A stretch of DNA of 64,000 nucleotides, taken from positions 64,001 to 128,000 of the forward strand of contig CAWIXE010000002.1 of the NCBI GenBank assembly GCA_963840035.1, given 5' to 3'. Positions 1-64,000 of the stretch are shown piece after piece. How positions within the stretch are numbered: position 1 is the first letter of the stretch; the number at the start of each line of letters is the position of its first letter. The notes under the pieces are model-generated. The model was not told the origin of the DNA. It did not search any database and worked only from the letters and a program-made list of their open reading frames with translations. This stretch comes from a candidate division FCPU426 bacterium. GTDB taxonomy: Bacteria; Oederibacteriota; PGYV01; Palsa-1178. The translations under genes were made by a program, and so were the position numbers.

Positions 1-102
1 AAGACAAAAGATGACGTGGATTTTGACGCCATACAGGTTTCGTTAATGAGGGAAATGGCAAGGTTGAAAGCCGTTGAACTGCTTGGAAGGAAAAAAAGAT
101 AA
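1..102 (+). CDS. atpC: C-terminal fragment, probably F1Fo ATP synthase epsilon subunit (5'-truncated by window)
   Basis: Frame 1 reads KTKDDVDFDAIQVSLMREMARLKAVELLGRKKR*, resembling the epsilon C-terminal helical hairpin; followed by a strong terminator, as expected for the last atp gene. Confidence 0.6.
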   Translation, partial: KTKDDVDFDAIQVSLMREMARLKAVELLGRKKR

Positions 103-119
103 GTAATATTTAACATATG

Positions 120-147
120 AGCCCGGGCGAAAGCCCGGGCTTTTTTT
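120..147 (+). terminator. Rho-independent terminator
   Basis: agcccgggc-gaaa-gcccgggct followed by a T run. Confidence 0.9.
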
Positions 148-220
148 ATTTGAAGGGATTGCATATTCTTCTACAAAACCGGGGTTGCATGCTTACCGCG
201 TATTGTCTGTTCTGGCATCT

Positions 221-348
221 GTAGGGGCGATTCACGAATCGCCCAGACCAGGGGTCTAACAACGATAACTGTTTGTTTTTTGCGTATGGATTGCTGATTT
301 GTCAATTCTTGGGCGATTCGTGCGAAGTCCCGTGGAAATCGCCCCTAC
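221..348. repeat. Inverted pair of GTAG-foot REP palindromes (REPIN-like)
   Basis: gtaggggcgattcacgaatcgccc at 221-244; inverted copy at 311-348 with a 14-nt insertion in its loop. Confidence 0.8.
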
Positions 349-448
349 AAGAGCAGGGCGTGATTATAGATACTGCTGATGTTTTTTGATTATGTTTTGG
401 ACGGCATTATGGTAAAATGTTAAAAAGATATTAAGGGGGCAATACAAC

Positions 449-835
449 TTGAAAACAAAATCATTACTAACCCTTGCTGCGTTTTTAATCATGACCTTTA
501 CTTCCGGCTGCGCCACGCTCCCGGGAAGCCATGGCGAAAATGGCGGTTATGTCGAGTCGCTCGGCGGGAAATATAATAAATACATGGACAGCGTAACACC
601 GGAATTCGCGAAGGCAAAACCTCCGGAAGAGCGCAATAACATGTGGATGCTCATAGCGTTTCCGGTTGCCGGCGGCATTATAGGATACTGCGCAAGCCCT
701 TCCCAGGCCCAGTATTTCGGCGACGCGCGGCCGCTGGGTGCCCTGCTGGGTGCGGGTTTGGGAGCGGTAATAGGAATTCTTTTAAGCGGGAACCTGGATC
801 TTTTCTTTAACCGCGGAGTGTCATATGAAAAGTAG
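449..835 (+). CDS. Hypothetical lipoprotein with Gly-rich hydrophobic (glycine-zipper-like) segments
   Basis: TTG start after AAGGGGG; lipobox-like FTSGC; GxxxG-rich hydrophobic segments. Confidence 0.65.
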   Translation: MKTKSLLTLAAFLIMTFTSGCATLPGSHGENGGYVESLGGKYNKYMDSVTPEFAKAKPPEERNNMWMLIAFPVAGGIIGYCASPSQAQYFGDARPLGALLGAGLGAVIGILLSGNLDLFFNRGVSYEK

Positions 836-850
836 TTATATAACAACAGC

Positions 851-911
851 CGGGCGCATGATATGTGCCCGCTACAATACGGCATTTGTAGAGGCAGGAT
901 ATTACCCTGCC
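851..911. repeat. Two degenerate GTAG-foot REP palindromes
   Basis: cgggcgcat-gat-atgtgcccg-ctac (851-875) and gtag-aggcagg...cctgcc (888-911). Confidence 0.55.
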
Positions 912-943
912 GACAACGAGGGCCTGATGATGCTGTTTTACTT

Positions 944-978
944 AATTGAAAATTGAAAATATAGAATTGAAAATATGG
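944..978. repeat. Heptamer tandem array (AATTGAA-type)
   Basis: aattgaa aattgaa aatatag aattgaa aatatgg. Confidence 0.7.
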
Positions 979-1187
979 TTATCCACCGCAACGTTTCTGC
1001 CTTTCAGGCGTTCTACTATTGTGCCCTTTTACACGTTTAACATGTTTGCAACGCTGTTTTGTCATGGAAAAACCTTTAAAATAAGGCTTTATTTAGCGCC
1101 AAACCAACGGAACTTATGGTGGCGGAATTTGTCTAAAATATGCAAGAAAAACGCTGAAAAGACCGATAAATAAAGGTGAAAATATTC

Positions 1188-1216
1188 TTGACAGTGTAAT
1201 TTATAAATGATATATT
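1188..1216 (+). promoter_or_regulatory. sigma70-type promoter
   Basis: TTGACA-17 nt-TATATT, 22 nt upstream of the ATG at 1239. Confidence 0.7.
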
Positions 1217-1238
1217 TTTTACATTAGAGAGGTGCTAT

Positions 1239-2183
1239 ATGAAAGTAAAAACATTAAAATTAACAGTTTTTACAGCGGTGTTACTGTCTGTATTCTGTTT
1301 ATCTTCATTTGCCGACCAGGGTACTACCTCTGCGGTTTTCTTAAAACTTGAGCAGGGTGCCAGGCCTATTTCCATGGGCGGCGCTTTTGTGGGAGCGGCG
1401 GATGACGTTAACGCCATTATGTATAATCCCGCGGGTTTAGCCCAGCTGCCTTCTTTTCAGTTAACCGTAATGCACACTATTTGGTTCGCTTCCATTTTTT
1501 ATGACTATGTCGCGGCAGCTTATCCGGCAGGCGAGATAGGCACATTCGGACTCGGAGTCGTTTATGTAAATTCGGGCGATATAAAAAGCTGGGACGAGAT
1601 TGGCACGGAACTTACCGCTTTCAGGGCAAGCGACTTAGGCATCAACCTTTCATACGGCACTAAAATAAACACCGAGTTATCACTCGGTGTTACCGTAAAA
1701 GTATTTAACGAATCCATCGCCGACGCGGGGGCTTTTGGCTTCGCGGCCGACCTTGGCGGAGTTTACAAGCTTCCGGTTAAGGATCTGCAGGCCGGTGTTT
1801 GCATACAGAACCTCGGGCCGAAGTTTGGTTTCGGAGAAGCGTTTCTTCTTCCCATAACCGTAAAACTCGGATTAAGCTACACCGGAATAAAGAACCTTAT
1901 GTTAAACCTCGATTACATTCAGCCCATAGAGACAAGGGGAATCATAGCGGCGGGCATGGAATACTGGTACAGGGACATTGTTGTCATAAGGCTCGGCTAC
2001 CAGTACCAGGGCGCTATAGACCCCAATGACCTTTACGATTACATCGCGAGCCCGGGCATACTCGCCGGATTTGTGGCGGGCGCGGGTATAAAGATCGATA
2101 TGTACGAAGTTGACTATGCGTACAGGCAGTACGGCGTTCTTGAAAGCACACACAGGATCGGGCTCACAGTAAAGTTTAAATAA
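1239..2183 (+). CDS. PorV/PorQ-family (UPF0164-like) outer-membrane beta-barrel protein
   Basis: Signal peptide; FLKLEQGARPISMGGAF...ADD...YNPAGL motif; C-terminal THRIGLTVKF. Confidence 0.85.
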   Translation: MKVKTLKLTVFTAVLLSVFCLSSFADQGTTSAVFLKLEQGARPISMGGAFVGAADDVNAIMYNPAGLAQLPSFQLTVMHTIWFASIFYDYVAAAYPAGEIGTFGLGVVYVNSGDIKSWDEIGTELTAFRASDLGINLSYGTKINTELSLGVTVKVFNESIADAGAFGFAADLGGVYKLPVKDLQAGVCIQNLGPKFGFGEAFLLPITVKLGLSYTGIKNLMLNLDYIQPIETRGIIAAGMEYWYRDIVVIRLGYQYQGAIDPNDLYDYIASPGILAGFVAGAGIKIDMYEVDYAYRQYGVLESTHRIGLTVKFK

Positions 2184-2581
2184 TGAAATCCTTAAAAGTA
2201 TCCACGTCAAAAAGGACGGAACTGGCCGATATCACGGCCGCGGTCCAAAAGGCCGTGGACGAGGAAGGGATAAGGAACGGAATTATTTTTTTATATGTGC
2301 CTCACACCACCGCGGCGCTAACGGTAAATGAAAACGCCGACCCGTCGGTTAAGAAGGACATCATTAAAAAATTAACCGCAATGATCCCGAAAGATGAAGA
2401 TTACGGGCACTCCGAAGGGAACTCGGATTCTCATATCAAATCCTCTCTTTTTGGAAACGAAATGTTTTTTTTCATAGAAAGCGGCAGGCTTGCGCTCGGC
2501 ACATGGCAGGGAATTTATTTCGCCGAGTTTGACGGGCCCAGGGACAGGCAGATATACATAAAATTCACCAGGGACTTGTAG
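2183..2581 (+). CDS. yjbQ: YjbQ / secondary thiamine-phosphate synthase family
   Basis: PHTTA, NENADP, H-x-EGNSDSHIKS and LGTWQGIYFAEFDGPR motifs. Confidence 0.9.
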   Translation: MKSLKVSTSKRTELADITAAVQKAVDEEGIRNGIIFLYVPHTTAALTVNENADPSVKKDIIKKLTAMIPKDEDYGHSEGNSDSHIKSSLFGNEMFFFIESGRLALGTWQGIYFAEFDGPRDRQIYIKFTRDL

Positions 2582-2617
2582 AAATAAAAGCAAGATAACG
2601 TATACCAGGAGGCAAAG

Positions 2618-3718
<1,101 letters not shown>

Positions 3719-3730
3719 AGGAGGATGTTT

Positions 3731-4742
3731 ATGAAAAAATCACTTTTACTTGTAGCGGTTCTTATCGTGGCGCTGGCGGAGCCTTTCCGCTGCGACTACT
3801 ACCACTGATACTCAGTTTGCCGGCGAGTCCATGTCAATCGGCGTAGGCGCAAGGCCGCTCGGCATGGGAGGCACTTTTGCCGCCATAGCCGACGACGCTT
3901 CCACTTCATACTGGAACGCGGCCGGCATGACAAACATACAGGGCGTCGAAGTGTCATCCGTGAAGCTTACAAAGATCAATGACCTGGATACGAAGTATTC
4001 ATACGTCAACCTTGTATACAACACCGGAGCATACGGAGCCATCGGGCTTGGCTGGTTAAGGCAGGCAATAGACGGCATTAACATTACTGACGCGCTCGGC
4101 GATTCAAAAGGCATCAAGGAAAACGCGGATAACGTAGTGTACATCGCGTACGCTTACCCTATAGTAAAAGGGTTTTCAGCAGGCGGATCAGTAAAGATAC
4201 TTATGGGAAACTACCCGGCATTAACTGACGGCGGAAACCTCGCCACCATAAACTATGGCGGATTTGGAGTGGACCTTGGAGTATTCTTTAAGGTCGGTGA
4301 TTTTGTCCCTGAAATGAAATGGCTGACCCTTGGAGTAAATGTGCAGGACGTATACACGTCGGTTACGTGGGACGCGGTACAGGGTTCAAGCACGATAACG
4401 GGCGGCGCGGAGACAGTCGGCTTAAACATGAAGCCTGGCGTCGCGTTAAGGTTCCCGATTCAGCAGTTTGAACTGATAGCTTCATCGGATATAGACACAA
4501 GGTACTCACAGATGATCATACACGCCGGCGGAGAAATATGGTGGAACAAGATGGTTGCCATACGCGGCGGTATCAAGAGCTGGGGCCCGATTGCAAACGG
4601 AGCGGGCGGAGACACACTTCAGCAGAAACCGGACTGGAGCTTAGGCGCTTCTGTCAGATGGTATTTCATAGGAGTTGACTTCGCGTATGTTTATAACGAA
4701 CTTACGCCTGTCCAGTATCTCTCAATAATCGGAAAGTTCTAA
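3731..4742 (+). pseudogene. Second PorV/PorQ-family barrel; apparent frameshift at ~3779 separates the signal peptide from the body (possible assembly error)
   Basis: GGAGG then ATG 3731 MKKSLLLVAVLIVALA; continues in the +1 frame as SLSAATTTTDTQFAGESMSIGVGARPLGMGG...YWNAAG; ends in GKF. Confidence 0.75.
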
Positions 4743-4830
4743 AAAAAGTATTGATAAAAATGCCGGGGACTGTTCCGGCGGTAAATAGAAAACGCTTTTT
4801 ATAAAAAAGTGGAAAACACATAAAACAGGG

Positions 4831-4862
4831 GATAGGAGAGAGGATTTTCTCTCCTATCTTTT
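4831..4862 (+). terminator. Terminator-like hairpin upstream of the GH94 gene
   Basis: gataggagag-8 nt-ctctcctatc followed by tttt. Confidence 0.55.
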
Positions 4863-4886
4863 GCCATCTAAATAGGAGGTTTTAGA

Positions 4887-7232
4887 ATGCGCTACGGATA
4901 TTTTGATGATAAAAACAGGGAATATGTTATTACTCGCCCGGACACCCCTCTGCCGTGGATTAATTACCTAGGAGTGGATACTTACTGCGGCCTTATGTCA
5001 AACACAGCCGGCGGATACAGCTTTTACAGGGACGCCGCGCACAGAAGGATACTGCGTTACAGGTATAATAACGTGCCGTCCGACAGGCCGGGACGCTATA
5101 TTTATGTCAGGGACAATAAGTCAAAAGATTACTGGTCAGCCACATGGCAGCCGGTAAATAAGGACCTGAAGAAATACAAGTATGAATGCCGTCACGGACT
5201 TTCATACACAAAGATTTCATCAGAGTACGCCGGCATTGCCACCGAGACATCATACTTCGTCCCGGTCGGCGCCTCGCATGAAGTCTGGCGCATCAAGGTT
5301 AAAAACAACACAAAAAAAGCCAGGTCACTCTCGCTTTTCACGTACGTCGAGTTCTGCCTCTGGGACGCGATGAACGATATGACAGATTATCAGTATAATT
5401 TAAATATCGCACAGACCGAGTTTAAAAATAACGCCATGTACCACCTGACACAGTATAACGTGCATAAAAGCAATTTCGCGTATTTCTGGTCGGACACAAA
5501 AGTCGCGAGCTATGACGGAGTAAGGCAGGATTTTGTCGGCCCATACAGGGGCGAGGCAAATCCGATTGCCGTTGAAAATGGAAAATGCTCCAACTCGCTC
5601 GCGGTAGGCTGGGCGCCGTTTGGCGGACTGAACATAAACGTATCGCTTAAGGCAAAGCAGGAAAAGGAAGTTACATTTGTCCTTGGATACGGCGAAGGCC
5701 TTGGCGTGGAAAAAGAAGTAATGGCAAGGTACAAGAAAAAAGGCGCGGTTGACGCGGCTTTAAAAGAGCTTGCCTCCCACTGGGACGAGCAGCTTGACAA
5801 ATACAAATGCGAAACACCTGACCCGGCGCTTAATTCCATGGTTAACATATGGAATCAGTACCAGTGCAAGACCACATTCAACTGGTCACGTTCAGCTTCG
5901 TATTATGAGGCAGGCGGAGAGCGCGGAATGGGATTCAGGGACTCCAACCAGGATACGCTCGGATTCGGCCACATGATACCGGTAAAAGTGCGTTCAAGGC
6001 TCATTGACATAGCTTCCGTGCAGTTCCCGGAAGGCCGCGCGCATCACGGTTATTCACCCCTTACAAAGAAGGGCAAAAATGAAGGCTTCGGCGACGACCA
6101 TCTCTGGCTTGTTCAGGCAGTGCATAATTACTGCAAGGAAACAGGCGATATGAACTTTTTAAATGAGCTCGTTCCGTTCAATGACGGTTCAAAAGCCAAG
6201 ATGTACGAGCACCTGCAGAAAGCCATTCAGTATTCATGGGATAACGTCGGATACCACGGGCTGCCGAAAGCCGGCAACGCCGACTGGAACGACTGCCTTA
6301 ACTTAAGCGGCCCGAAGGGCATGGGAGTATCGGTCATGATCGCGTGCCAGTTTGTAATGGGGGCGAATTATTTGGCTGAGCTCGCTGATAAATCAGGCAG
6401 GGTTCTTGATGTTGAGAAGTATAAAGAAATGGCTGAGGAAATGAAGAAAAGAATAAATGAAAAAGCATGGGACGGCGAGTGGTACATGAGGGCCTTTGAC
6501 GACAACGGCACCCCGGTGGGCACCAACGCCTCAAAAGAAGGCAAGATCTGGCTTGAGTCAAATACATGGGCCATCATGTCGGGCGTAGCTGAAGGCGAGC
6601 GCGCCATGACCACGCTTAACTCCATAAAGAAACACTTATCGACAAAGTACGGCATAGTCCTTTTCCAGCCGGCATTCACGGAATACCACCCGGAACTCGG
6701 GTATGTATCCGTATTCCCGGCGGGCTTAAAGGAAAACGCGGCCATATTCTGCCACACCAACCCGTGGGCGATGTGCTCCGAGGCCATGATGGGCAGGGGA
6801 GAGCAGGCGTTTGAATACTGGAAGACCATAGCGCCGGCGGCAAATAACGACATAGCTGACAAGCACTGGACAGAGCCGTATGTTTATTCCCAGATGATAG
6901 CCGGACGCGACCATAAGGATTTCGGGCAGGCAAAGAACAGCTGGCTGACAGGCACCGCGGCATGGAATTTTGTGGCTGCTTCGCAGTTCATACTCGGCGT
7001 CAGGCCGGATTTTGACGGATTGATCGTAGACCCGTGCATACCCAAAAAGTGGAAAGGTTTCACCGTGAAAAGGGTATGGAGGGGAACCACATATAACATC
7101 ACTGTTAAGAACGCGGCAGGCGTAAATAAAGGCGTAAAAGAAATGAAGGTTGACGGCAAGGTTGTAAAGGGAAACAAAGCGCCGATATTTAAGGATAAGA
7201 ACGAGCACACCGTAGAAGTGGTAATGGGATAA
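4887..7232 (+). CDS. GH94 glycoside phosphorylase, cellobiose-phosphorylase-like
   Basis: MRYGYFDD.NREYVIT, PWINYLG, RYRYNNVP, SRSASY, GMGFRDSNQD, ADWNDCL, KENAAIFCH, WLTGTAAW. Confidence 0.9.
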   Translation: MRYGYFDDKNREYVITRPDTPLPWINYLGVDTYCGLMSNTAGGYSFYRDAAHRRILRYRYNNVPSDRPGRYIYVRDNKSKDYWSATWQPVNKDLKKYKYECRHGLSYTKISSEYAGIATETSYFVPVGASHEVWRIKVKNNTKKARSLSLFTYVEFCLWDAMNDMTDYQYNLNIAQTEFKNNAMYHLTQYNVHKSNFAYFWSDTKVASYDGVRQDFVGPYRGEANPIAVENGKCSNSLAVGWAPFGGLNINVSLKAKQEKEVTFVLGYGEGLGVEKEVMARYKKKGAVDAALKELASHWDEQLDKYKCETPDPALNSMVNIWNQYQCKTTFNWSRSASYYEAGGERGMGFRDSNQDTLGFGHMIPVKVRSRLIDIASVQFPEGRAHHGYSPLTKKGKNEGFGDDHLWLVQAVHNYCKETGDMNFLNELVPFNDGSKAKMYEHLQKAIQYSWDNVGYHGLPKAGNADWNDCLNLSGPKGMGVSVMIACQFVMGANYLAELADKSGRVLDVEKYKEMAEEMKKRINEKAWDGEWYMRAFDDNGTPVGTNASKEGKIWLESNTWAIMSGVAEGERAMTTLNSIKKHLSTKYGIVLFQPAFTEYHPELGYVSVFPAGLKENAAIFCHTNPWAMCSEAMMGRGEQAFEYWKTIAPAANNDIADKHWTEPYVYSQMIAGRDHKDFGQAKNSWLTGTAAWNFVAASQFILGVRPDFDGLIVDPCIPKKWKGFTVKRVWRGTTYNITVKNAAGVNKGVKEMKVDGKVVKGNKAPIFKDKNEHTVEVVMG

Positions 7233-7238
7233 GGACGG

Positions 7239-7276
7239 ATTTTCAATTTTCAATTTTAAATTTTGAATTTTCAATT
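7239..7276. repeat. Heptamer tandem array (ATTTTCA-type)
   Basis: attttca attttca attttaa attttga attttca. Confidence 0.75.
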
Positions 7277-7350
7277 AAATAATAAACACATCAGTAAAAG
7301 CGCCGGCGGCTGAAACGCCGCCGGTGCTATCTTAAATGTGAGGTTAAACT

Positions 7351-8844
7351 TTGGCAAAAGCAGCAAAACAAAAGCCGTTGAAGATTTTGATCGCAGCTTC
7401 TGAAGTAGTTCCGTTTGCCAAGACAGGCGGCCTCGCTGATGTCGCAGGAGCTTTGCCAAAGGCGTTAAGGGCTTTAGGCCACGACGTAAGGGTAATAATG
7501 CCAAAGTACAAAAAAATTGACGATGAGAAATTTAAGATACGCGATACGGGAAAAGAGTTTAAGATTAACATAGCGCTTTTTGACCATATAGGCACGATAA
7601 AAGAAACAGTCATACCGGGCTCGGATGTGCCGGTTTACATGATAGACAACACCGAATTTTTTTACAGGGACGAGATATACCGCACGCCGCAGGGCGAGTA
7701 CTGGGACAACGCGGAAAGGTTCCTCTTCTTTTCAAAAGGCATCCTTGAGGCTTGCAGGGCCCTTGACTGGCAGCCGGACATCATCAACTGCAACGACTGG
7801 CACACAGGACTGGTGCCGGTATTTTTAAAGACCACATACGCGCAGGACCCGTTTTTTAAGGGCACCGCGACGTGTTACTCCATACATAACATAGCCTACC
7901 AGGGATTCTTCAGCAAGGAACTCATGTCACACGCGGGGCTCCCATGGGAAATATTTAACATGCACCAGCTGGAATTCTATGACGGAATCAACTACATGAA
8001 GGGCGGCATAGTTTTCGCTGACGTGGTAAATACGGTATCCAAAAGATACAAGGAAGAAATAGAAACGCCTGAGTACGGCTACAACCTTGAAGGCACCTTA
8101 AGGCACAGGCGCGAGGATTTGCACGGAATATTAAACGGCATAGACTATGAGCACTGGGACCCGATGACTGATAAGGACCTGCCCGCCAATTACGGCGCGG
8201 ATACGGTCGAGAAAAAAGAGGAATCAAAGAAAAAACTTCTTGAAATGGTCGGTCTTAAATATGTGGAAAATGTCCCTGTCATAGGCCTGGTCTCAAGGTT
8301 TGACGACCAGAAGGGCCTCGACATGATATCCAGGATAATGGAAGAGATGATGAGGCTCAATATCCAGTTCGTGGTTTTAGGCACGGGAGAAGAACGCTAC
8401 CACCAGATGTTCCGCCACTGGGCGTCGGTTTTTCCGCAAAAGCTCTCGGCAAACATAATGTTTGACAACAACCTCGCGCACATGATATACGCCGGCTCAG
8501 ACATGTTCCTGATGCCCTCGCACTTCGAACCATGCGGCCTGGGCCAGCTGATATCGCTAAAGTACGGAACGATACCCGTAGTAAGGGAAACAGGCGGCCT
8601 TGCAGACACCGTAAAGTCCTATAATTTTAAGGACAAAAAAGGCAACGGCTTCTCCTACGCCGGCTACTACCCCACAGACCTGTATAACACAATCAGGGTA
8701 GCAGTGGACACCTACAAGAACCAGCCCGTATGGCGCAAAATCCAGCAAAACGGCATGAAAGAAGATTTCTCCTGGATCCACTCAGCCCAGAGGTACGTGG
8801 AACTCTACGACCTGGCCATAGCCAAAAAAAGGAAGGCCGAATAA
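7351..8844 (+). CDS. glgA: Glycogen synthase (GT5)
   Basis: SEVVPFAKTGGLADV, NDWHTGL, PSHFEPCGLGQL, TGGLADTV. Confidence 0.95.
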   Translation: MAKAAKQKPLKILIAASEVVPFAKTGGLADVAGALPKALRALGHDVRVIMPKYKKIDDEKFKIRDTGKEFKINIALFDHIGTIKETVIPGSDVPVYMIDNTEFFYRDEIYRTPQGEYWDNAERFLFFSKGILEACRALDWQPDIINCNDWHTGLVPVFLKTTYAQDPFFKGTATCYSIHNIAYQGFFSKELMSHAGLPWEIFNMHQLEFYDGINYMKGGIVFADVVNTVSKRYKEEIETPEYGYNLEGTLRHRREDLHGILNGIDYEHWDPMTDKDLPANYGADTVEKKEESKKKLLEMVGLKYVENVPVIGLVSRFDDQKGLDMISRIMEEMMRLNIQFVVLGTGEERYHQMFRHWASVFPQKLSANIMFDNNLAHMIYAGSDMFLMPSHFEPCGLGQLISLKYGTIPVVRETGGLADTVKSYNFKDKKGNGFSYAGYYPTDLYNTIRVAVDTYKNQPVWRKIQQNGMKEDFSWIHSAQRYVELYDLAIAKKRKAE

Positions 8845-8851
8845 TAATAAG

Positions 8852-8879
8852 TTGCAAAAAAACCGGAAATCTGTATAAT
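8852..8879 (+). promoter_or_regulatory. Probable promoter of tRNA-Glu
   Basis: TTGCAA-16 nt-TATAAT. Confidence 0.5.
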
Positions 8880-8948
8880 ATCAATTCGATTTGAGTTTTG
8901 AAATATGAGATAAACAATCCCGTTTCAAACTCCAAATAACGTCTTTTA

Positions 8949-8980
8949 TTTGGGATATGTGATTTGGGATATGAGATTAA
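8949..8980. repeat. Heptamer array immediately 5' of tRNA-Glu
   Basis: tttggga tatgtga tttggga tatgaga ttaa. Confidence 0.65.
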
Positions 8981-8985
8981 TAAGC

Positions 8986-9060
8986 GTCCCCATGGTCAAG
9001 AGGTTAAGACACCGCCCTTTCACGGCGGTATCGGGAGTTCGATTCTCCCTGGGGACGCCA
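8986..9060 (+). tRNA. tRNA-Glu(TTC)
   Basis: GTCCCCA/TGGGGAC acceptor stem; ccgcc-CTTTCAC-ggcgg anticodon arm; GTTCGATTC T-loop; encoded CCA. Confidence 0.97.
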
Positions 9061-9099
9061 AAAAAAATAGCCGGCTGAAGCCGGCTATTTTTTTTGGCG
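9056..9099 (+). terminator. Bidirectional terminator hairpin extending into the tRNA 3' end
   Basis: cgcc-A8-tagccggc-tgaa-gccggcta-T8-ggcg perfect inverted repeat. Confidence 0.85.
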
Positions 9100-9331
9100 A
9101 GAAAGGTGAGAGTAGAGAGGAGATAGGAGATAAACCAGGGACAATCGGCACCACTGTCGACTACCACTCAAACCCACCTTTCGGTCACCTATCTACTCTC
9201 TCCTATCTGAACGACTTTTCCTGCACTTCCGTTTTTGAAGTTGTTTCCTGATTTGTTTTATTGTAATATATCCGGAAGGGTAGGAAATAAAAACGATAAA
9301 CGGGGTCACCTTTCACCTATCTACTATCTGA
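9100..9331. repeat. Imperfect purine/pyrimidine periodic inverted repeat upstream of the four-helix-bundle gene
   Basis: gaaaggtgagagtagagaggagataggagata (9101-9132) vs cacctatctactctctcctatct (~9186-9208); related cacctttcacctatctactatct at ~9307-9329. Confidence 0.55.
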
Positions 9332-9371
9332 AAGTATTTGAACTAAGACAACATAGAGGGGGTTATATAGC

Positions 9372-9722
9372 ATGGCATTCCTATTTGAGAATCTGATTGT
9401 GTACCAAAAGGCAGTAGATTTCGCCGAGAAAATCTCCAATCTGACCGACAACTTCCCGAAGGGGACCTACTACCTCGTCGACCAAGTCAATCGCGCCGCA
9501 TTATCCATCCCGCTCAACATAGCCGAAGGCAACGGCAAATTCACAGGCAACGACAAAAAGAACTTCTTCTTCATAGCCCGCGGCTCCACCCATGAATGTG
9601 TGCCTTTGCTTGAGATCTCCAGACGCAAGGGCTTTATATCCGAGTCAGAGTGTGCGAAATTAAGGGCGCAGCTGGAAGAGATTGCGAAAATGATATCAGG
9701 GATGGTGAAAAGATACGAGTGA
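9372..9722 (+). CDS. Four-helix-bundle protein (23S rRNA IVS protein / bAvd-like family)
   Basis: FENLIVYQKA...FPK...Y.LVDQVNRAALSIPLNIAEG...FFFIARGS..E signature. Confidence 0.9.
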   Translation: MAFLFENLIVYQKAVDFAEKISNLTDNFPKGTYYLVDQVNRAALSIPLNIAEGNGKFTGNDKKNFFFIARGSTHECVPLLEISRRKGFISESECAKLRAQLEEIAKMISGMVKRYE

Positions 9723-9801
9723 GGCTTGTGCTAAAAATTGTATTTAATAAATACATAAAAAGGTGATAAAATAATATGTAAGATAATTGTTGGAGGAAAA
9801 A

Positions 9802-10407
9802 ATGAATGAAAACAAACAAATCAAATTTGATTTGAATCAAAACGAAAAGTTGCTGTGGGAAGGTTCACCGCGTTCGGATATGGCTACATTTGGTTTAAAT
9901 GACCTAAAGTTTATCCTTGCCGGTCTTTTTGGGATTACCGTTATTTTGCTGATTATGAGGAACATATATAGCCAGACAGGGTTTGTTAGAATGGATTGGA
10001 TGCTTATTTTATTCGCTGCATTTCTTGCTTTTTATGCGTATCAGATATTATTTATGTTTTTTACTAATATTATAATAAACAAAAAAACCAGATATTTCCT
10101 TACCAATAAAAGGGTTGTTTGCGCAAATTATATTAATCATAAGATAAAATATGAGTATCTGGAAAAAATTGATGCTGTTGATATAGTGATTAGTCCAAAT
10201 GATTATATTTCATTACATTTTGGGAAATTAAATTATTACGATAAGTCTTTTAGAAATACAGGCTTGAGATTCTTTAGCAAATTCTACGGTGAAAAGACCA
10301 TATCGTTTTTTTTAATCAAAAGCAGCATTACAATATTTAAAGTATTAAAGAAAAACAAAATCAAACAGTTTAATTATAATTCGTCTGATTATCGCGGGAT
10401 TTATTGA
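9802..10407 (+). CDS. Hypothetical membrane protein (2 TM plus probable bacterial PH-like domain); AT-rich
   Basis: GGAGG then ATG 9802; LNQNEKLLWEGSP...TM-TM...YFLTNKRV pattern. Confidence 0.7.
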   Translation: MNENKQIKFDLNQNEKLLWEGSPRSDMATFGLNDLKFILAGLFGITVILLIMRNIYSQTGFVRMDWMLILFAAFLAFYAYQILFMFFTNIIINKKTRYFLTNKRVVCANYINHKIKYEYLEKIDAVDIVISPNDYISLHFGKLNYYDKSFRNTGLRFFSKFYGEKTISFFLIKSSITIFKVLKKNKIKQFNYNSSDYRGIY

Positions 10408-10448
10408 AAAAGAACGGACCCTTACATGGGTTATATATGCGCACCCCG

Positions 10449-10638
10449 CAGGCATTGTAAATATTTACAGCCACCGTAGAGAAGGGGTTAACCCCTTCTC
10501 TACGAGGTCTATGACCCATAGAACGTATCCCTTACAAAAACACTCATCAGCCTTGAGGGACTCATATATACCATCCACAGGCATTGTAAATATTTACAAC
10601 CACCGCAGAGAAGGGCTTAACCCCTTCTCTGCGAGGTC
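10449..10638. repeat. Two 61-bp direct repeats, each containing palindromes
   Basis: caggcattgtaaatatttaca.ccaccgYagagaaggg.ttaaccccttctctRcgaggtc at 10449-10509 and 10578-10638. Confidence 0.85.
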
Positions 10639-10715
10639 CGTCACCCCCCACAAACCCTGTTGAACTTTCCCCCACCTTCCTTTATAATGATTTCACCAAA
10701 AAAAGGAGGCTCTTC

Positions 10716-12203
10716 ATGACTGATTTTAACGACAAAACACCGTCCTGGGCAAAAAACGCCACGGGATATCTCTGTTTTGTCGACAGTTTTGCCTCCTCTG
10801 TCCCCGACCCTGACGGGAAAAAGACTCCTTACACAGGCACTGCCTACGGACAGGAAATGATGAAGCTTAAATGGCATGAGACAGACCCTACGCTTCACCA
10901 CAACAGCGGTTTTTACGGGGGGGACCTTGCGGGCGCTGCTTACGCTGCTTCTTATCTGGCTGACCTCGGCATTGACATGGTTTACTTCACGCCCATATTT
11001 AAAGCAGTCAGTAATCATAAATATGACACCCTTGATTTTAAGATGATAGATCCTCAATTTGGCACCATTGATGACTTCAAACGTCTCGTTGATACATACC
11101 ATTCAAAAGGAATTCGCGTTATTTTAGACGGTGTTTTCAACCATACCAGCTCAGAGCATGAGTGGTATAAAAATGCAAAAGAAGGTGACTTAAGTTATAA
11201 GAATATGTATAAGGTAAATGAAGACGGCTATGTGATAGTGTGGAACGGCATTGAGACATTGCCGGTTTTAAACCATGATAATCCCGATGTCAGGGAATAC
11301 TTTTATGACGGGGCTGAGAGCGTGGTAAAGTACTGGTTAAAGCAGGGGGCTGACGGCTGGCGCCTGGATGTGGCAGAGCGTTTAGGCAAGGACACGCTTG
11401 CGCGCATAAGAAAGGCCGTGAAATCCTGCGGGGATGACAAGCTTTTGGCCGGCGAAGTCGTGGAAACATACGGAAAAGAATGGCTTGATAACGGGCTTTT
11501 GGACGCGGTGATGAACTACGCTTTCAGGGGGACCACGGCCAACTTCATGACAGGAAAAATAGACGCTAAAAACTACATGGAAGAGCTTGTGAAAATGTAC
11601 GAACAATACCCACGGGAGAAGCTCTACACCAGCTGGAACCTCATATCCACGCATGACACCAACAGGATGCTTTTTGACGTCGGCAATGACGAGGGCGCCT
11701 TCAAGCTCGCTGCTGTACTGCAGTTCACTTACCCCGGGATACCCATGATATATTACGGCGACGAGCTTGGCAGCGAAAAAGGCGAGAAGGAAACCCAGAA
11801 CAGGATGGGGCATGACTGGGAAGTGATAAACAGCCGCGGCAAATATTCGGCCGCGCGCGCCATGGAATGGGATAAAATAAGAAAATATAACAGTTATCAT
11901 GAGTTCTACAAGCACCTGATATGGCTCAGAAAGGCCTTTGCCTGTGTTTCTTCCGGAGATTTCCTGCCGGCATGCGCGCAGGGCGATGTCATGGCTTTTT
12001 TCAGGCATTCTGACAGAGGCACCGCGTTCATCATAATAAATAAGGGGCTTGATGTTTCTGTTAAGTTAAAAGTGCCCGAACAGGTGCTAAAAAACAACCT
12101 GGATCTAAAATGCGTTTACGGCGGGAACGGTTATTTTAAGCCGCGCTCCGCTGAAATTGATTTTTATATAGGCGGGAAAAACGCCTATATATTCGCGGGG
12201 TAA
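10716..12203 (+). CDS. GH13 alpha-amylase family (neopullulanase/cyclomaltodextrinase-like)
   Basis: GGDL.G, SNHKYDT, DGVFNH, DGWRLDVA, GEV, STHDT, PGIPMIYYGDE. Confidence 0.9.
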   Translation: MTDFNDKTPSWAKNATGYLCFVDSFASSVPDPDGKKTPYTGTAYGQEMMKLKWHETDPTLHHNSGFYGGDLAGAAYAASYLADLGIDMVYFTPIFKAVSNHKYDTLDFKMIDPQFGTIDDFKRLVDTYHSKGIRVILDGVFNHTSSEHEWYKNAKEGDLSYKNMYKVNEDGYVIVWNGIETLPVLNHDNPDVREYFYDGAESVVKYWLKQGADGWRLDVAERLGKDTLARIRKAVKSCGDDKLLAGEVVETYGKEWLDNGLLDAVMNYAFRGTTANFMTGKIDAKNYMEELVKMYEQYPREKLYTSWNLISTHDTNRMLFDVGNDEGAFKLAAVLQFTYPGIPMIYYGDELGSEKGEKETQNRMGHDWEVINSRGKYSAARAMEWDKIRKYNSYHEFYKHLIWLRKAFACVSSGDFLPACAQGDVMAFFRHSDRGTAFIIINKGLDVSVKLKVPEQVLKNNLDLKCVYGGNGYFKPRSAEIDFYIGGKNAYIFAG

Positions 12204-12206
12204 GCC

Positions 12207-13865
12207 ATGAACGGTGATAATAAAATACGGATTTATCTGGCGGCTTTAGCAGCAGTGATAGTTATGGCCATATACACGCAGTGTTTATACCCTGTTTTTG
12301 CGGGCAATGACTCGCCTGAAACAATCGCAATGTGCAAAAATTTATGGCCGCAGCACCCCCCCGGGTATCCGCTGCATACCATGATCGGAAAGATAGCTTC
12401 ATATATACCGCTTGCCAATCCGGGTTTCAGGATCAACCTTTTTTCTGCTTTGCTTGCCGCCCTGACCGCGGTATTATTCATTATGCAGCCCTGTTTTACC
12501 CCGCTGGTTTCTTTTTGTGGCGCATTAATCCTGGCTTTTTCCTCTGTTTTCTGGGCGCAGGGAATAGAGGCTAAAGGCAGCGTGTACCTTCTCAATATTG
12601 TGCTGACACTGGCTGCTTTGATGTGCGCCGCAGGTTATGAGGACAGGCGAAAATTTTATCTGTTTTTCTTTTTGACGGGGCTGTCACTGTCCAACCACTA
12701 CATGAGCACTGCGGCGCTGTTTCCGGCAGCAGCATATCTGATCTATAAAAGGCCAAAAAAAATGGCACCGGCTTTTTTGTTGCTTATTATTGGCATTACA
12801 CCCTATATTTTTCTTCCGTTAAGGTCATGGGCCGCAGCTCCTCCGAGATGGGGGGACGCTTCTACGCTGGATGGATTCATATTCATGGTAACGAGAGCCG
12901 GGTACCCGTCTTTTCAGGGGCCTGATTTAAAAAGCGTATTATTCCAGCTGGGTTCCATGGCGTCCGGGTTTTTTGACAGTTTTTCTTTCATCCTGCTGGC
13001 AGTCCTGCCCGGCATATATTTTGCATTTAGAAAACACAGAGAGCTGTTTTGGTTCCTGGTGTGCGTGGTCACAGTCAATATATCCACAGTTGTCCTCTTT
13101 AACCAGGTTCCAAAAAATTCCCCATGGTTCATCCCGATCTATCTGCTGCCGTCAGCGCTTGCGGCGGTTTATTTTATTGCCTTTGCGCTGGATGCGGCAA
13201 GAGCTTACCTGCAGCATAGAAAAATATTTGCTTCGGTCATGGTGCTTGTATTTCCTGCCGTACTTTTATTTTCGAATTATGGAAAGAACAGCATGTCAGG
13301 CAACCTCCTGTCATATGATTTCGTCAAAAATATGTCCCTTACCATGGATAAAAACCCGCTTTACCTTCCTGTGGGGGATTTTTCTTCCATGCCGTTTTAT
13401 TATGTATGTAACGCTGTTGATAACAGCCAGGGGATAGACATGCTGGATATCTGCAGTATGGGATACGATTTTGGCAGGGAAGATCTTTATAAAGTAACGG
13501 GCATGAAAACAAACGCGGCGGATGAAATGACGGCGAGATTCAGGGAGTTATCAAAAAAACACACTATTTACAGGGTAATATTTTCCATCGAACAGGAGGA
13601 GAAGCATATAGAGCCTGAAAAATGGAAGCCTTACGGTCTTCTTTTCAGGTATGGAGCCGTAAAGAGCGGGATTGCTATTTTTGACAGGTATTCATACAGG
13701 GGCATATATTATCCGGCAAGGCCGCGGGCTGATTTTGAAAACGGTATAATACTTTTTTACCCGTTAGCCATGGCGCGTTTCTACAATGAAAAAGGAGGGG
13801 AAAAACTGATAAAAAAAGCCTCTATTTTTCCCGGCGTGCGTATGATAAAACAGGAAGTAAAATAA
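12207..13865 (+). CDS. DUF2723-family GT-C membrane protein (TMEM260-like putative O-mannosyltransferase)
   Basis: DSPE...HPPGYPL...RINLFS...FWAQ...VY.L...GLSLSNH motifs; many TM helices. Confidence 0.8.
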   Translation: MNGDNKIRIYLAALAAVIVMAIYTQCLYPVFAGNDSPETIAMCKNLWPQHPPGYPLHTMIGKIASYIPLANPGFRINLFSALLAALTAVLFIMQPCFTPLVSFCGALILAFSSVFWAQGIEAKGSVYLLNIVLTLAALMCAAGYEDRRKFYLFFFLTGLSLSNHYMSTAALFPAAAYLIYKRPKKMAPAFLLLIIGITPYIFLPLRSWAAAPPRWGDASTLDGFIFMVTRAGYPSFQGPDLKSVLFQLGSMASGFFDSFSFILLAVLPGIYFAFRKHRELFWFLVCVVTVNISTVVLFNQVPKNSPWFIPIYLLPSALAAVYFIAFALDAARAYLQHRKIFASVMVLVFPAVLLFSNYGKNSMSGNLLSYDFVKNMSLTMDKNPLYLPVGDFSSMPFYYVCNAVDNSQGIDMLDICSMGYDFGREDLYKVTGMKTNAADEMTARFRELSKKHTIYRVIFSIEQEEKHIEPEKWKPYGLLFRYGAVKSGIAIFDRYSYRGIYYPARPRADFENGIILFYPLAMARFYNEKGGEKLIKKASIFPGVRMIKQEVK

Positions 13866-13927
13866 AAAGGAACAAATAACACCGGTTTTTGTCTAAATAC
13901 AATACACATCTTATACGGGAGGGGTTC

Positions 13928-15301
13928 TTGAAGCTTATAAGGTTTTTTCTGACAGCGCTGTTTTTTCTTCAGGGTTCTGCTGCGTTTTGTGCCATGACCA
14001 TAACGGAATCCAACAATGCCGTTTTGCTGGCAAACCAGCTTGTTTTGCCGGGAAGCGGAATCACCATAACAAGCGCGTCACTCAATGCGTCAAGCGCGTA
14101 TTACCCGTGCGGGCTGTTTTACGGCGGGCCGTTCGGAATTTTTGACGGTATAATAATGACAACCGGAAAAGCGCAATACGCGCTTCCGCCGGACGGTTAT
14201 GTAAACGACTATTACGGATATGGCAACGGCATCCCGGGGAATGATATCGTATATAGCATTTTGAACATGCCTGTGGGAACTACCGATCCCGCTGTATATG
14301 ATACTTCCATCCTAACATTGACATTTGATGTTGCTGCGGATATAAAATCCCTGCTTTTTGATTTTGTTTTCGGATCGGAGGAATACCCTGACTGGATAGA
14401 TGAGGGATATAACGACGCTTTCGGGGCTTTTTTAAACGGGACACAGGTGGTTTTTGATTCTTTTGGCAAGCCTGTCACGGTAAGCGGGGCGTATTTTTCC
14501 GCGGCCTACGTGCAGAAACCCCCGGTAAACGGGATGCAGTATAACGGATCCACAATGCTGCTGACTACCGCGGTGCAGGTTACACCGGGGTCCACCGGAA
14601 ATGTCCTGCAGTTCGTCATATCGGATGTCGCCGACTTCATATATGACAGCGGCGTGCTTTTATCCAGGCTGCGGGGAATAAAGGAAATAGTGACCCCGGG
14701 GACTGATCATTTTACGCCTACATCCACAGCGACGCGTACATCCACGCCGACCTATACTGCCACCCCGACACGGACGTTTACTCTCACCAGCACAAACACA
14801 AAGACTTTTACAGCCACGCCCACCATGAGCATGACTTTTACAAATACCGGAACTTTTACAGATACGCGTACAGCTACGCCTACATTTACGCATACCCCGA
14901 CCCATACAGCGACGCAGACATTTACATCGACGCCTACCATTACGCTGACATTTACATCGACACCAACGCATACAGTCACGCCTACATTTACCGCGACGCC
15001 GCCGCCATTTATTATCAGGCTTGAAGGAAACTTTCCCAACCCTTTCAGGGATAAAACGCACATAGTTTACTGGCTCTCCGTTGACGCCGAGGTGAAGATA
15101 AAAGTCTTTACCGTCTCCGGCGAGGTGGTCTATTTTAATGACGAACTGCCTGGAAAATCGGGATATAACGACTTTTTCTGGGACGGCAGGAACAGGGCGT
15201 CGAAGCCTGTTTCCTCCGGCGTTTTTATTTACAGGGTTTACGCCTCGACGCGCAACGACCCGGAACATGTATGTACATCAAAGATGGCGTGTGTTAAATA
15301 G
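13928..15301 (+). CDS. Secreted protein: choice-of-anchor L-like domain, Thr-rich linker, FlgD-Ig/T9SS-CTD-like C-terminus
   Basis: GGAGGGG then TTG 13928; [13 protein letters not shown]...YNDAFG...DSGV; ~95-aa TxT repeat; NFPNPF...KVFTVSGE...WDGRN...VSSGVFIY. Confidence 0.8.
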
Positions 15302-15367
15302 CCATTGAAAAAAATCCGGCTACTTGCTACAATTTCAGTGTCAATAGAATAACAATTGGAGCGTGTT

Positions 15368-15739
15368 ATGCCGGAAGGCGACATAGTATATGAAAGGCGC
15401 AGGCACTTCAGGGCCCAGAAGGTCCTTCACATAAAGTATAAGATCATGGCCGGTGAAGAGTATGAAAAGCATACCCCGGACATGGATGTAAAAAGGTCTG
15501 TTGTAAGCGAGGATATTTCCACATCGGGACTGCAGCTCATATGCGACGAGGAAATGAAACTAGATAAAGTGGTAAGGCTGGACGTGGAACTCGACAGCGC
15601 AACGCCGCTTGCGACCTTCGCGGAAGTCAGGTGGGTCAGGTACGATGAAAAGCTGAAAAAGTTCAGGATAGGCCTGCAGTTCCTGGTAATAAAAGAAGAT
15701 CATATATTAGCCATTAAGAAATTGACGGGGGAATTGTAG
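15368..15739 (+). CDS. PilZ-domain protein (c-di-GMP receptor)
   Basis: ERRRHFR (RxxxR) and DISTSG (DxSxxG) motifs. Confidence 0.85.
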   Translation: MPEGDIVYERRRHFRAQKVLHIKYKIMAGEEYEKHTPDMDVKRSVVSEDISTSGLQLICDEEMKLDKVVRLDVELDSATPLATFAEVRWVRYDEKLKKFRIGLQFLVIKEDHILAIKKLTGEL

Positions 15740-15864
15740 ATACAAGCGCGCGGATAATTCTTGTCATACTCATAAATTCACGAAAATCCCGGTTTTTCGG
15801 CAAATAAAACTCTTATTAAATATGACTAAAAAACGTTTTGAAAGTATTACGTTAATTATTGCAA

Positions 15865-15893
15865 TTGACAGTCGTATAATTAGCATATATAAT
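15865..15893 (+). promoter_or_regulatory. sigma70 promoter of pilT-pilC
   Basis: Perfect TTGACA-17 nt-TATAAT. Confidence 0.8.
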
Positions 15894-15934
15894 ATATGGA
15901 CAGGAATACGCTAAAAATCTTTCTGGAGGTTTAA

Positions 15935-17020
15935 ATGGTAAATATAGACACAATGCTCCGGGTAATGTTTGAAAAAGGCGCTTCAGACCTGCACATCACC
16001 GTAGGTGTCCCCCCTATGTTCCGCATAGACGGCGAGATGGTGGCTTCTGAATTTGAAAAAATGAGGCCGGATGACTGCCAGCACGTAATTTACTCCATAT
16101 TAACGGACGAGCAGAAAGAAAAATTTGAGAGGGAAAATGAACTTGATATATCTTTCGGCGTGGAAGGCATAGGACGCGTCAGGATGAACGTATTCAAGCA
16201 GCGCGGCGCTGTAGCCGCGGCCCTGCGTAACATTCCCATGCATATCTTAAGTTTTGACGAGCTCGGGCTGCCGCCGGCAATAACCGACATAGTAAAAACT
16301 CCAAAGGGCCTCATTCTCGTAACAGGCCCGACCGGCTCGGGAAAATCAACTACCCTCGCGTCAATGATTGACTGGATCAATTCGCACGAAGCCGGGCATA
16401 TCATGACCATAGAGGACCCCATTGAGTACATTCACACGCATAAGAACTGCATCGTCAACCAGCGCGAAGTGGGCACTGATACGGCGACGTTTGTAAGCGC
16501 GTTAAAGTACGTCTTAAGGCAGGACCCGGATGTGATCTTAGTCGGTGAAATGAGGGACTTGGAGACGATAAGCGCGGCGCTGACCATCGCGGAAACAGGC
16601 CACCTTGTATTCGGAACGCTCCATACCCCGGATGCCGTACAGGCCATTAACCGCATCATTGACGTTTTCCCGGCGCACCAGCAGCAGCAGGTACGCGCGC
16701 AGATATCCTTTACGCTTCAGGCTGTTGTTTCGCAGCAGCTGCTTCCGAAGGCCTATTCAACAGGAAGGGTAATAGCGACGGAAATCCTCATTTCAAATTT
16801 TGCCATAAAGAACCTTATCAGGGAAGAAAAAGTACACCAGATATACTCCATAATGCAGACCGGCACGGAATACGGCATGAGGACCATGAATTCCTCGCTT
16901 GCCGAACTGTATCAGAAACAGCTTGTAACATACAATGAAATTTTTGCCAGAACCACCGACCCTAAGGACCTGCAGAGGATAGTTACAACATCCACGGGCG
17001 GCGGCGGAAGCACGTATTAA
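15935..17020 (+). CDS. pilT: Type IV pilus retraction ATPase PilT
   Basis: ASDLH, GPTGSGKSTT, TIEDPIE, LRQDPD, AETGHLVFGTLHT, AIKNLIRE. Confidence 0.95.
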   Translation: MVNIDTMLRVMFEKGASDLHITVGVPPMFRIDGEMVASEFEKMRPDDCQHVIYSILTDEQKEKFERENELDISFGVEGIGRVRMNVFKQRGAVAAALRNIPMHILSFDELGLPPAITDIVKTPKGLILVTGPTGSGKSTTLASMIDWINSHEAGHIMTIEDPIEYIHTHKNCIVNQREVGTDTATFVSALKYVLRQDPDVILVGEMRDLETISAALTIAETGHLVFGTLHTPDAVQAINRIIDVFPAHQQQQVRAQISFTLQAVVSQQLLPKAYSTGRVIATEILISNFAIKNLIREEKVHQIYSIMQTGTEYGMRTMNSSLAELYQKQLVTYNEIFARTTDPKDLQRIVTTSTGGGGSTY

Positions 17021-17021
17021 G

Positions 17022-17102
17022 AAATTTACAATTGACAATTAATAGGGACAGGTTGACCCGTTGCCGGTTGAAATTGTAAATTGAAAATAGTAAATTGAAA
17101 AT
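17022..17102. repeat. Inverted pair of heptamer arrays between pilT and pilC
   Basis: aatttac aattgac aattaat ... tgaaat tgtaaat tgaaaat agtaaat tgaaaat. Confidence 0.65.
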
Positions 17103-17121
17103 CTGATCCACGGAGGAAACT

Positions 17122-18324
17122 GTGGCGAATTTTTCTTACAAGGCAAAGACACCTGACGGCAGGGTTATAGAGGGGCAGATTGACGCTGCTGACGAAGCTG
17201 CCTTACAGAATATAATGAAACAGCAGAAGCTTGTGATTGTTTCTATTGTAAAAACAGGCGGATTGGCGTCTATATTTAACATGGGGCCAAAGGTACTGAC
17301 TTCTGAAATTTCGATTTTCTCCAGGCAGTTTTCCACCATGATTACAGCCGGACTGCCCGTACTGCAGGCGCTCAGCATACTGTGCGACCAGCAGGAGGAT
17401 AAGATTTTTAAGGGAGTTCTCACCAAGATAAGGGATGATATAGGAAGCGGAGCTAACCTTTCGGACGCCATGATGAAATTCCCGAGCGTTTTTTCCACGC
17501 TGTACTGCAATATGATAAAAGCGGGAGAACTTTCAGGCTCCCTGGACCAGATATTGGACAGGCTCTCAACATACCTTGAAAAAGCAGAGGCTCTTCAGTC
17601 AAAGATAAAAGGCGCTCTTACTTATCCCGCCACTATTTCAGTCATCGCTTTAATAATCATAATAATACTTCTTGTAAAGGTTGTTCCTTCATTCAAGGCT
17701 GTTTTTGAGTCATTCGGGGGTAAATTGCCGGCTATGACTATGTACCTTTTGAATGCCAGCGAATTTGAACAAAAATACGCCATTTATCAGGTGATTGCAA
17801 TTGGCGCAATAGTATTTGGGATAACCATCTTAAAGAGGACGGAAAAAGGCGGTATGGTAATCGATAGATTAATGTTAAAAATGCCGGTGTTCGGGTTGCT
17901 TATAAAGAAGCAGACCGTTGCCAGGTTCGCCAGGACGCTCGGAACCCTCTTAAAGTCCGGGGTAGGCATCCTTGACGCGCTGGATACTGTCGCCAGGTCA
18001 TCCGGAAACAAAGTTGTAGAAAAAGCGCTTATGGATACAAGGTCGGCAGTCAGGGAAGGCCAGAGCTTAACAGAGCCGATGAAGGCTACGGGATTGTTTC
18101 CAACCATGGTCACCCAGATGGTTGCCGTAGGCGAGGAAACCGGCAAGTTAGACGAGATGTTGCTGCGCATGTCGGACTTTTACGACGCCGAGGTTGATAC
18201 GGCTGTTGATTCCATAATGGCCATGATTGAGCCTATGATTATGGCTTTTTTAGGTGTGACAATTGGTTATCTGGTTATTGCCATGTTCCTGCCGATGATG
18301 TCAATGGGACAGATGGTAAAATAA
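17122..18324 (+). CDS. pilC: Type IV pilus platform protein PilC (T2SS F family)
   Basis: FSRQFSTMI.AGLP, GELSGSLD, ALTYP, VGEETGKLD, MIEP. Confidence 0.93.
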   Translation: MANFSYKAKTPDGRVIEGQIDAADEAALQNIMKQQKLVIVSIVKTGGLASIFNMGPKVLTSEISIFSRQFSTMITAGLPVLQALSILCDQQEDKIFKGVLTKIRDDIGSGANLSDAMMKFPSVFSTLYCNMIKAGELSGSLDQILDRLSTYLEKAEALQSKIKGALTYPATISVIALIIIIILLVKVVPSFKAVFESFGGKLPAMTMYLLNASEFEQKYAIYQVIAIGAIVFGITILKRTEKGGMVIDRLMLKMPVFGLLIKKQTVARFARTLGTLLKSGVGILDALDTVARSSGNKVVEKALMDTRSAVREGQSLTEPMKATGLFPTMVTQMVAVGEETGKLDEMLLRMSDFYDAEVDTAVDSIMAMIEPMIMAFLGVTIGYLVIAMFLPMMSMGQMVK

Positions 18325-18345
18325 GACAAAATATTTTCAAAATAC

Positions 18346-18374
18346 TTGACAAAGGTCTAAATGGACAGTATAAT
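18346..18374 (+). promoter_or_regulatory. sigma70 promoter of the major pilin
   Basis: Perfect TTGACA-17 nt-TATAAT. Confidence 0.8.
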
Positions 18375-18418
18375 TGTAGATAAGGAAGTACAAATCTAAT
18401 TAGAAGGAGGTGAAATTA

Positions 18419-18901
18419 ATGTTAAGAAGCAAAAAAGGTTTTACGCTTATCGAGCTTATGATCGTTGTTGCGATCATCGGCATCCTGGCGGCAGTAGCAA
18501 TCCCGAAGTTCGCTGACATGTTGGAAAAAGCGAGGGAAGGTGCCACCAAGGGTAATGCAGGAGCATTGAAATCGGCAGTTTCCATTTATTACGGTGATAA
18601 CACAGGTGCTTGGCCGGGAGGTATTGGTACAAGTTCTTCAGATGCAGCAACATACAATTCCTTCTTCACGAAATACATGGACAAGTTACCTCCTGTTAAA
18701 GTAACACACCCGGGGAGTGGAGCTCAGTTAGCCGGATCCAAAACCGACGTTACAGTTATTAGCACCACAGCACCACCGCAGATTCTCAAAACGACTGCAG
18801 AGGATGGCTGGAGGTATAATAAACTGACCGGCGACGTTTGGGTAAACAATGGCCAGACAGACACAAAGACAGTGGAATACTCAACGTACGGATACGAATA
18901 A
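18419..18901 (+). CDS. pilA: Type IVa pilin (probable major pilin)
   Basis: KKG|FTLIELMIVVAIIGILAAVAIP class III signal; own promoter and terminator. Confidence 0.85.
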   Translation: MLRSKKGFTLIELMIVVAIIGILAAVAIPKFADMLEKAREGATKGNAGALKSAVSIYYGDNTGAWPGGIGTSSSDAATYNSFFTKYMDKLPPVKVTHPGSGAQLAGSKTDVTVISTTAPPQILKTTAEDGWRYNKLTGDVWVNNGQTDTKTVEYSTYGYE

Positions 18902-18918
18902 ACAGCAATTGTTAATAT

Positions 18919-18957
18919 AAAAGGGCCAGAAGTTTAACGACTTTTGGCCCTTTTTTT
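18919..18957 (+). terminator. Rho-independent terminator after the pilin
   Basis: aaagggccagaagt...acttttggccc followed by T7. Confidence 0.8.
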
Positions 18958-18979
18958 ATATCCCCAGGGAGGCGCCAAA

Positions 18980-19708
18980 CTGACTTTTATCATATATGCT
19001 GTTTTTAGCTTTGTTTTTGGCTCCATTATAGGGAGTTTCCTTAATGTGGTAATTTACCGCGTCCCTAAAAAACTTTCAATCGCTTTTCCGTCTTCATATT
19101 GCCCTGCCTGCAAAAAACCGATAAAATGGCATGATAATATGCCTGTTTTGAGCTTTTTAGCCCTTGGAGGCAAATGCAGGCAATGCGGCCATAAAATACC
19201 CTTTAAATACCCCCTGGTCGAATTCCTTACAGGATTGCTGTTCTTTCTAATTTTTCTTCATTTTGGGCTTGAAAAAATCTATTTTTTTTATATAATAATG
19301 GTAGGTTATCTGATAGCGCTATCGGTCATTGACATTGAAAAGAGAATAGTGCCTGACGTAATAATTGTATTTCTTTTCGTTACAGGCGCGCTATTTGGGG
19401 TTTTTGAGTTAAATAAAAATGTGACAATTTTTGACGGTATTATTGGCGCGGCGTCGGCGGGATTTGTGATATATGTTCTTAATTATTTCAGCAACGGCAA
19501 AATAGGGGAAGGCGACGTAAAACTTTTTATGGCGCTGGGTATGTGCCTGGGTCCGGTTGAAGCGCTGAAAGTAATATTATATTCTTTCATAATAGGCGGA
19601 ATTATATCCGGGTTGCTTTTGTTGACCGGCAGATACAGCAGGAAAGACGCGCTTGCTTTTGTCCCATTTATTGCGGCCGCATTCATAGTCAGGGTATTTT
19701 TACAGTAA
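18980..19708 (+). CDS. pilD: Prepilin peptidase (A24); probable CTG start
   Basis: GSFLNVVIYRVP, CPAC...CRQC, YPLVE, G.GDVKL, FVPFI; GGAGG lies 7 nt before CTG 18980. Confidence 0.88.
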   Translation: MTFIIYAVFSFVFGSIIGSFLNVVIYRVPKKLSIAFPSSYCPACKKPIKWHDNMPVLSFLALGGKCRQCGHKIPFKYPLVEFLTGLLFFLIFLHFGLEKIYFFYIIMVGYLIALSVIDIEKRIVPDVIIVFLFVTGALFGVFELNKNVTIFDGIIGAASAGFVIYVLNYFSNGKIGEGDVKLFMALGMCLGPVEALKVILYSFIIGGIISGLLLLTGRYSRKDALAFVPFIAAAFIVRVFLQ

Positions 19709-19752
19709 GGAGCCGAAACAGGGTTCCCTATAAAATATAACGGGAGAGTTTG

Positions 19753-20874
19753 ATGGGACTGTTTGAAGAAAGCATCATTGGCCTTGATATAGGGACTTCG
19801 ACCATTAAAGCCATTAAGCTCAAAAAGCTAAAAGAGGGCTTTGAACTTATCGGGGCTGAGATAATAAGCCTGTCTGCGGATTCCGTGGATGACCTTGACC
19901 CGGACGTAAGGCATTCACTGTACGTTAACACCATCAAGAAGATATCAAAATCAAAAAACCTGGCAAGCACAAAAGTAGTTACAGCCATTCCCGGCGATTC
20001 CGCCATCATAAGATACATTAAAGTTCCATACATGACCGAGGACGAACTTAAGAACATGATCCCGTACGACGCTGAGCAGTATATACCTCTGGGTATGGAC
20101 CAGGTGGTATTTGACTATAAGGTGCTTAATGAGATTGAAGAAGAAAACCAGAAAAAACTTGAAGTCCTTCTTGTGGCCGTAAAAAATGACACCATGAACC
20201 AGCACATATCGCTTTTAAAAGACGCGAAAGTCGAGCCGGTCTGCATAGATGTTGACGCGTTCGCGCTTTGTAACGCCTATGGATTAAACCTTTCGGATGA
20301 CTCGGACACGGGAGTGAAAGCGGATACCGTGGCCATCATTAACATGGGGTCCAAGTTCACCACGATCACAATAGCCGAAAAGGGCATACCCCACCTGACA
20401 CGTGATGTTAATATCGGCGGAAATAATTTCACAAAGGAAATACAGCGGGAATTTAATTTGAGTTTCTCGCAGGCTGAGGAGCTCAAAAAACAGCACGCTG
20501 TTATCATGGTCGAAAGCGAAGCTCTGTTGCTTTCCGCGTCGCCGTCAGGCGACGACGATAAAGGCTCAAGGATATTTGAGGCGATTACTCCCGCTTTAAA
20601 CAAGCTCTTAAATGACATAAGGCGTTCGTTTGACTATTATGAGTCCACGGTAAAAAGAAAACCAGTCCAGAAGATAATGCTCTCGGGCGGTTCTTCCAAG
20701 ATAAAAAACATAGACAGGTTCCTCTCCGAGAGGCTCGGGATACCGGTTGAGATCAATTATCCCTTCAAGAATATTAATATTAATTCCAAGAATTTTGATT
20801 TTGACTACCTGCGCGCCAATGCGGTCCACTTTAACGTGGCATTAGGCCTCGCGCTCAGGAAAGGCGTGAAGTAA
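19753..20874 (+). CDS. pilM: Type IV pilus assembly protein PilM
   Basis: IGLDIGTSTIK, actin-like fold motifs, GGNNFT, LSGGSS, VALGLALR. Confidence 0.92.
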   Translation: MGLFEESIIGLDIGTSTIKAIKLKKLKEGFELIGAEIISLSADSVDDLDPDVRHSLYVNTIKKISKSKNLASTKVVTAIPGDSAIIRYIKVPYMTEDELKNMIPYDAEQYIPLGMDQVVFDYKVLNEIEEENQKKLEVLLVAVKNDTMNQHISLLKDAKVEPVCIDVDAFALCNAYGLNLSDDSDTGVKADTVAIINMGSKFTTITIAEKGIPHLTRDVNIGGNNFTKEIQREFNLSFSQAEELKKQHAVIMVESEALLLSASPSGDDDKGSRIFEAITPALNKLLNDIRRSFDYYESTVKRKPVQKIMLSGGSSKIKNIDRFLSERLGIPVEINYPFKNININSKNFDFDYLRANAVHFNVALGLALRKGVK

Positions 20875-21431
20875 TGATAGAAATAAATCTGATACCCCAA
20901 AAATTAAAGAAGGCCAAACAGATGCAGCTGTTGGTTATGGGCGGAGTTGTTATAGCCGGCGCCATAGTCGCGGGGCTCGCCGGGATCCTTATAATGCAGA
21001 CCAAGCAGATGGCGGATATTGACAGTCAGATAAAACGGATAGACGCGGAATCATCGTCGCTTCAGGATAAAATAGCCGAGGTAAAAAAATACGACGCGGC
21101 TGACGCGGCTTTTAAAGTAAAAATGGCGATAGTTGAAAGGCTCCTTAAGGACCAGTCTTTTTGGCCGGAGTTTATGGACCAGTTAAGCGCGCTTATGCTT
21201 CCCGACATGTGGTTGACCGCAATAACCCAGGGGAAAGACAAGGACGACGGCGTGATAATCCAGGTTACGGGAAGGGCGCTTTCAAAGGTTATAGTCGCTG
21301 ATTTTATCAAGAGGCTTGAAGAGTGCCCGAAGGTCATGGACCTGGCGGCCGCAAAGATAGGCGAAGAAAAGTATAACCTGATGACAGTGTCGAATTTTGA
21401 CATAAGTTTTACCTATAAAAAAGAAAAGTAA
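20874..21431 (+). CDS. pilN: Type IV pilus assembly protein PilN
   Basis: N-terminal INLIP motif, single TM, LPDMWLT; synteny. Confidence 0.85.
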   Translation: MIEINLIPQKLKKAKQMQLLVMGGVVIAGAIVAGLAGILIMQTKQMADIDSQIKRIDAESSSLQDKIAEVKKYDAADAAFKVKMAIVERLLKDQSFWPEFMDQLSALMLPDMWLTAITQGKDKDDGVIIQVTGRALSKVIVADFIKRLEECPKVMDLAAAKIGEEKYNLMTVSNFDISFTYKKEK

Positions 21432-21445
21432 AGGAGAAGACCAAC

Positions 21446-22105
21446 ATGGCAGGACCAGGACAGCCGCCGGCACCACCCAAGTCATCGGGGCCAAAAACCG
21501 CCCCGGGAGCGATTAACATAAAGCTTACACCAAAGCAGCAGCAGAACCTTGTTGCCGTCGTGTTGCTTGTTGGCGCCGTCGGGTTTGGATACTGGAAGTA
21601 CTTCCTGACACCCAATACCATAAAGATAAAGGAAAAATCAGCCATACTTGAGCAGAAGAAAAAGGAATTAAACGACGCAAGGAACATGGTCTCAAAATAT
21701 GACGAATTTTTAAAACGGGCCACGGAAACAAACGAAAAGACCGATTTTATAAACAGACGGCTGCCGATGGACGCATCCATATCGGAGACCATCAAAGAAA
21801 TAACACAGAAGGCTACGGAATCAAACATTAATATCCTCGGGTTTGAACCCGGCAAGGTGACGGCAAAAGACGAATATAAGGAAACGGAAATAAACCTGAA
21901 GTTTTCGACAAGTTATAAAGATCTTGGGGATTTTTTGACGCGTATCGGATATATAGAAAGGCTTACGAATCCGGTCAAGCTTAGCATTAAGGGTATAGAT
22001 CAGGAAGTCGGCGGATGGTCCCCCGTAGCATCGGCTGAAGCCAGAAAAGGAAACATGGACGTCGAGCTTTCAATAAAAATTTATTCTTTTATAAACAAAG
22101 GGTGA
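21446..22105 (+). CDS. pilO: Type IV pilus assembly protein PilO
   Basis: TM, coiled coil, RLP, SYKDLGDFL..I..IERL; synteny. Confidence 0.82.
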   Translation: MAGPGQPPAPPKSSGPKTAPGAINIKLTPKQQQNLVAVVLLVGAVGFGYWKYFLTPNTIKIKEKSAILEQKKKELNDARNMVSKYDEFLKRATETNEKTDFINRRLPMDASISETIKEITQKATESNINILGFEPGKVTAKDEYKETEINLKFSTSYKDLGDFLTRIGYIERLTNPVKLSIKGIDQEVGGWSPVASAEARKGNMDVELSIKIYSFINKG

Positions 22106-22112
22106 TGGCCAA

Positions 22113-22616
22113 ATGATGAAGAAAGAAGGCAGGTTTCTAAAAGCGGTGTTTCTGGCGGCAGCGGTATTTTTATCCGCGGCAGTTATGCCATCATTTTCAT
22201 TTGCCGAAGAAAACAACTCACTTTTTGAGATCAAACCGCTGTATGTTTTTCAGAATAAGGGCAGCAGGGATCCTTTTATACCAAGGTATAAGACAGGGGT
22301 TTTTCCTTCGGCCCTTACGGTCGATATATCCACTTTCTCACTCCTGGGTATCACGGAAAGCAGGGGCGAGAAAGCCGCTCTTTTTAAAAGCAAGAGCGGA
22401 GTTCAGCTGGGTTATGTATTTATGAACGGAAAGCTTATGGCTGAAAATGACGTTAACGTATCTGATGTGGCCGGAGAATTCAGGGGTTCTATGGAAATTT
22501 TGCTAAGGCAGGGCGACAAAGAAGTGCTCTTCAAGCTTGCCAAGCAGCCGACGACCAGCCCGAATATCAGGCCTGATGACATAGAAACCGGGAAACAAAT
22601 ACCGGGCGAGTACTAA
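22113..22616 (+). CDS. PilP-like protein
   Basis: Signal peptide, RDPF motif, L.GI; position between pilO and pilQ. Confidence 0.6.
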   Translation: MMKKEGRFLKAVFLAAAVFLSAAVMPSFSFAEENNSLFEIKPLYVFQNKGSRDPFIPRYKTGVFPSALTVDISTFSLLGITESRGEKAALFKSKSGVQLGYVFMNGKLMAENDVNVSDVAGEFRGSMEILLRQGDKEVLFKLAKQPTTSPNIRPDDIETGKQIPGEY

Positions 22617-22647
22617 TACATAATTATATTTTAAAATTTTAGGAGGC

Positions 22648-23274
22648 ATGATGAAGCTAAAAAAGAATTTGTTAATGCTGTCCATGACGGTGTTAATTTC
22701 ATTGGCGTTTCTGCCTTTTTCATACGGGGCTGACGAGGACTTTATCAGCGTGTCACCCGTGGAAAAAGAGGATGCGGGAAAAGCGCTTGAAGCAGGCGCT
22801 GTTGACAAGGGCGTGGTAAAGGCGGAAGAACCTGCCGCGACTGCGGTGCCTGTAAAAAAGGAAGAACCAGCGGCTGAGACTCCGTCTTCAGGAGACAGGG
22901 TGGAAAAAGTTTTAACGCTCGACTTGAAAGATAAAATCGAAGTCAGGATCATAACCACGAACCAGGTAAAATATAAAGCCACAGAACTTGCGGCGCCGCC
23001 AAACCCGAGGATACTTGTCCAGCTTTCAGATTGCGGAGTCAAGGGCGAAACAACGTCCGTAAACAAAGGCGGGGTCAGCAAGGTAAGGAGCGCGCCCCAT
23101 GGAACCACGGCGTGGGTTGTTGTGGACCTTAAGTCAAAGCAGAAATGGGACATCACACAGGACGGTTCGAAAATATCCGTAAACATACCAAAATCAGGAG
23201 GAGCCGAAGAGGCTTCATCCGCGGGCGGGGAAGAGCAGGCAGCGAGCCGCCAGCCAGGAAGCCCGGATCAATGA
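22648..23274 (+). CDS. Signal peptide plus AMIN-like domain; probable N-terminal part of PilQ separated by a frameshift
   Basis: Signal peptide; NPRILVQL...VSKVR...WVVVDL AMIN pattern; overlaps the next ORF. Confidence 0.7.
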   Translation: MMKLKKNLLMLSMTVLISLAFLPFSYGADEDFISVSPVEKEDAGKALEAGAVDKGVVKAEEPAATAVPVKKEEPAAETPSSGDRVEKVLTLDLKDKIEVRIITTNQVKYKATELAAPPNPRILVQLSDCGVKGETTSVNKGGVSKVRSAPHGTTAWVVVDLKSKQKWDITQDGSKISVNIPKSGGAEEASSAGGEEQAASRQPGSPDQ

Positions 23275-25010
23275 TGTACAGGATAGTGGATGTCAATGGC
23301 AAAAGCCTTGAGAAAAAAACAAGGGTCATAATAACGACTGACGGCCCGGCAAAATACAGGGTGAAAAAAGATACTGAAAAAAAGCAGCTTGTTATAACTG
23401 TGATTGACGCGGTATCAATTTGGCCGAAAAGTTCCGTCACTTTTGATACAGGCTCGGTTGATAAAGTTTCATTAAGGGAGTCGGCGGCGGACAAGACCGT
23501 GGACGTCACGCTTAATATGAACGAGAACGCGCCTTATTCCGTTACAAGGGACCAGAACCAGATAGTCGTGGACATCGACAAAGTTTCGTCCGGAAACAAG
23601 GTAACAAACCGCAGGCTGGATTTGTACCAGAAGATATCAATAAATGTCCAGGACGCCTCGATAAATTCCATATTAAGGCTGCTTTCGGCGCAGTCGGGTT
23701 TTGAATTTACGATTGGGCCTTCGGCTTCGACTATTATGGCAATCACATTGCGCGAAGAGAATCAGACGCTTGAGCAGGTATTAAAGGACCTGCTGACACC
23801 CAGCGCGTTATACTACGAGATAGAGGGAAACATTATCAGGGTCGGAAGCATCGCCGAATTAAAAGGGGCAAAGTCGTTAAAACCGAAGATGCGTAAATTC
23901 TATAATCCAAGGACCATGAAGGCCGAAGAATTGAACCAGCTTCTGCTTACAACGCTCTCAAAGGAGCCCCTGATGGACGCGGTAATACAGATAGATAAGA
24001 GTCAGGGAGAGGGAAGGCTGCTTATAGTGGGCATAGAATCAGACATTGATAAGGTAATGGAGATGATACGCACCATGGACGGCGGAGGCGCATCGGATTC
24101 TGAAGATTTTTCCGAAGGCGGCGTAAAGACAAAAGTTTTCAAACTGCAGTATGTATATCCCACTACGCTTATGGAAACGGTTAAATTATTTTCCAGCGAT
24201 ACCGCTAAAATAATCGCCGACAACAGGACTTCCAGCATAATAATCACCGATAATGTAAAATACCTTAAAAAAATTGAGGGCCTTATTAAGAAACTTGATG
24301 TGAAGATCAAGCAGGTTATCATTGAGGCAAAGCTTTATGAAGTCGATGTAAACTCGCTCAAAAACATCGGTATAAGATGGTCAGCTGAAAATCAGGCTGC
24401 AAACCCGCACATACTCGGGGATGTCGTGGCAAATCCCCTATCCGGGGCAGGCGAGCTGGTTGTGGGACTGCTGCAGAACGGCATGAAGGTGAGCGCGATT
24501 ATAGACGCCCTTGAAAGCAACAATAAAGCCACGCTGTTATCATCACCAAGGATAGCCGTAAGCGATAATGATACGGCGACTATCGAAACAACAAGGACCA
24601 CTTACTACCAGACGACGGAGGTAGTAAATTCCACAAGCGGTTCGACCGTAGCCACAAAATACAATCCGATACAGCTGCCCATAAAGCTTCTGGTAGGCGC
24701 TAAAATTTCCGACAACAAGACTATATTGATGAGCATCCAGCTTGAGGTATCAAAGATACTAACCGCTGTTACCGGCGGCGCACCCCCTGATACCGCATTA
24801 CAGAAAGCAAATACAATGGTTTCGGCTATGAACAATGAAACTGTGGTAATCGGCGGGCTGGTAACTGAGTCTGTAACAGTTCAGGAAGATAAGGTGCCTT
24901 TCCTCGGGGACCTTCCGCTGCTTGGCGGATTATTCAGGGGATCCAAGACATCAAGGGATAAGGTCGAGCTCGTGGTATTCTTAACACCGATGATTATAGA
25001 AGAAGAATAA
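23271..25010 (+). CDS. pilQ: Type IV pilus secretin PilQ (AMIN, N-domains, secretin domain); no signal peptide in this frame (open from 23145)
   Basis: DNRTSSIII, QVIIEAKL, LLSSPRI, ETVVIGGL, KVPFLGDLPLLGGLF, ELVVFLTP. Confidence 0.9.
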   Translation: MMYRIVDVNGKSLEKKTRVIITTDGPAKYRVKKDTEKKQLVITVIDAVSIWPKSSVTFDTGSVDKVSLRESAADKTVDVTLNMNENAPYSVTRDQNQIVVDIDKVSSGNKVTNRRLDLYQKISINVQDASINSILRLLSAQSGFEFTIGPSASTIMAITLREENQTLEQVLKDLLTPSALYYEIEGNIIRVGSIAELKGAKSLKPKMRKFYNPRTMKAEELNQLLLTTLSKEPLMDAVIQIDKSQGEGRLLIVGIESDIDKVMEMIRTMDGGGASDSEDFSEGGVKTKVFKLQYVYPTTLMETVKLFSSDTAKIIADNRTSSIIITDNVKYLKKIEGLIKKLDVKIKQVIIEAKLYEVDVNSLKNIGIRWSAENQAANPHILGDVVANPLSGAGELVVGLLQNGMKVSAIIDALESNNKATLLSSPRIAVSDNDTATIETTRTTYYQTTEVVNSTSGSTVATKYNPIQLPIKLLVGAKISDNKTILMSIQLEVSKILTAVTGGAPPDTALQKANTMVSAMNNETVVIGGLVTESVTVQEDKVPFLGDLPLLGGLFRGSKTSRDKVELVVFLTPMIIEEE

Positions 25011-25031
25011 AATATGTGAATCAACAAAAGT

Positions 25032-25058
25032 GCCGCGGTTAAATACCGCGGCTTTTTT
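25032..25058 (+). terminator. Rho-independent terminator
   Basis: gccgcggt-taaat-accgcggc followed by T6. Confidence 0.75.
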
Positions 25059-25076
25059 GTTAGAAGGCGGTTTTAA

Positions 25077-26255
25077 ATGCTCAGATACATGACAGCCGGC
25101 GAGTCCCATGGCAAAGGCCTCGTTATTATAATTGACGGGGTGCCATCCGGAATTAAGTTCGGAGAGAAGGATATTAATGAGTTCCTTTCTGAAAGGCAGA
25201 AAGGTTTCGGCAGGGGAGGCCGCCAGAGGATAGAGAGCGACTATGCCGAGATCATATCGGGTGTGCGTTTCGGAAAGACAACGGGCGCGCCCGTTTCTGT
25301 AATGGTGGAAAACAGGGATTATAAGAACTGGGAAAAGGTTCTATCTATAAACGAACCTGAAGGGAAAATAAATGAGTTTAACGTTCCAAGGCCGGGGCAC
25401 GCGGATTTAGCCGGAGGGATTAAATATAACCATCATGATTTCAGGAATGTCCTTGAAAGGGCAAGCGCCAGGGAGACTGCGGCTAGGGTAATAGCCGGAG
25501 CCTTAGCAAAAGCTGTTCTGCGTGAGTTTTCCATAGATGTTTTCGGGTATGTCATTAACATCGCCGGGGTTTTAACCGACGATGACACAGGCCTTGATAT
25601 AGCAGGGATAAAGGAACTTATAGGCGGCGTCAACAAAAAATATAAGGCTGATTTAAGGTTCCCCGGCATGCAGGAAGCGCCTGTCATAATTAGAAAGATC
25701 GAGGCGGCGTCAGCCGAAGGGGATACAATAGGCGGAGTGGTAAAAGTAATCACATCGCCGCTGCCAATCGGGCTCGGGGACTATACACAGTGGGATAAAA
25801 AACTTGACGCGTCCATTGCGCGTTCCTTAATGAGCATACAGGCGATAAAAGGCGTGGAGTTCGGTCTCGGATTCTCGAGCGCCGGCGTGCCCGGGTCAAG
25901 GGTCCATGATAAGATACTCTATTCAAAAAGCGCCGGATTCCACAGGCTTTCAAATAATGCCGGCGGAATTGAAGGCGGCATGTCAAACGGCATGCCCATA
26001 GTCGTAAAAGCGGCCATGAAGCCCATATCCACGGTTAAAAAAGGAATTGAGTCGGTCAATGCCAAAACCAAGAAAAAGGTAAAGACGGTGTACGAGCGTT
26101 CGGATATCTGCGCTGTGCCGGCCGCGTCCATTGTGGCGGAAGCCGCGGTAGCTTTTGAAGTGGCGTCGGCTTTCCTGGAGAGGTTCGGGGCTTCAAATCT
26201 GACGGAGTTGAAGTCAAATTATGCAAATTATTTAAGGTTTGTCAAAGCATACTGA
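25077..26255 (+). CDS. aroC: Chorismate synthase
   Basis: TAGESHG, RPGHAD, ERASARETA, GGIEGGMSNG, MKPIST, RSD. Confidence 0.96.
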   Translation: MLRYMTAGESHGKGLVIIIDGVPSGIKFGEKDINEFLSERQKGFGRGGRQRIESDYAEIISGVRFGKTTGAPVSVMVENRDYKNWEKVLSINEPEGKINEFNVPRPGHADLAGGIKYNHHDFRNVLERASARETAARVIAGALAKAVLREFSIDVFGYVINIAGVLTDDDTGLDIAGIKELIGGVNKKYKADLRFPGMQEAPVIIRKIEAASAEGDTIGGVVKVITSPLPIGLGDYTQWDKKLDASIARSLMSIQAIKGVEFGLGFSSAGVPGSRVHDKILYSKSAGFHRLSNNAGGIEGGMSNGMPIVVKAAMKPISTVKKGIESVNAKTKKKVKTVYERSDICAVPAASIVAEAAVAFEVASAFLERFGASNLTELKSNYANYLRFVKAY

Positions 26256-26256
26256 C

Positions 26257-26781
26257 ATGGAAAATATAATACTCATAGGTTTCATGGGCAGCGGAAAGAC
26301 GTCCATAGGAAGGGAACTAGCGCGCATAACCGGATTTAAATACGCGGATATGGATAAAATGATAGTTAAGCACAAAGGCATGTCCATAAAAAAAATATTT
26401 GCTTTATACGGCGAGGATGCTTTCAGGGATATTGAAAGCCTGATGGTAAAAAAAGCGGCAAAGATGAAAAAGGCCGTCATTGCCACGGGCGGCGGGGTGG
26501 TAAAAAGGGAAGGCAACATAAAACTGCTCCGCAAAGCAGGGACAGTGGTATACTTAAAGACGGGATTTGATGCGATTGTGGAGCGCATCAGGGAGCGGGA
26601 TGACAGGCCGCTTTTTGACATGAATAATTTAAACGCCACAAAGATGCTTTATAAAGGCAGGCTGCCGGTTTACAGCAAGGCGGCACACTTTACAATAGTC
26701 ACGGAAAAGCACACGGTAAAGAGCGCGGCAAAAGCCATATTAAAAAAGGCGGGTTTGAATTTTGAAAAAAATAAGGGTTAA
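26257..26781 (+). CDS. aroK: Shikimate kinase
   Basis: LIGFMGSGKT, GE..FR..E, ATGGG, RPL. Confidence 0.94.
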   Translation: MENIILIGFMGSGKTSIGRELARITGFKYADMDKMIVKHKGMSIKKIFALYGEDAFRDIESLMVKKAAKMKKAVIATGGGVVKREGNIKLLRKAGTVVYLKTGFDAIVERIRERDDRPLFDMNNLNATKMLYKGRLPVYSKAAHFTIVTEKHTVKSAAKAILKKAGLNFEKNKG

Positions 26782-27874
26782 ACTTAAAAGCAATCCATAC
26801 AATGTATACATCGGAAGCGGCATATTGCCGCTGGCCGGAGAGCTTCTGCGCGGCCTTATCAAAGGCAAAAAAGTGATGATAGTATCAAATAAAAAAGTGT
26901 ACGGCTGCCACGGGGCGGCGTTAAAGGCCGCGCTTTCAAAACATTTTGAGACAAGCGTGCACCTCATGCCTGACGGGGAAAAACATAAGACATTAAAGAC
27001 CACACAAGCCATTTATAACGCCTGCGCGAAAAACAACCTCGACCGTTATTCCGCCATAGTGGCGCTTGGCGGCGGTGTGACCGGCGATGTGGCCGGCTTT
27101 GCGGCTGCCACTTATATGAGGGGCATTCCCGTGGTGCAGGTGCCCACATCGCTTATTGCCATGGCTGATTCATCCATGGGCGGAAAAACAGGGGTGGACA
27201 TACCGGCCGGGAAAAATCTGATTGGCGCTTTTCATCAGCCGCTTTTTGTCCTGATGGATACTGACACGTTAAACACCCTTCCGGAAGAAGAATACAAAAA
27301 CGGGCTGGCAGAGGTGATAAAACACGGCATAATACTGGACCGTAATTATTTCAATTTTATTAAAAACAACAAAATGAAAATTTTGAAAAAGGACAAAAAT
27401 GCGGTTTTAAGGATGGTCACAGGCTCTGCTAAGATAAAGGCCGCGGTTGTGGCTGCCGATGAAAAAGAAACAAAGGGGCTAAGGGCTGCCCTTAACTACG
27501 GACACACCATAGGCCACGCCATAGAGGCTGCGGCAGGCTTTAAATCGTATAAACACGGCCAGGCCATAGTCTTGGGGATGATTGCGGCGGCTAAGATAGC
27601 GAAAAACCTGGGTATTTGCGGGGAAAAGACCGTAAATGAGCAAATCAAAGTGTTTAATTCGTTTAATTTAATCAAACCTTTAAAGAACTTAAGAATTGAT
27701 AATATAATCAAAAGGTTGTACAATGACAAGAAGGCAAAAGACGGGGAAATAAGATTTATATTGACAAAGGAAATAGGGCGTGTTAAATTGATTAAAATTG
27801 TACCTATTACTGTTATAAAATCAGAGCTAAAGAATTTATACATCAGAGAGGTGTTATCTTTATATGGCGAATGA
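26762..27874 (+). CDS. aroB: 3-dehydroquinate synthase
   Basis: GGGVTGD.AGFAAATYMRG, DSS.GGKT, LNYGHT.GHA.E, HG.A...GM, DKK. Confidence 0.95.
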   Translation: MKKIRVKLKSNPYNVYIGSGILPLAGELLRGLIKGKKVMIVSNKKVYGCHGAALKAALSKHFETSVHLMPDGEKHKTLKTTQAIYNACAKNNLDRYSAIVALGGGVTGDVAGFAAATYMRGIPVVQVPTSLIAMADSSMGGKTGVDIPAGKNLIGAFHQPLFVLMDTDTLNTLPEEEYKNGLAEVIKHGIILDRNYFNFIKNNKMKILKKDKNAVLRMVTGSAKIKAAVVAADEKETKGLRAALNYGHTIGHAIEAAAGFKSYKHGQAIVLGMIAAAKIAKNLGICGEKTVNEQIKVFNSFNLIKPLKNLRIDNIIKRLYNDKKAKDGEIRFILTKEIGRVKLIKIVPITVIKSELKNLYIREVLSLYGE

Positions 27875-29171
27875 TGCCATGGCAGAAGTTGATGAACTAA
27901 AGAAAAGGTTGTCGCAAAATCCTGACTCTCTGATTTTTGTACCGCTTGCGGATGCTTACAGGAAGGCCGGCTTGCTTCAGGAAGCCATAGACGTATGTAA
28001 AAAAGGGCTTGAAAAACACCCGACATATATGTCGGCGAGGGTTGTTCTTGGCAGGGTTTACGGAGAGAAGGACATGCTTGACGAGGCCATAGACGAGTTA
28101 AGAAGGGTCGAGGCTGTCGATGTGGACAATATCATGGTGCACTCCATGCTTGGCAATGTATACCTCAAAAAAAAAATGTACGCCCAGGCTATCGAGCAGT
28201 TTCAGAGGGTGCTGTCATTAAATCCTGAGGATTCGGAAACACAGGATAAGCTCCAGGAAGCGCTCTCGGCAAAACAGGAACCGTCCAAAACCGAAGCCCC
28301 GAAAGCTGCGGCTCCAAAACCTGAACCGCCAAAACCTGCGGCACCGAAAGTGGAACCGCCGAAGCCGGTGTCAGACCCGAAGCTTGATACTATAAAGTCC
28401 ATGAAAGCAGCGGAATTATACACTAAGAAGGAAGAATTCGATAAGGCGATTGAAATATATAAAGAGCTCCTTGATAATGACCCGGGCAATGTTGTGATAG
28501 AGCAGCGTCTCCGCGAAGTTTACGACTTCCAGAACAAGAAACTTGAGAAGTCCAGGGCAAAGGCCGCTGAACCGCAGAGGAAACCCGACGCTGATAAGCT
28601 GACCAATGAAGACATACTTGACATAATGAAAAACGCAGTGGAAGACGTAAAGGTCGATGACGAACCGGCAAAACCGGCGCCGGCGGCCGTAAAACCCGCG
28701 GAGCCCAAAAAGGAAACACCGGCACCCGCGCCTGCAGCTCCTAAGCCGGCGGAAACAAAAAAAGAAACACCGCCGCCTGCAGCGAAGGCTGAAGTAAAGC
28801 AGATTGAACCGGATAAAGCAAGAAAACTTGAGGATGTCCTGCACGCCTTAAACAGCGTGGAAGGCATCGTGGGAAGCTTTTTCCTGCTGCGCGACGGAAC
28901 AATAGTCGCGAGCGTGCTTCCGAAAAATATTAACGGCGCAGAGATAGGCAAATTGATAGCATCCATAGTTGAAAAGACAGAGCACTCGGTGAAAGCCATG
29001 AACCAGGGCAAGTTGAACCAGGTGGTCATATCATCGGAAACCGGACAGCTGCTCTTTACCGAAGTCTTAACCGGCGTGCTTTTCATGATAGGCAACGAGC
29101 AGATAAATGTAGGAAAAATGAGGCTCATGTTAAAAGATGTCATTGAGCAGATAAAAACCGTCCTTGCTTAA
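27864..29171 (+). CDS. TPR protein with Pro/Ala/Lys linkers and a C-terminal Roadblock/LC7 (MglB-like) domain
   Basis: TPR repeats (LADAYRKAG...); PKPA linkers; C-terminal VEGIVGSFFLLRDG...GKLNQVVIS...NVGKMRL. Confidence 0.8.
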   Translation: MANDAMAEVDELKKRLSQNPDSLIFVPLADAYRKAGLLQEAIDVCKKGLEKHPTYMSARVVLGRVYGEKDMLDEAIDELRRVEAVDVDNIMVHSMLGNVYLKKKMYAQAIEQFQRVLSLNPEDSETQDKLQEALSAKQEPSKTEAPKAAAPKPEPPKPAAPKVEPPKPVSDPKLDTIKSMKAAELYTKKEEFDKAIEIYKELLDNDPGNVVIEQRLREVYDFQNKKLEKSRAKAAEPQRKPDADKLTNEDILDIMKNAVEDVKVDDEPAKPAPAAVKPAEPKKETPAPAPAAPKPAETKKETPPPAAKAEVKQIEPDKARKLEDVLHALNSVEGIVGSFFLLRDGTIVASVLPKNINGAEIGKLIASIVEKTEHSVKAMNQGKLNQVVISSETGQLLFTEVLTGVLFMIGNEQINVGKMRLMLKDVIEQIKTVLA

Positions 29172-29193
29172 AGGGCGCGGAGGAAATATATAA

Positions 29194-29550
29194 ATGGATT
29201 TTAAAAGCCTGCTTCAAAAAGTTGTAGAGAGTGTTGACGGCGCCATGGGCGCCGCCGTGATAGGCGAGGACGGTATAGCCATAGACCAGTTTTCCGCCAA
29301 GTCCGATTTTGACATTACAGCCGCAGGCGCGGAGTACTCCACCATAATATCAAGCGCAAGGAAAGCGTCAACCAGCTTCGGCCTGGGAAAAACCAATGAA
29401 GTCCTCATATCCACGGAAAAAGCCACGATGATCATGATGGTCGTCGGCGCGAGCTACTTCGTGACACTGGCTTTAAGCCTCGACGGCAACCTCGGCCGCG
29501 GAAGGCTTGAACTGAAAAAAGCCATTCCGGAACTGGAAAAGCTGCTTTAA
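29194..29550 (+). CDS. mglC: Roadblock/LC7 protein, MglC-like
   Basis: F...L..VV..V.GA....VIG.DGI.ID...EY...YF..LAL..DGN.G.GR pattern matches my recollection of M. xanthus MglC; located downstream of pilQ. Confidence 0.7.
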   Translation: MDFKSLLQKVVESVDGAMGAAVIGEDGIAIDQFSAKSDFDITAAGAEYSTIISSARKASTSFGLGKTNEVLISTEKATMIMMVVGASYFVTLALSLDGNLGRGRLELKKAIPELEKLL

Positions 29551-30329
29551 TGTTTTTAAGGGCGCTTAACCGCAGCTTCTGGGTCCTGTATGATAATCTC
29601 TTAAAGGGCATAGTGATTAACGTCATTTTATTCGCCCTGTACCTCGCCGCTTTTTACCTCCTCTGGTCCAATAAAATGACCGTGCCGGCTTTGTTTTTAG
29701 TCGGGCTTCTCTGGCACATTTTCACCCCGGCAGTCATACACTACTATATTAAAATTATCAGGATGGATGACAATAAAGGCATGTGGGGAGAACTCTGGGA
29801 AGGGCTTAAACTTTTCTGGTGGCGCGGCATTGTCATATACGCGCTGCTGGCGGCCATGATATTCCTAGCATTCATAGCTTTTAATTTTTATAAGGCCCAC
29901 TCCTCCAATATCCTGGCATTAATCGCCGGCGGCATCGGCATATGGGCCATAATTTCCTTTATCCTCATGCAGATATACCTGATGCCCATCATGGTAATGG
30001 ACGAGAAAAGAAGAATATGGTCCTCGTACAAAAAATCAGTCATCATGCTTTTATCAGCCCCGTTCTCGTCAATATTTACGGCCGCTGTCATGGCCTTCTT
30101 TTTCATGCTATTTTTCCCGGTAACATCCGCGCTGCGCATGGGCTGGGTGGTATACGCTACCATGTTCCCCATATTTCTAATGCCGTTTTTGACCCTGGTA
30201 TTTAATATCCTAATGCAGCTTAATTCAGCCATGCTTATTTATGAAAAACACGGTGTCAATCCGCCCTTAACCGAAATATGGGAGAAGAGGGACTTGTCCA
30301 ACTTATTCAGGCCGTGGGAGGTCAAATGA
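29550..30329 (+). CDS. Integral membrane protein (DUF624/YesL-like)
   Basis: About 6 TM helices; coupled to its neighbours. Confidence 0.6.
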   Translation: MFLRALNRSFWVLYDNLLKGIVINVILFALYLAAFYLLWSNKMTVPALFLVGLLWHIFTPAVIHYYIKIIRMDDNKGMWGELWEGLKLFWWRGIVIYALLAAMIFLAFIAFNFYKAHSSNILALIAGGIGIWAIISFILMQIYLMPIMVMDEKRRIWSSYKKSVIMLLSAPFSSIFTAAVMAFFFMLFFPVTSALRMGWVVYATMFPIFLMPFLTLVFNILMQLNSAMLIYEKHGVNPPLTEIWEKRDLSNLFRPWEVK

Positions 30330-30643
30330 CCATGGCAGCCCGCTGGCACGAGAGAAAGTCCTCGGGTTATGACGGAAGCAAGGCCATAAGGTTCATAATA
30401 ATCTTCATCATAGCCATAGGCGTTATCTTCCTTGCCAAAAATATCATGAGCTATATGAACATGAAAAGCCAGCGCGACAACATGCGCGTGGAAATAGAAG
30501 AACTCAAAAAATCCAACGAAGAACTCTCCGCCAAGGTAAATAATCTTTACAACGACAAGGAATACATCGAAAAAAAAGCGCGCGAAAAACTTAACCTGAT
30601 CAAAGATGGGGAGACCGTAATAATAATAAAAAAGGATAAGTAG
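30326..30643 (+). CDS. Septum formation initiator (FtsB/DivIC family)
   Basis: TM, coiled coil, YIEKKAREKLNLIKDGE. Confidence 0.85.
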   Translation: MTMAARWHERKSSGYDGSKAIRFIIIFIIAIGVIFLAKNIMSYMNMKSQRDNMRVEIEELKKSNEELSAKVNNLYNDKEYIEKKAREKLNLIKDGETVIIIKKDK

Positions 30644-30693
30644 CGCTTCAGTCTTGTCAAAAAAACGAATTTTATGAAATATAACAATCTGGA

Positions 30694-32250
30694 GTGTGTC
30701 CGGTGGTCAGGGATAATTTTAAAAAAGAAGATATGATTGTTTTAACACTTTTTATTTTTATGTCAGTGCTGATAATCCAGAGAGCATACCTTTCAGACAT
30801 CTATATTTCACCGGATTCGGCGAATTACCTTAAGGCTGCTCAGGGATTGCTGGATGGGAACGGGTTCTACTACAATAAGAACGCTGGAGATACGGCAACG
30901 TGGTTTGCCATCTGGCCCATCGGATATCCAGCCCTTATAGCCTGCGTATCCCTCGTTACAGGCACTAATGTTTACATGGCTTCAAAGGTCCTGACGCTGA
31001 TATTTATACTGGCCATATTTATATTTTTTAAACTGCGATTCAGGGAAGACGCGTGGATATACTCCCTTTCAGTAGGCAATAAGGTTTTTATCATAATCTT
31101 TTGTTATACCTGGAGCGAACAGCCTTTTATTCTCGGGATGCTGTGGTTTTCCGCAGCTCTATATGACGTTTTTAGAAATGATGATGTCAAATTAGGGGAT
31201 TACCTTAACCTGACCATTTCGGCGGTCTTCCTGTTTCTCATGCGCTATATAGGTGCTTTCGCGGTGGGTATTATTGGGGCGGCAGCCGGAGTGCTGTTGG
31301 CCGTACAGTTTGCATCCGGATTTTCCGAAAAAAAACAGGTCAAAAAGGCCGCGTTTTTATTCTGCAGCGCTGTCGTAAGCGGTTCGGGCATACTCATGTA
31401 CCTTTTAGTAAACCTTCAGAAAACAGGATTCACGACTGGCATGCAGAGGCTGAAGGCCCCGGAGACGTTTTTTGAGCTCTTAAGAGCGCTTTTAAAGTCT
31501 GGGCAGCAGGAAATATTGTACGCTGTTCTATCTTTTTTGGGAATTGCTTTCGCCATACTGACAATAGCCGGTTTTGCGCTCAGACTGCGTGTTACCCGGG
31601 ATGTGTTCCGCGGACTGAAAGATTATAAAAACCATCAGAGTTTGTTTTTTATATTAACAGGCGCTGTTTATCTGGCGGCCATAGTGTATTCTAGGTTTAC
31701 CACACATTTTGACGGGTTTGATTACCGGCTACTTTATCCGGCCACTTTTTTGTTCGTGACGGGCATTGTTGCGTTGATAGTGGAACAAATGCCGTCGCAG
31801 GCCGCGTCTTTAAGGGCTGTTGTCAGGCCGGCCCATGTGATTGTCAGTTGTGTCTTTATCGCCGGATGTCTTTTATTTGTGGCGGCCGGGGGAAAGAATT
31901 TCGTAAAAGCATTATTTAAGAATGAAAAATATAAGAGTGAAACTACGGGTTTTTCATACAGGCGCGCCCAGGCAATCGAAAAGTACAGGAATGTGCCGTC
32001 CGGGTCTGCTGTATTATGGATGGACAAGATAGCGGCTTTTTTAAGGACAGACCTACTGCCGGTGCTGCCTAAAAGCGCGCCATATTTCGCGCCTGAAACA
32101 ACTGAAGAGTTATGGGAAAGGCTGAAGGAAAAAAAATCCGTCTATCTCGATATAAATCAAATGAATAAATACTGGGAGAACAACCCGTCCCTGAACGCGT
32201 TTTTTGAAAAATACAAGGGTGTGAAGGAAGAACTGGTAAGAATAAAGTAG
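30694..32250 (+). CDS. Polytopic membrane protein, GT-C/PMT-like
   Basis: SPDS..Y, WP.GYP, WSE..F, RYIG motifs; >10 TM; start codon uncertain. Confidence 0.65.
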   Translation: MCPVVRDNFKKEDMIVLTLFIFMSVLIIQRAYLSDIYISPDSANYLKAAQGLLDGNGFYYNKNAGDTATWFAIWPIGYPALIACVSLVTGTNVYMASKVLTLIFILAIFIFFKLRFREDAWIYSLSVGNKVFIIIFCYTWSEQPFILGMLWFSAALYDVFRNDDVKLGDYLNLTISAVFLFLMRYIGAFAVGIIGAAAGVLLAVQFASGFSEKKQVKKAAFLFCSAVVSGSGILMYLLVNLQKTGFTTGMQRLKAPETFFELLRALLKSGQQEILYAVLSFLGIAFAILTIAGFALRLRVTRDVFRGLKDYKNHQSLFFILTGAVYLAAIVYSRFTTHFDGFDYRLLYPATFLFVTGIVALIVEQMPSQAASLRAVVRPAHVIVSCVFIAGCLLFVAAGGKNFVKALFKNEKYKSETTGFSYRRAQAIEKYRNVPSGSAVLWMDKIAAFLRTDLLPVLPKSAPYFAPETTEELWERLKEKKSVYLDINQMNKYWENNPSLNAFFEKYKGVKEELVRIK

Positions 32251-32319
32251 GTACAGCGCTCCCGCGTGGTTCGAATTTATTAAAGCTATGAAATATAATC
32301 GTAAGGGAGGTAAGGGGAA

Positions 32320-33645
32320 ATGAGTAAAAAATCCGGTATCAGCTGGCTTGCTGCGGAACTTCCTGAGTTAGTCAAAAAAGGGATAATCAACGAAAACGCA
32401 TCGTCAAAACTGCGTGAGTATTACGGCATGGCCGGCATCAAGCCGCGGATGACATTATTCGAACTATTTTCTGTTATAGGCGGCGGGCTTGTCGCAATCG
32501 GAATCATCCTTGTCTTCGCCTACAACTGGGCAAGTTTTCCTAAGTTTGTAAGGCTTGTACTGGCGCTTCTTCCTTTGATTGCGGCGCAGGCGCTGGCCGT
32601 GTATACCGTAAACCTTAAAAAATCATCTGTATCCATGCGCGAGGGGGTTGCGGTATTCTGGGCCATATCAGTCGGCGCGTCAATCGCTTTAATCAGCCAG
32701 GTTTACCATATCATGGGAAAGCTTTCTGATTATTCGCTTGTCTGGATGCTGATGATAATACCGGTCATGTACATACTCGAATCAGCTTCGGCGTATGTGG
32801 TATATCTTGCCCTCACTGTCATGTGGACATCCTCGGCGCAAATTGACGGCGGAAACTCGCTTCTTTACTGGCCGCTGCTGGCTCCGGCGCTGCCTTTTTT
32901 GGCGCAGAAATTAAAGGAGGACAGGTACTCCAATAAGGCCATGGCCATGTCGTTCCTCCTGGCTGTATCATTAACCGCCGGCCTGGGTGTTTCGCTTGAA
33001 AAATGCATTCCGGGGTTGTGGATGATAATTTATACATCGTTTTTTGTATGCCTTTACCTCATGGGAGGCATGATGCATGATAAGGACGACAGCCTTGTCC
33101 ATAAACCGCTTTATGTTTTCGGCGTCATCGGCCTTTCATTTATCATTTATATGCTTACATTTGACTGGCCGTGGGAACATATTGGCTGGTCAAATTACAG
33201 GTACATGGGCAAGTACCAGCCGCAGGCGGCTTTTGTGGATTACATATTCACGCTGGCCCTGCCGCTTGGCGCCATGTTCCTCCTAAACCGCGCGGATAAA
33301 AAAGGCGTTAATTCGCTCCTGTCATTTGGCATCGCGCCCGGCGTTGTGGCGCTGTGCTTTGTGGCCGTTTCCGCGAATGAAATAAGGTATCTGCCATATG
33401 TGATTTTTGCCATGAACGCGTATTTCTTTTACCTCGGGGTATCAACCATGATCAGGGGGATTAAAGAAAACCGGATGTCAATCATGAACGGCGGAATGCT
33501 GATGTTTGTGGTGCTGGTGGTGACATGGTTTTTAAAGATGGAAATGAGTTTCTTAAGCCGCGGTATCATGTTCATCATAATTGGCGCGGCGTTTTTAGGC
33601 GCTAACAGATACATGTCGCTTAAGATAAAGGCGGTGTCAAAATGA
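32320..33645 (+). CDS. DUF2157-domain membrane protein
   Basis: GII...FAYNW, GASIALISQVYH; paired with a GDYXXLXY gene. Confidence 0.8.
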   Translation: MSKKSGISWLAAELPELVKKGIINENASSKLREYYGMAGIKPRMTLFELFSVIGGGLVAIGIILVFAYNWASFPKFVRLVLALLPLIAAQALAVYTVNLKKSSVSMREGVAVFWAISVGASIALISQVYHIMGKLSDYSLVWMLMIIPVMYILESASAYVVYLALTVMWTSSAQIDGGNSLLYWPLLAPALPFLAQKLKEDRYSNKAMAMSFLLAVSLTAGLGVSLEKCIPGLWMIIYTSFFVCLYLMGGMMHDKDDSLVHKPLYVFGVIGLSFIIYMLTFDWPWEHIGWSNYRYMGKYQPQAAFVDYIFTLALPLGAMFLLNRADKKGVNSLLSFGIAPGVVALCFVAVSANEIRYLPYVIFAMNAYFFYLGVSTMIRGIKENRMSIMNGGMLMFVVLVVTWFLKMEMSFLSRGIMFIIIGAAFLGANRYMSLKIKAVSK

Positions 33646-34211
33646 AGAATAATACCCTCATAAAATGGCTCCTTGGCCTGACTATCATAGCGCAGCTTGC
33701 TGTATGCGGATTTCAGATAGCCTCGCAGGAGCGCATCATGTTCGCGGGCACGGATTACAAGTTCAGGACAAGGCCGGTGGACCCGTATGACGCATTCAGG
33801 GGAAAATACGTCGCGCTTGGCTTTGAGCAGGACCGCTTCTCAGACAAGGAAAAATTCGCGCCCGGGGAGACAGTGTACGCGCATGTTGTAAAAGCTGATG
33901 ATGGCTACGCGGAAATAATCGGGCTTTCAAGGGTGTATCTGAAAAATGATGACTGCTTTAAAGTTACGGTGCATTATACAATAGGCGATGTCGTATACTT
34001 AAGTTTCCCGTTTGAAAAATACTTCATGGCAGAGGATGACGCGCCGATAGCCGAGAAGGCATACAGGGAAAGCACAAACAGCGGCAATTGTTACGCCCTT
34101 GTTTACATTGAAAAAGGGAGCGCCGCTTTAAAAGGCGTCTACATTCAAGGAAAGAAAATTGAAGAACTGGTGAAGGAAAGAAAACAGGCGGAAGAGAAGA
34201 AACCAAAGTAA
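33642..34211 (+). CDS. GDYXXLXY-family membrane-anchored protein
   Basis: TRPVDPYDAFRGKYVAL motif; EKYFM.E. Confidence 0.8.
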   Translation: MKNNTLIKWLLGLTIIAQLAVCGFQIASQERIMFAGTDYKFRTRPVDPYDAFRGKYVALGFEQDRFSDKEKFAPGETVYAHVVKADDGYAEIIGLSRVYLKNDDCFKVTVHYTIGDVVYLSFPFEKYFMAEDDAPIAEKAYRESTNSGNCYALVYIEKGSAALKGVYIQGKKIEELVKERKQAEEKKPK

Positions 34212-34227
34212 ACTTAAGGAGGATCAA

Positions 34228-34581
34228 ATGGCGCTTACCAAGATCAATCACAAGGGTGTGGAAATAGTAATTGCCGATTTTTCAAACAAGAAATGGGAGC
34301 AGATATTTGAATATGGCGAAGCGTACTCAAAAGACTTCCTTGCGGAAGGCAAGCCGCAGAGGGTGCTTTTGGACCAGTCTAATATTGTAATGTCAGCGGA
34401 AGTAAGCCGTTATTTTAAGGCTTCGGCGTTAAAGGTCCAGCACCTCCAGGAAAAACTTGCCCTTGTCGGGGTTACGGGAATACAGAAGATAGTGGCAAAT
34501 GCCATAATGGCCCTTGTGAAGTCGAATGTGAAGATGTTTGATACAAGGGAACAGGCCATGAACTGGCTTGCGGAGAAGTAG
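34228..34581 (+). CDS. Hypothetical protein, SpoIIAA/STAS-like
   Basis: AGGAGG RBS; ALVGVTG...FDTREQAMNWL C-terminus. Confidence 0.65.
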   Translation: MALTKINHKGVEIVIADFSNKKWEQIFEYGEAYSKDFLAEGKPQRVLLDQSNIVMSAEVSRYFKASALKVQHLQEKLALVGVTGIQKIVANAIMALVKSNVKMFDTREQAMNWLAEK

Positions 34582-34690
34582 GTCTAAAACCTTCGATAAT
34601 CGAGAATCGAAAATTAACCGTCTATACTCACCTTTGAGCGGAGGAGTCTTTTCGGGCGGTTAGCTTATTGATCGCGCTGATTTCAATACT

Positions 34691-34739
34691 CCGCAACCAA
34701 AATGAAAAAAGGCAGCCTTTCGGCTGCCTTTTTTCATTT

Positions 34740-34748
<9 letters not shown>
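34691..34748 (-). terminator. Bidirectional terminator; 27-bp perfect inverted repeat including the last 9 nt of tRNA-fMet
   Basis: ccgcaaccaaaatgaaaaaaggcagcc-tttc-reverse complement. Confidence 0.85.
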
Positions 34749-34814
<66 letters not shown>

Positions 34815-34939
34815 ACTTAACTTAATCACAAATCCCATATCCCAAATCTCAAGGGAAGGGCTTAATTTATACTTAATCAGGAGACTTCACCTTTCTCCTG
34901 TCGACTCTCGACTTACTCCAAAATCCGCTCCGCGGATTT

Positions 34940-35028
34940 TGGTGCCGGGAGCCGGACTCGAACCGGCACGGAGGGTGAACTCCGGAGGATTTTAAGTCCT
35001 CTGCGTCTACCAATTTCGCCATCCCGGC
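34940..35028 (-). tRNA. tRNA-Leu(TAA)
   Basis: GCCGGGA/TCCCGGC acceptor stem; gagga-CTTAAAA-tcctc; long variable arm; encoded CCA. Confidence 0.96.
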
Positions 35029-35070
35029 GAGGCTTCTTATTTAAAAAAGAAGAATTCGAAAACGAGACCT

Positions 35071-35099
35071 ATTATATAGAAAACAACAGGGGGTGTCAA
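35071..35099 (-). promoter_or_regulatory. sigma70 promoter of the tRNA-Leu/tRNA-fMet operon
   Basis: Minus strand TTGACA-17 nt-TATAAT. Confidence 0.8.
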
Positions 35100-35112
35100 G
35101 AGTTATAAAGGC

Positions 35113-35238
35113 AATTACGAATTAATAATTACTAAGTTACTAAAGAAGGTGCCGCTTCGCGGTCTATTATAATAATGCGAGGAATGAAATGACGAGCATG
35201 TACCATGATTGGTAATTAGTAATTATTAATTTGTAATT
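35113..35238. repeat. Inverted pair of heptamer arrays (AATTACT-type) downstream of mnmG
   Basis: aattacg aattaat aattact aagttact ... tggtaat tagtaat tattaat ttgtaat. Confidence 0.7.
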
Positions 35239-35244
35239 TTCCTT

Positions 35245-37131
35245 TTAGCTGGTTGCTTGCCTGTCAGAACCGTGTTTTTTCAGCATTATAAGCAGCACGT
35301 TGACGTCTGCCGGGGTTAGGCCGTTTATTCTTGACGCCTGGCCTATGGTGTTCGGCCTTATTTGCTTTAGTTTTTGTTTGGCTTCCAGGGAGAGGCCGTG
35401 GTATTTATCGTAGTCAAAATCATCCGGGATCTGCTTGGATTCGAGTTTCTTGAAATTTTCTATGTCCCTCATCGCTTTCTTTATATATCCCTCATACTGC
35501 ACCTCGGCGTCGAGAAAATCTATGAAGTGTCCGGGGACATCCGTACGGATCGTAGTGAAGGCGCCTAACATGCCATATGTTACTTCCGGCCTTTTAAGCA
35601 GGGTATAAAGGGTTACGCCTTCGTTTATCGGCGTGGTTCCCATGGCTTCAAGGGCTTTGTTTGTCTCTGCGGTTGCGTGAATGTGGCAGGAGGCGAGCCT
35701 CTTTATTTCATTGGCGAAGAAGAGCTTTTTCTCCTGCAGCATTGAATTTCTTTCTTCAGTCACAAGACCGATTTTCCTGCCGTGCTCTGTCAGGCGGATG
35801 TCGGCGTTATCGCCTCGGAGCACCAGCCTGTATTCGGCGCGGGAGGAGAAGAGCCTGTACGGCTCTATGAGTTCGTTTGTTATGATGTCGTCAATCATAA
35901 CTCCTATGTATGACTCTGACCTGTCAGGCGTAAATCCTTCCAACCCCTTTACTTTAAGGGACGCGTTAATGCCTGCTATTATGCCCTGGGCAGCGGCTTC
36001 TTCGTAACCTGATGTGCCATTTATCTGGCCGGCAAGGAATAACCCTGAAACCGCCTTAACTTCAAGCGTGTACTTAAGCTGCGAGGGAGGGGCAAAGTCG
36101 TATTCAATGCCGTAGCCGGGTTTTAATATATCAACTTTTTCAAAACCGGGGATGGTCCTTAAGTACGCCAGCTGAACATCAAGCGGCAGGGAAGTGGAAA
36201 GGCCGTTTAAATACAGTTCATTGCTTAAGCGTTCCTCGGGTTCTATGAATACCTGATGGGTTTTCTTCTCGGGGAACTTCATTACCTTGTCCTCTATGGA
36301 CGGGCAGTAGCGCGGCCCCAGGCCGAATATCATCCTGTTGGTTTTACTGTATAAAGGGGAACGGTCAAGGTTGTCCGTGATTACTTTATGCGTGTTCTCG
36401 TTAGTATGCGCCAGCCAGCACATGGCCTGTTCTATATCAATTTTTTTTGTCATGAATGAGAAAGGGACTGGAGTAATATCCCCGGGTTGTTCCTTGAACT
36501 TTGAGTAATCAAGGGTGTTTTTATCCACCCTGGGATTGGTGCCTGTTTTTAAGCGGCCAAGGGTAAGGCCGAGCGCTTTCAGGGAATCAGAGAGCTTGTT
36601 TGAGGCAGGATCGCCGAGCCTGCCGCCTTCTTTTGATTCCAGCCCGGTAAACATAACGCCCTTTAAAAATGTGCCGGTGGTGACAATTACGGATTTCGCG
36701 CCGAAACGTTCGCCGGTTGAAATGATAACGCCATTAACCGCGCCCGCTTCCGACGTAATTGCGTCAACCATTGCCTCAATAACCGTCAGCCCGGGCTGGC
36801 TCATGACGGTTTTTATCATGTAATCGCGGTATTCTTTTTTGTCAGCCTGGGCGCGCAGTCCGCGCACGGCAGGGCCTTTTGTGGAGTTTAAGACCTTAAA
36901 CTGCAGGCAGGTGGCGTCAGCGGCTTTTGCCATTTCGCCGCCAAGGGCGTCTATCTCGCGCACCAGCTGTCCCTTTGCAAGCCCGCCGATAGCCGGATTG
37001 CAGGACATCTCGCCGATTTTGGCTTTGTTAATGGTAAATAAAGCCGTATTTAACCCCATGCGGGAAGACGCTAAAGCAGCCTCTATACCGGCATGGCCGG
37101 CTCCTATGACGATGATATCAAACTTGTCCAA
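35245..37131 (-). CDS. mnmG: tRNA uridine-5-carboxymethylaminomethyl modification enzyme MnmG/GidA
   Basis: [59 protein letters not shown] before TTG 37131. Confidence 0.96.
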
Positions 37132-37153
37132 ACAAACCTCCGGGTAAAGTGAC

Positions 37154-37263
37154 GGGCGAGCCATCCGTCTACGCTGAAGCTTCAACGGACATGGCCGGCT
37201 CGCCCCTACGAAAACAAAACAAACTTATTTAGACCCTGTAGGGGCCGCCCTGTGTGGCGGCCC
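37154..37263. repeat. Two GTAG-foot REPs in the mnmG-rlmN intergenic region, one with a loop insertion
   Basis: gggcgagcc[...]ggctcgccc-ctac (37154-37209); gtag-gggccgcc...ggcggccc (37238-37263). Confidence 0.7.
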
Positions 37264-37419
37264 GCAACGTTGGCGGGCGGGCACACAAATCACCCCATGC
37301 AGGTAACGCTAAATATTTACATTAAACATTTAAATCCAGAAGCGTATTACTGTGTTATAATTATATATTATGAAACGTAATTGTAAATAGGCAAAAAATA
37401 CACCGTTAAAGGATGAACA

Positions 37420-38451
37420 ATGAAAAGAAGCTTAAGGGATTATACAAGGACAGAGATTAAGGAAATCGTCGCAAGGCTCGGGTTTCAGAAATTCCGCGGG
37501 GACCAGATATTTGAATGGGTTTATAAGGGCGTTAAAACCATAGATGACATGAAAAACATAGCCGCAGACCAAAAGGAAACGCTTAAGCATGAAGGCTTTC
37601 ACATAGGCACCCTTAAGGTGGCAAATAGGCTTGAATCCAAAGTGGACATGACCATCAAATACCTTTTTGAGCTGGAGGATGGCAATAAGATAGAAACTGT
37701 TTTTCTTCCGGACAGAAAGAGAAATACGCTTTGCATATCCTCACAGGTGGGCTGCGCGTGTAACTGCGGCTTCTGCGCGACAGGCGGCCTCGGATTTACA
37801 AGGGACCTGACAACGGGCGAGATACTCAGCCAGTTCATGCATGTGGTAATTGACGAAGGGCTGAAAGTGGATAATATAGTCTATATGGGCATGGGCGAGC
37901 CGCTTTTGAACTGGGAAAATGTAAAAAAGTCCATAGAGATACTCAATGACGAAAAAGGGTTCCATTTTTCAAGGTCCCGCATCACCGTATCAACCATCGG
38001 AGTGCTTCCTATAATGAAGGAAATAGCCGATTCCAAGTTAAAGTTCAGGCTTGCGGTTTCCATAGTGACCCCGGATACCGTGAAGAGGTCAAAGCTGATA
38101 CCCATGAATAAGACATATAAACTCAATGACATCATAGAGATGTGCAGGTACTATAACCGGAGAACAGAACAGCCCGTAATGATTGAATACCCGATGTTCA
38201 AGGATATCAATGATTCAGCCCTTGACGCGGAAAACCTGTATAAATTGCTCAACGGCATAAACTACAAAATAAACCTGATTCCGTACAACCCTGTCAAAGG
38301 CAGCGCCTTTGAAAAACCTGAAAAGGAAGCGGTTATGATCTTCCAGAAGTATTTCACGGATAAAGGCGCCCTGGCTTTTACAAGGAAAGAAAAAGGCGCG
38401 GACATTGCAGGCGCCTGCGGGCAGCTGGCAGGGAAGGCAATTGATAAGTAA
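37420..38451 (+). CDS. rlmN: Dual-specificity RNA methyltransferase RlmN (radical SAM)
   Basis: CISSQVGC...C.FCATG, MGMGEPL.N, DI.GACGQL. Confidence 0.95.
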   Translation: MKRSLRDYTRTEIKEIVARLGFQKFRGDQIFEWVYKGVKTIDDMKNIAADQKETLKHEGFHIGTLKVANRLESKVDMTIKYLFELEDGNKIETVFLPDRKRNTLCISSQVGCACNCGFCATGGLGFTRDLTTGEILSQFMHVVIDEGLKVDNIVYMGMGEPLLNWENVKKSIEILNDEKGFHFSRSRITVSTIGVLPIMKEIADSKLKFRLAVSIVTPDTVKRSKLIPMNKTYKLNDIIEMCRYYNRRTEQPVMIEYPMFKDINDSALDAENLYKLLNGINYKINLIPYNPVKGSAFEKPEKEAVMIFQKYFTDKGALAFTRKEKGADIAGACGQLAGKAIDK

Positions 38452-38452
38452 T

Positions 38453-38515
38453 AATTACCAATTACTAATGACTAAGTTACTAATAAAGGGCTGTTTATAT
38501 TAGTCATTCGTGATT
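38453..38515. repeat. Heptamer array plus partial inverted arm downstream of rlmN
   Basis: aattacc aattact aatgact aagttact aat ... attagtc attcgtg att. Confidence 0.6.
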
Positions 38516-38607
38516 TTGATTGACCGGCTATGTAAAATCGTCTAAAATATCATAATTATTGGTAAAAACCATGGTTTTTAATTATCTTAATATCATAAGG
38601 AGATACT

Positions 38608-40377
38608 TTGGAAACGTATAAACGCCTTTTTAAATACATGAAACCCTATATGAGCAGGGTTGTTATATCCATTTTTCTTATGCTTTTAACCGCCGGCTTC
38701 ACGGCGGCTTCCGTATATGTTTTAAAACCTGTTATCGATAAGATATTCGCCAATACAAATACAGTCGAGGCAATGCAGTGGCTCAAATTGCTGCCTTTTG
38801 CCATAATAATAATTTTCATTCTTAAAGGCGTCACGGGATACGCCCAGAAGTACATGATCGACTGGGTGGGGAACAAAATAATCCTTAACATGCGCAGGGA
38901 GCTTTATTACCATGTGACTTCGCTTTCCATGGGGTTTTTCAACAACCAGAAGATGGGCGTCCTGATTTCCCGCATCACCAACGACGTCATGCTTGTGCAG
39001 GGCGCGATAGCCAATGTGCTGGGCAATATCATCGGCAGCATTTTCACCATAATCGGCATCGCCGGCATGCTTTTTTACCTTAACTGGAAGTTTGCCTTAA
39101 TAGCCATAACCGTAATACCGCTGGCGATATACCCCATATCAAAATTCGGGAAAAGGATAAAGAAGTCGGCGGTCAATGTCCAGGAAAAAATGGGGGACAT
39201 GACTTCCATACTCAATGAAAGTTTTAACGGAATAAGGATAGTAAAGGCGTTTGGCATGGAAAAGTATGAACGCTCGCGTTTTGACTCCGAGCTTCACAAG
39301 CTTTTTGACTGGACCATGAAAGGCGTGCGCGCGTACAACCTTTCTTCGCCCACAATGGAATCCATAGGCGCCATAGGCATAGCGATCCTTGTATGGACTG
39401 CCGGTTCCGCCGTTATCAGCAAGGAACTTACGACAGGCACATTTTTCGCGTTTTTAGTCGGATTAACTCAGCTCTACCCGCAGATAAAAAGAATGAACGA
39501 TATGAATAACGTCATCCAGCAGGCGCTTGCCGCCTCCGAGAGGGTATTCCAGATACTCGACACAAAGCCCGATGTGGTGGAAGCCCCGGACGCGGTGGAT
39601 GTAACGGATTTTAAGGAAGGGGTGACATTTGAACACGCCGGATTTTACTATTTGGAAGGGCAGCCTGTATTAAAGGATGTGAACTGCAGGATAAATAAAG
39701 GCGAGATATTCGCCGTGGTCGGGCCCTCGGGCGCCGGAAAATCCACAATGGCAGACCTGCTCGCGAGGTTTTACGACCTAAAGGAAGGCGTCATAACCAT
39801 AGACGGCACTGACATAAGGAATATAAAGTTTGATTCACTGCGCAGCATGATAGGCATGGTAACGCAGGAGACAATACTCTTCAACGATACGATACGCAAT
39901 AACATAGCGTACGGCAAGGAAAACCTGGACATGACACAGGTAGAGCTTGCGGCGCGCGCGGCAAACGCGGCGGAGTTTATAGATAAGTTACCCGAAGGGT
40001 ACAACACCATGATAGGCGACAGGGGAGTAAGGCTCTCCGGAGGCCAGAGGCAGAGGATGGCGATTGCCAGGGCCATACTAAAGAACCCGCCAATCCTCAT
40101 ACTTGACGAAGCCACGTCCTCGCTGGATTCGGAGTCAGAAATACTTGTGCAGGAAGCCATTAATAACCTGATGAAGAACAGGACTACTTTTGTAATAGCC
40201 CACAGGCTCTCGACTGTCAGAAACGCCAATAAAATTATAGTAATTGACGGCGGCACCATAGTGGAGCACGGCACGCATGATACGCTGATTAAGAAAAACG
40301 GCGTTTATACTAAGCTTTACAATCTTCAGTTCAGGCTGAATAAGGAAGCGGCAGCGGAGGATAAAAAGGATGAGTAA
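38608..40377 (+). CDS. msbA: Lipid A export ABC transporter MsbA-like
   Basis: 6-TM domain plus NBD (GPSGAGKS, LSGGQRQR, LDEATS); heads the LPS cluster. Confidence 0.85.
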   Translation: METYKRLFKYMKPYMSRVVISIFLMLLTAGFTAASVYVLKPVIDKIFANTNTVEAMQWLKLLPFAIIIIFILKGVTGYAQKYMIDWVGNKIILNMRRELYYHVTSLSMGFFNNQKMGVLISRITNDVMLVQGAIANVLGNIIGSIFTIIGIAGMLFYLNWKFALIAITVIPLAIYPISKFGKRIKKSAVNVQEKMGDMTSILNESFNGIRIVKAFGMEKYERSRFDSELHKLFDWTMKGVRAYNLSSPTMESIGAIGIAILVWTAGSAVISKELTTGTFFAFLVGLTQLYPQIKRMNDMNNVIQQALAASERVFQILDTKPDVVEAPDAVDVTDFKEGVTFEHAGFYYLEGQPVLKDVNCRINKGEIFAVVGPSGAGKSTMADLLARFYDLKEGVITIDGTDIRNIKFDSLRSMIGMVTQETILFNDTIRNNIAYGKENLDMTQVELAARAANAAEFIDKLPEGYNTMIGDRGVRLSGGQRQRMAIARAILKNPPILILDEATSSLDSESEILVQEAINNLMKNRTTFVIAHRLSTVRNANKIIVIDGGTIVEHGTHDTLIKKNGVYTKLYNLQFRLNKEAAAEDKKDE

Positions 40378-40394
40378 TATCTTTGTTCGTATTA

Positions 40395-40430
40395 CTCCTG
40401 TCTCCAGTCTCCGGTCTCTTGTCTCTGGTT
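40395..40430. repeat. Heptamer array (TCCNGTC-type)
   Basis: tcctgtc tccagtc tccggtc tcttgtc tctggtt. Confidence 0.75.
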
Positions 40431-40434
40431 TATA

Positions 40435-40998
40435 ATGAACAAAGCCGCCTTTATCGACCGTGACGGAAACCTGATACATGAAGTAGGTTATATCAGTTCC
40501 TTGGACAGGATTAAATTTTATAAAAGAAGCATTAAAGCCGTTAAGTTCCTTAAGGATAATGGTTATAAAATAATTGTTGTGACAAATCAGTCAGGCGTTG
40601 CAAGGAACTACATTCCGGAAAGTTTTGTGAAAAACGCGCACGCTAAGATAAACAATATGTTAAAGAAGTTTGGCTTACAAATTGACGGCTTTTACTACTG
40701 CCCGCACCACCCTAAAAAAGCGGTATTTAAAAGGTATCTAAAGGATTGTGACTGCAGAAAACCGAAACTTGGCATGGTTAAAGCCGCGGCAAAGAAGTTT
40801 AATATAGACCTGAAAAAGAGTTTTGTGATTGGCGATAAGCTGACAGATGTGCACCTGGGTAAGAACGGAAAGATGAAAACAGCGCTTGTTCTGACCGGGT
40901 ATGGCAAAAGCGAAAAGAAGTTAATCAAGACAGCATATGATAAGCCTGATGTTATAGCAAAAGATTTCTATCAGGCAGTGCGATTGTTGGTTTCGTAG
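40435..40998 (+). CDS. gmhB: D-glycero-D-manno-heptose 1,7-bisphosphate phosphatase
   Basis: FIDRDG, TNQSG.AR, CPHHP...CDCRKP, IGDK..D. Confidence 0.9.
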   Translation: MNKAAFIDRDGNLIHEVGYISSLDRIKFYKRSIKAVKFLKDNGYKIIVVTNQSGVARNYIPESFVKNAHAKINNMLKKFGLQIDGFYYCPHHPKKAVFKRYLKDCDCRKPKLGMVKAAAKKFNIDLKKSFVIGDKLTDVHLGKNGKMKTALVLTGYGKSEKKLIKTAYDKPDVIAKDFYQAVRLLVS

Positions 40999-41431
40999 AG
41001 CCGCCGCTTGCATATGCCATGAGCTCTATAATATGCTCATGACATATACATATCGAATGGCTGCGGCTCAAGGCCGGTTTTGTTTTCGTAGTCGCAGGCC
41101 TACGCTCCACCGGCCTGCGCCTAGATTAGGAATTGAATTACGCAAACGGTAGATATTCAAGACTACCGCGTACGCACCCCGATGGAGCGTAGAGGGTGCG
41201 ACTACACAAACGATAAAGCGAAGGCTGCAACGTTTGAGCCGCAGCAAGCAGCGGCTCTACAAGAACGGTAAAGGATTCGTTTTCGTAGTCGCAGGCCTAT
41301 GCCCCACCGGCCTGCGTCTGGATGAGGAATTGAACACGCAAACGATAGAGCCAGGTCCTGCCCTGAGACGGGCACGGGTCCCGTCTCTGCGGGTTTGATT
41401 TTCTGTAGAGACGCCAACTGTGGGCGTCTCT
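40995..41431. repeat. Dense nested cluster of at least 7 GTAG-type REP palindromes of four types
   Basis: C+ 40995-41070, A+ 41088-41119, B- 41173-41205, C- 41235-41260, A+ 41285-41316, D- ~41365-41390, D+ 41405-41431. Confidence 0.85.
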
Positions 41432-41469
41432 AGGCTGGTTTTTGAATTTAAATAACCAAGGAGAAACAG

Positions 41470-42453
41470 ATGAAAAAATACCTGAAATTAATAGATGCTT
41501 TTAAAGGCAAGAAAGTACTTGTCCTTGGAGATTTTATCCTTGATGAATATGTTTACGGCGAGACAGAGCGTATTTCAAGGGAAGCGCCTGTTTTAATCCT
41601 TAAATACAACAAATCAACCTATTTGGCCGGAGGCGGGGCAAACCCTGTAATGAACATTGTTGATTTGGGCGGCGTGCCTGTGCCTGTATCAGCGGCCGGA
41701 ACAGAGGAATATTCTGACATACTCATAGATATGATGTCAAAAAAGGGCGTGGACACTTCTTTTATAACGCGTTCCGATAAATACTCCATACCGGTAAAGA
41801 CCAGGGTCATGGCGGGATCGGTCCACACTGTTAAGCAGCAGATAGTCAGGATAGACAGGTATAATGAGGGGAAACTTGAAGCTGACATTGAGAAGGACAT
41901 GATAAATAACTTAAACGAGGCGTCAAAAGGCATAGACGTTATCCTGGTCTCCGATTACGGAAGCGGCCTTATAACGGAGAAAATCATAAAGGCGGTAAAC
42001 GCCCTTGCAAAAGCCGGCAAAAAGGTTGTTGTTGATTCGCGTTACGGCCTGAAGAAGTTCAAGTACGTGGCTACTGCTACGCCGAACGAAACAGAAGCAG
42101 GCCCGGCCGTGGATTATGAGAAATATGAAGAGGAAGACGTTGAGTACATAGTAAAGCAGCTGGGAAAGATGATGAAATCCACAGGCATGATAGTAACCCG
42201 CGGCAGCCGCGGCATGATAGTCCTGGAAAAAAAGAAGGTTCACAAGGTGGCGCCTTTTGGTTCGGACGAAATAGTGGATGTTTCAGGGGCCGGCGATACC
42301 GTATCATCAATAGTGTCGTTATCGCTGGCATGCAAAAGCACCCTTGTTGACGCGGCTTACCTGGCCAATATCGGCGGAGGCCTTGTGGTCATGAAAAGAG
42401 GCGTGGCTACAGTGACGGTTGCTGAGCTTAAAGGAGCGCTTAAAAATGTCTAA
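41470..42453 (+). CDS. Heptose-7-phosphate kinase (RfaE/HldE domain I), copy 1
   Basis: GDFILDEY..G...RISREAPV, GGGAN, DVSGAGDTV. Confidence 0.88.
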   Translation: MKKYLKLIDAFKGKKVLVLGDFILDEYVYGETERISREAPVLILKYNKSTYLAGGGANPVMNIVDLGGVPVPVSAAGTEEYSDILIDMMSKKGVDTSFITRSDKYSIPVKTRVMAGSVHTVKQQIVRIDRYNEGKLEADIEKDMINNLNEASKGIDVILVSDYGSGLITEKIIKAVNALAKAGKKVVVDSRYGLKKFKYVATATPNETEAGPAVDYEKYEEEDVEYIVKQLGKMMKSTGMIVTRGSRGMIVLEKKKVHKVAPFGSDEIVDVSGAGDTVSSIVSLSLACKSTLVDAAYLANIGGGLVVMKRGVATVTVAELKGALKNV

Positions 42454-42922
42454 AATAAAAAAAAGGGAAGACCTCGCGAAAATAGTGGCGAAGCTTAAGA
42501 AACAGGGAAAGAAAGTGGCGTTTGCCAACGGCTGTTTTGACATCCTGCACGTGGGCCACATCAGGTTCCTCAGGGCTGCTAAAGCAAAAGGCGACATATT
42601 GGTCCTGGGTCTGAACTCGGATTCATCCGTCAGGAAACTCAAAGGCGAAGGCAGGCCCCTTGTAAACCAGCGCGAGCGCGCTGAGATAATGGACGCCTTT
42701 GATTTTGTCGATTACATAGTAATATTTAACGAACTCACGGTTGATAAGACCCTGCAGACATTGCTCCCAACATACCACTGCAAGGGTACTGATTATACGG
42801 TCGATACGGTTCCTGAGAAGGAAATGGCGAAGAAGTTCGGGATTAAGATAGCGATAGTGGGAGACCCGAAGGGTCATTCAACGAAGGATATTATAAAGAC
42901 GATAGTGGAGAAATACAAATAA
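42446..42922 (+). CDS. Heptose-1-phosphate adenylyltransferase (RfaE domain II), copy 1
   Basis: NGCFDILHVGH, GLNSDSSVR.LKG..RP, KGTDY. Confidence 0.88.
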   Translation: MSKIKKREDLAKIVAKLKKQGKKVAFANGCFDILHVGHIRFLRAAKAKGDILVLGLNSDSSVRKLKGEGRPLVNQRERAEIMDAFDFVDYIVIFNELTVDKTLQTLLPTYHCKGTDYTVDTVPEKEMAKKFGIKIAIVGDPKGHSTKDIIKTIVEKYK

Positions 42923-42923
42923 T

Positions 42924-42994
42924 AGCCCAGAGCCCAAAGCCCATAGCACAGGTGGTATGTTTTCCCTTGAGCTTTGGGCTCTGAGCTCTGGGCT
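42924..42994. repeat. Inverted pair of heptamer arrays (AGCCCAR-type)
   Basis: agcccag agcccaa agcccat agcacag ... ttgagct ttgggct ctgagct ctgggct. Confidence 0.85.
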
Positions 42995-43009
42995 CAAACC
43001 CGGGGTATT

Positions 43010-43975
43010 ATGAACAAGATTCTCATCTCAAGAACAGACGGCATCGGCGACCTTCTTTTAACAACCCCGTTAATACGCGAATTAAAACTTAAATACCCGT
43101 CTGCCCACATCTCTGCGCTTGTCAGCGGGTATGCCGCTCCGTTACTTGAGAATAACCCTAATGTTAACGAGGTCATCATATATGACGAGAAGAGCAAACC
43201 TGAACTTATTAAAAAACTAAAAAACGACAAATACGACGCGGTTATAGCCGTATATCCCAGGCCGGCGCTTGCGTGGATATTTTTTCTCGCCGGCATACCC
43301 AAAAGATTTGGTACTGCTTCGCGGTGGTATTCCTTCCTATATAATAACGGCGTAAAGATCAGCAGGAAGTCCTCTGAAAAGCATGAGGCAATGTATAACA
43401 TGATGCTTGCGGACAGCTTAATCGGCGAAAAGGAACCTGTTAAAGCGGATTATTTCACAACTCCTGAGGAAATAAAAAAGGCAAAAGCCTACGTAAGGTC
43501 AAAGAAACTCAAGAAATTCGTGACCGTGTATCCCGGCGGCAACGGCTCGGCAGCAAACCTACCGCCGGCGAAATATACGGAAATAATAAACAGTTTTATT
43601 GAAAAATCAGGAATGAACGTATTGATAGCCAGCGGCAAGTGGGAGCAGGGGCTCTGCGAGGAAGTTTACGCCGGTGTTAAGGAGAAAAGCGGGGTTGCCG
43701 TTATGACGGAGCTTTTAACAATCAGGGAACTTGCCGCTGTGATATCGCTTTCAGAGGCTTTCTTAAGCGGCAGCACAGGGCCCATGCACATCGCGGCAGC
43801 GCTGGGAGTCAAGACTCTGGCATTGTTCCCGTTGTCCGGCGTTGTGCCTTCCAGATGGGGCCCGCTGGGGAATGAAGTGCTCATATTAAGGCCCGGGCAG
43901 GGAAGCCACATGGATGACATGAATACCCAGGAAATAGCTGAAAAATTAAATGAATTTACAGCGGGGCAAAAATGA
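43010..43975 (+). CDS. GT9 heptosyltransferase family
   Basis: DGIGDLLLTTP, STGPMHIAAALG, RWGP. Confidence 0.88.
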   Translation: MNKILISRTDGIGDLLLTTPLIRELKLKYPSAHISALVSGYAAPLLENNPNVNEVIIYDEKSKPELIKKLKNDKYDAVIAVYPRPALAWIFFLAGIPKRFGTASRWYSFLYNNGVKISRKSSEKHEAMYNMMLADSLIGEKEPVKADYFTTPEEIKKAKAYVRSKKLKKFVTVYPGGNGSAANLPPAKYTEIINSFIEKSGMNVLIASGKWEQGLCEEVYAGVKEKSGVAVMTELLTIRELAAVISLSEAFLSGSTGPMHIAAALGVKTLALFPLSGVVPSRWGPLGNEVLILRPGQGSHMDDMNTQEIAEKLNEFTAGQK

Positions 43976-45027
43976 AAAAAATGCTTGTCCTGGCAATGAG
44001 CCTTGTTCTTACATCCTGCGCCACTACAATGCCCAACAAAGTATCCGTGGTAAATGTTGAAAAGGATGAACAGGCAATGCGGAGCGCCGCGGATAAGATC
44101 GTTGAAAAAAAAGCGGTGGAAGAAGTAAAGGCCAGGGAATACATAGTAAAAAAGGCAGATACGCTCTGGACAATCTCGAAGGCGTTATGCGGCAAAGGTT
44201 CCTACTGGAAGCTGCTGGCGGATTCAAATAACATGAAGGAACCATACGCGCTTAAGGAAAATATGGTGCTAAACATTGAGAACGCCTGCCCCGGGACGGC
44301 AACCGGGACAGCTGCAGGTAAAAATTCCGGAAAGTTCGCATACCGTACCGTGCCAAATAAAGCGTTTGGCGTCGGCGAAAAACTGACTTTCGCGGTAAAG
44401 TATTTCGGCGTGACCGCGGGAATAGGCATACTTGAGGTCAAGGATTTTGAAGAAATAAACGGCAGGAAAGTTTATCATATAGACGCCACAGCCAGGACAG
44501 CGCCTTTTTTTGAAACGATGTACAGGGTAAAGGATGTAATTTCATCTTATGTGGACGTCATGGGGCTGTTTTCATGGAAATACACCAAACACCTGGAAGA
44601 GGGCGGCTACAGGAACGACACCATAATGTCCTTTGACCACGAGAAAAAATTCGCCGAAAAGAACAACGGGCAGAGGTGCGAAATAGTGCCTTTTATACAA
44701 GATGTGCTTTCGGAGTTTTATTACTTCAGGTCGGTCTACAAGGGTGACGAAGAAACCAAAATCGACGTGGCGTCAGATGAATGCAAATCATATCAGATAG
44801 TGGTAAAGAAGCTCAGGACTGAAAAAATTACGGTGGACGCGGGTACTTTTGACTGTGTGGTGGTGCAGCCGTTCCTTAAATACGAAGGCATATTCAGGCA
44901 AAAAGGCGATGTCTGGATATGGATGACAAACGACAAAAATATGATACCGGTGCTGGTTAAAAGCCAGATAGCGATAGGGACGATAGACGCTGTGCTGCAG
45001 GACGCTGTGGTGGTGAAAGCGGAATGA
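43972..45027 (+). CDS. Lipoprotein with LysM domain and DUF3108-like C-terminal domain
   Basis: LTSC lipobox; YIVKKADTLW.IS...G....W..L; F.VGEKL.F.V.Y, IWMTND...IPV. Confidence 0.75.
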   Translation: MKKMLVLAMSLVLTSCATTMPNKVSVVNVEKDEQAMRSAADKIVEKKAVEEVKAREYIVKKADTLWTISKALCGKGSYWKLLADSNNMKEPYALKENMVLNIENACPGTATGTAAGKNSGKFAYRTVPNKAFGVGEKLTFAVKYFGVTAGIGILEVKDFEEINGRKVYHIDATARTAPFFETMYRVKDVISSYVDVMGLFSWKYTKHLEEGGYRNDTIMSFDHEKKFAEKNNGQRCEIVPFIQDVLSEFYYFRSVYKGDEETKIDVASDECKSYQIVVKKLRTEKITVDAGTFDCVVVQPFLKYEGIFRQKGDVWIWMTNDKNMIPVLVKSQIAIGTIDAVLQDAVVVKAE

Positions 45028-45031
45028 AGGC

Positions 45032-45101
45032 AGGGTAGAGGGTGGAGGGTAGGGTTCGAAGTTAATGTTGAACTTCGAATTTCGAACTCCGAACACCGAA
45101 C
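45032..45101. repeat. Two adjacent heptamer arrays of different unit sequence
   Basis: agggtag agggtgg agggtag; then ttcgaat ttcgaac tccgaac accgaac. Confidence 0.7.
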
Positions 45102-45111
45102 TGTTTTTTGG

Positions 45112-45141
45112 TTGACTTCCAACCACCATTCCTATTATAAT
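45112..45141 (+). promoter_or_regulatory. Probable sigma70 promoter of gmhA
   Basis: TTGACT-18 nt-TATAAT. Confidence 0.55.
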
Positions 45142-45169
45142 TATACATCCTAAGACTTAAGGAGCTGTT

Positions 45170-45748
45170 ATGGCTGATTATTTTGGAAGATCAATACAGG
45201 AAAGCGTTGTTGTTAAGCAAAAAAGCTACAAGGCCTTAAAGTCTAAACTTCTCTCTGTAGTCGACACCCTTTGCACAACATTGCAATCAGGCAATAAAAT
45301 ACTTCTGTTCGGAAACGGCGGTTCGGCTGCCGACGCGCAGCATATTGCTGCCGAGTTCGTGGTGCGCCTTAAGATGGAGCGCCGCGGTTACCCGGCAATC
45401 GCTTTGACCACGGACACATCCATACTTACTTCCTGCGGCAATGACTATGGTTTTGACCATGTTTATGAAAGGCAGGTTGAGGCTTTGGGGTGCGCAGGGG
45501 ACGCGGCAATGGCCATATCAACTTCCGGCAATTCGAAGAACGTTATACTTGCCATAAATGAAGCAAGGAAAAAGGGCATGACAATCATCGGGTTTACCGG
45601 AATGGGCGGCGGCAAAATGGCGAAACTTTGCGATATACTTATAGACATAAAATCAAAGAACACCATGAGGATACAGGAGACGCACATAACATTTTTCCAC
45701 ATTATCTGCGACCTGGCTGAAAGAAGACTCGCGGGGGAGAAAATTTGA
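45170..45748 (+). CDS. gmhA: Phosphoheptose isomerase
   Basis: GNGGSAADAQH.AAE, NDYG, STSGNS.N, RIQE.H. Confidence 0.94.
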   Translation: MADYFGRSIQESVVVKQKSYKALKSKLLSVVDTLCTTLQSGNKILLFGNGGSAADAQHIAAEFVVRLKMERRGYPAIALTTDTSILTSCGNDYGFDHVYERQVEALGCAGDAAMAISTSGNSKNVILAINEARKKGMTIIGFTGMGGGKMAKLCDILIDIKSKNTMRIQETHITFFHIICDLAERRLAGEKI

Positions 45749-46725
45749 AGAACATAAGCAAGGCTGTCTTAAAAAAGGCCATAAAAAAATTCAGAAATAA
45801 AAGGATACTGGTTGTCGGAGACCTCATGCTTGACAGCTATGTATGGGGCACGGTATCGCGTATTTCTCCGGAAGCGCCCATACCGGTTGTTGATGTAAAT
45901 AAGGAAGAGTCAAAACCCGGTGGCGCGGCAAATGTGATTTTGAACCTCCTCTCCCTTGGCGCAAAAGTATTCGCGGCAGGCATAGTCGGTTCGGACGACG
46001 AGGCTGAAGTGCTCATGTCCAGCCTTAAAAAAGACGGTGTTAATACTTCGGCTGTGCTCGTGGATAAAAAAAGGCCGACTACGGTCAAGACAAGGGTCAT
46101 TGCTCATAACCAGCAGGTGGTCAGGATTGACAGGGAGCATAAGACGGACATAAGCCCGGCAACTGCAAAGGCAATAATCGCCGCGGTAAAAAAGGAACTT
46201 AAAACAATTGACGCCATTATTTTTTCTGACTACGATAAGGGCCTTCTGACAAAGGAACTCGTGGAAGGCATCATGGCCATAGCAAAGGGCAAGATAGTAA
46301 CCGTGGACCCGAAGCCTTCTAATGTGGAGATATTCAGGGACATAACGCTCATATCGCCAAATAAAAAGGAAGCTTCGGAAGCCGCAGGCATGGCCATCAC
46401 AAGCGAGAACGACGTACTTCTAGCCTCAAAAATATTAAAGGACATAACCAACGCGGAAGCCATATTAATCACCCGCGGGGAAGAGGGCATGTCCCTTTAC
46501 ATGAACGACGGCATACATACCATACCGACTATGGCGCGCGAGGTTTTTGACGTAACAGGCGCGGGAGATACGGTCATAAGCGTGGTTACACTGGCGCTTA
46601 CTGCAGGCGCTTCTTTTGAAGAAGCCTGCTCGCTGTCAAACATCGCCGCGGGCGAAGTGGTTGCAGAGGTAGGCGTAGTTACCCTTACACCAAAAGAACT
46701 TGAGGCGGCTGTGGATGGCAAATAG
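45745..46725 (+). CDS. Heptose-7-phosphate kinase (RfaE domain I), copy 2
   Basis: GDLMLD.Y.WG.VSRISPEAP.PV, GGAANV, FDVTGAGDTV. Confidence 0.9.
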   Translation: MKNISKAVLKKAIKKFRNKRILVVGDLMLDSYVWGTVSRISPEAPIPVVDVNKEESKPGGAANVILNLLSLGAKVFAAGIVGSDDEAEVLMSSLKKDGVNTSAVLVDKKRPTTVKTRVIAHNQQVVRIDREHKTDISPATAKAIIAAVKKELKTIDAIIFSDYDKGLLTKELVEGIMAIAKGKIVTVDPKPSNVEIFRDITLISPNKKEASEAAGMAITSENDVLLASKILKDITNAEAILITRGEEGMSLYMNDGIHTIPTMAREVFDVTGAGDTVISVVTLALTAGASFEEACSLSNIAAGEVVAEVGVVTLTPKELEAAVDGK

Positions 46726-47203
46726 CCCGAAAATAATATTTGACAGGAAGAAACTTGTTTCCGCGGTTAAGAAACTTAAAAAATCCGGCAAAAAAGTCGT
46801 CTTTACGAACGGCTGTTATGACCTGCTTCACGTCGGCCATGTAAGGTTCTTAAAGGCGGCCAGGAAGTTAGGCGGCGCGCTGGTGCTTGCGTTAAACAGC
46901 GACGCTTCAGTGCGCAGGATAAAGGGCCCCAAAAGGCCGGTTACGCCCGAGAATGAAAGGGCAGAGGTAATGTCAGCGCTTTCCTGCGTTGATCTTATCA
47001 CGCTTTTTCACGAGGACGACCCGTTTAACATAATAAAAGATGTAGTTCCTGACGTGCTCGTAAAAGGCGGGGACTGGTCCCTTGATAAAATAATAGGCGC
47101 GGACATAGTAAAAGCCGCGGGCGGAAAAGTGAAGAACGTGCCGTATATAAAAGGAAAGAGCACGACGAACATAATAGCGAATGTGATAAAGTACTATAAA
47201 TAG
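46715..47203 (+). CDS. Heptose-1-phosphate adenylyltransferase (RfaE domain II), copy 2
   Basis: FTNGCYDLLHVGH, NSDASVR, PDVLVKGGDW, STT.II. Confidence 0.9.
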   Translation: MANSPKIIFDRKKLVSAVKKLKKSGKKVVFTNGCYDLLHVGHVRFLKAARKLGGALVLALNSDASVRRIKGPKRPVTPENERAEVMSALSCVDLITLFHEDDPFNIIKDVVPDVLVKGGDWSLDKIIGADIVKAAGGKVKNVPYIKGKSTTNIIANVIKYYK

Positions 47204-47250
47204 CCCAAAGCTCAAAGCCCAAGGTACGACTTGGGCTTTGGGCTCTGGGC
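47202..47250. repeat. Inverted pair of heptamer arrays (AGCCCAA-type)
   Basis: agcccaa agctcaa agcccaa ... ttgggct ttgggct ctgggc. Confidence 0.85.
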
Positions 47251-47269
47251 CATGTTCCCAAGGAGCCTT

Positions 47270-48002
47270 ATGAACATCATCGGCGTTATCCCGGCGCGGC
47301 TAAAGTCAACCCGCCTTCCGGGGAAGATGCTTTTAAAGATAAACGGAAAGACCCTAATAGAGATGGTTTACGCGAACGCGAAAAAAGCTTCCTGTTTACG
47401 GGAGCTTTATGTCGCCACTGACAACAAGCAGATAAAGGAAGTCATAGAAAAAGCAGGCGGCAAGGCGATAATGACGCCTGCCTCGTGCAAGTCAGGGACT
47501 GAGCGCATCAGGGAAGCATTAAAGTCCATACACGCGAACATGAACGACATAGTGGTAAACATTCAGGGTGACGAGCCGCTTTTGGAGCCGGAACTCATTG
47601 ACAAAGCGGTTAAAGCGCTTATTAACGATAAGACATGCGACGCGTCGACGATTGCCGCGCCGCTCCATGAAATAAAAGAAATAGCAGACCCGTCCGTGGT
47701 GAAAGTCGTCACGGACCGCTCCGGTAACGCGTTGTATTTTTCAAGGTCAATAATTCCGCACAACAGGGATGGAGTGAAAACAGGCAATGGCGCCTGGCTT
47801 AAACACATCGGCCTTTACGCTTACAGGAAAAGCGTCCTCGACAGGTGGCTCAAACTCGAAAGCAATTACGAAGGGATCGAGAAGCTTGAGCAGTTAAGGA
47901 TGCTGGAAAACGGGTGCAGGATCAGGGTTGTGGTAGCAAAGAGCAAAAGCATAGGGATAGATACGCGCAGGGATTTTGAAAGGCTTAAGAAAACATTAAA
48001 AT

Positions 48003-48004
<2 letters not shown>
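47270..48004 (+). CDS. kdsB: CMP-Kdo synthetase
   Basis: IPAR..STRLPGK, SGTER, NIQGDEP, LYFSR, HIGLYAY, EKLEQLR. Confidence 0.95.
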
Positions 48005-49733
<1,729 letters not shown>

Positions 49734-49967
49734 ATGGCGGATACAGGCAAGACAGACAGGGAAATGCAGGAGGACCTTTTAAAGTTCGCCCAGACAAAGT
49801 ACCTGGACGCGCAGCAGAAGTATAACGCCATACAGGCGCTGGCGAAAAAGTATAATATGCCGCTGGAGCAGATGATAAAAAAAATTATAATGGAGTGGAT
49901 GATTGAAGACAAAACGCAGAAGTTCACAAACGCAGGAAAAAAAGCCCCTTTCAAAAAGATACTCTGA
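49734..49967 (+). CDS. Small hypothetical helical protein between pyrG and kdsA
   Basis: ATG directly after the pyrG stop; host-like codon usage; overlaps the kdsA 5' end. Confidence 0.5.
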   Translation: MADTGKTDREMQEDLLKFAQTKYLDAQQKYNAIQALAKKYNMPLEQMIKKIIMEWMIEDKTQKFTNAGKKAPFKKIL

Positions 49968-50757
49968 GATAACCGGAAGCGGCCTTTTCCTCATAGCCGG
50001 CCCGTGCGTTATTGAGAGCGAAAAGATGGCGTACGGCATAGCCGAAGCCCTCGGCGAGATCACCTCAAACCTGGGCATTCCCTTCATTTTCAAAGCATCC
50101 TATGACAAGGCAAACCGCACTTCCATAAAAAGCTTCAGGGGAGTGGGTATTGATAAGGGCTTAAAGATATTATCAGGCATAAGGAAAGCATACGGCATTC
50201 CGGTACTGACGGATGTCCACAGCCCCGAAGAAGTTAAAAAAGCCGCGCAGAATGTCGATGTGCTCCAGATACCGGCGTTTCTTTGCAGGCAGACTGACCT
50301 GATAGTCGCCGCGGCGAAGTCAGGCGCGATAGTGAACATTAAAAAAGGGCAGTTCCTCTCGCCCCAGGAAATGGGAAACATAATTAAAAAAGCAGAAGGC
50401 GCCGGAAATAAAAACCTCATGCTAACCGAAAGAGGATTTACTTTCGGCTACAATAATCTCGTTGTAGACCTAAAATCAATAGCCCACATGAAAACCCTAG
50501 GATACCCCGTTATCATAGACGCCACGCACGCGGTTCAAAGACCCGGCGGAGCCGGAGACAAAAGCGCCGGCGAAAGGCAGTACGTCGAAGCCATAGCCAA
50601 AGGCTGCGTAGCAGCCGGAGCAAACGGAGTCTTCATGGAAGTCCACCCCAACCCGGAAAAAGCCCTCTCAGACAGGGACACGCAGTACAGCCTGGATAAA
50701 ATCGAGGAACTGCTCGGAACGCTGTTGGATGTGTATAAGGCGGTAAATAAGGTTTGA
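49903..50757 (+). CDS. kdsA: Kdo-8-phosphate synthase
   Basis: IAGPCVIES, KASYDKANRTS, QIPAFLCRQT, KKGQF, DATH. Confidence 0.95.
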   Translation: MKTKRRSSQTQEKKPLSKRYSEITGSGLFLIAGPCVIESEKMAYGIAEALGEITSNLGIPFIFKASYDKANRTSIKSFRGVGIDKGLKILSGIRKAYGIPVLTDVHSPEEVKKAAQNVDVLQIPAFLCRQTDLIVAAAKSGAIVNIKKGQFLSPQEMGNIIKKAEGAGNKNLMLTERGFTFGYNNLVVDLKSIAHMKTLGYPVIIDATHAVQRPGGAGDKSAGERQYVEAIAKGCVAAGANGVFMEVHPNPEKALSDRDTQYSLDKIEELLGTLLDVYKAVNKV

Positions 50758-50763
50758 TTTTTT

Positions 50764-50872
50764 GTAGTCGCAGGCCTACGATCCACCGGCCTGCGCCTAG
50801 ATTAGGTATTGAAGCACGCCAACGGTAGACGCCAATATTCGCACCCCGATGAGACGTAGAGTGTGCGACTAC
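50764..50872. repeat. REPIN 1 (REP-A, conserved spacer, inverted REP-B)
   Basis: gtagtcgcaggcc...ggcctgcg-cctag...attgaagcacgcc...cgcaccc...gtgcgactac. Confidence 0.9.
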
Positions 50873-50910
50873 GGGAACAATATCAAACAACTAGCGCACG
50901 CCAAGATTTA

Positions 50911-51527
50911 GTAGTCGCAGGCCTACGATCCATCGGCCTGCGCCTAGCCAAGGAATTGAAGCACGCCAACGGTAGATAACAACGCGCAGAATGGAATATG
51001 TTTATAGGGGACAAAAAAATGAAAACTACAAATACTTGTCCGGATTGTGGGGCTGAGATGTATTCGGACACTGTCTGCAAAAAGTGTAATTCCCGTATTA
51101 AAAATCATGAAGGTAGCGACGCTTTTAATTTTGAAGATATGGAAAAAAATATTGAAAAGCTTGCGGCTGAAAAACGTAATAATGAAAACATTGCCGTTTC
51201 GGGATCTTTTATAAATGAAAAAGAAGTAGATGCGCGTGTTGTATTGTTAAAGGCGTTATCAACGTCATTTGGAGTTTTTATTATTTTTTCTGTGGTTGTT
51301 ACAATGTTGTTTTTATATTTTGCTAATTTAAGGCCTGGAATCAAGGATTACTTTATGCGCGATCAGTTAGCTATTGGCGGTAGCTTTGTTGTTTCGCTGA
51401 TAGATTATTCAGTGATAGCGATTGCGACCTGGAGCGTAGCAGCTATTAGCAGACAAGCATATATAAGGACTGACTGGAAGCAAGAGCCAACGCACGCACC
51501 CCGATGAGGCATAGAGGGTGCGGCTAC
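50911..51527. mobile_element. REPIN 2, expanded, enclosing a cargo gene
   Basis: REP-A plus conserved spacer at 50911-~50978; REP-B at 51495-51527; ~510-bp AT-rich insert between them. Confidence 0.7.
51019..51507 (+). CDS. Zinc-ribbon plus 2-TM hypothetical protein (AT-rich cargo)
   Basis: AGGGG RBS; CPDC...CKKC; two hydrophobic helices; stop codon lies within REP-B. Confidence 0.7.
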   Translation: MKTTNTCPDCGAEMYSDTVCKKCNSRIKNHEGSDAFNFEDMEKNIEKLAAEKRNNENIAVSGSFINEKEVDARVVLLKALSTSFGVFIIFSVVVTMLFLYFANLRPGIKDYFMRDQLAIGGSFVVSLIDYSVIAIATWSVAAISRQAYIRTDWKQEPTHAPR

Positions 51528-51574
51528 GAAAGTACAAGGAATGAAATACAACGCAAAACAAATAGAGGTGTTTT

Positions 51575-52063
51575 GTGGAAAAGAAACACAGGCTTGATGA
51601 ATCTGTTTATATAGGCAAACTGCGCGCAACTTTTACGGTTTGCGTTGAAGACAGGCAGCCGCTGTTTAAAGATAAGGCCGTCGTAAACGTCATGCTGCAA
51701 ATCCTGAAACAAATCTTTGAAAAATATCATTTGCTTAACTGGATTTATACTTTCATGCCGGACCATCTGCATCTGATATTTGAAGGCGTCAAAGATAATT
51801 CAAACCTGCTGAAGGCTATGCATATGTTTAAACAGAAAGCTGGCTATTGGTTGAAGATAAATAAGCCCGGATTTAAACTCCAAAAAGATTTTTATGACCG
51901 CGTTCACCGGCAGGATGTAGTACTGGTTTTACAGATGCTTTATATCGCGGAAAACCCAGTAAGGTCCGGTTTGGTGAAAGAGTGGCAGGAATTTGAAAAT
52001 ACAGGGTCGTTAAGTTTTGATTTAAACGTTGAGATGCAGTCAGCGGATGTTTTAAAGCCGTGA
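51575..52063 (+). CDS. REP-associated tyrosine transposase (RAYT, IS200-like Y1 HUH)
   Basis: MPDHLH (HUH), FKQ, Q.DFYD...R, YIAENPVRSGLV; flanked by GTAG REPs. Confidence 0.9.
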   Translation: MEKKHRLDESVYIGKLRATFTVCVEDRQPLFKDKAVVNVMLQILKQIFEKYHLLNWIYTFMPDHLHLIFEGVKDNSNLLKAMHMFKQKAGYWLKINKPGFKLQKDFYDRVHRQDVVLVLQMLYIAENPVRSGLVKEWQEFENTGSLSFDLNVEMQSADVLKP

Positions 52064-52068
52064 TTTTC

Positions 52069-52184
52069 GTAGTCGCAGGCCTACGATCCACCGGCCTGCG
52101 CCTAGATAAGGAATTGAAGCACGCCACCGATAGAACATAAAATCCAACTGGCGCACCCCGATGAGGCGTAGAGGGTGCGACTAC
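52069..52184. repeat. REPIN 3 (REP-A, spacer, inverted REP-B)
   Basis: Near-identical to 50764-50872 and 41088-41205. Confidence 0.9.
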
Positions 52185-52193
52185 ACAGGAAAA

Positions 52194-52251
52194 ATGAATA
52201 AAAAGACATAAAAACCCTTATAAATAAGGGTTTTTATGTCTTTTTATTCAT
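52194..52251. repeat. Perfect 28-bp inverted repeat (AT-rich, 2-nt spacer)
   Basis: atgaataaaaagacataaaaacccttat-aa-ataagggtttttatgtctttttattcat. Confidence 0.9.
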
Positions 52252-52336
52252 CAAAAACCTGTTTTTCCCAGTTGCCTTATGTCTTTTTATCTGTTATAGT
52301 TTATAGGTATTTAAACCAATAAAACAAGGAGTATTT

Positions 52337-52760
52337 ATGACTGAAACTGATAAATATACGGCTTTTATCGATGGCGCTTCTAGCGGGAATCCCGGGCATG
52401 CCGGCATTGGCGTGGTTATATATAAGGGAAAGGACCAGATACTTATGGAGTCCAAGTATATCGGCGAGGCCACAAATAACGTGGCTGAGTACTCGGCGCT
52501 TTTACACCTTCTGGATATCGCCACCAAGCATAAGATCAAGCACCTTGATATTTTCTCCGACAGCGAACTTCTGGTAAAGAGGCTTCTCCGGCGAGTATAA
52601 GGTCAGGGACGAGAAACTTCAGGAGTTTGTAAAGAACGCCATCGCCCACAGGAAGACCATCAAGTATACGGTCACCCATATCCCCAGGGAAAAGAACAAG
52701 GAAGCTGACAAGCTCTCCAAAGAAGGATCCAAAAGGGGAGGCAACATCAGAAATGTATGA
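52337..52760 (+). pseudogene. rnhA: Ribonuclease HI-family protein, apparent frameshift at ~52582 (possible assembly error)
   Basis: DGASSGNPG, TNNVAEY, SDSELLVK, then +1 frame SGEYKVRD...HIPREKNKEADKLS. Confidence 0.85.
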
Positions 52761-52932
52761 GCTTTTAGCGGGCATCTTTTTTGTGACGGCAGCCTTAAGC
52801 GTTTACGCCATGATAAAATTCGGGTTTAATATAATCTTCCTGTATATCCTTTTATTTTCCCTTGTGATTGTAGTCTGGGTTGTAGCTGTCATAATAGAAG
52901 AGAGAAAGGCAAAAAAGGAAAATGCTGGATAA
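52753..52932 (+). CDS. Small 2-TM membrane protein (59 aa, not in the ORF track)
   Basis: MYELLAGIFFVTAALSVYAMIKFGFNIIFLYILLFSLVIVVWVVAVIIEERKAKKENAG*; GGAGG upstream; overlaps the rnhA stop and tldD start. Confidence 0.6.
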   Translation: MYELLAGIFFVTAALSVYAMIKFGFNIIFLYILLFSLVIVVWVVAVIIEERKAKKENAG

Positions 52933-54280
52933 GAGCAGCGGCGCGGCGCGCCTGGCGGCCTCAGGTTTCCAAATCTGGGACATCTTTGAAGAGGAATCAA
53001 TAGTAAACACCATTGTCTTTGAAGACGGCCGGGTGGACAAGATATCCGCCGGGACAGACTATGGAATCGGCGTCCGCGGCGTCAGGGACTATAAGACATT
53101 TTACGGGTACACAAACGACCCGCAGGCATTATATAAGACCATAGAAACCATAAGCGCCGGGGCAGCGGCGGGGAAAAAGGAAGCTGATTTCAATTTAATT
53201 AAAGCCGGATTTGCCAATAAAGTGTCCATCATGCCTGACACTGTAACCCCGGAGCAGAAGATAAGCCTTCTAAAAAAGATAAATGACAGGGCAAGGTCGG
53301 CCGGGCCCGGCGTCAAGCAGGTGACGGCCACATACCTTGAAAGGATACAGTCGGTTGAGATCGTAAATGACCTCGGCCGCATGATAAAGGATAAAAGGGT
53401 TTATTCGACCTGCGCGATAATGGTCATAGCGGAGAAAAACGGCAGGATAGAAACGGGCTATACGGTTTTATCGGGCCACGCGGGTTTTGAGATCTTTGAA
53501 GACAAAGAAGTGCTGAAAAAAACAGACGAAGCCTCGGGCCTGGCCTTAAGGCTCCTGGACGCTGATAAAAAAATTACCGGCGAAATGACCGCCGTAATCT
53601 CCTGCAGGGCGGGCGGCACTATGATTCACGAAGCTGTCGGACATTCACTTGAGGCGGACCTCGTGCAGAAAGGCGTGTCGCAGTACCGCGGGAAAAAAGG
53701 GTCAAAAGTGGCCTCTGATGTAATCACGGTAATTGACGACGCGACCATACAGGGCAGGCGCGGTTCTTTCTCGTTTGATGACGAAGGCACGCCGTCGGAG
53801 AAAACAGTACTCATAGAAAAAGGCATTCTTAAGAATTTCATGTATGACAGGGAAACGGCGTCAAAAGACAAAGTGGATTCAACGGGAAACGGAAGAAGGG
53901 AATCATATAAATTCAAGCCGATACCCAGGATGCGCAATACCATGATTGCCTCCGGCAAAGGCTCTGCCGAGGACATTATTAAAGATACAAAGAGCGGTAT
54001 TTTTGTTGTGAAGATGGGCGGAGGCCAGGTAAACACGGTCACCGGCGAGTTTGTCTTTGAGGTAAAGGACGGATACATGATTGAAGGCGGGAAGATAACA
54101 TCTCCAGTGCGCGGCGCGACGCTTATGGGGACCGGGACGGAAGTGTTAAATACCATAGACGCGGTTTGTGATGACATCGGTTTTGACGCGGGTACCTGCG
54201 GCAAGGACGGACAGGGAGTGCCTGTTGCGGACGCCCAGCCGACGCTGAGGATACCTAAGATTTTGGTGGGAAGTAAATAA
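52922..54280 (+). CDS. tldD: TldD/PmbA-family metalloprotease, TldD type
   Basis: HEAVGHSLEAD, DDEG, STGNGRR, PRMRNT, CGKDGQ.VPV. Confidence 0.9.
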   Translation: MLDKSSGAARLAASGFQIWDIFEEESIVNTIVFEDGRVDKISAGTDYGIGVRGVRDYKTFYGYTNDPQALYKTIETISAGAAAGKKEADFNLIKAGFANKVSIMPDTVTPEQKISLLKKINDRARSAGPGVKQVTATYLERIQSVEIVNDLGRMIKDKRVYSTCAIMVIAEKNGRIETGYTVLSGHAGFEIFEDKEVLKKTDEASGLALRLLDADKKITGEMTAVISCRAGGTMIHEAVGHSLEADLVQKGVSQYRGKKGSKVASDVITVIDDATIQGRRGSFSFDDEGTPSEKTVLIEKGILKNFMYDRETASKDKVDSTGNGRRESYKFKPIPRMRNTMIASGKGSAEDIIKDTKSGIFVVKMGGGQVNTVTGEFVFEVKDGYMIEGGKITSPVRGATLMGTGTEVLNTIDAVCDDIGFDAGTCGKDGQGVPVADAQPTLRIPKILVGSK

Positions 54281-54315
54281 ATTCTGAATTCTGGATTCTA
54301 AATTTTGGATTCAAA
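54281..54315. repeat. Heptamer array (ATTCTGR-type)
   Basis: attctga attctgg attctaa attttgg attcaaa. Confidence 0.7.
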
Positions 54316-54333
54316 CATATTACGGAGGACAAG

Positions 54334-55107
54334 ATGAAAAAAACAATGATGCTTATGACTTCAATGTTACTGATTGCCGGCGTTATTTTTGCGGCTGAGC
54401 CGGTCACAAATACTGCCAAGGCAGCTGAAGTAAAAGCCACTGTTGCGGCAACTGCCGCGCCGACGGCTGTTCCTACAATTGCTCCGGCGGCTGTTACTTC
54501 GACTCCGGCAGCCATAGAAGGCATGACGCCTCCGGCTCCGGGCGGCCTTGAAGGCGCTTATGAAGAGGCGAATGAACCTGTACCCGGGCCTGAAGTGACG
54601 CCTGAAGCATTAACACCCAATCACAGGAAGGACAGGCACTTTACCGTTGAAATGACCTTATACACCCCGAGCGCGCTCGGCACCAGGCTGGGGTATTTTA
54701 TAAATGAGAACTGGAAAGTTATAGGCGAGTTTTCTACGGTCTCATCGCTGCTTGCGAATTCCGCGGGCGAAAAAAACCTGTCGTGGGCTGTGGGAGGCAA
54801 TTACTCGCCGGCGGACGACGACCTGTCGCCATTTTTTGGGGCTAGCTTTTCTTCTATTGATATCGCCTATGACAGCAAGGATGGAGCTGATGTAATAAAG
54901 AACTATAAAACATTTTTAGGCGCTGTCTTGAACGCGGGCTTAACTTATGTTTCCGAATCACCGCTGTTTCTTTCGCTTGAATTTGACCTGTATGCCGGAA
55001 GGTTCACACGGAAGCAGGTAAACGATACCACCCATGCAGTACCAACGGATGATACAAAATGGACCCTGTCCGTGATGCTTGGCGGAGGCATAGGAGTTAT
55101 TTTTTAA
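54334..55107 (+). CDS. Exported protein with Ala/Thr/Pro linker and probable C-terminal outer-membrane beta-barrel
   Basis: Signal peptide; alternating beta-strand pattern; terminal GGGIGVIF. Confidence 0.65.
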   Translation: MKKTMMLMTSMLLIAGVIFAAEPVTNTAKAAEVKATVAATAAPTAVPTIAPAAVTSTPAAIEGMTPPAPGGLEGAYEEANEPVPGPEVTPEALTPNHRKDRHFTVEMTLYTPSALGTRLGYFINENWKVIGEFSTVSSLLANSAGEKNLSWAVGGNYSPADDDLSPFFGASFSSIDIAYDSKDGADVIKNYKTFLGAVLNAGLTYVSESPLFLSLEFDLYAGRFTRKQVNDTTHAVPTDDTKWTLSVMLGGGIGVIF

Positions 55108-55136
55108 GCAATGCATAATAGGCAATAACGCACCGT

Positions 55137-55218
55137 TGAACCGCAGCAAGCGGCGGCTCTACGAAGAGCAAGGCGGGATTCTTTTGGTTTTTGTAGAGCC
55201 GCTGCTTGCTGCGGCTCA
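55137..55218. repeat. Inverted pair of REP-C palindromes
   Basis: tgaaccgcagcaagcggcggctctac (55137-55162) and gtagagccgctgcttgctgcggctca (55193-55218); same family as 40995 and 41235. Confidence 0.85.
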
Positions 55219-55329
55219 GACGCCGGGTTTTGAATGTAACACAAGCTGTCACCCTGGCCGTCTAAAGATTGACAGCATATATATGGTGTGATAATGTTAA
55301 TAAAGTTGTTAAAAAATACGGAGGAAAAT

Positions 55330-56196
55330 ATGAAAAAACTGATGATGTCGGCGCTGCTTTTAACGGCAATATGCGCGTTTGCCTGCTGCGCCGGAACTTC
55401 AGAGACGCTTTCCTCCGCCGTTAAACCTGATCAGGCGCCTGCCGCGGTTTCAGATGCTGTTAAGCCCGCGCAAACACCTGCCGTTGTTTCGGCAGCTGTA
55501 AAGCCGGCTCAAACGCAGGTTGTTGTTTCAACCGGAATTAAGCCGTCACTTACGCCGGACGCGGCTGATGATTCCTATCTGTATTATCCCGCCCATGTGG
55601 GCAATATCCTGTATCTTAAGGCGCGGAAAAAGGCCGAACCGGATAAGGAAGTATTTGTTAAGGCTGAAATCATAAAGATTGAAAAAAAGGACGACGGCGA
55701 TTATTTCTATTTTTACGGACCCCAGGTAAATGTGCGCTATTTGATCGGTATTGATAAAGACGGGGTATCAATGAGGGTGATAAAGTACCCGTTCCCGTTT
55801 TTTGATATTTCCATCGAAGTGGATATAAAGCCGAAGATGCCCATAATAAAGTTCCCGCTTAAAGCCGGGGCAAAGTGGCACTATGAAGGCCAGGGCGAGG
55901 CCCACCTTTTATTCATACCCATCACCAGGAACTTAAAGGCTGATTTTGAAATAGTCGAGAGGGTCACAAGGAAAACAGAGGCAGGCGACATAGACTGCTA
56001 CCACCTGAAAGTACTGCTTGACTCGGGCGACGGTAAGGGCGTAACCACCGAGGAGTACTGGTACGCGAAAGGCATAGGCTACGCCATAGCGGATACAAGC
56101 GGGCATGTGGCGTCGATAGTCGGATATAAGATTTTTGACGATACAACCGGCAAATGGAATGAGAAGATACCTGCAAACGTGGAATTATACAAGTAG
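55330..56196 (+). CDS. Exported hypothetical protein with 13-aa (S.AVKPAQ.PA.V) repeats and a beta-rich C-terminal domain
   Basis: Signal peptide; 3-4 repeats; TEAG...CY...WYAKGIG. Confidence 0.7.
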   Translation: MKKLMMSALLLTAICAFACCAGTSETLSSAVKPDQAPAAVSDAVKPAQTPAVVSAAVKPAQTQVVVSTGIKPSLTPDAADDSYLYYPAHVGNILYLKARKKAEPDKEVFVKAEIIKIEKKDDGDYFYFYGPQVNVRYLIGIDKDGVSMRVIKYPFPFFDISIEVDIKPKMPIIKFPLKAGAKWHYEGQGEAHLLFIPITRNLKADFEIVERVTRKTEAGDIDCYHLKVLLDSGDGKGVTTEEYWYAKGIGYAIADTSGHVASIVGYKIFDDTTGKWNEKIPANVELYK

Positions 56197-56226
56197 TCGC
56201 ACCCTCTACGTTTTATCGGGGTGCGT
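56193..56226. repeat. Solo REP-B whose GTAG supplies the stop codon of the upstream gene
   Basis: gtagtcgcaccctctacgttttatcggggtgcg. Confidence 0.8.
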
Positions 56227-56258
56227 ACGTAGGTTGGAAAAAAACAAAGAGGTTTAAC

Positions 56259-57152
56259 ATGAAAAAAATTAAAGTCCTTTTAGTTGTTGTAATGGCGTTC
56301 ATCCTTTTGAGCGGGTGTTCGCTTAAAAAGACAGTGGTAAATACCACGGCGCTTATTATGGACGATGTGGTTGACGCTTTTTTTGCAGACCCGGACGCTG
56401 ATTTTGTTTATCAGGCAATACCGGGCAATCTTAAGCTTTTAGACGGGTTGATCCGCGGTTCCGCTTATGAAAATGACGGCCTGCTTTTAAAGGGCTGCAA
56501 GCTATACGGCATGTACGCCATGGCTTTCTTTGAGGATGTTACAACGGATAAGAAACTTGAAAAGGCCAATTTTAAAAAGGCGGCGCAGTTTTACCTGAAG
56601 TCAAAAGAATACGGCATGATGATACTTACGAAAAATTCGGATTTCAAGGCTGTCGTCGATACCAATCTGGATGATTTTACAAAGACCCTTGCCGCGTTCG
56701 GGAAAAATGACGTTGAGACTCTGTTCTGGACTGCTTTTTCCTGGGGCAGCTACATTAACTTAAACAGGAGCTCGGCTACGGATATAGCGGACTTGCCGAA
56801 GGTGAAAGCCATGATAGACAGGGTAGTGGAGCTTGAGCCGGGTTATTTTTACGGCCTGCCCAACCTGTTCCTGATAGTATACTACGCGATGCCGAAGATG
56901 TTTGGCGGAGACCTGGAAAAGGCAAAAGCCGCGTATGACGCTGTCAAGGCGGTTTCAGGCGCGAAATTTGTCCTTGCCGATTATTTTATGGCAAAGTATT
57001 ACGCTGTACAGGCGCAGGATAAGCAGATGTTCGACACGCTTATCAATAACGTTGAATCAGCGGATGATAATGTAATACCCGAAATGCTCTTTACCCAGGT
57101 GGCAAAGAGGAAAGCGGCGGTCTTAAAGGTGAAGGCGGAAGAGTTGTTTTAA
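56259..57152 (+). CDS. TRAP transporter TatT component (TPAT lipoprotein)
   Basis: LSGC lipobox; P..LK..DGL, LFW.A.SW, P.MFGGD.EKA; precedes dctP/Q/M. Confidence 0.8.
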   Translation: MKKIKVLLVVVMAFILLSGCSLKKTVVNTTALIMDDVVDAFFADPDADFVYQAIPGNLKLLDGLIRGSAYENDGLLLKGCKLYGMYAMAFFEDVTTDKKLEKANFKKAAQFYLKSKEYGMMILTKNSDFKAVVDTNLDDFTKTLAAFGKNDVETLFWTAFSWGSYINLNRSSATDIADLPKVKAMIDRVVELEPGYFYGLPNLFLIVYYAMPKMFGGDLEKAKAAYDAVKAVSGAKFVLADYFMAKYYAVQAQDKQMFDTLINNVESADDNVIPEMLFTQVAKRKAAVLKVKAEELF

Positions 57153-57156
57153 TACA

Positions 57157-57247
57157 ATTGAAGATAGCAGATTGAAGATTGCGGATTAATGGACATGGCA
57201 ATGTTGTAAGGTTTTTAATCCGCAATCTGCAATCAACAATCTTCAAT
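57157..57247. repeat. Inverted pair of heptamer arrays (ATTGMAG-type)
   Basis: attgaag atagcag attgaag attgcgg attaa ... ttaatccgc aatctgc aatcaac aatcttc aat; 29 of 33 positions complementary. Confidence 0.85.
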
Positions 57248-57265
57248 ACCAACGGAGGTTATGAT

Positions 57266-58270
57266 ATGCGCAAACTATGGATGGTTACAATGGCTTTATT
57301 TATGATGGCATCAAGTATGTACGCGGCTGCAAAGTACGAGATCAAGTTCGCTTCTATCGCACCGGACGGCTCCACATGGATGAACGTCATACAGGAATTA
57401 AATGACGCTATCGCGGAAAAAACAAACGGCGAAGTGAAGTTTAAGTTTTATCCGGGCGGCGTCATGGGCGATGAAAAGGATGTATTAAGGAAAATGAAGG
57501 TCAATCAGATACAGGCGGCGGGATTTACTTCGCAGGGGCTTGGCGAAGTCGTGCCTGAAGTCAGGCTTTTAAACCTGCCCCTGCTTTTTAAGGATTATAA
57601 CGACATAGACAACGTGATGGCAAAGATGGGGCCGGAGATAGAGGCGAAATTCCTGAAAAAAGGCTATGTGGTCCTGGGCTGGCCCGAGGTAGGGTTTGTT
57701 TACGTATTTACCAAGAATAAGGTTGAGAGCTTAACCGACCTGCAGAAGACCAAAATGTGGATATGGGGCGATGACATCCTCGTAGGGACCATGTTTAAAA
57801 ACTTAAAGATAGTCCCGATACCGCTCGGCATAACAGACGTCATGCAGTCACTCCAGACCGGATTGATAGAGGGAGTGTACTGTTCGCCCCTTTCGGCCAT
57901 TGCCATGCAGTGGAACACAAGGATAAAATCCATGCTTAATATTAAAATAGCAAATGTCCCGGGCGGCGTGCTCGTCAGCAAAAAGTCATGGGATAAGATA
58001 CCGCCAAAGTATCAGGCAGTGATAAAAGCCGAGGGCAAGAAGTATTTTGAAAAGCTGACTAAACTATCAAGGAAAGAGAATGACGACGCGCTTGCCGTAC
58101 TGAAAAAACAGGGTGTGGCATTTACCGATATTAAAAACCCCGGGGATTTAAAACTTTTTGACGAAGTAAGCGTGAAAACAGGCAATGACCTTGTGGGCAA
58201 GTTCTACGACAAGCCCACACTCGACAGGATGTTAAAAATACTGGAAGACGGAAGAAAGGCAAAAAAATAG
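57266..58270 (+). CDS. dctP: TRAP substrate-binding protein DctP (TatP type)
   Basis: IKFASIAPDGSTW, YPGGVMGDE, SLQTGLI. Confidence 0.88.
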   Translation: MRKLWMVTMALFMMASSMYAAAKYEIKFASIAPDGSTWMNVIQELNDAIAEKTNGEVKFKFYPGGVMGDEKDVLRKMKVNQIQAAGFTSQGLGEVVPEVRLLNLPLLFKDYNDIDNVMAKMGPEIEAKFLKKGYVVLGWPEVGFVYVFTKNKVESLTDLQKTKMWIWGDDILVGTMFKNLKIVPIPLGITDVMQSLQTGLIEGVYCSPLSAIAMQWNTRIKSMLNIKIANVPGGVLVSKKSWDKIPPKYQAVIKAEGKKYFEKLTKLSRKENDDALAVLKKQGVAFTDIKNPGDLKLFDEVSVKTGNDLVGKFYDKPTLDRMLKILEDGRKAKK

Positions 58271-58765
58271 TTGAAAATTTTAAAGCGCATTAACTACAGC
58301 CTATACAACATACAAAAAGTCGTGGTTGTCATACTGTTCCTGGCGTTGCTGGGTATTTCCGCGCTGCAGATCATACTGCGGCTTGTGTTCCACTCGGGCA
58401 TCCCTAACGCCGAAACCATGATGCGCTATCTTGTCATGTGGGTGGCGTTCCTCGGCGCTTCGCTGGCGGCTTATAAGGGACGCCACATAAACCTCGACGT
58501 GGTTTCCAGGTCGCTTAAAAAAATAAACAAGAACCTTGTTAAGCTCATAGTCAGCATAGCTTCCTTTCTAATTCTGGCATTTCTGCTGAAAGCATCCGTG
58601 GAATTCATTTTAAATGAGATGCCTGACAGCCCGGCTGTTTTCTTTGTCCCGGTCTGGGTCCTTGAGACCATAATCCCGCTGATGTTCTTTTTCATGACCC
58701 TTGTTTACCTGCAGGGGATCATTGATTCAATTGGGGCGATGATCAGGGAGAAAAAGAAAAAATGA
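58271..58765 (+). CDS. dctQ: TRAP small permease DctQ
   Basis: 4 TM; QIILR, W.AFLGASLA...HI.LD. Confidence 0.85.
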   Translation: MKILKRINYSLYNIQKVVVVILFLALLGISALQIILRLVFHSGIPNAETMMRYLVMWVAFLGASLAAYKGRHINLDVVSRSLKKINKNLVKLIVSIASFLILAFLLKASVEFILNEMPDSPAVFFVPVWVLETIIPLMFFFMTLVYLQGIIDSIGAMIREKKKK

Positions 58766-60039
58766 TACCCATAATCGTAGGGCTCGCGTTAATATCGCTC
58801 GCGTTAATAGGCACCCCGCTGTTTGTTGTATTCGGCGGGCTCGCCGTGGTGCTTTTTGCCATAGCGGGAATAGACACATCGGTTGTCATCATAGAGATAA
58901 GCAAGATAGGCACGAACCCCACGCTCATCGCCATACCCTTATTTACATTTGCCGGATACCTGCTCGCTGAGTCAGGCGCACCGGTCAGGCTCATCGCGCT
59001 CGCGCGCTCGCTTGTGGGATGGTTTAAGGGCGGCACAGCCATAGTGACACTGATAGCCTGCGCGTTCTTTACCTCTTTTACCGGCGTTTCAGGTGTGACC
59101 ATAATAGCCCTGGGCGGATTGCTTTTGCCCATGTTGATTAAGGACAAATACACGGAAAAATTCTCCCTCGGGCTTGTGACCACGGCCGGAAGCATAGGAC
59201 TTTTATTTCCGCCAAGCCTGCTGCTCATCCTCTACGGCGTTCTGGCAAATGTCCCGATATCAAAACTTTTTATAGCCGGCATCATACCGGGAGCCATCCT
59301 CATACTGCTCTTTTCTTTTTATTGCATTAAAGAGGGGCTGGTAGCGGCTGAAGTGGAGCCGTTTTCATTCAAGAAACTGTTCTCTGCCATAAAAGGCGCG
59401 GCCTGGGAAATACCGCTGCCGTTTGTCGTGTTATGGGGCATATACAGCGGGACTTTTACAGCGTCCGAAGCTGCCATAATAACCGCGCTTTACGCCTTCG
59501 TGGTGGAAGTGCTCATATTAAAGGATTTATCCATAAAAAAAGACGTCCCGCGCATCATCAGGTCATCCATGATAGTGGTGGGCGGAATATTTGTCATACT
59601 CGGGTCAGCAATGGGGCTGACGAACTATTTGGTCGACGAGCAGGTGCCCATGAAGATTCTCGCGTGGATGAAGATTTACATCACGCAGAAATGGCTCTTC
59701 CTGCTGATGCTTAATATATTCCTTATCGTTGTCGGCGCCGTGCTTGATGTTTTCTCGGCGCTCATAGTGGTCCTGCCGCTCATGGTGCCGATTGCAAGGG
59801 ATTTCGGGATAGACCCGGTGCACATGGCCATGATATTCCTCGTAAATCTTGAGATAGGGTATAACGCGCCGCCGGCAGGCATAAATCTTTTCATCGCCAG
59901 TTTCAGGTTCAGGAAACCGGTAATGTCGCTCGCTAAACACACACTTCCGTTCATTGTCATAATGTTCGGGGTGCTCATGCTTATAACATATGTCCCCGAC
60001 ATAAGCCTCTTCCTGGTGAAACTGTTAAAAGTTGAATAA
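58762..60039 (+). CDS. dctM: TRAP large permease DctM
   Basis: AIPLFTFAG, GS.G.L.PPS, FTASEAA, GIDPVH, PP.G.NLF. Confidence 0.9.
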   Translation: MIPIIVGLALISLALIGTPLFVVFGGLAVVLFAIAGIDTSVVIIEISKIGTNPTLIAIPLFTFAGYLLAESGAPVRLIALARSLVGWFKGGTAIVTLIACAFFTSFTGVSGVTIIALGGLLLPMLIKDKYTEKFSLGLVTTAGSIGLLFPPSLLLILYGVLANVPISKLFIAGIIPGAILILLFSFYCIKEGLVAAEVEPFSFKKLFSAIKGAAWEIPLPFVVLWGIYSGTFTASEAAIITALYAFVVEVLILKDLSIKKDVPRIIRSSMIVVGGIFVILGSAMGLTNYLVDEQVPMKILAWMKIYITQKWLFLLMLNIFLIVVGAVLDVFSALIVVLPLMVPIARDFGIDPVHMAMIFLVNLEIGYNAPPAGINLFIASFRFRKPVMSLAKHTLPFIVIMFGVLMLITYVPDISLFLVKLLKVE

Positions 60040-60065
60040 GTTTTTATAATATATAAGGGGGATTT

Positions 60066-60797
60066 ATGAAAAAAATCATTATGCCTTTGTTATTTGCTGT
60101 TCTATGTTTGTCCGGGATGTTATTAATACAGGGATGCCACAAAAAAGCGCCTAACACGCCAATAATGCCGACTTCAACTGAAACAGCCACACCGACAATA
60201 ACTACCTCTAAGACAAATACACAGACGTATACGGCAACTCCGTCCATAACACCCACATATACCGCCACGCCGACTTCCACAGCCACGCAGACTGTGACGC
60301 AGACGATAACGCCTGACGCATCGTCAAAAGCTTACGGATTTGAGGATAATACACAGCAGGGTTGGGGTAAGAATAATTCGCTCGGGGCTGCATCTTATGT
60401 TGCAGTGACAGATACCACCGTTTTCAGCGGAACATACGGCCTTGAAGTCAAATGCGCGTATGACTTAAGCAACGACAGGATAGGCATAAAAAGATCCTTC
60501 ACAGGGTATCCGGTGTACTTAAGGAATAAAACAGTTGACGCTAAAATATTCCTGACGGCTGAGATGGCGGTTGTGGCAAACACATACATGCCTGAGCTTA
60601 CGCTTGTGGGTTATGACGGTACAGTATACCCGGCTATATCACCGGGAACATATTTTGTGGCCGGGTGGAACTCCATGTCGCTTTCGGTGCCTGATACTGC
60701 CGAATACGAGATGATAGGGGAAGTAAGGATAGCCCTGAAAAATGACATGGCTTCAACATACAGTAATTTTACCTTTATTGACGACATTTCCTGGTAA
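60066..60797 (+). CDS. Lipoprotein with Thr-rich linker and carbohydrate-binding-like beta-sandwich
   Basis: IQGC lipobox; TxT repeats; YGFED...GW...FIDDISW. Confidence 0.7.
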   Translation: MKKIIMPLLFAVLCLSGMLLIQGCHKKAPNTPIMPTSTETATPTITTSKTNTQTYTATPSITPTYTATPTSTATQTVTQTITPDASSKAYGFEDNTQQGWGKNNSLGAASYVAVTDTTVFSGTYGLEVKCAYDLSNDRIGIKRSFTGYPVYLRNKTVDAKIFLTAEMAVVANTYMPELTLVGYDGTVYPAISPGTYFVAGWNSMSLSVPDTAEYEMIGEVRIALKNDMASTYSNFTFIDDISW

Positions 60798-60810
60798 CAG
60801 TGGCTTTAAA

Positions 60811-61296
60811 ATGATATACGTCATCACAGGCGTTTTAGGGTCGGGCAAGTCTACCATAGGAAAAATGATATCTGATAAGCTGAAAATACCATTCTATGAC
60901 GCTGATGAATACATAACCCATGAAGACCGCAAGAAGCTTTCCAAAGGCATCACCATGACCGAAAAAGAAATGAAAGACCTCATGTTTGCCTTACGCGCCA
61001 TAGTGGACAGGGAGTTGGCCAGGGGCGGAAGCGCGGTTATAGCCTGCACCGCGCTTAAGGAACAATACAGAAAACTGTTAATGCACGACCACGGGAATAT
61101 GAAGCTGATTTTTTTAAAGGGCGATAAAAGCGTTATTGAAAAACGACTTAAGCATAATAAGACACACCATAACGCGAGCTGGGAGATAGTGGAGAGCCAA
61201 TTTAAGATACTCGAAGAGCCCAAAAACGCGCAGGTTTTCGACATAACCATTACCGCGGAAAAGATAGTGGATGAGATAATAAAGCAGGGAAAATAA
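60811..61296 (+). CDS. gntK: Gluconokinase (GntK/IdnK family)
   Basis: GVLGSGKSTIG, DAD, IACTALK..YR, SQF..LEEP. Confidence 0.8.
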   Translation: MIYVITGVLGSGKSTIGKMISDKLKIPFYDADEYITHEDRKKLSKGITMTEKEMKDLMFALRAIVDRELARGGSAVIACTALKEQYRKLLMHDHGNMKLIFLKGDKSVIEKRLKHNKTHHNASWEIVESQFKILEEPKNAQVFDITITAEKIVDEIIKQGK

Positions 61297-61376
61297 ACCG
61301 TTTTTACGTTCAATACGGTCCGGACAAACCTTGGCTTTTCGATTTATACAAACAACATATTATGATATTATCTTGA

Positions 61377-61494
61377 CTGTCATTGCGAGGAGCCGATTTT
61401 GGATTATGGCGACGAAGCAATCCCTGCTGTTTTTAAGACTTAAAGCGAGATTGCTTCGTCGGAAAAGAAATAAAGCGCCTCCTCGCAATGACAG
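61377..61494. repeat. Nested-palindrome miniature element (GTCATTGCGAG type)
   Basis: Outer IR ctgtcattgcgaggag/ctcctcgcaatgacag; inner IR cgacgaagcaatc/gattgcttcgtcg. Confidence 0.8.
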
Positions 61495-61533
61495 ATAAAA
61501 TACAATATGAACCGATATAAAAAGGAGACTTAC

Positions 61534-62685
61534 ATGCAATACAGGCCATTTGGAAATGACGGTTGGAAAGTATCCGCCCTTAGTTTCGGCGCCATGAGGC
61601 TGCCGATGATGCCCGGCGTGGATAAAGTGGACGAGGCGGAAGCCATAAGGATAATGCGCTACGGAATTGATAAGGGCATCAATTACATTGATACCGCCTA
61701 TTTTTACCACAACGGTATGAGCGAAGAGATTGTGGGAAAGACTTTAAAGGACGGTTACAGGGCGAAAGTCAGGATAGCGACCAAGCTGCCGGTCGGGCTT
61801 ATGAAAGAAGAGGCTGATTTTGACAAGTTCCTGAACCTTCAGTTAAAAAGGCTGGATGTGGACTACATTGATTATTACCTTTTCCACGGCATCGGCGACG
61901 GCGGGCTTGCGGCGATGAGGAAATTTGACCTGTTTAAGAAAATGGAAGACGCGAAAAAGGCGGGCAAAATAAAGCACATAGGATTTTCATTCCATGACAA
62001 GGCAGAGTCGTTCATCCGTGTTATTGACAGCTATGACAAATGGGAATTCTGCCAGATACAGTATAACTACATGGACACAGACAATCAGGCGGGGACAGCA
62101 GGATTAAAATACGCGGCTTCAAAGAACATCCCGGTAGTGGTTATGGAGCCGCTGCTCGGAGGAAGGCTCGCAAGGCCGCCTAAAAAAATAGCCGATATGT
62201 TCAGCGAATTCATCATACAGAGGACGCCTGCTGAGTGGGCGCTGCAGTGGATTTGGAACCACCCGGAAGTATCAACCATATTAAGCGGCATGTCTAACTT
62301 TGAGCAGGTGGAGGAAAATTTAAAATCAGCCCACAGGTCCAGGCCTGACCAGTTAAGCGGCGGGGAAAAGACCCTAATATTCATGGCCAAGGGAGAATTC
62401 CAGAAACGCACCGTAATCCCCTGCACCAAATGCGAATACTGCATGCCATGCCCGCAGGGAGTGGCAATACCGAGGAACTTTGAATTATATAATGAAGGCG
62501 CGGTATACGGCGACCCGGGCTCGCCAAGGTACACATATAAGCTGTGGATGAAACCTGAAGACAGGGCGTCAGCCTGCACCGGCTGTAAAGTGTGCGAGGA
62601 AAAATGTCCGCAGAAGATAAACATAAGCGAATGGATGCCGAAAGTTAACGATATAATGACAGGCAAGGCGGAGTATCCGGAGTAA
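61534..62685 (+). CDS. Aldo/keto reductase with C-terminal 4Fe-4S dicluster
   Basis: FGAMRLP, INYIDTAY.YH, MEPL.GG, CTKCEYCMPCP, CTGCKVCEEKCP. Confidence 0.9.
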   Translation: MQYRPFGNDGWKVSALSFGAMRLPMMPGVDKVDEAEAIRIMRYGIDKGINYIDTAYFYHNGMSEEIVGKTLKDGYRAKVRIATKLPVGLMKEEADFDKFLNLQLKRLDVDYIDYYLFHGIGDGGLAAMRKFDLFKKMEDAKKAGKIKHIGFSFHDKAESFIRVIDSYDKWEFCQIQYNYMDTDNQAGTAGLKYAASKNIPVVVMEPLLGGRLARPPKKIADMFSEFIIQRTPAEWALQWIWNHPEVSTILSGMSNFEQVEENLKSAHRSRPDQLSGGEKTLIFMAKGEFQKRTVIPCTKCEYCMPCPQGVAIPRNFELYNEGAVYGDPGSPRYTYKLWMKPEDRASACTGCKVCEEKCPQKINISEWMPKVNDIMTGKAEYPE

Positions 62686-62689
62686 GGGC

Positions 62690-62723
62690 AATTAACAATT
62701 TACAATTAAGAATTAACAATTAT
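62690..62723. repeat. Heptamer array (AATTWAC-type)
   Basis: aattaac aatttac aattaag aattaac aattat. Confidence 0.7.
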
Positions 62724-62880
62724 GGTCTATTGCTGCGGGCCGGTGGCCCCTGCAATATTATAGTAAGGCGCGGATATATAGGTTCCTAAATTTTCTTTTA
62801 GCGGTTGCCTCCAGCTTTGCGGGACATGGCCATGTGACGGCCCGCACGGTTGAGTCACGTTGTGTTGTTTTGTTTTTTTA

Positions 62881-62968
62881 TCCCTCTCCCCTTGGGAGAG
62901 GGTAGGGTGAGGGGAAGTGAAAACTTGATTCACATCACCCCAGCCCCTCTCCTATATAGGAGAGGGGA
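62881..62968. repeat. Inverted pair of CCCTCTCC/GGAGAGGG palindromes
   Basis: ccctctccccttgggagagggtagggtgagg ... tcaccccagcccctctcctatataggagagggg. Confidence 0.75.
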
Positions 62969-63042
62969 AGAAATACCCACATACCACCGCTACAAATCCT
63001 TCTTTTTGTGTTATTATATCTAAAACGACAAGGGGAAATAAA

Positions 63043-63414
63043 ATGCTTACAAAACTCTGGAAGAGCCTTATCTATGCCTTAAAAGGCGTGCAATACGGCT
63101 TTGTCACAAGAAAGAATATGACGGTTTTTGGCTGTGTCGGCATGCTCGTCGCCGCTCTTCTCATATGGCTTGGTACCTCCAAGATTAAATTCGCCATAAT
63201 CATGGCGTCATGGATGCTTGTAATAATCATTGAGATCACAAATACTGCCATAGAAAAAGTAATAGATACCATCCATCCGGGATACAGCAAAGACATAGGC
63301 CATGCTAAAGATGTTATGGCGGGGGCTGTTTTTATAAGCCTGATAACCGCGATATGCACGACAATCCTGATGATATGGGACCCGTTGATAGCAAAAATAA
63401 TGCGGATAATGTAG
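63043..63414 (+). CDS. dgkA: Diacylglycerol/undecaprenol kinase (DgkA family)
   Basis: S..YA.KG, EITNTAIE..ID, AKDVMAGAV. Confidence 0.85.
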   Translation: MLTKLWKSLIYALKGVQYGFVTRKNMTVFGCVGMLVAALLIWLGTSKIKFAIIMASWMLVIIIEITNTAIEKVIDTIHPGYSKDIGHAKDVMAGAVFISLITAICTTILMIWDPLIAKIMRIM

Positions 63415-63446
63415 TTAAATAATATATTGAAAATTAAGGGGGGAAA

Positions 63447-64000
63447 ATGAAAAAAGTATTGTTGTCTGTCCTGGCGGTTGTTCTATTCCTGTCTTTTGTA
63501 TTTTCCTGCAAGAAGAACGATCCTGCGGCGCCGGCCGACCCTACAGCTACGCGCACCATTACCTGCACTGTAACTAACACAATGTCGGTAACGGTAAGCC
63601 CGACCATTACATGTACACCCACAAGCACATCCACGCCGCCCGACCTGTATATTGATAATTTTGAGGACGGCAACCTCGCGAATTTAATCAGCACATGGGG
63701 TTCAAACTCCATGGGTGACAGCGTCATCCATTATCAGGGCCTCATCACGCCGCCCCCGGGCAACGGCTCTTACGCGTACGCCCTGACCACGACCGTACAG
63801 GTCGCCGCAGGTATGACATATGGATACGCAACCATCTCAACTGGCCCCACCGGCAGCGCTTTACCTCTTAACGCAAGAGCATATAATAAACTCATGTTCT
63901 TAAGGCGTTATAACGGAACTGTGCACGGAGGCACTAAAACCCTATTCGTGACCATAACCGACGATGTAAATATGGCGTCATATCAGATAGGGTCAGTCTT
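63447..64000 (+). CDS. Lipoprotein with Thr-rich linker and CBM11/CIA30-like domain (3'-truncated by window)
   Basis: AAGGGGGG RBS; MKKVLLSVLAVVLFLSFVFSC lipobox; TxT repeat; IDNFEDG. Confidence 0.75.
   Translation, partial: MKKVLLSVLAVVLFLSFVFSCKKNDPAAPADPTATRTITCTVTNTMSVTVSPTITCTPTSTSTPPDLYIDNFEDGNLANLISTWGSNSMGDSVIHYQGLITPPPGNGSYAYALTTTVQVAAGMTYGYATISTGPTGSALPLNARAYNKLMFLRRYNGTVHGGTKTLFVTITDDVNMASYQIGSV

What the first reader, a model, noticed from the sequence alone, without database searches (positions are those of the whole stretch)
944..62723. Window-wide family of 7-bp-periodic intergenic arrays and hairpins: period conserved, unit sequence not
Seen: at least 15 short intergenic gaps carry 3-5 tandem imperfect heptamers (944, 7239, 8949, 17022, ~34826, 35113, 38453, 40395, 42924, 45032, 47202, 48003, 54281, 57157, 62690). 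Many are two inverted arrays that can fold into a long stem (e.g. 57157-57247, 29 of 33 positions paired). At least 7 unrelated unit sequences occur (AATTGAA, AGCCCAA, TCCNGTC, ATTGAAG, ATTCTGA, TTCGAAC, GGGATAT). They often begin within a few nt of a stop codon and lie inside conserved operons (pilT/pilC, kdsB/pyrG, tatT/dctP). Known: cyanobacterial STRRs are heptameric, but those are a few fixed sequences. Inference: a shared period with divergent sequence points to one mechanism that reads or creates the periodicity, for example empty sites of a small cassette element or RNA-processing stems bound by an oligomeric protein.
Basis: partly seen in the sequence, partly recalled or inferred. Interest (0 to 1): 0.8.

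Follow-up and report, generated by a model that had tools for sequence, protein, structure and literature searches.

The report
Five-unit repeat arms of pentamer cassettes
About 830 short repeat arrays between the genes of this bacterium, typically five conserved triplets spaced 7 bases apart and often paired as hairpins right behind a stop codon, match the arms that flank a small gene family whose solved members are five-subunit rings, so they are likely that ring's binding sites, which would explain the long-puzzling excess of 7-base repeats in bacteria.

Summary

- **Units share a grammar:** a fixed triplet recurs every 7 nt, capped at five copies (AAT runs: 121 of four, 382 of five, 11 of six). 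Neighbouring spacers avoid identity, unlike slippage.
- **Arrangement:** 507 of 836 have an inverted partner; hairpins start at stop codons; no target duplication.
- **Linked gene:** such arms flank four-helix-bundle genes (TIGR02436, Avd-like; solved homologues have five chains) here and at 61 of 79 loci from many phyla. Array density tracks gene number over 41 genomes (rho 0.65).
- **Period follows the protein:** one clade has 8-nt arms, another 9-nt; a 9-nt family here also has five cores.

Best reading: gene-less copies of an IVS-like cassette whose arms are five-site ligands of the pentamer. Binding and mode of spread are untested.

Nine literature searches found no such account. This scan reported the gene–heptamer link on other DNA before (81 notes).

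The parts
944..974 (+). single arm, AATTGAA family (second-arm orientation), 31 nt
7239..7276 (+). single arm, ATTTTCA family (first-arm orientation), six ATT triplets, starts 6 nt after a stop codon
8948..8978 (+). arm of the AATCCCA/TTGGGAT family just before a tRNA gene (8986-9057); degenerate partner near 8905-8935
9099..9329 (+). GAGAGTA / TCACCTA hairpin (9099-9132 with about 9183-9210) plus an extra arm at 9306-9329, in the leader of the four-helix-bundle gene; same arrays and gene behind glgA in G003, G006, G034
9372..9722 (+). four-helix-bundle gene (TIGR02436; 23S-IVS-protein/Avd-like), 116 aa; belongs to a clade with arms upstream only
17022..17102 (.). hairpin in the pilT-pilC gap (arms 17022-17040 and 17071-17102); absent from the 6 family relatives with this gap
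34593..34614 (+). arm, TCGAAAA family
34824..34852 (+). arm, AATCACA/AATCCCA family, between two tRNA genes
35113..35239 (.). hairpin, AATTACT family, next to the mnmG stop codon
38452..38484 (+). arm, AATTACT family, at the rlmN stop codon
40395..40429 (+). arm, GACAGGA/TCCTGTC family (second-arm orientation) before gmhB
42924..42995 (.). hairpin, AGCCCAA family
45032..45102 (.). GAGGGTA arm followed by a GAACTTC/GAACTCC arm before gmhA
47202..47250 (.). hairpin, AGCCCAA family, first unit overlapping the rfaE stop codon; other units or no array at this gap in relatives
48003..48094 (.). hairpin, AATTTTC/AATTGAA family, kdsB-pyrG gap; first arm has five ATT triplets
54280..54312 (+). arm, AATTCTG family, at the tldD stop codon
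57157..57247 (.). hairpin, ATTGAAG/AATCTGC family, before dctP; 29 of 33 positions pair
62689..62722 (+). arm, CAATTAA family

Best explanation
The arrays are the gene-less, dispersed arms of a small cassette in which a four-helix-bundle (23S-IVS-protein/Avd-like) gene lies between two inverted arrays, and each arm is likely a five-site binding strip for the protein's predicted pentameric ring, one conserved triplet per subunit.

Shown here: the five-triplet anatomy; family-fixed polarity; anchoring at stop codons; association with the gene across phyla; a period (7, 8 or 9 nt) that follows the protein clade; gain, loss and replacement of arms at orthologous gaps; no target duplication.

Inferred: (1) This genome's proteins form pentamers like their solved homologues. 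(2) The ring wraps the arm as RNA, as the arm leaves the ribosome-free zone behind a stop codon, in the manner of TRAP on its triplet repeats (TRAP is recalled, not from a call), or through periodic flipped-out bases as Avd does. (3) Recognition by the ring is what keeps triplets and number fixed while spacers drift. (4) Arm pairs spread as non-autonomous copies, most likely by recombination primed by the first unit's match to a stop-codon-like site, since no reverse transcriptase and no target duplication were found. Step 4 is the weakest.
For: FIVE-UNIT CAP. In-register triplet runs at spacing 7 number 2661, 1068, 962 and 38 for 3, 4, 5 and 6 copies (both strands; one arm can count several times). 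AAT alone gives 265, 121, 382 and 11. Spacing-6 and spacing-8 controls fall steadily. Lengths of 31-32 nt hold 268 of 836 arrays, and geometric simulations through the same detector do not give this shape. A separate 9-nt family has five in-register NYY triplets: 30, 30, 29, 29 and 30 of 30 arms, with flanking slots at 15 and 7. So the count, not the length, is kept.

NOT SLIPPAGE, BUT COPIED. Among 190 five-ATT arms, 0 are perfect (6.1 expected) and adjacent identical spacers number 66 against 115.5 +/- 7. Identical whole arms occur in 158 pairs against 61 +/- 15. Polarity is fixed: AATTTTC comes first in 42 of 44 hairpins.

GENE LINK. 4 of 8 genes here sit between pairing arms. One is a roughly 550-bp insert between a dihydroorotase-like gene and carA (names recalled from motifs), where 7 relatives have short gaps. 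Of 79 loci from many phyla, 61 have an adjacent period-7 array, 47 on both sides and 49 inverted; distant flanks have one in 13. Upstream arms share a polarised A-G-T-N-N-H-N profile (information 3.51 bits; 2.28 +/- 0.16 permuted; 2.86 +/- 0.07 random strand). Across 41 genomes rho is 0.65, and the 12 genomes without the gene have at most 5.7 pattern matches per Mb.

PROTEIN-ARM CO-VARIATION. Mantel rho 0.144, p = 0.001, n = 44, with near-identical units in different phyla. One clade has 8-nt arms: 7 of 7 genomes with it match an 8-periodic five-core pattern, against 6 of 34 without. Another clade has five 9-nt units (L032, L035).

STRUCTURE. Sequence and fold match 2GSC and 2RLD (5 chains each); the fold also matches Avd at TM 0.79. 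Avd's five protomers bind an RNA stem-loop through flipped-out bases (bioRxiv 10.1101/2023.10.23.563531, passages). The Coxiella 23S IVS has tandem heptamers in its 5' region (PMC4990558, passages).

STOP ANCHORING. 25 of 35 hairpins in gaps with over 100 nt of slack start within 10 nt of the stop (3.0 expected). In close relatives the first unit overlaps or supplies the stop codon.
Against: - No binding was tested.
- No gene was found at the named orthologous gaps, and only 2 of 12 gaps that are filled in relatives carry arms here (background 25%).
- The cap is not universal: G012 has arrays of 10-45 units; Xanthomonas and Nostoc repeats prefer four units (PMC4692102, discussion section); Coxiella has 2-3 plus one degenerate unit; the AGCCCAA and ACAGGAG families here mostly measure 27 nt or less.
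- Several large unit families here (AATTACT, AGCCCAA, AATCACA) flank none of the 8 genes, and this genome's 9-nt-clade gene has arms of another pattern than its 9-nt family.
- At C1:780744 the arms flank the gene in the order opposite to the family's empty hairpins.
- 34 of 74 genes in relatives and 18 of 79 distant loci show no period-7 flank; some of these are 8- or 9-periodic.
- G034 has 4 genes and 3 pattern matches.
- Genome-level tests use related genomes and overstate significance, and the 8-nt pattern was derived from that clade's own arms.
- RNA-level evidence is thin: G:U bias is absent, and the sense strand folds better in only 100 of 160 hairpins.
- Co-variation could be mere co-inheritance of gene and arms.
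Confidence: 0.6

Rival explanations
1. The arms are DNA-level ends of a miniature mobile element (MITE- or REP-like). The pentamer, or an unknown partner enzyme, binds them as DNA and pairs the two ends for excision and insertion; hairpin folding in RNA is incidental.
For: Arms are stereotyped and no closer to their own partner than to other family members' partners. Polarity is family-fixed. There is no G:U bias. Arms are nested or replaced at the same gap in relatives about 88-90% identical. Gene and unit travel together across phyla.
Against: No target-site duplication at k = 3-8 among 190 hairpins. Loops are mostly not homologous within a family (60 of 761 homology links share a family, 5.6% expected). 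The protein has no known catalytic fold. The window's REP-associated transposase has its own GTAG repeats without heptamers. Stop-codon anchoring in long gaps points to the transcript.
Confidence: 0.2
2. The hairpins are host-useful RNA stems (RNase III cleavage, termination or stabilisation of operon transcripts), as in ORF-bearing rRNA intervening sequences; the repeats are just an easy way to build a 30-bp stem.
For: 507 of 836 arrays have an inverted partner within 150 nt. RNase III is present. The Coxiella IVS stem is cut by RNase III at the first heptamer (PMC4990558, passages). Hairpins sit between stop codon and ribosome-binding site.
Against: 329 of 836 arrays lack a close partner. 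Arms do not co-evolve. G:U versus A:C is 96:80. Orthologous gaps mostly do without them. This reading does not explain five cores or the period-protein link.
Confidence: 0.12
3. They are ordinary simple-sequence repeats made by polymerase slippage, with a 7-nt bias (the hypothesis quoted in PMC4692102), and linked to the small gene only by chance or co-inheritance.
For: G012 has long, expanding arrays, and length differs between G012 and G023 at one site. A near-perfect five-unit 9-mer lies elsewhere in this genome.
Against: Hard cap at five, no perfect arms, and depletion of adjacent identical units. Shared triplet and polarity across phyla. Near absence in genomes without the gene. 8- and 9-nt periods follow protein clades.
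Confidence: 0.08

Closest known systems
ORF-bearing 23S rRNA intervening sequence (Coxiella burnetii helix-45 IVS with S23p; PMC4990558, passages read; Leptospira IVS as cited there)
   Same: Same protein family; gene in the loop of a roughly 30-bp terminal inverted repeat; tandem heptamers in the 5' part; sporadic distribution.
   Different: Here the element lies between protein genes, not in rRNA: the single 23S gene spans 3022 nt with no four-helix-bundle match. It occurs as about 830 mostly gene-less arms in many unit families. RNase III excision is untested.
Intergenic heptameric repeats of Xanthomonas (GGGAATC) and Nostoc (GGGGA(C/T)T), and cyanobacterial STRRs (PMC4692102, passages and discussion read; STRR unit sequences otherwise recalled)
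   Same: 7-nt period, intergenic, near ORF ends, often as inverted pairs, preferred copy number, function unknown.
   Different: 133 consensus units with a shared triplet grammar, mostly not G-rich, so no quadruplex reading; mode of five cores; linked to a gene family, which the passages I read do not mention.
DGR accessory protein Avd and its RNA stem-loop (bioRxiv 10.1101/2023.10.23.563531, passages read)
   Same: Same fold (TM 0.79 to 8UB7); pentamer; all five protomers contact one RNA element through flipped-out bases.
   Different: No RVT_1 match in this genome; 5-9% identity; ligand proposed here is a five-fold periodic arm, not an 11-bp stem-loop.
REP sequences with RAYT, and MITEs (definitions recalled)
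   Same: Hundreds of intergenic hairpins near stop codons, in families, with a few gene-bearing copies.
   Different: No GTAG end, no target duplication, no conserved interior; the cognate gene is not a nuclease or transposase family.
TRAP binding to 11 triplet repeats (recalled, not from a call)
   Same: Proposed logic: one triplet per subunit of a ring, with free spacers.
   Different: Unrelated fold; five sites with 4-6-nt spacers; the analogy is untested.

Membership tests
ORF-bearing 23S rRNA IVS | encodes an S23p / four-helix-bundle protein | tested here: met
   8 TIGR02436 matches, one at window 9372-9722; similar to 2GSC
ORF-bearing 23S rRNA IVS | ORF enclosed by terminal inverted repeats | tested here: met
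   4 of 8 genes in the genome; not the window's gene, whose arms are upstream only; 49 of 79 distant loci
ORF-bearing 23S rRNA IVS | located in an rRNA helix | tested here: not met
   23S gene C2:157878-160899 holds none of the 8 genes; arrays are between protein and tRNA genes
ORF-bearing 23S rRNA IVS | excised by RNase III without religation | not testable with these tools
   RNase III gene present; no RNA holder listed
MITE | terminal inverted repeats in families of fixed polarity | tested here: met
MITE | target-site duplication | tested here: not met
   k = 3, 4, 5, 6, 8: 123, 39, 16, 2, 0 of 190 against null 117, 43, 12.5, 3.6, 0.25
MITE | cognate transposase with the same ends | tested here: inconclusive
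   genes found inside arm pairs were four-helix-bundle or ordinary host genes, plus one IS30-like fragment recognised from memory; no genome-wide transposase search was made
REP / RAYT | GT(A/G)G-tailed palindromes flanking a RAYT | tested here: not met
   RAYT at 51575-52063 is flanked by GTAG palindromes with no heptamer array
slippage-derived simple sequence repeat | adjacent units more alike than distant ones; tailing length distribution | tested here: not met
   but G012 shows long tails
cyanobacterial STRR / Xanthomonas GGGAATC repeats | a few fixed heptamer sequences | tested here: not met
   133 canonical units, top family 139 of 836
diversity-generating retroelement | reverse transcriptase with template and variable repeats | tested here: not met
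   no PF00078 match in a 98%-complete genome; TR/VR not searched

The most novel reading that the evidence does not exclude
An undescribed class of selfish element: a pentameric ring protein with a built-in ruler reads five triplets at a clade-specific 7-, 8- or 9-nt spacing, and licenses enzyme-less copies of its own binding arms to spread to the ends of hundreds of host genes. rRNA intervening sequences and cyanobacterial and Xanthomonas heptamer repeats would be special cases, and DGR Avd a domesticated member. In this genome it would coat about 30% of intergenic gaps with a protein-addressable RNA tag.
Probability: 0.35. Interest if true: 0.9.

Novelty: new variant of a known kind. Interest (0 to 1): 0.74.

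Why it matters
Two old puzzles become one bench-testable claim. The first is the unexplained excess of heptameric repeats in bacterial intergenic DNA, which PMC4692102 says still lacks a function. The second is the unknown role of the very large four-helix-bundle / 23S-IVS protein family. This genome supplies exact ligands (a 31-nt arm of five ATT triplets, a 39-nt arm of five NYY triplets), and its relatives supply natural 8-nt variants with their own protein clade. A simple binding matrix can therefore confirm or kill the model. If it holds, it gives a natural ring-ruler code for RNA or DNA recognition and a likely ancestor of the DGR Avd-RNA interaction.

Tried and rejected
- GxxExxY (TIGR04256) as a second cargo family: no match in this genome.
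- Reverse transcriptase: none.
- Rfam: only 3 tRNAs in the window.
- RAYT as mobiliser: it has its own REPs.
- Target duplications: none.
- G:U asymmetry: not significant.
- Arm co-evolution: none.
- Conserved loops: only partial, by eye, in the AATTACT and AATCACA families.
- Arms bracketing genes rather than gaps: adjacent gaps share a family in 67 of 586 (11%, against 5.6% for random pairs). This is weak.
- Other small genes inside arm pairs were ordinary host genes.
- DGR-type adenine-only variation: judged by eye, not supported, not formally tested.
- Fixed arm length rather than fixed number: suggested by four GAGRY cores in the 9-nt family (28 of 31 runs), rejected when five NYY slots were found.
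- A specificity region in the protein: no alignment window stood out (best rho about 0.15).
- Sequencing runs: no RNA holder listed. The one DNA run covered the stretch thinly and bridged no hairpin informatively.
- No complex prediction was run: five copies exceed the tool, and the homologues are already solved.
- Rows dropped: L107 (same place as L039); L038 (own genome); genes under 80 codons matched or with short flanks.
- Literature: searches returned nothing; others returned no paper stating the gene-arm rule, judged from listings and five papers' passages. Mrazek 2007, Ralph and McClelland 1993 and Elhai 2008 were not held and may bear on novelty; most subscription journals are not searched. 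No supplements were opened.


Full report
OBSERVATION. The window is C2:64001-128000 of a 3.46-Mb, 47% GC genome. The listed arrays are present. All 17 gaps tested beat their own shuffles at lag 7, and the 57157 hairpin pairs at 29 of 33 positions. With genes called by my own codon model, intergenic DNA peaks at lags 7, 14 and 21 (0.3125 against 0.268 shuffled; coding 0.241). There are 836 intergenic period-7 arrays, 69 coding ones, 5-82 for other periods and 8-13 in shuffles. 589 of 2020 gaps carry one, and 507 of 836 have an inverted partner within 150 nt against 47 in a control.

ANATOMY OF AN ARM. The 133 unit types share a grammar: 672 of 836 contain R-R-Y-Y (43% expected). The commonest arm is five ATT triplets with 4-nt spacers, 31 nt, with sharp ends in unrelated flanks. 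Triplet runs at spacing 7 stop at five (AAT: 265, 121, 382, 11 runs of 3, 4, 5, 6), whereas spacings 6 and 8 fall steadily. Among 190 such arms none is a perfect repeat (6.1 expected), neighbouring spacers are identical less often than chance (66 against 115.5), and whole arms recur more often than chance (158 pairs against 61). A 9-nt family of 30 arms also has five in-register triplets.

ARRANGEMENT. Each family has a fixed first arm (AATTTTC first in 42 of 44 hairpins). The first-arm form lies at stop codons and the second-arm form near starts. Hairpins begin within 10 nt of the stop even in long gaps (25 of 35, 3.0 expected; 18 of 24, 8.1 expected), and there is no target duplication. Arms resemble their own partner no more than other members' partners. 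Loops are mostly unrelated and hold terminator- and promoter-like sequence, tRNAs or other palindromes.

THE LINKED GENE. The window holds a TIGR02436 four-helix-bundle gene at 9372-9722, one of 8 in the genome. Four lie between arms that pair across the gene; the window's copy and two close paralogs have arrays upstream only. The protein matches 2GSC and 2RLD, both five-chain entries. Its model (pLDDT 95.8) matches them at TM 0.78-0.87 and Avd at 0.79. In 79 loci from many phyla (80 returned, one dropped as a duplicate), 61 have an adjacent period-7 array, 47 on both sides and 49 inverted, against 13 for distant flanks; lengths again peak at 30-32 nt. Upstream arms share a polarised A-G-T profile, and similar proteins carry similar units across phyla. 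Over 41 related genomes, gene number and array density correlate at rho 0.65 (kin are not independent). One exception, G022, turned out to be rich in 8-periodic arrays (170 matches); G025 has only 6; G034 remains unexplained. All 7 genomes with the 8-nt protein clade match an 8-periodic pattern, against 6 of 34 without it.

ORTHOLOGOUS GAPS. At rfaE-kdsB, four of eight family members have hairpins of four different units and four have none. The pilT-pilC hairpin is in 1 of 7 genomes; at tatT-dctP the hairpin is only here, and G010 has a single array of another unit. None of these gaps holds the gene in any genome examined. A filled site of this genome (C2:519.6-520.1 kb) is a short gap in all 7 family relatives. 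Of 74 genes in relatives, 19 mapped to 12 gaps here, of which 2 carry arms (background 25%). In a trio of close relatives the first unit overlaps or supplies the stop codon, the same gap holds different arm families, and arms nest. Turnover is therefore fast, and empties are not simply emptied old sites.

HOW IT LIKELY WORKS. Five cores, free spacers, a clade-specific period and a family with five-chain structures point to one triplet per subunit (inference). RNA is the likelier ligand because of stop anchoring, the rRNA-borne members and Avd, whose five protomers grip flipped-out RNA bases (bioRxiv 10.1101/2023.10.23.563531, passages). Direct RNA evidence is absent. Spread without reverse transcriptase or target duplication is best guessed as recombination through the first unit at stop-like sites. 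This is the weakest step.

EVIDENCE AGAINST. Long uncapped arrays in G012; unit families with no cognate gene here; one reversed cassette; many family genes without period-7 flanks; co-inheritance as an alternative to recognition.

COMPARISON. The nearest known thing is the S23p-bearing 23S IVS. The Coxiella paper notes tandem heptamers and RNase III cleavage (PMC4990558, passages), but the rRNA location is not met here. Heptameric repeats of Xanthomonas and Nostoc are described with function unknown (PMC4692102, passages and discussion). PMC10053308 (passages) supports the PF05635-Avd likeness. PMC3936711 and bioRxiv 10.1101/2024.02.27.582315 place the gene in cas loci and rRNA inserts; the passages seen mention no arms. 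MITE, REP, slippage-repeat and DGR membership each fail a tested feature. Nine searches found no statement of the rule; four look-ups for three older papers failed.

EARLIER NOTES AND VERDICT. The scan's own index holds 81 notes on the gene-heptamer link in other genomes, some with the five-unit idea. They are not independent evidence, and I had formed the link and the five-core reading before reading them. Verdict: real, surprising and directly testable; mechanism inferred.

Noticed in passing
window:52336-52750: RNase HI-like reading frame (name recalled from its motif) broken near 52584; a contig of run X1 lacks one base there and differs at two neighbours, so it may be an assembly error.
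   Followed up: partly
window:50766-52190: REP-associated tyrosine transposase (51575-52063) with its own GTAG-tailed palindromes on both sides and around a neighbouring 169-aa ORF; a similar repeat at about 56200-56235.
   Followed up: partly
window:49733-49970: Small ORF of about 72 codons between pyrG and kdsA, overlapping the pyrG stop; a similar ORF follows kdsB in several relatives.
   Followed up: no
G000 C1:621846-623230, C2:1156338-1156445 and about 20 other gaps: 9-nt-periodic hairpin family (TCTCAATGA / TGAGATCAT), five cores per arm; none in the window.
   Followed up: yes
G000 C2:219140-219900: Four-helix-bundle gene flanked by longer repeated units of about 32 and 64 nt with a GGCTCAAG core, in inverted arrangement.
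   Followed up: partly
G000 C2:1487617-1487947, C3:90415-90717, C1:672959-673213: A conserved roughly 130-nt palindromic element (GTCATTGCGAG ... CTCGCAATGAC) nested inside heptamer hairpin loops.
   Followed up: no
L061-L080 (G012): Arms expanded to 10-45 units in one relative, and coexisting 7- and 8-nt families.
   Followed up: partly
L269:2566-2971 (G023) and L268 (G022): Partial duplications of tRNA gene ends flanking tRNA genes, with shared spacer sequence.
   Followed up: no
window:28270-28360 and 55438-55514: In-frame coding tandem repeats of 15/30 and 39 nt.
   Followed up: no
window:41470-47203: Two split rfaE kinase / adenylyltransferase gene pairs in one LPS-core cluster.
   Followed up: no
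G000 C2:1030911-1030956: Five near-perfect 9-nt units directly behind a stop codon, a unit type outside the main 9-nt family.
   Followed up: partly

Follow-up and report, generated by a model that had tools for sequence, protein, structure and literature searches.

To our knowledge, proteins of the PF05635 family have no known function apart from the DGR homolog Avd, and we know of no explanation for the long heptamer repeats found in bacteria. Small genes can be accompanied by a cognate repeat family, as in RAYT/REP, where gene-less copies occur and specificity varies with the protein subfamily, and the 3′ ends of tRNA and tmRNA genes are used by tRNA-targeting integrative elements. The homology between PF05635 and Avd has been stated (in the accessible text of PMC10053308), and the portion of the Avd study available to us has five protomers contacting an 11-bp stem-loop with flipped-out bases (10.1101/2023.10.23.563531). 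Another part of the family, the S23p ORFs, is described in the accessible part of PMC4990558 as lying inside stems of 23S rRNA intervening sequences (IVS) that are excised by RNase III.

The gene studied here lies in a window of 64,000 nt, by which we mean the whole stretch of DNA that was analysed. The original prediction described a four-helix-bundle gene behind tRNA-Glu, preceded by an inverted repeat and a related third arm, with no clear downstream arm, no rRNA and no reverse transcriptase (RT), and our analysis bears out this description. The 116-aa ORF matches PF05635 (E 2.8e-31; 108.3 bits against a curated cut-off of 33.8) and TIGR02436 (100.5 bits against a cut-off of 24). The arms at 9100-9123 and 9185-9208 are 83% complementary and 61 nt apart, and the third arm, at 9304-9339, is real and is a direct copy of the second. 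Rfam gives tRNA alone in the 3.3-kb locus, PF00078 has 0 matches in the genome, and the inverted score between the upstream and downstream flanks is 20, which falls in the 71st-84th percentile of 2912 control ORFs. In window coordinates, the features of the locus are:

8986..9060, + strand: tRNA-Glu(TTC), the anchor (ARAGORN; Rfam RF00005), with discriminator G9057 and an encoded CCA at 9058-9060 (ARAGORN, Rfam)
9056..9099 (9056-9076 / 9079-9099), + strand: hairpin 1, a perfect 21-bp palindrome (repeats; compensatory changes among 8 relatives)
9100..9133, + strand: 5′ periodic arm of 7-base units (TRF period 7 at 9099-9130)
9101-9108, + strand: stem A, 8 bp, the opening bases of the 5′ periodic arm
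9134..9174, + strand: variable loop of the module (alignment with relatives)
9175..9186, + strand: A′ (9175-9182, complement of stem A) and the conserved GGTC (9183-9186), the predicted recognition site
9185..9211, + strand: 3′ periodic arm, an imperfect complement of the 5′ arm, giving a fold alternative to A:A′
9241..9269, + strand: weak promoter-like stretch with 17-nt spacing (read by eye)
9304..9339, + strand: third arm, a local duplicate of GGTC and the 3′ arm (repeat comparison)
9356..9362, + strand: Shine-Dalgarno-like G run (sequence)
9372..9722, + strand: four-helix-bundle gene, PF05635/TIGR02436, tRNA-linked clade, 116 aa

The left arm of hairpin 1 begins within the last five bases of tRNA-Glu, and the final bases of its right arm are the complement of the discriminator and CCA. 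Hairpin 1 and stem A go unmentioned in the original prediction. Downstream of it, the 5′ and 3′ arms can pair with each other in place of A:A′, and the RNA fold of this region (9095-9215) has a z-score of -2.0. The promoter-like stretch, which is clearer in relatives and was unflagged by a consensus scan, may be the gene's own promoter in this lineage, and the third arm is missing from the relative G006. Several neighbouring features were also recorded. Further 7-base arrays (8888-8983) lie between the tRNA itself and a promoter-like site for tRNA-Glu (8852-8879). Past the gene, an AT-rich ORF at 9787-10407 encodes a 206-aa membrane protein that has no Pfam match and a weak NF040894 match below cut-off, and that is absent at the same site in the relatives examined; two 72-nt direct repeats with GC palindromes at 10446-10646 are REP-like.

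The protein is 31% identical to Xcc0516 (2gsc), and its AF2 model (pLDDT 92.6) consists of four long helices that match 2gsc with a TM of 0.81-0.86 and also match 2rld. The match to Avd is weaker (TM 0.78-0.81, with 5-7% identity). Profile matches were PF05635 and a weak bAvd hit below cut-off alone, with no GIY-YIG or HUH nuclease domain found in the protein. Judging from its homologs Avd and Xcc0516, the protein is likely to assemble as a homopentamer, a pentameric barrel in shape. Among four close orthologs dN is 0.04-0.13, below that of the adjoining glgA, with synonymous sites near saturation, and such rates indicate that the protein is under strong purifying selection; broken copies of the gene occur among relatives too. 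At the tRNA-Glu copies synonymous sites are saturated or nearly so (pS 0.62-0.90), and the element has therefore been resident for a long time. For the same reason, a recent horizontal transfer of the tRNA-Glu copy is unsupported.

Period-7 arrays are very common in this genome, with 905 segments (749 of them intergenic) compared to 36-53 for periods 8, 10 and 11, and 22 segments fall within the window, so proximity of an array to the gene means little by itself. The full module is not a product of chance: a strict genome scan returned 13 matches, 9 of them at tRNA 3′ ends and 7 of these 9 without a gene, as opposed to 0-2 matches for five control motifs. Across loci, the order of the module is the tRNA end, a flush perfect hairpin, NGA, a covarying stem of 8-12 bp closed by GGTC, the periodic arms and then the gene. 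In standard tRNA position numbering, hairpin 1 begins at N73 or N72 in 68 of 89 distinct loci. The discriminator is A73 in 53 loci and G73 in 16, each with its own complement, and the complement of CCA is present wherever CCA is encoded. Hairpin 1 is terminator-like at the tRNA-Glu locus only; of 80 loci, just 9 show a 3′ U-run behind it and 57 have a loop of 3 nt, so it is not simply a terminator. A stem of at least 6 bp running from 1-4 nt past hairpin 1 to G[GTA]TC was found in 64 of 80 loci, whereas six control motifs gave 1-8 loci in the same test and a start shifted by one unit gave 3-4. Stem A shows several pair types per position, G-U pairs included, and compensatory changes are seen among eight close copies of the module, as judged on a hand-drawn structure from related rows. 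Among 128 loci the arms have a best period of 7 in 53 cases and of 8 in 66, and periods 6, 7 and 8 go with different protein groups. In 18 loci, Rfam at gathering score reported only tRNA and tmRNA, with no model for the module. A plain terminator beside a chance array is ruled out by the module scan, the U-run and loop counts, and the stem-A counts.

GNA triloops are stable in DNA. Among 60 odd-centred hairpin loops there are 14 of the GNA and 8 of the TNC type, compared with GNA in 4 of 89 control loops; a preference for single-stranded DNA (ssDNA) read from these loop sequences is weak. The flush pairing of N73 could have arisen passively, through template-switch correction of quasi-palindromes (PMC7202029), which counts against the selfish-element reading set out below. 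Some likenesses of the module lie apart from this argument. A resemblance of AGA/GGTC to the hairpin ribozyme was dropped as the loop content is not conserved. The AGAGCA-stem-GGTC consensus is reminiscent of tRNA, namely of its D-arm, anticodon arm and variable loop, and in one locus (L155) a degenerate tRNA-like copy stands directly ahead of the module; the module might therefore derive from a tRNA. At two loci (L043 and L046), the module follows a similar short sequence 130-200 nt upstream of the gene that is not recognized as a tRNA or by Rfam and may be the tail of some unknown RNA gene. When four Planctomycetota genomes were searched for one exact pattern, it matched 3 times and its reversed control 5 times, which is uninformative on copy number, although the search turned up a second, frameshifted copy behind tmRNA.

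The genome holds eight PF05635-family matches. Three of them, our gene and two paralogs with 57-59% identity, follow tRNA-Glu, tRNA-Gln and tRNA-Asp and have their two arms upstream; another four (L001, L002, L006 and L007) are enclosed by inverted arms, are about 30% identical to our gene or less and sit elsewhere in the tree. An enrichment of repeats around the family, as the original prediction had anticipated, was seen both for period-7 arrays within 150 nt upstream (5 of 8 family genes versus 437 of 2912 control ORFs) and for inverted arms around the gene (3 of 8 versus 90 of 2912), the control ORFs coming from a simple longest-ORF caller that misplaced the ends of L007. Among relatives and named genomes, 36 of 48 homologs with identity of at least 50% follow a complete tRNA or tmRNA gene, which is on the same strand and no more than 700 nt away; just 2 of 46 are enclosed (score of at least 36). 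Named-genome homologs at 36-45% identity have an upstream tRNA in 0 of 52, are enclosed in 46 of 52 and carry 6-base arms in 51 of 52; three duplicate loci were dropped from the tally of relatives and named genomes, and four loci without a tblastn match are uncounted. This neighbouring clade with 6-base arms (L066-L118 except L089) comes from Verrucomicrobiota, Ignavibacteriota and others. In a second sample of 80 metagenome loci, a tRNA or tmRNA lies upstream in 57 of 80, and in 47 of the 57 where at least 400 nt of upstream sequence is present. These loci span nine tRNA types and tmRNA, enclosure is found in 5 of 76, and many of the remaining loci carry tRNA 3′ fragments when inspected by eye. 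The carriers include members of the host's phylum, of Planctomycetota and of Omnitrophota, with one Peribacteria and one Actinomycetes record; their genomes are related and MAG-derived, and the tallies should be read as non-independent tests.

A quick tree of 105 rows, built on few columns and leaving out loci without an extractable ORF, recovers a 39-row branch (SH-aLRT 94) in which 34 rows are tRNA-labelled, 5 are other and 0 are enclosed; the tRNA-linked L004, L036 and L022 sit just outside it, so the tree stops short of making the tRNA-linked proteins monophyletic. The tRNA link is specific to a clade. Since arms upstream only are the rule for this clade, the missing downstream arm is not damage. 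Two more distant homologs (L026 and L029, 33-34% identity) follow tRNA-Asn and tRNA-Gln; they too have a flush hairpin, their arms differ, and they are possibly a second tRNA-linked lineage.

A search for GGTC plus arm, using the three gene-bearing copies as masters, returned 18 matches, of which 16 lie within 400 nt behind a tRNA, a space that makes up 0.27% of the sequence. The matches form three separate families, one per paralog. The family of the tRNA-Glu gene is also present, gene-less, behind tRNA-Gln(CTG) and two tRNA-Pro genes, and the satellite modules have diverged from their masters. Loci with more similar proteins also have more similar repeats (74 loci, Mantel rho 0.59, a value inflated by kin, against a maximum of 0.17 in 1000 permutations), also among pairs at different tRNAs (rho 0.54), and proteins that are 86-88% identical sit at different tRNAs. 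The original prediction had made the gene a trans-acting factor for the genome's heptamer elements. The trans-acting part gains support from the gene-less copies behind three other tRNAs and from a repeat type that tracks protein kinship. The assignment to the heptamer arrays as a whole does not stand, because arms alone occur 39-253 times, whereas those anchored by GGTC are hardly found away from tRNA ends.

In a comparison of three gene-bearing genomes with four in which the clade was not found, full modules occupy 8/46, 9/36 and 3/34 tRNAs in the former and 0/35, 0/31, 0/27 and 1/34 in the latter; for the six of these seven genomes other than the present one, the tRNAs counted are those inside 28-30 loci each. 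One genome (G059) has a full module, with the clade gene not detected. At the orthologous tRNA-Glu site, read by eye in 30 relatives, 8 are filled, 4 have a full module without an intact gene, 2 are partial, 15 have none and 1 is unreadable. G002 and G006 belong to the same genus and have glgA 85% identical, their genes are 62% identical, and they carry different repeats beside near-identical hairpins. In this pair, one variant of the element has been replaced by another at that site. Other tRNA ends deserve mention on their own account. At 34580-34939 (- strand) of the window, flush hairpins and periodic arms behind tRNA-Leu(TAA) and tRNA-Met are partial, gene-less derivatives, the tRNA-Met hairpin being an inverted copy of a larger part of the tRNA end. 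Elsewhere in the genome (G000), tRNA-Thr, tRNA-Arg and tRNA-Gly genes have tandem duplicates, near 1422126-1422300 of contig C2 and immediately after the tRNAs at 180700 and 508769 of contig C3. Each duplicate has in its D-loop a related insertion of ~80 nt with a GC hairpin and a second shared hairpin, suggestive of an unusual intron or of another element, distinct from ours, that targets tRNAs. Near contig ends (C2 1685000-1693000 and C3 2400-4400), the ORFs are Ala/Arg/Pro-rich and unlike the rest of the genome, possibly foreign sequence in the assembly.

Our favoured reading, to which we give about an even chance, is that the locus is a gene-bearing copy of a tRNA/tmRNA-3′-end module and likely a selfish element, with an Avd-like protein predicted to bind its own module. 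We hypothesize from the homology to Avd and Xcc0516 that the pentameric barrel would hold on to the stem of 8-12 bp and its unpaired GG while the module is single-stranded. The substrate may be either ssDNA or the pre-tRNA trailer, and we lean to ssDNA. By binding its own module, the protein would help to maintain and disseminate copies with and without the gene. Their transfer to further tRNA ends would then probably be the work of host recombination or of template switching at the folded palindrome, because no enzyme accompanies the element. A catalytic partner was sought without success: no RT was found in the genome, and among the ORFs downstream of the gene 1 of 89 is an integrase and 0 of 89 an RT (89 of 112 candidates were scanned, with near-duplicates and some others left out by hand). 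PF13366, the GxxExxY partner, was not found in the genome either. Two loci hold side observations on nucleases: L206 has a small GIY-YIG-like ORF, recognized by eye, between tRNA-Glu and a duplicated tRNA 3′ half ahead of the module, and a similar fragment lies downstream of the gene in L015.

A DGR is rejected as the genome is without RT, and no template and variable repeat (TR/VR) pair differing at adenines was found in 8000-11000. An island passenger with its own integrase is rejected because just one of the 89 neighbouring ORFs is an integrase. No carrier was found among viral contigs or phages and the plasmid matches listed have 37-42% identity, so a phage or plasmid vector was set aside. 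The search for a target duplication or a 3′ boundary found none, and in second copies, which are tandem, the 5′ boundary test has, in 4 of 12 rows, homology that stops close to the hairpin loop. Four DNA runs that were searched yielded short pieces from other organisms only, and no joints. The selfish-element reading has against it that there is no sign of recent movement and that the satellites have diverged, and the strong conservation of protein and module fits a benefit to the host equally well.

In a second explanation, which we find doubtful, the module has been domesticated and controls, at the RNA level, how tRNA 3′ ends mature or are read through. Hairpin 1 would stack on the acceptor stem and hide the discriminator and CCA, and the protein would bind the bulged stem of the precursor, switching it between A:A′ pairing and the long arm-to-arm fold. 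The exact N73 register at many tRNA types and tmRNA, the two mutually exclusive folds, the G-U pairs of stem A and the strong purifying selection all agree with this, as does the RNA binding of Avd reported in the accessible part of 10.1101/2023.10.23.563531. At many Planctomycetota loci a promoter would hardly fit between the tRNA end and the start codon, which are 104-170 nt apart. The distribution speaks against control at the RNA level: the clade is present in only 26 of 99 genomes of the phylum, with several copies broken, the module is absent from the 15 orthologous tRNA-Glu genes noted above out of 30, and which tRNAs carry it varies without pattern. The RNA-type GNRA loop is found in 3 of 80 hairpins, compared with 25 of 207 control hairpins, and the terminator-like hairpin 1 of the tRNA-Glu locus means that the module there may be little transcribed.

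It is unlikely, in our judgement, that the module is the gene's own autoregulatory leader, carried to tRNA ends as a passenger of islands, with gene-less modules as relics of gene loss. In some loci (L018, L042, L053 and L064), what precedes the copy is indeed a tRNA 3′ fragment of the sort found at island ends, neighbours are of the island type (e.g. Fic, RhuM, methylase and HNH), and broken and deleted genes occur, with a gene fragment retained in G007. Against a leader of this kind, an adjoining integrase is as rare as stated, intact gene-less modules are concentrated in gene-bearing genomes, two of the genomes where the clade was not found show remnants of hairpin and 5′ arm, and the hairpin is fitted to the discriminator of many different tRNAs. 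The notion in the original prediction of a truncated or filled hairpin-enclosed cassette, excised from mRNA as rRNA IVS are, draws on the enclosed paralogs and on the S23p ORFs of rRNA IVS stems and is very improbable, failing at the tRNA-Glu locus because the whole clade has both arms upstream and none downstream, the arms surround 61 non-coding nt and not the gene, the module is tied to tRNA and tmRNA ends, and the enclosed paralogs belong to other parts of the tree.

Returning to the selfish element, we tentatively suggest a wider class: a minimal mobile element that homes to tRNA and tmRNA 3′ ends by means of nothing but an Avd-like pentamer and a folded single-stranded module, with no integrase, transposase or RT of its own, and that seeds gene-less satellites. 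In such a class, PF05635 subfamilies would amount to a specificity code, with periodic repeats of 6, 7 and 8 bases. The clade offers a short and precise candidate ligand, NGA, stem and GGTC beside a tRNA-flush hairpin, and its natural cognate and non-cognate pairs, of which one genome supplies three, lend themselves readily to binding assays. Should the element move, it would target tRNA ends without any known enzyme; should it act on pre-tRNA, it would add a new control on tRNA 3′ maturation.

The protein family, PF05635/TIGR02436, is known, and the element is not an rRNA IVS, a DGR or an integrase element. Neither the tRNA-linked form nor the enclosed cassette was found described in the literature, in a search whose coverage stops short of supplements and most subscription papers, and the tRNA-end element is apparently undescribed in searchable literature. 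The ORF-bearing 23S rRNA IVS of Coxiella and Leptospira (S23p), as presented in the accessible text of PMC4990558, share the protein family, the sporadic distribution, the decay of the ORF, complementary repeats and the tie to a stable RNA gene. Here, in contrast, the gene lies outside the stem, unenclosed, behind a tRNA or tmRNA 3′ end and not inside rRNA, and gene-less satellites occur at other tRNAs. Avd (PDB 4dwl, 8ub7) has the same fold and, from what is accessible of its description, sets a precedent for a pentamer that holds a short stem with flipped-out bases; unlike a DGR, the locus has no RT, template repeat or variable repeat, and it is separated from Avd by the low identity and the sub-threshold bAvd match. 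Compared with tRNA-targeting integrative elements, this one is small (about 0.5-0.7 kb), has no integrase and, in most loci, no second att copy at the far end. Theta ribozymes, in the available portion of PMC10879173, are likewise structured sequences flush with a tRNA 3′ end, a position that is all they share with our module; they are phage-borne, whereas our module is chromosomal, has a variable core and a linked protein gene, and gave no Rfam ribozyme match among the models compared, which stop short of theta-specific ones. Bacterial heptamer SSRs resemble it in their intergenic 7-base arrays, often in inverted pairs, and the accessible text of PMC4692102 and PMC4679880 names no helix-bundle gene or link to tRNA ends. 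The Ssn/NTS system, in the part of PMC11893778 available to us, pairs a small gene with a cognate repeat family that has numerous gene-less copies and a specificity dependent on the protein subfamily. Here too a master with dispersed gene-less copies of the same repeat was found, as in gene-plus-cognate-repeat elements; unlike Ssn/NTS and RAYT/REP, it has no known nuclease or HUH domain, is confined to tRNA and tmRNA ends and has periodic arms. By analogy, and with no nuclease domain of its own, the element would work most like these gene-plus-cognate-repeat systems.

Follow-up and report, generated by a model that had tools for sequence, protein, structure and literature searches.

A REPtron at a kdsA-rnhA junction with an orphan gene between the two halves of a REPIN-like unit

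The kdsA-rnhA gap, its RAYT gene and the enclosed ORF

The analyzed window, i.e. the whole stretch of 64,000 nucleotides, holds a RAYT gene (51575..52063, plus strand, 162 aa) amid three co-oriented units, in the gap between a kdsA-like gene (49903..50757, plus strand) and an rnhA (RNase H) ORF (52337..52600, plus strand), the left and right anchors of a conserved junction. In each unit a tagged hairpin, REP-A, is followed after a spacer by a second hairpin, REP-B, which differs from the first and is inverted. Hairpin matching reproduced the three-unit layout and the RAYT position of the original prediction, and all coordinates proved correct on rechecking. Unit 1 (50764..50872, plus strand), which begins 6 nt after the kdsA stop, is an intact REPIN with REP-A at 50764-50795, a 44-nt spacer and inverted REP-B at 50840-50872. 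Unit 3 (52069..52184, plus strand) is intact as well (REP-A 52069-52100, 51-nt spacer, inverted REP-B 52152-52184); its lowest-energy fold consists of separate hairpins and its centroid fold pairs the ends (z about -2.8). Unit 2 is split. Its left half (50911..50989, plus strand) comprises REP-A (50911-50942) and the spacer up to the expected start of REP-B, i.e. positions 1-68 of the unit model, and the REP-B hairpin is absent directly after it. Its right half (51456..51527, plus strand) covers model positions 35-119, with a decayed spacer (about 51456-51494) followed by REP-B (51495-51527, read on the minus strand), and the REP-A hairpin is absent directly before it. The gap from REP-A to REP-B thus reaches 552 nt in unit 2, versus 44 nt in unit 1 and 51 nt in unit 3; with its 617 nt and an enclosed ORF, unit 2 is not short and non-coding, whereas units 1 and 3 are.

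These hairpins are not due to chance: the genome contains 43 matches to REP-A and 38 to REP-B at two mismatches or fewer, whereas a first-order Markov control of 1.7 Mb (contig-sized) gave two matches, both at four mismatches. The pair of inverted REPs with a short spacer is itself repeated as a unit, since 37 full units were found among 62 assigned matches in the genome. The whole genome (G000) carries about 700 tagged hairpins under 35 labels, with REP families that nest within each other, and 8 matches to Y1_Tnp. One of its Y1 transposases (C2:582560-584910, 327 aa) has a weak match to a DnaA-type helix-turn-helix; upstream of it, about 190 nt of other DNA is likewise bracketed by copies of both end regions of this transposase and precedes a 173-aa gene with a GC content of 0.27.

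The RAYT product scores 33.1 bits on the Pfam Y1 transposase (IS200-like) domain (PF01797, Y1_Tnp; cut-off 23), and its gene is flanked by tagged REP hairpins (six at the locus) of a family dispersed between genes, as befits a TnpA_REP-like Y1 HUH nuclease. On the NCBIfam model NF047646 it reaches 65.6 bits, below the curated cut-off of 80, and the IS200 model gives only 19.3; judged by the NF047646 shortfall, its sequence appears to represent a divergent subfamily. When its profile was compared to solved structures, E. coli TnpA_REP (4er8) was the only match (E 2.9e-9). The H64-x-H66 motif and Y123 are invariant in 7 aligned sequences and also align with 4er8; we take these three residues to be the catalytic ones. 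The RAYT is single copy, the other matches in its own genome being 25-36% identical.

The ORF enclosed in unit 2, hereafter the cargo, lies at 51019..51507 on the plus strand (162 aa, or 169 aa with a start at 50998) and its stop (51505-51507) falls inside REP-B, as had been noted. The insert is indeed AT-rich: its GC content is 0.367 and that of the cargo ORF 0.38, compared to 0.405 for the RAYT gene, 0.498 for kdsA and about 0.47 for the genome. The earlier description as a Zn-ribbon protein with two transmembrane segments holds in part. Two CxxC pairs near the N-terminus are zinc-ribbon-like, but the Pfam zinc-ribbon matches are all below threshold, and of the hydrophobic stretches one is strong and the second weaker. 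The product is predicted to be a small membrane protein whose zinc ribbon lies in the cytoplasm. The cargo retrieved only itself from a large protein set (among 56 candidates) and from 1.84 billion representatives, and no homologue better than E 0.006 appeared in 40 relatives. Its Atlas recognition value (2476) is within the range of real proteins, and its look-alikes there, an unnamed cluster (0.91) and zinc-ribbon clusters (0.82-0.87), serve as leads only. A promoter scan gave 3 sites for 4.1 expected; the gene is probably transcribed on the kdsA operon transcript.

Several features of this region stand apart from the split unit. A perfect 28-bp inverted repeat (52194-52251) is located between unit 3 and the region upstream of rnhA. 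The rnhA gene (52337-52760) encodes 87 aa here versus about 140 aa in relatives, which points to a frameshift or an assembly error, and a related contig of run X1 has one different base in rnhA, near 52584. The contigs of one DNA run (share 0.08) leave 50726-51484 uncovered, and the single joint among them is an intact REPIN from elsewhere; neither an empty nor a circular form of the locus appeared in any read or contig.

Edges of the cargo and other REP-flanked genes in the genome

An alignment of 13 units displays a conserved tail after REP-A, a slot variable in length and sequence, and a short tail before REP-B. The CAACGC repeat initially reported at both edges of the insert is present (50980..50985, plus strand, and 51488-51493, the latter within the decayed spacer), but it is probably part of a longer spacer duplication of about 40 nt. 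The 38 nt preceding the right copy resemble REP tails with a best score of 34 and a mean of 15.3, above all 866 control gene ends (99th percentiles 24-25 for the best and 13-14 for the mean). Thus the foreign part would extend from about 50990 to 51455, and the duplicated part would be most of the spacer rather than 6 nt. About 40 nt of decayed spacer accordingly precede REP-B, and the last 17 codons or so of the cargo consist of spacer-like and REP-B DNA. We therefore rejected a 6-nt target duplication as the main signature. Deletion of 50980-51487 leaves 37 + 7 = 44 nt, exactly the spacer length of unit 1; given the spacer-like DNA before REP-B, this sum may be partly a coincidence. The right and left spacers of unit 2 have some motifs in common (23/35 columns), and the right one scores 12-18 against the three local units versus 22-34 against some distant units. 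Five solo right halves and one weak match start at model position 76-78. A fixed cut site deduced from these starts was rejected, because the variable slot lies just before this point and any break there looks alike.

The genome search for REP-A...REP-B pairs suggested by the original prediction returned a second split unit, at C2:130991-131700. It consists of REP-A and spacer, a 139-aa orphan with a GC content of 0.30, then spacer and REP-B. A 26-nt spacer variant is found at both edges with a single mismatch, the next-best genomic copies having six, and the whole is nested within an outer REP pair. In the relative G006 an intact unit of the same orientation precedes the corresponding downstream gene, the upstream gene being different. 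In G002 and G003 the site is occupied by low-GC genes with no detected REPs, so it is variable anyway.

When the contents of the 46 occupied gaps were shuffled, clustering being taken into account, the two split pairs observed compared to a null mean of 0.2 (P 0.012); with the window locus left out, i.e. for C2:130991 alone, P rises to about 0.13. The two split pairs enclose the two lowest-GC genes among the 8 flanked on both sides by the REP family of the window. More generally, a GC content of 0.37 or less is found for 6/65 genes with REPs on both sides versus 54/2221 without REP (P 0.006), and for 3/8 genes in inward-facing REP pairs versus 3/57 (P 0.02). These two GC tests are post hoc and small, with a threshold of our own choosing; they include C2:130991, found beforehand, and rely on hairpins listed de novo, a list from which some REP-B copies are missing, among them the REP-B of the window itself. 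There is no REP at 54 of the 76 low-GC genes.

Other genes lie between REPs in this genome. Between dnaE and pilB, inward-facing REPs of another family surround a 143-aa orphan, a gene present only in G000 among 99 genomes, and dnaE and pilB are adjacent in the three inspected relatives with an orthologue (G002, G008 and G011). The dnaE-like gene there (C2:798342-801768) reads as two overlapping ORFs, possibly by a frameshift or an assembly error. At C2:254598-255110 a TfoX-like gene (C2:254684) is situated between inward-facing REPs, with a REP-A-type spacer tail on its left and a weak spacer-end match on its right. The left flank scores 28 bits (null maximum 18) and the right one 15.9 bits, between the 95th and the 99th percentile of 251 controls; this third candidate split is suggestive and was not counted. 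No REP was detected beside the TfoX-like homologues in the DNA seen of G003 and G005. Of six genes tested for paralogues, four have none and the other two only neighbouring ones, 27-29% identical. At C2:183270-185261 three paralogous genes (27-29% identical) alternate with REPs of different families. The same cargo bounded by REP ends at more than one place was not found.

Solo halves are frequent, with 14 left and 11 right ones among the 62 assigned matches, and several lie between conserved operon genes in G002 and G006. No split pair was detected in 28 regions of these two genomes, drawn from at most 150 scored candidates per genome. Units also resemble their neighbours: similarity is 0.81-1.0 for 9 near pairs and averages 0.74 for 519 far pairs, so that local copying happens without capture. 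At C1:211070-218588 four co-oriented long-spacer units occupy successive gaps around genes of ordinary GC content; two of them, identical over 77 nt, enclose a HEPN and nucleotidyltransferase gene pair.

The junction and related RAYT loci in other genomes

The junction was compared in 15 of 24 relatives with kdsA. All 15 belong to other genera, so none of them represents a true empty allele. Neither the cargo nor the window's RAYT is present between kdsA and rnhA in any of the 15. The situation named at the outset as contrary to capture, a cargo that is a stable syntenic neighbour, is thus not the one encountered. In 13 of the 15 the two genes are separated by 6-341 nt, one of these gaps containing a single REP of another family. 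The other two, G006 and G002, are of the same genus and have distances of 1085 and 1752 nt, each with another RAYT, 30-32% identical to that of the window. In G006 this RAYT sits between short REP pairs and only a short REP pair is found upstream. In G002 a REP, a 196-aa gene with a GC content of 0.32 and a decayed REP pair lie upstream of the RAYT.

A pattern scan of metagenomes gave four loci, of which one (L068) was informative, L069-L071 being left out of the count. On this contig a RAYT of the window's family (62.5% identity) precedes rnhA, so that the same family stands at the same junction. Upstream, in a view of 58 nt only, REP-B and about 8 nt of spacer are preceded by 50 nt of non-spacer DNA that resembles the end of another ORF. 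These comparisons indicate that the gene is not resident, that the junction is a reused REP site and that RAYT families swap there. The slot upstream of the RAYT does hold different DNA in different genomes. Such swapping appears to be at odds with the idea of RAYT genes as fixed to a single locus.

RAYT genes appear mobile elsewhere too. G002 has a second copy of its RAYT at another locus, 97.8% identical and without cargo, where a 204-nt stretch (the RAYT 3' end and the REP pair) is repeated upstream at 84%. Four gaps of G002 and G006 (L255, L177, L247 and L159) whose counterparts in G000 hold other RAYT genes contain nothing but REP units or halves; the set of RAYT loci thus varies from genus to genus.

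Relatives of the window's RAYT at 38-53% identity occur in many uncultured lineages. We inspected 23 of the 80 loci returned, partly overlapping a set of six loci; most are a bare RAYT between short REPs. Extra genes are found inside the REP-marked stretch in 2 of the 23: in L072 an ORF of 455 aa separates the RAYT from its upstream REP, and in L076 the REPs stand after several neighbouring genes. None of the 23 showed a small low-GC gene enclosed by a split pair. In viral contigs one distant RAYT has REPs and lacks a small cargo.

Two relatives show genes bracketed by repeats that include REPs. In G002 (L173:2580-3666) a low-GC helix-turn-helix gene stands between direct repeats of 144 nt (94%) that consist of a REP pair with non-REP flanks; further small low-GC genes and REPs follow. 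In G006 (L240:2379-3522) a 198-aa gene, unmatched in G000 and without a Pfam family, has a copy of REP-A with tail and nested REP on either side.

Possible origins of the split unit

The feature is real, and its comparative support is better than that of a single locus and short of proof. The reading we put first, tentatively and at somewhat less than an even chance, is that of a lineage-specific REPtron in the kdsA-rnhA gap into which the orphan was joined by RAYT nicking and strand transfer, in a one-off capture. The cutting, the joining and the order of events would be as follows. RAYT would bind a tagged hairpin on single-stranded DNA and nick at a two-base site lying at a variable distance from it; the 5'-phosphotyrosine end would then be joined to other DNA at a 3'-OH end. 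DNA copied from the nick onward would place some of the spacer on either side: about 40 nt in the window, decayed since, and an almost exact 26 nt at C2:130991. It is likely that the captured piece was severed ahead of its own stop codon, so that the frame runs through the spacer into REP-B. In E. coli, TnpA_REP cleaves single strands at a two-base site as far as 400 nt or more away from the REP (PMC3333891) and transfers strands (PMC3333891; PMC8266576). The idea that REP ends act as gene-capture or cassette boundaries has fared unevenly. A non-resident cargo, a variable slot and a second split make capture at a REPIN plausible, but no cargo occurs twice between REP ends, the homologues of two comparable genes are not REP-bounded in the DNA seen and halves occur alone.

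Part of the evidence does not sit easily with a one-off capture. Solo halves are common, also between conserved operon genes in G002 and G006, and split pairs were not seen in 28 regions of these genomes. The right spacer of unit 2 is closer to some distant units than to the local ones, which fits two separate REPINs. The pairing test loses its significance without the window locus, most low-GC genes are devoid of REPs, the C2:130991 site varies in relatives anyway, and neither of the two related RAYT loci with extra genes has a small low-GC gene in a split pair.

The gene could instead have come by an unrelated route, with REPINs or halves hopping to both sides of it and their inner hairpins being lost later; the REPs would then mark a tolerant intergenic site and would have captured nothing. 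The frequency of solo halves between resident genes, the greater likeness of neighbouring units, the series at C1:211-218 kb that fills gaps around ordinary-GC genes, the distant affinities of the right spacer and the many low-GC genes without REPs all agree with this. But it requires the inner hairpins to be lost twice in the same way, and the C2:130991 halves have a spacer variant found nowhere else, nested in an outer REP pair. It also leaves aside that the split pairs hold the lowest-GC genes. We consider such independent landings possible, though rather unlikely.

The cargo and the RAYT could also have moved together as one unit with the outer REP-A and unit 3 as its ends; the RAYT would have brought its former upstream neighbour into a REPIN between kdsA and rnhA, and the inner REPIN, no longer an end, would then have decayed. 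An extra gene stands directly upstream of the RAYT in both the window and G002, with a decayed inner unit in both, and the outer REP-A copies are alike (0.84-0.87 in the window; 95% over 42 nt in G002). RAYT genes do appear to move, judging from the two near-identical G002 copies and the terminal duplication of one of them, and two RAYT families occur at the same junction. This origin appears improbable since it leaves the split unit without RAYT at C2:130991 unexplained, the second G002 copy has no cargo and no donor locus is known.

An integron-like system, with REPIN spacers as recombination sites, REP-bounded cassettes in circulation and the RAYT as the integrase beside the newest cassette, is very unlikely. 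In its favour, the slot before the RAYT is filled by different genes, leaders and trailers are tight, the units that lie between genes are co-oriented, and REP-containing direct repeats of 144-150 nt surround a gene in G006 and in G002. But no cargo occurs twice (4 of the 6 tested genes have no paralogue), the TfoX-like gene and the G002 cargo have homologues without REPs (for the latter in the DNA seen of G005, where the homologue ends at a contig edge, and of G008), duplication lengths vary by case, the cargo has no stop of its own and there are no long arrays. Integron cassettes hold small orphan genes that have short flanks and no promoter; they lie beside a recombinase and are bounded by structured repeats that are processed in single-stranded form. 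The window resembles them in its small orphan gene, promoterless and closely flanked, beside a recombination enzyme and bounded by structured repeats. It differs by its enzyme, an HUH nuclease, by boundaries that vary and by the absence of any cassette found twice; none of 6 matches in the genome to the integron integrase model TIGR02249 passed the cut-off (best 89.7 of 265 bits), and no attC site was recognised by eye in the sequence of the locus. A wider proposal is doubtful, according to which RAYT nucleases and REPIN spacers form an integron-like capture platform in this bacterial family: foreign genes would be joined into REPINs, RAYT genes would move and swap as units bounded by REPs, and the most recently captured gene would occupy the slot next to the RAYT.

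One-off capture by the RAYT, to return to the reading put first, has a precedent. Ton-Hoang et al. (2012, PMC3333891) proposed that a REP/BIME unit can sequester flanking genes or fragments; the examples named for it (codA-cynR, tnpA_REP pieces) copy parts of the adjacent sequence. Sequestration by REP units is thus already published and, relative to that proposal, the foreign orphans and the swapping of RAYTs at one site are the new parts. Our literature search, outside of which most subscription journals fell, found no report of whole foreign orphan genes in split REPINs, nor of one RAYT family taking the place of another at a single junction. Like the window, the E. coli REPtron (4er8) has a Y1 HUH nuclease gene bordered by tagged hairpin pairs that are also dispersed in the genome. 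That REPtron is described with one fixed locus and local partial copies, in contrast to the orphans without source in the genome and the RAYT families exchanged at one junction found here.

In Pseudomonas, a REPIN consists of two inverted REPs around a spacer whose length falls into one of several classes (Bertels and Rainey 2011, PMC3116915, PMC3337134), and REP singlets were suggested to arise by DNA insertion into REPINs (PMC3116915). These REPINs are described as non-coding and the RAYTs as non-jumping and single-copy (PMC3116915; 10.1101/2021.07.10.451892). By comparison, the two REPs of a unit have different stems in the window's genome, two units hold genes, and G002 has two near-identical RAYT copies. 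REPs are also targets of insertion sequences (Tobes and Pareja 2006, PMC1525189), a case of DNA inserted into REP elements, as here. Unlike insertion sequences, both split-unit inserts lack a transposase (no Pfam family above cut-off), and no terminal inverted repeat was found on the window insert. A TnpA_REP-type gene lies beside prochlorosin genes (Laurenceau et al., 10.1101/2020.03.09.984088), a physical link to accessory genes that recalls the window; this subclass has no REPs, its partner is one gene family and the authors leave causality unresolved.

According to 10.1101/2021.07.10.451892, it has yet to be explained why hosts retain RAYT genes and REPINs. If REPIN spacers do take up foreign genes, the RAYT-REPIN system would take a direct part in gene acquisition and its repeats would be occasional entry points for such genes; the 2012 proposal (PMC3333891) would then extend from local fragments to whole foreign ORFs. 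The window's bacterial family offers defined substrates for tests, namely one unit that is intact, two that are split, and a junction with two RAYT families.

Units of the same kind adopt further arrangements in this genome. At C1:663117-664403 nine REP-A/REP-B units are in tandem with a period of about 146 nt. Within the window, a solo REP-B half (56193-56225) has its tag overlapping the stop of a 302-aa ORF (55288-56196), and at 41088-41350 a full unit is followed by a solo REP-A half, the matching gap of G002 containing a unit in the opposite orientation.
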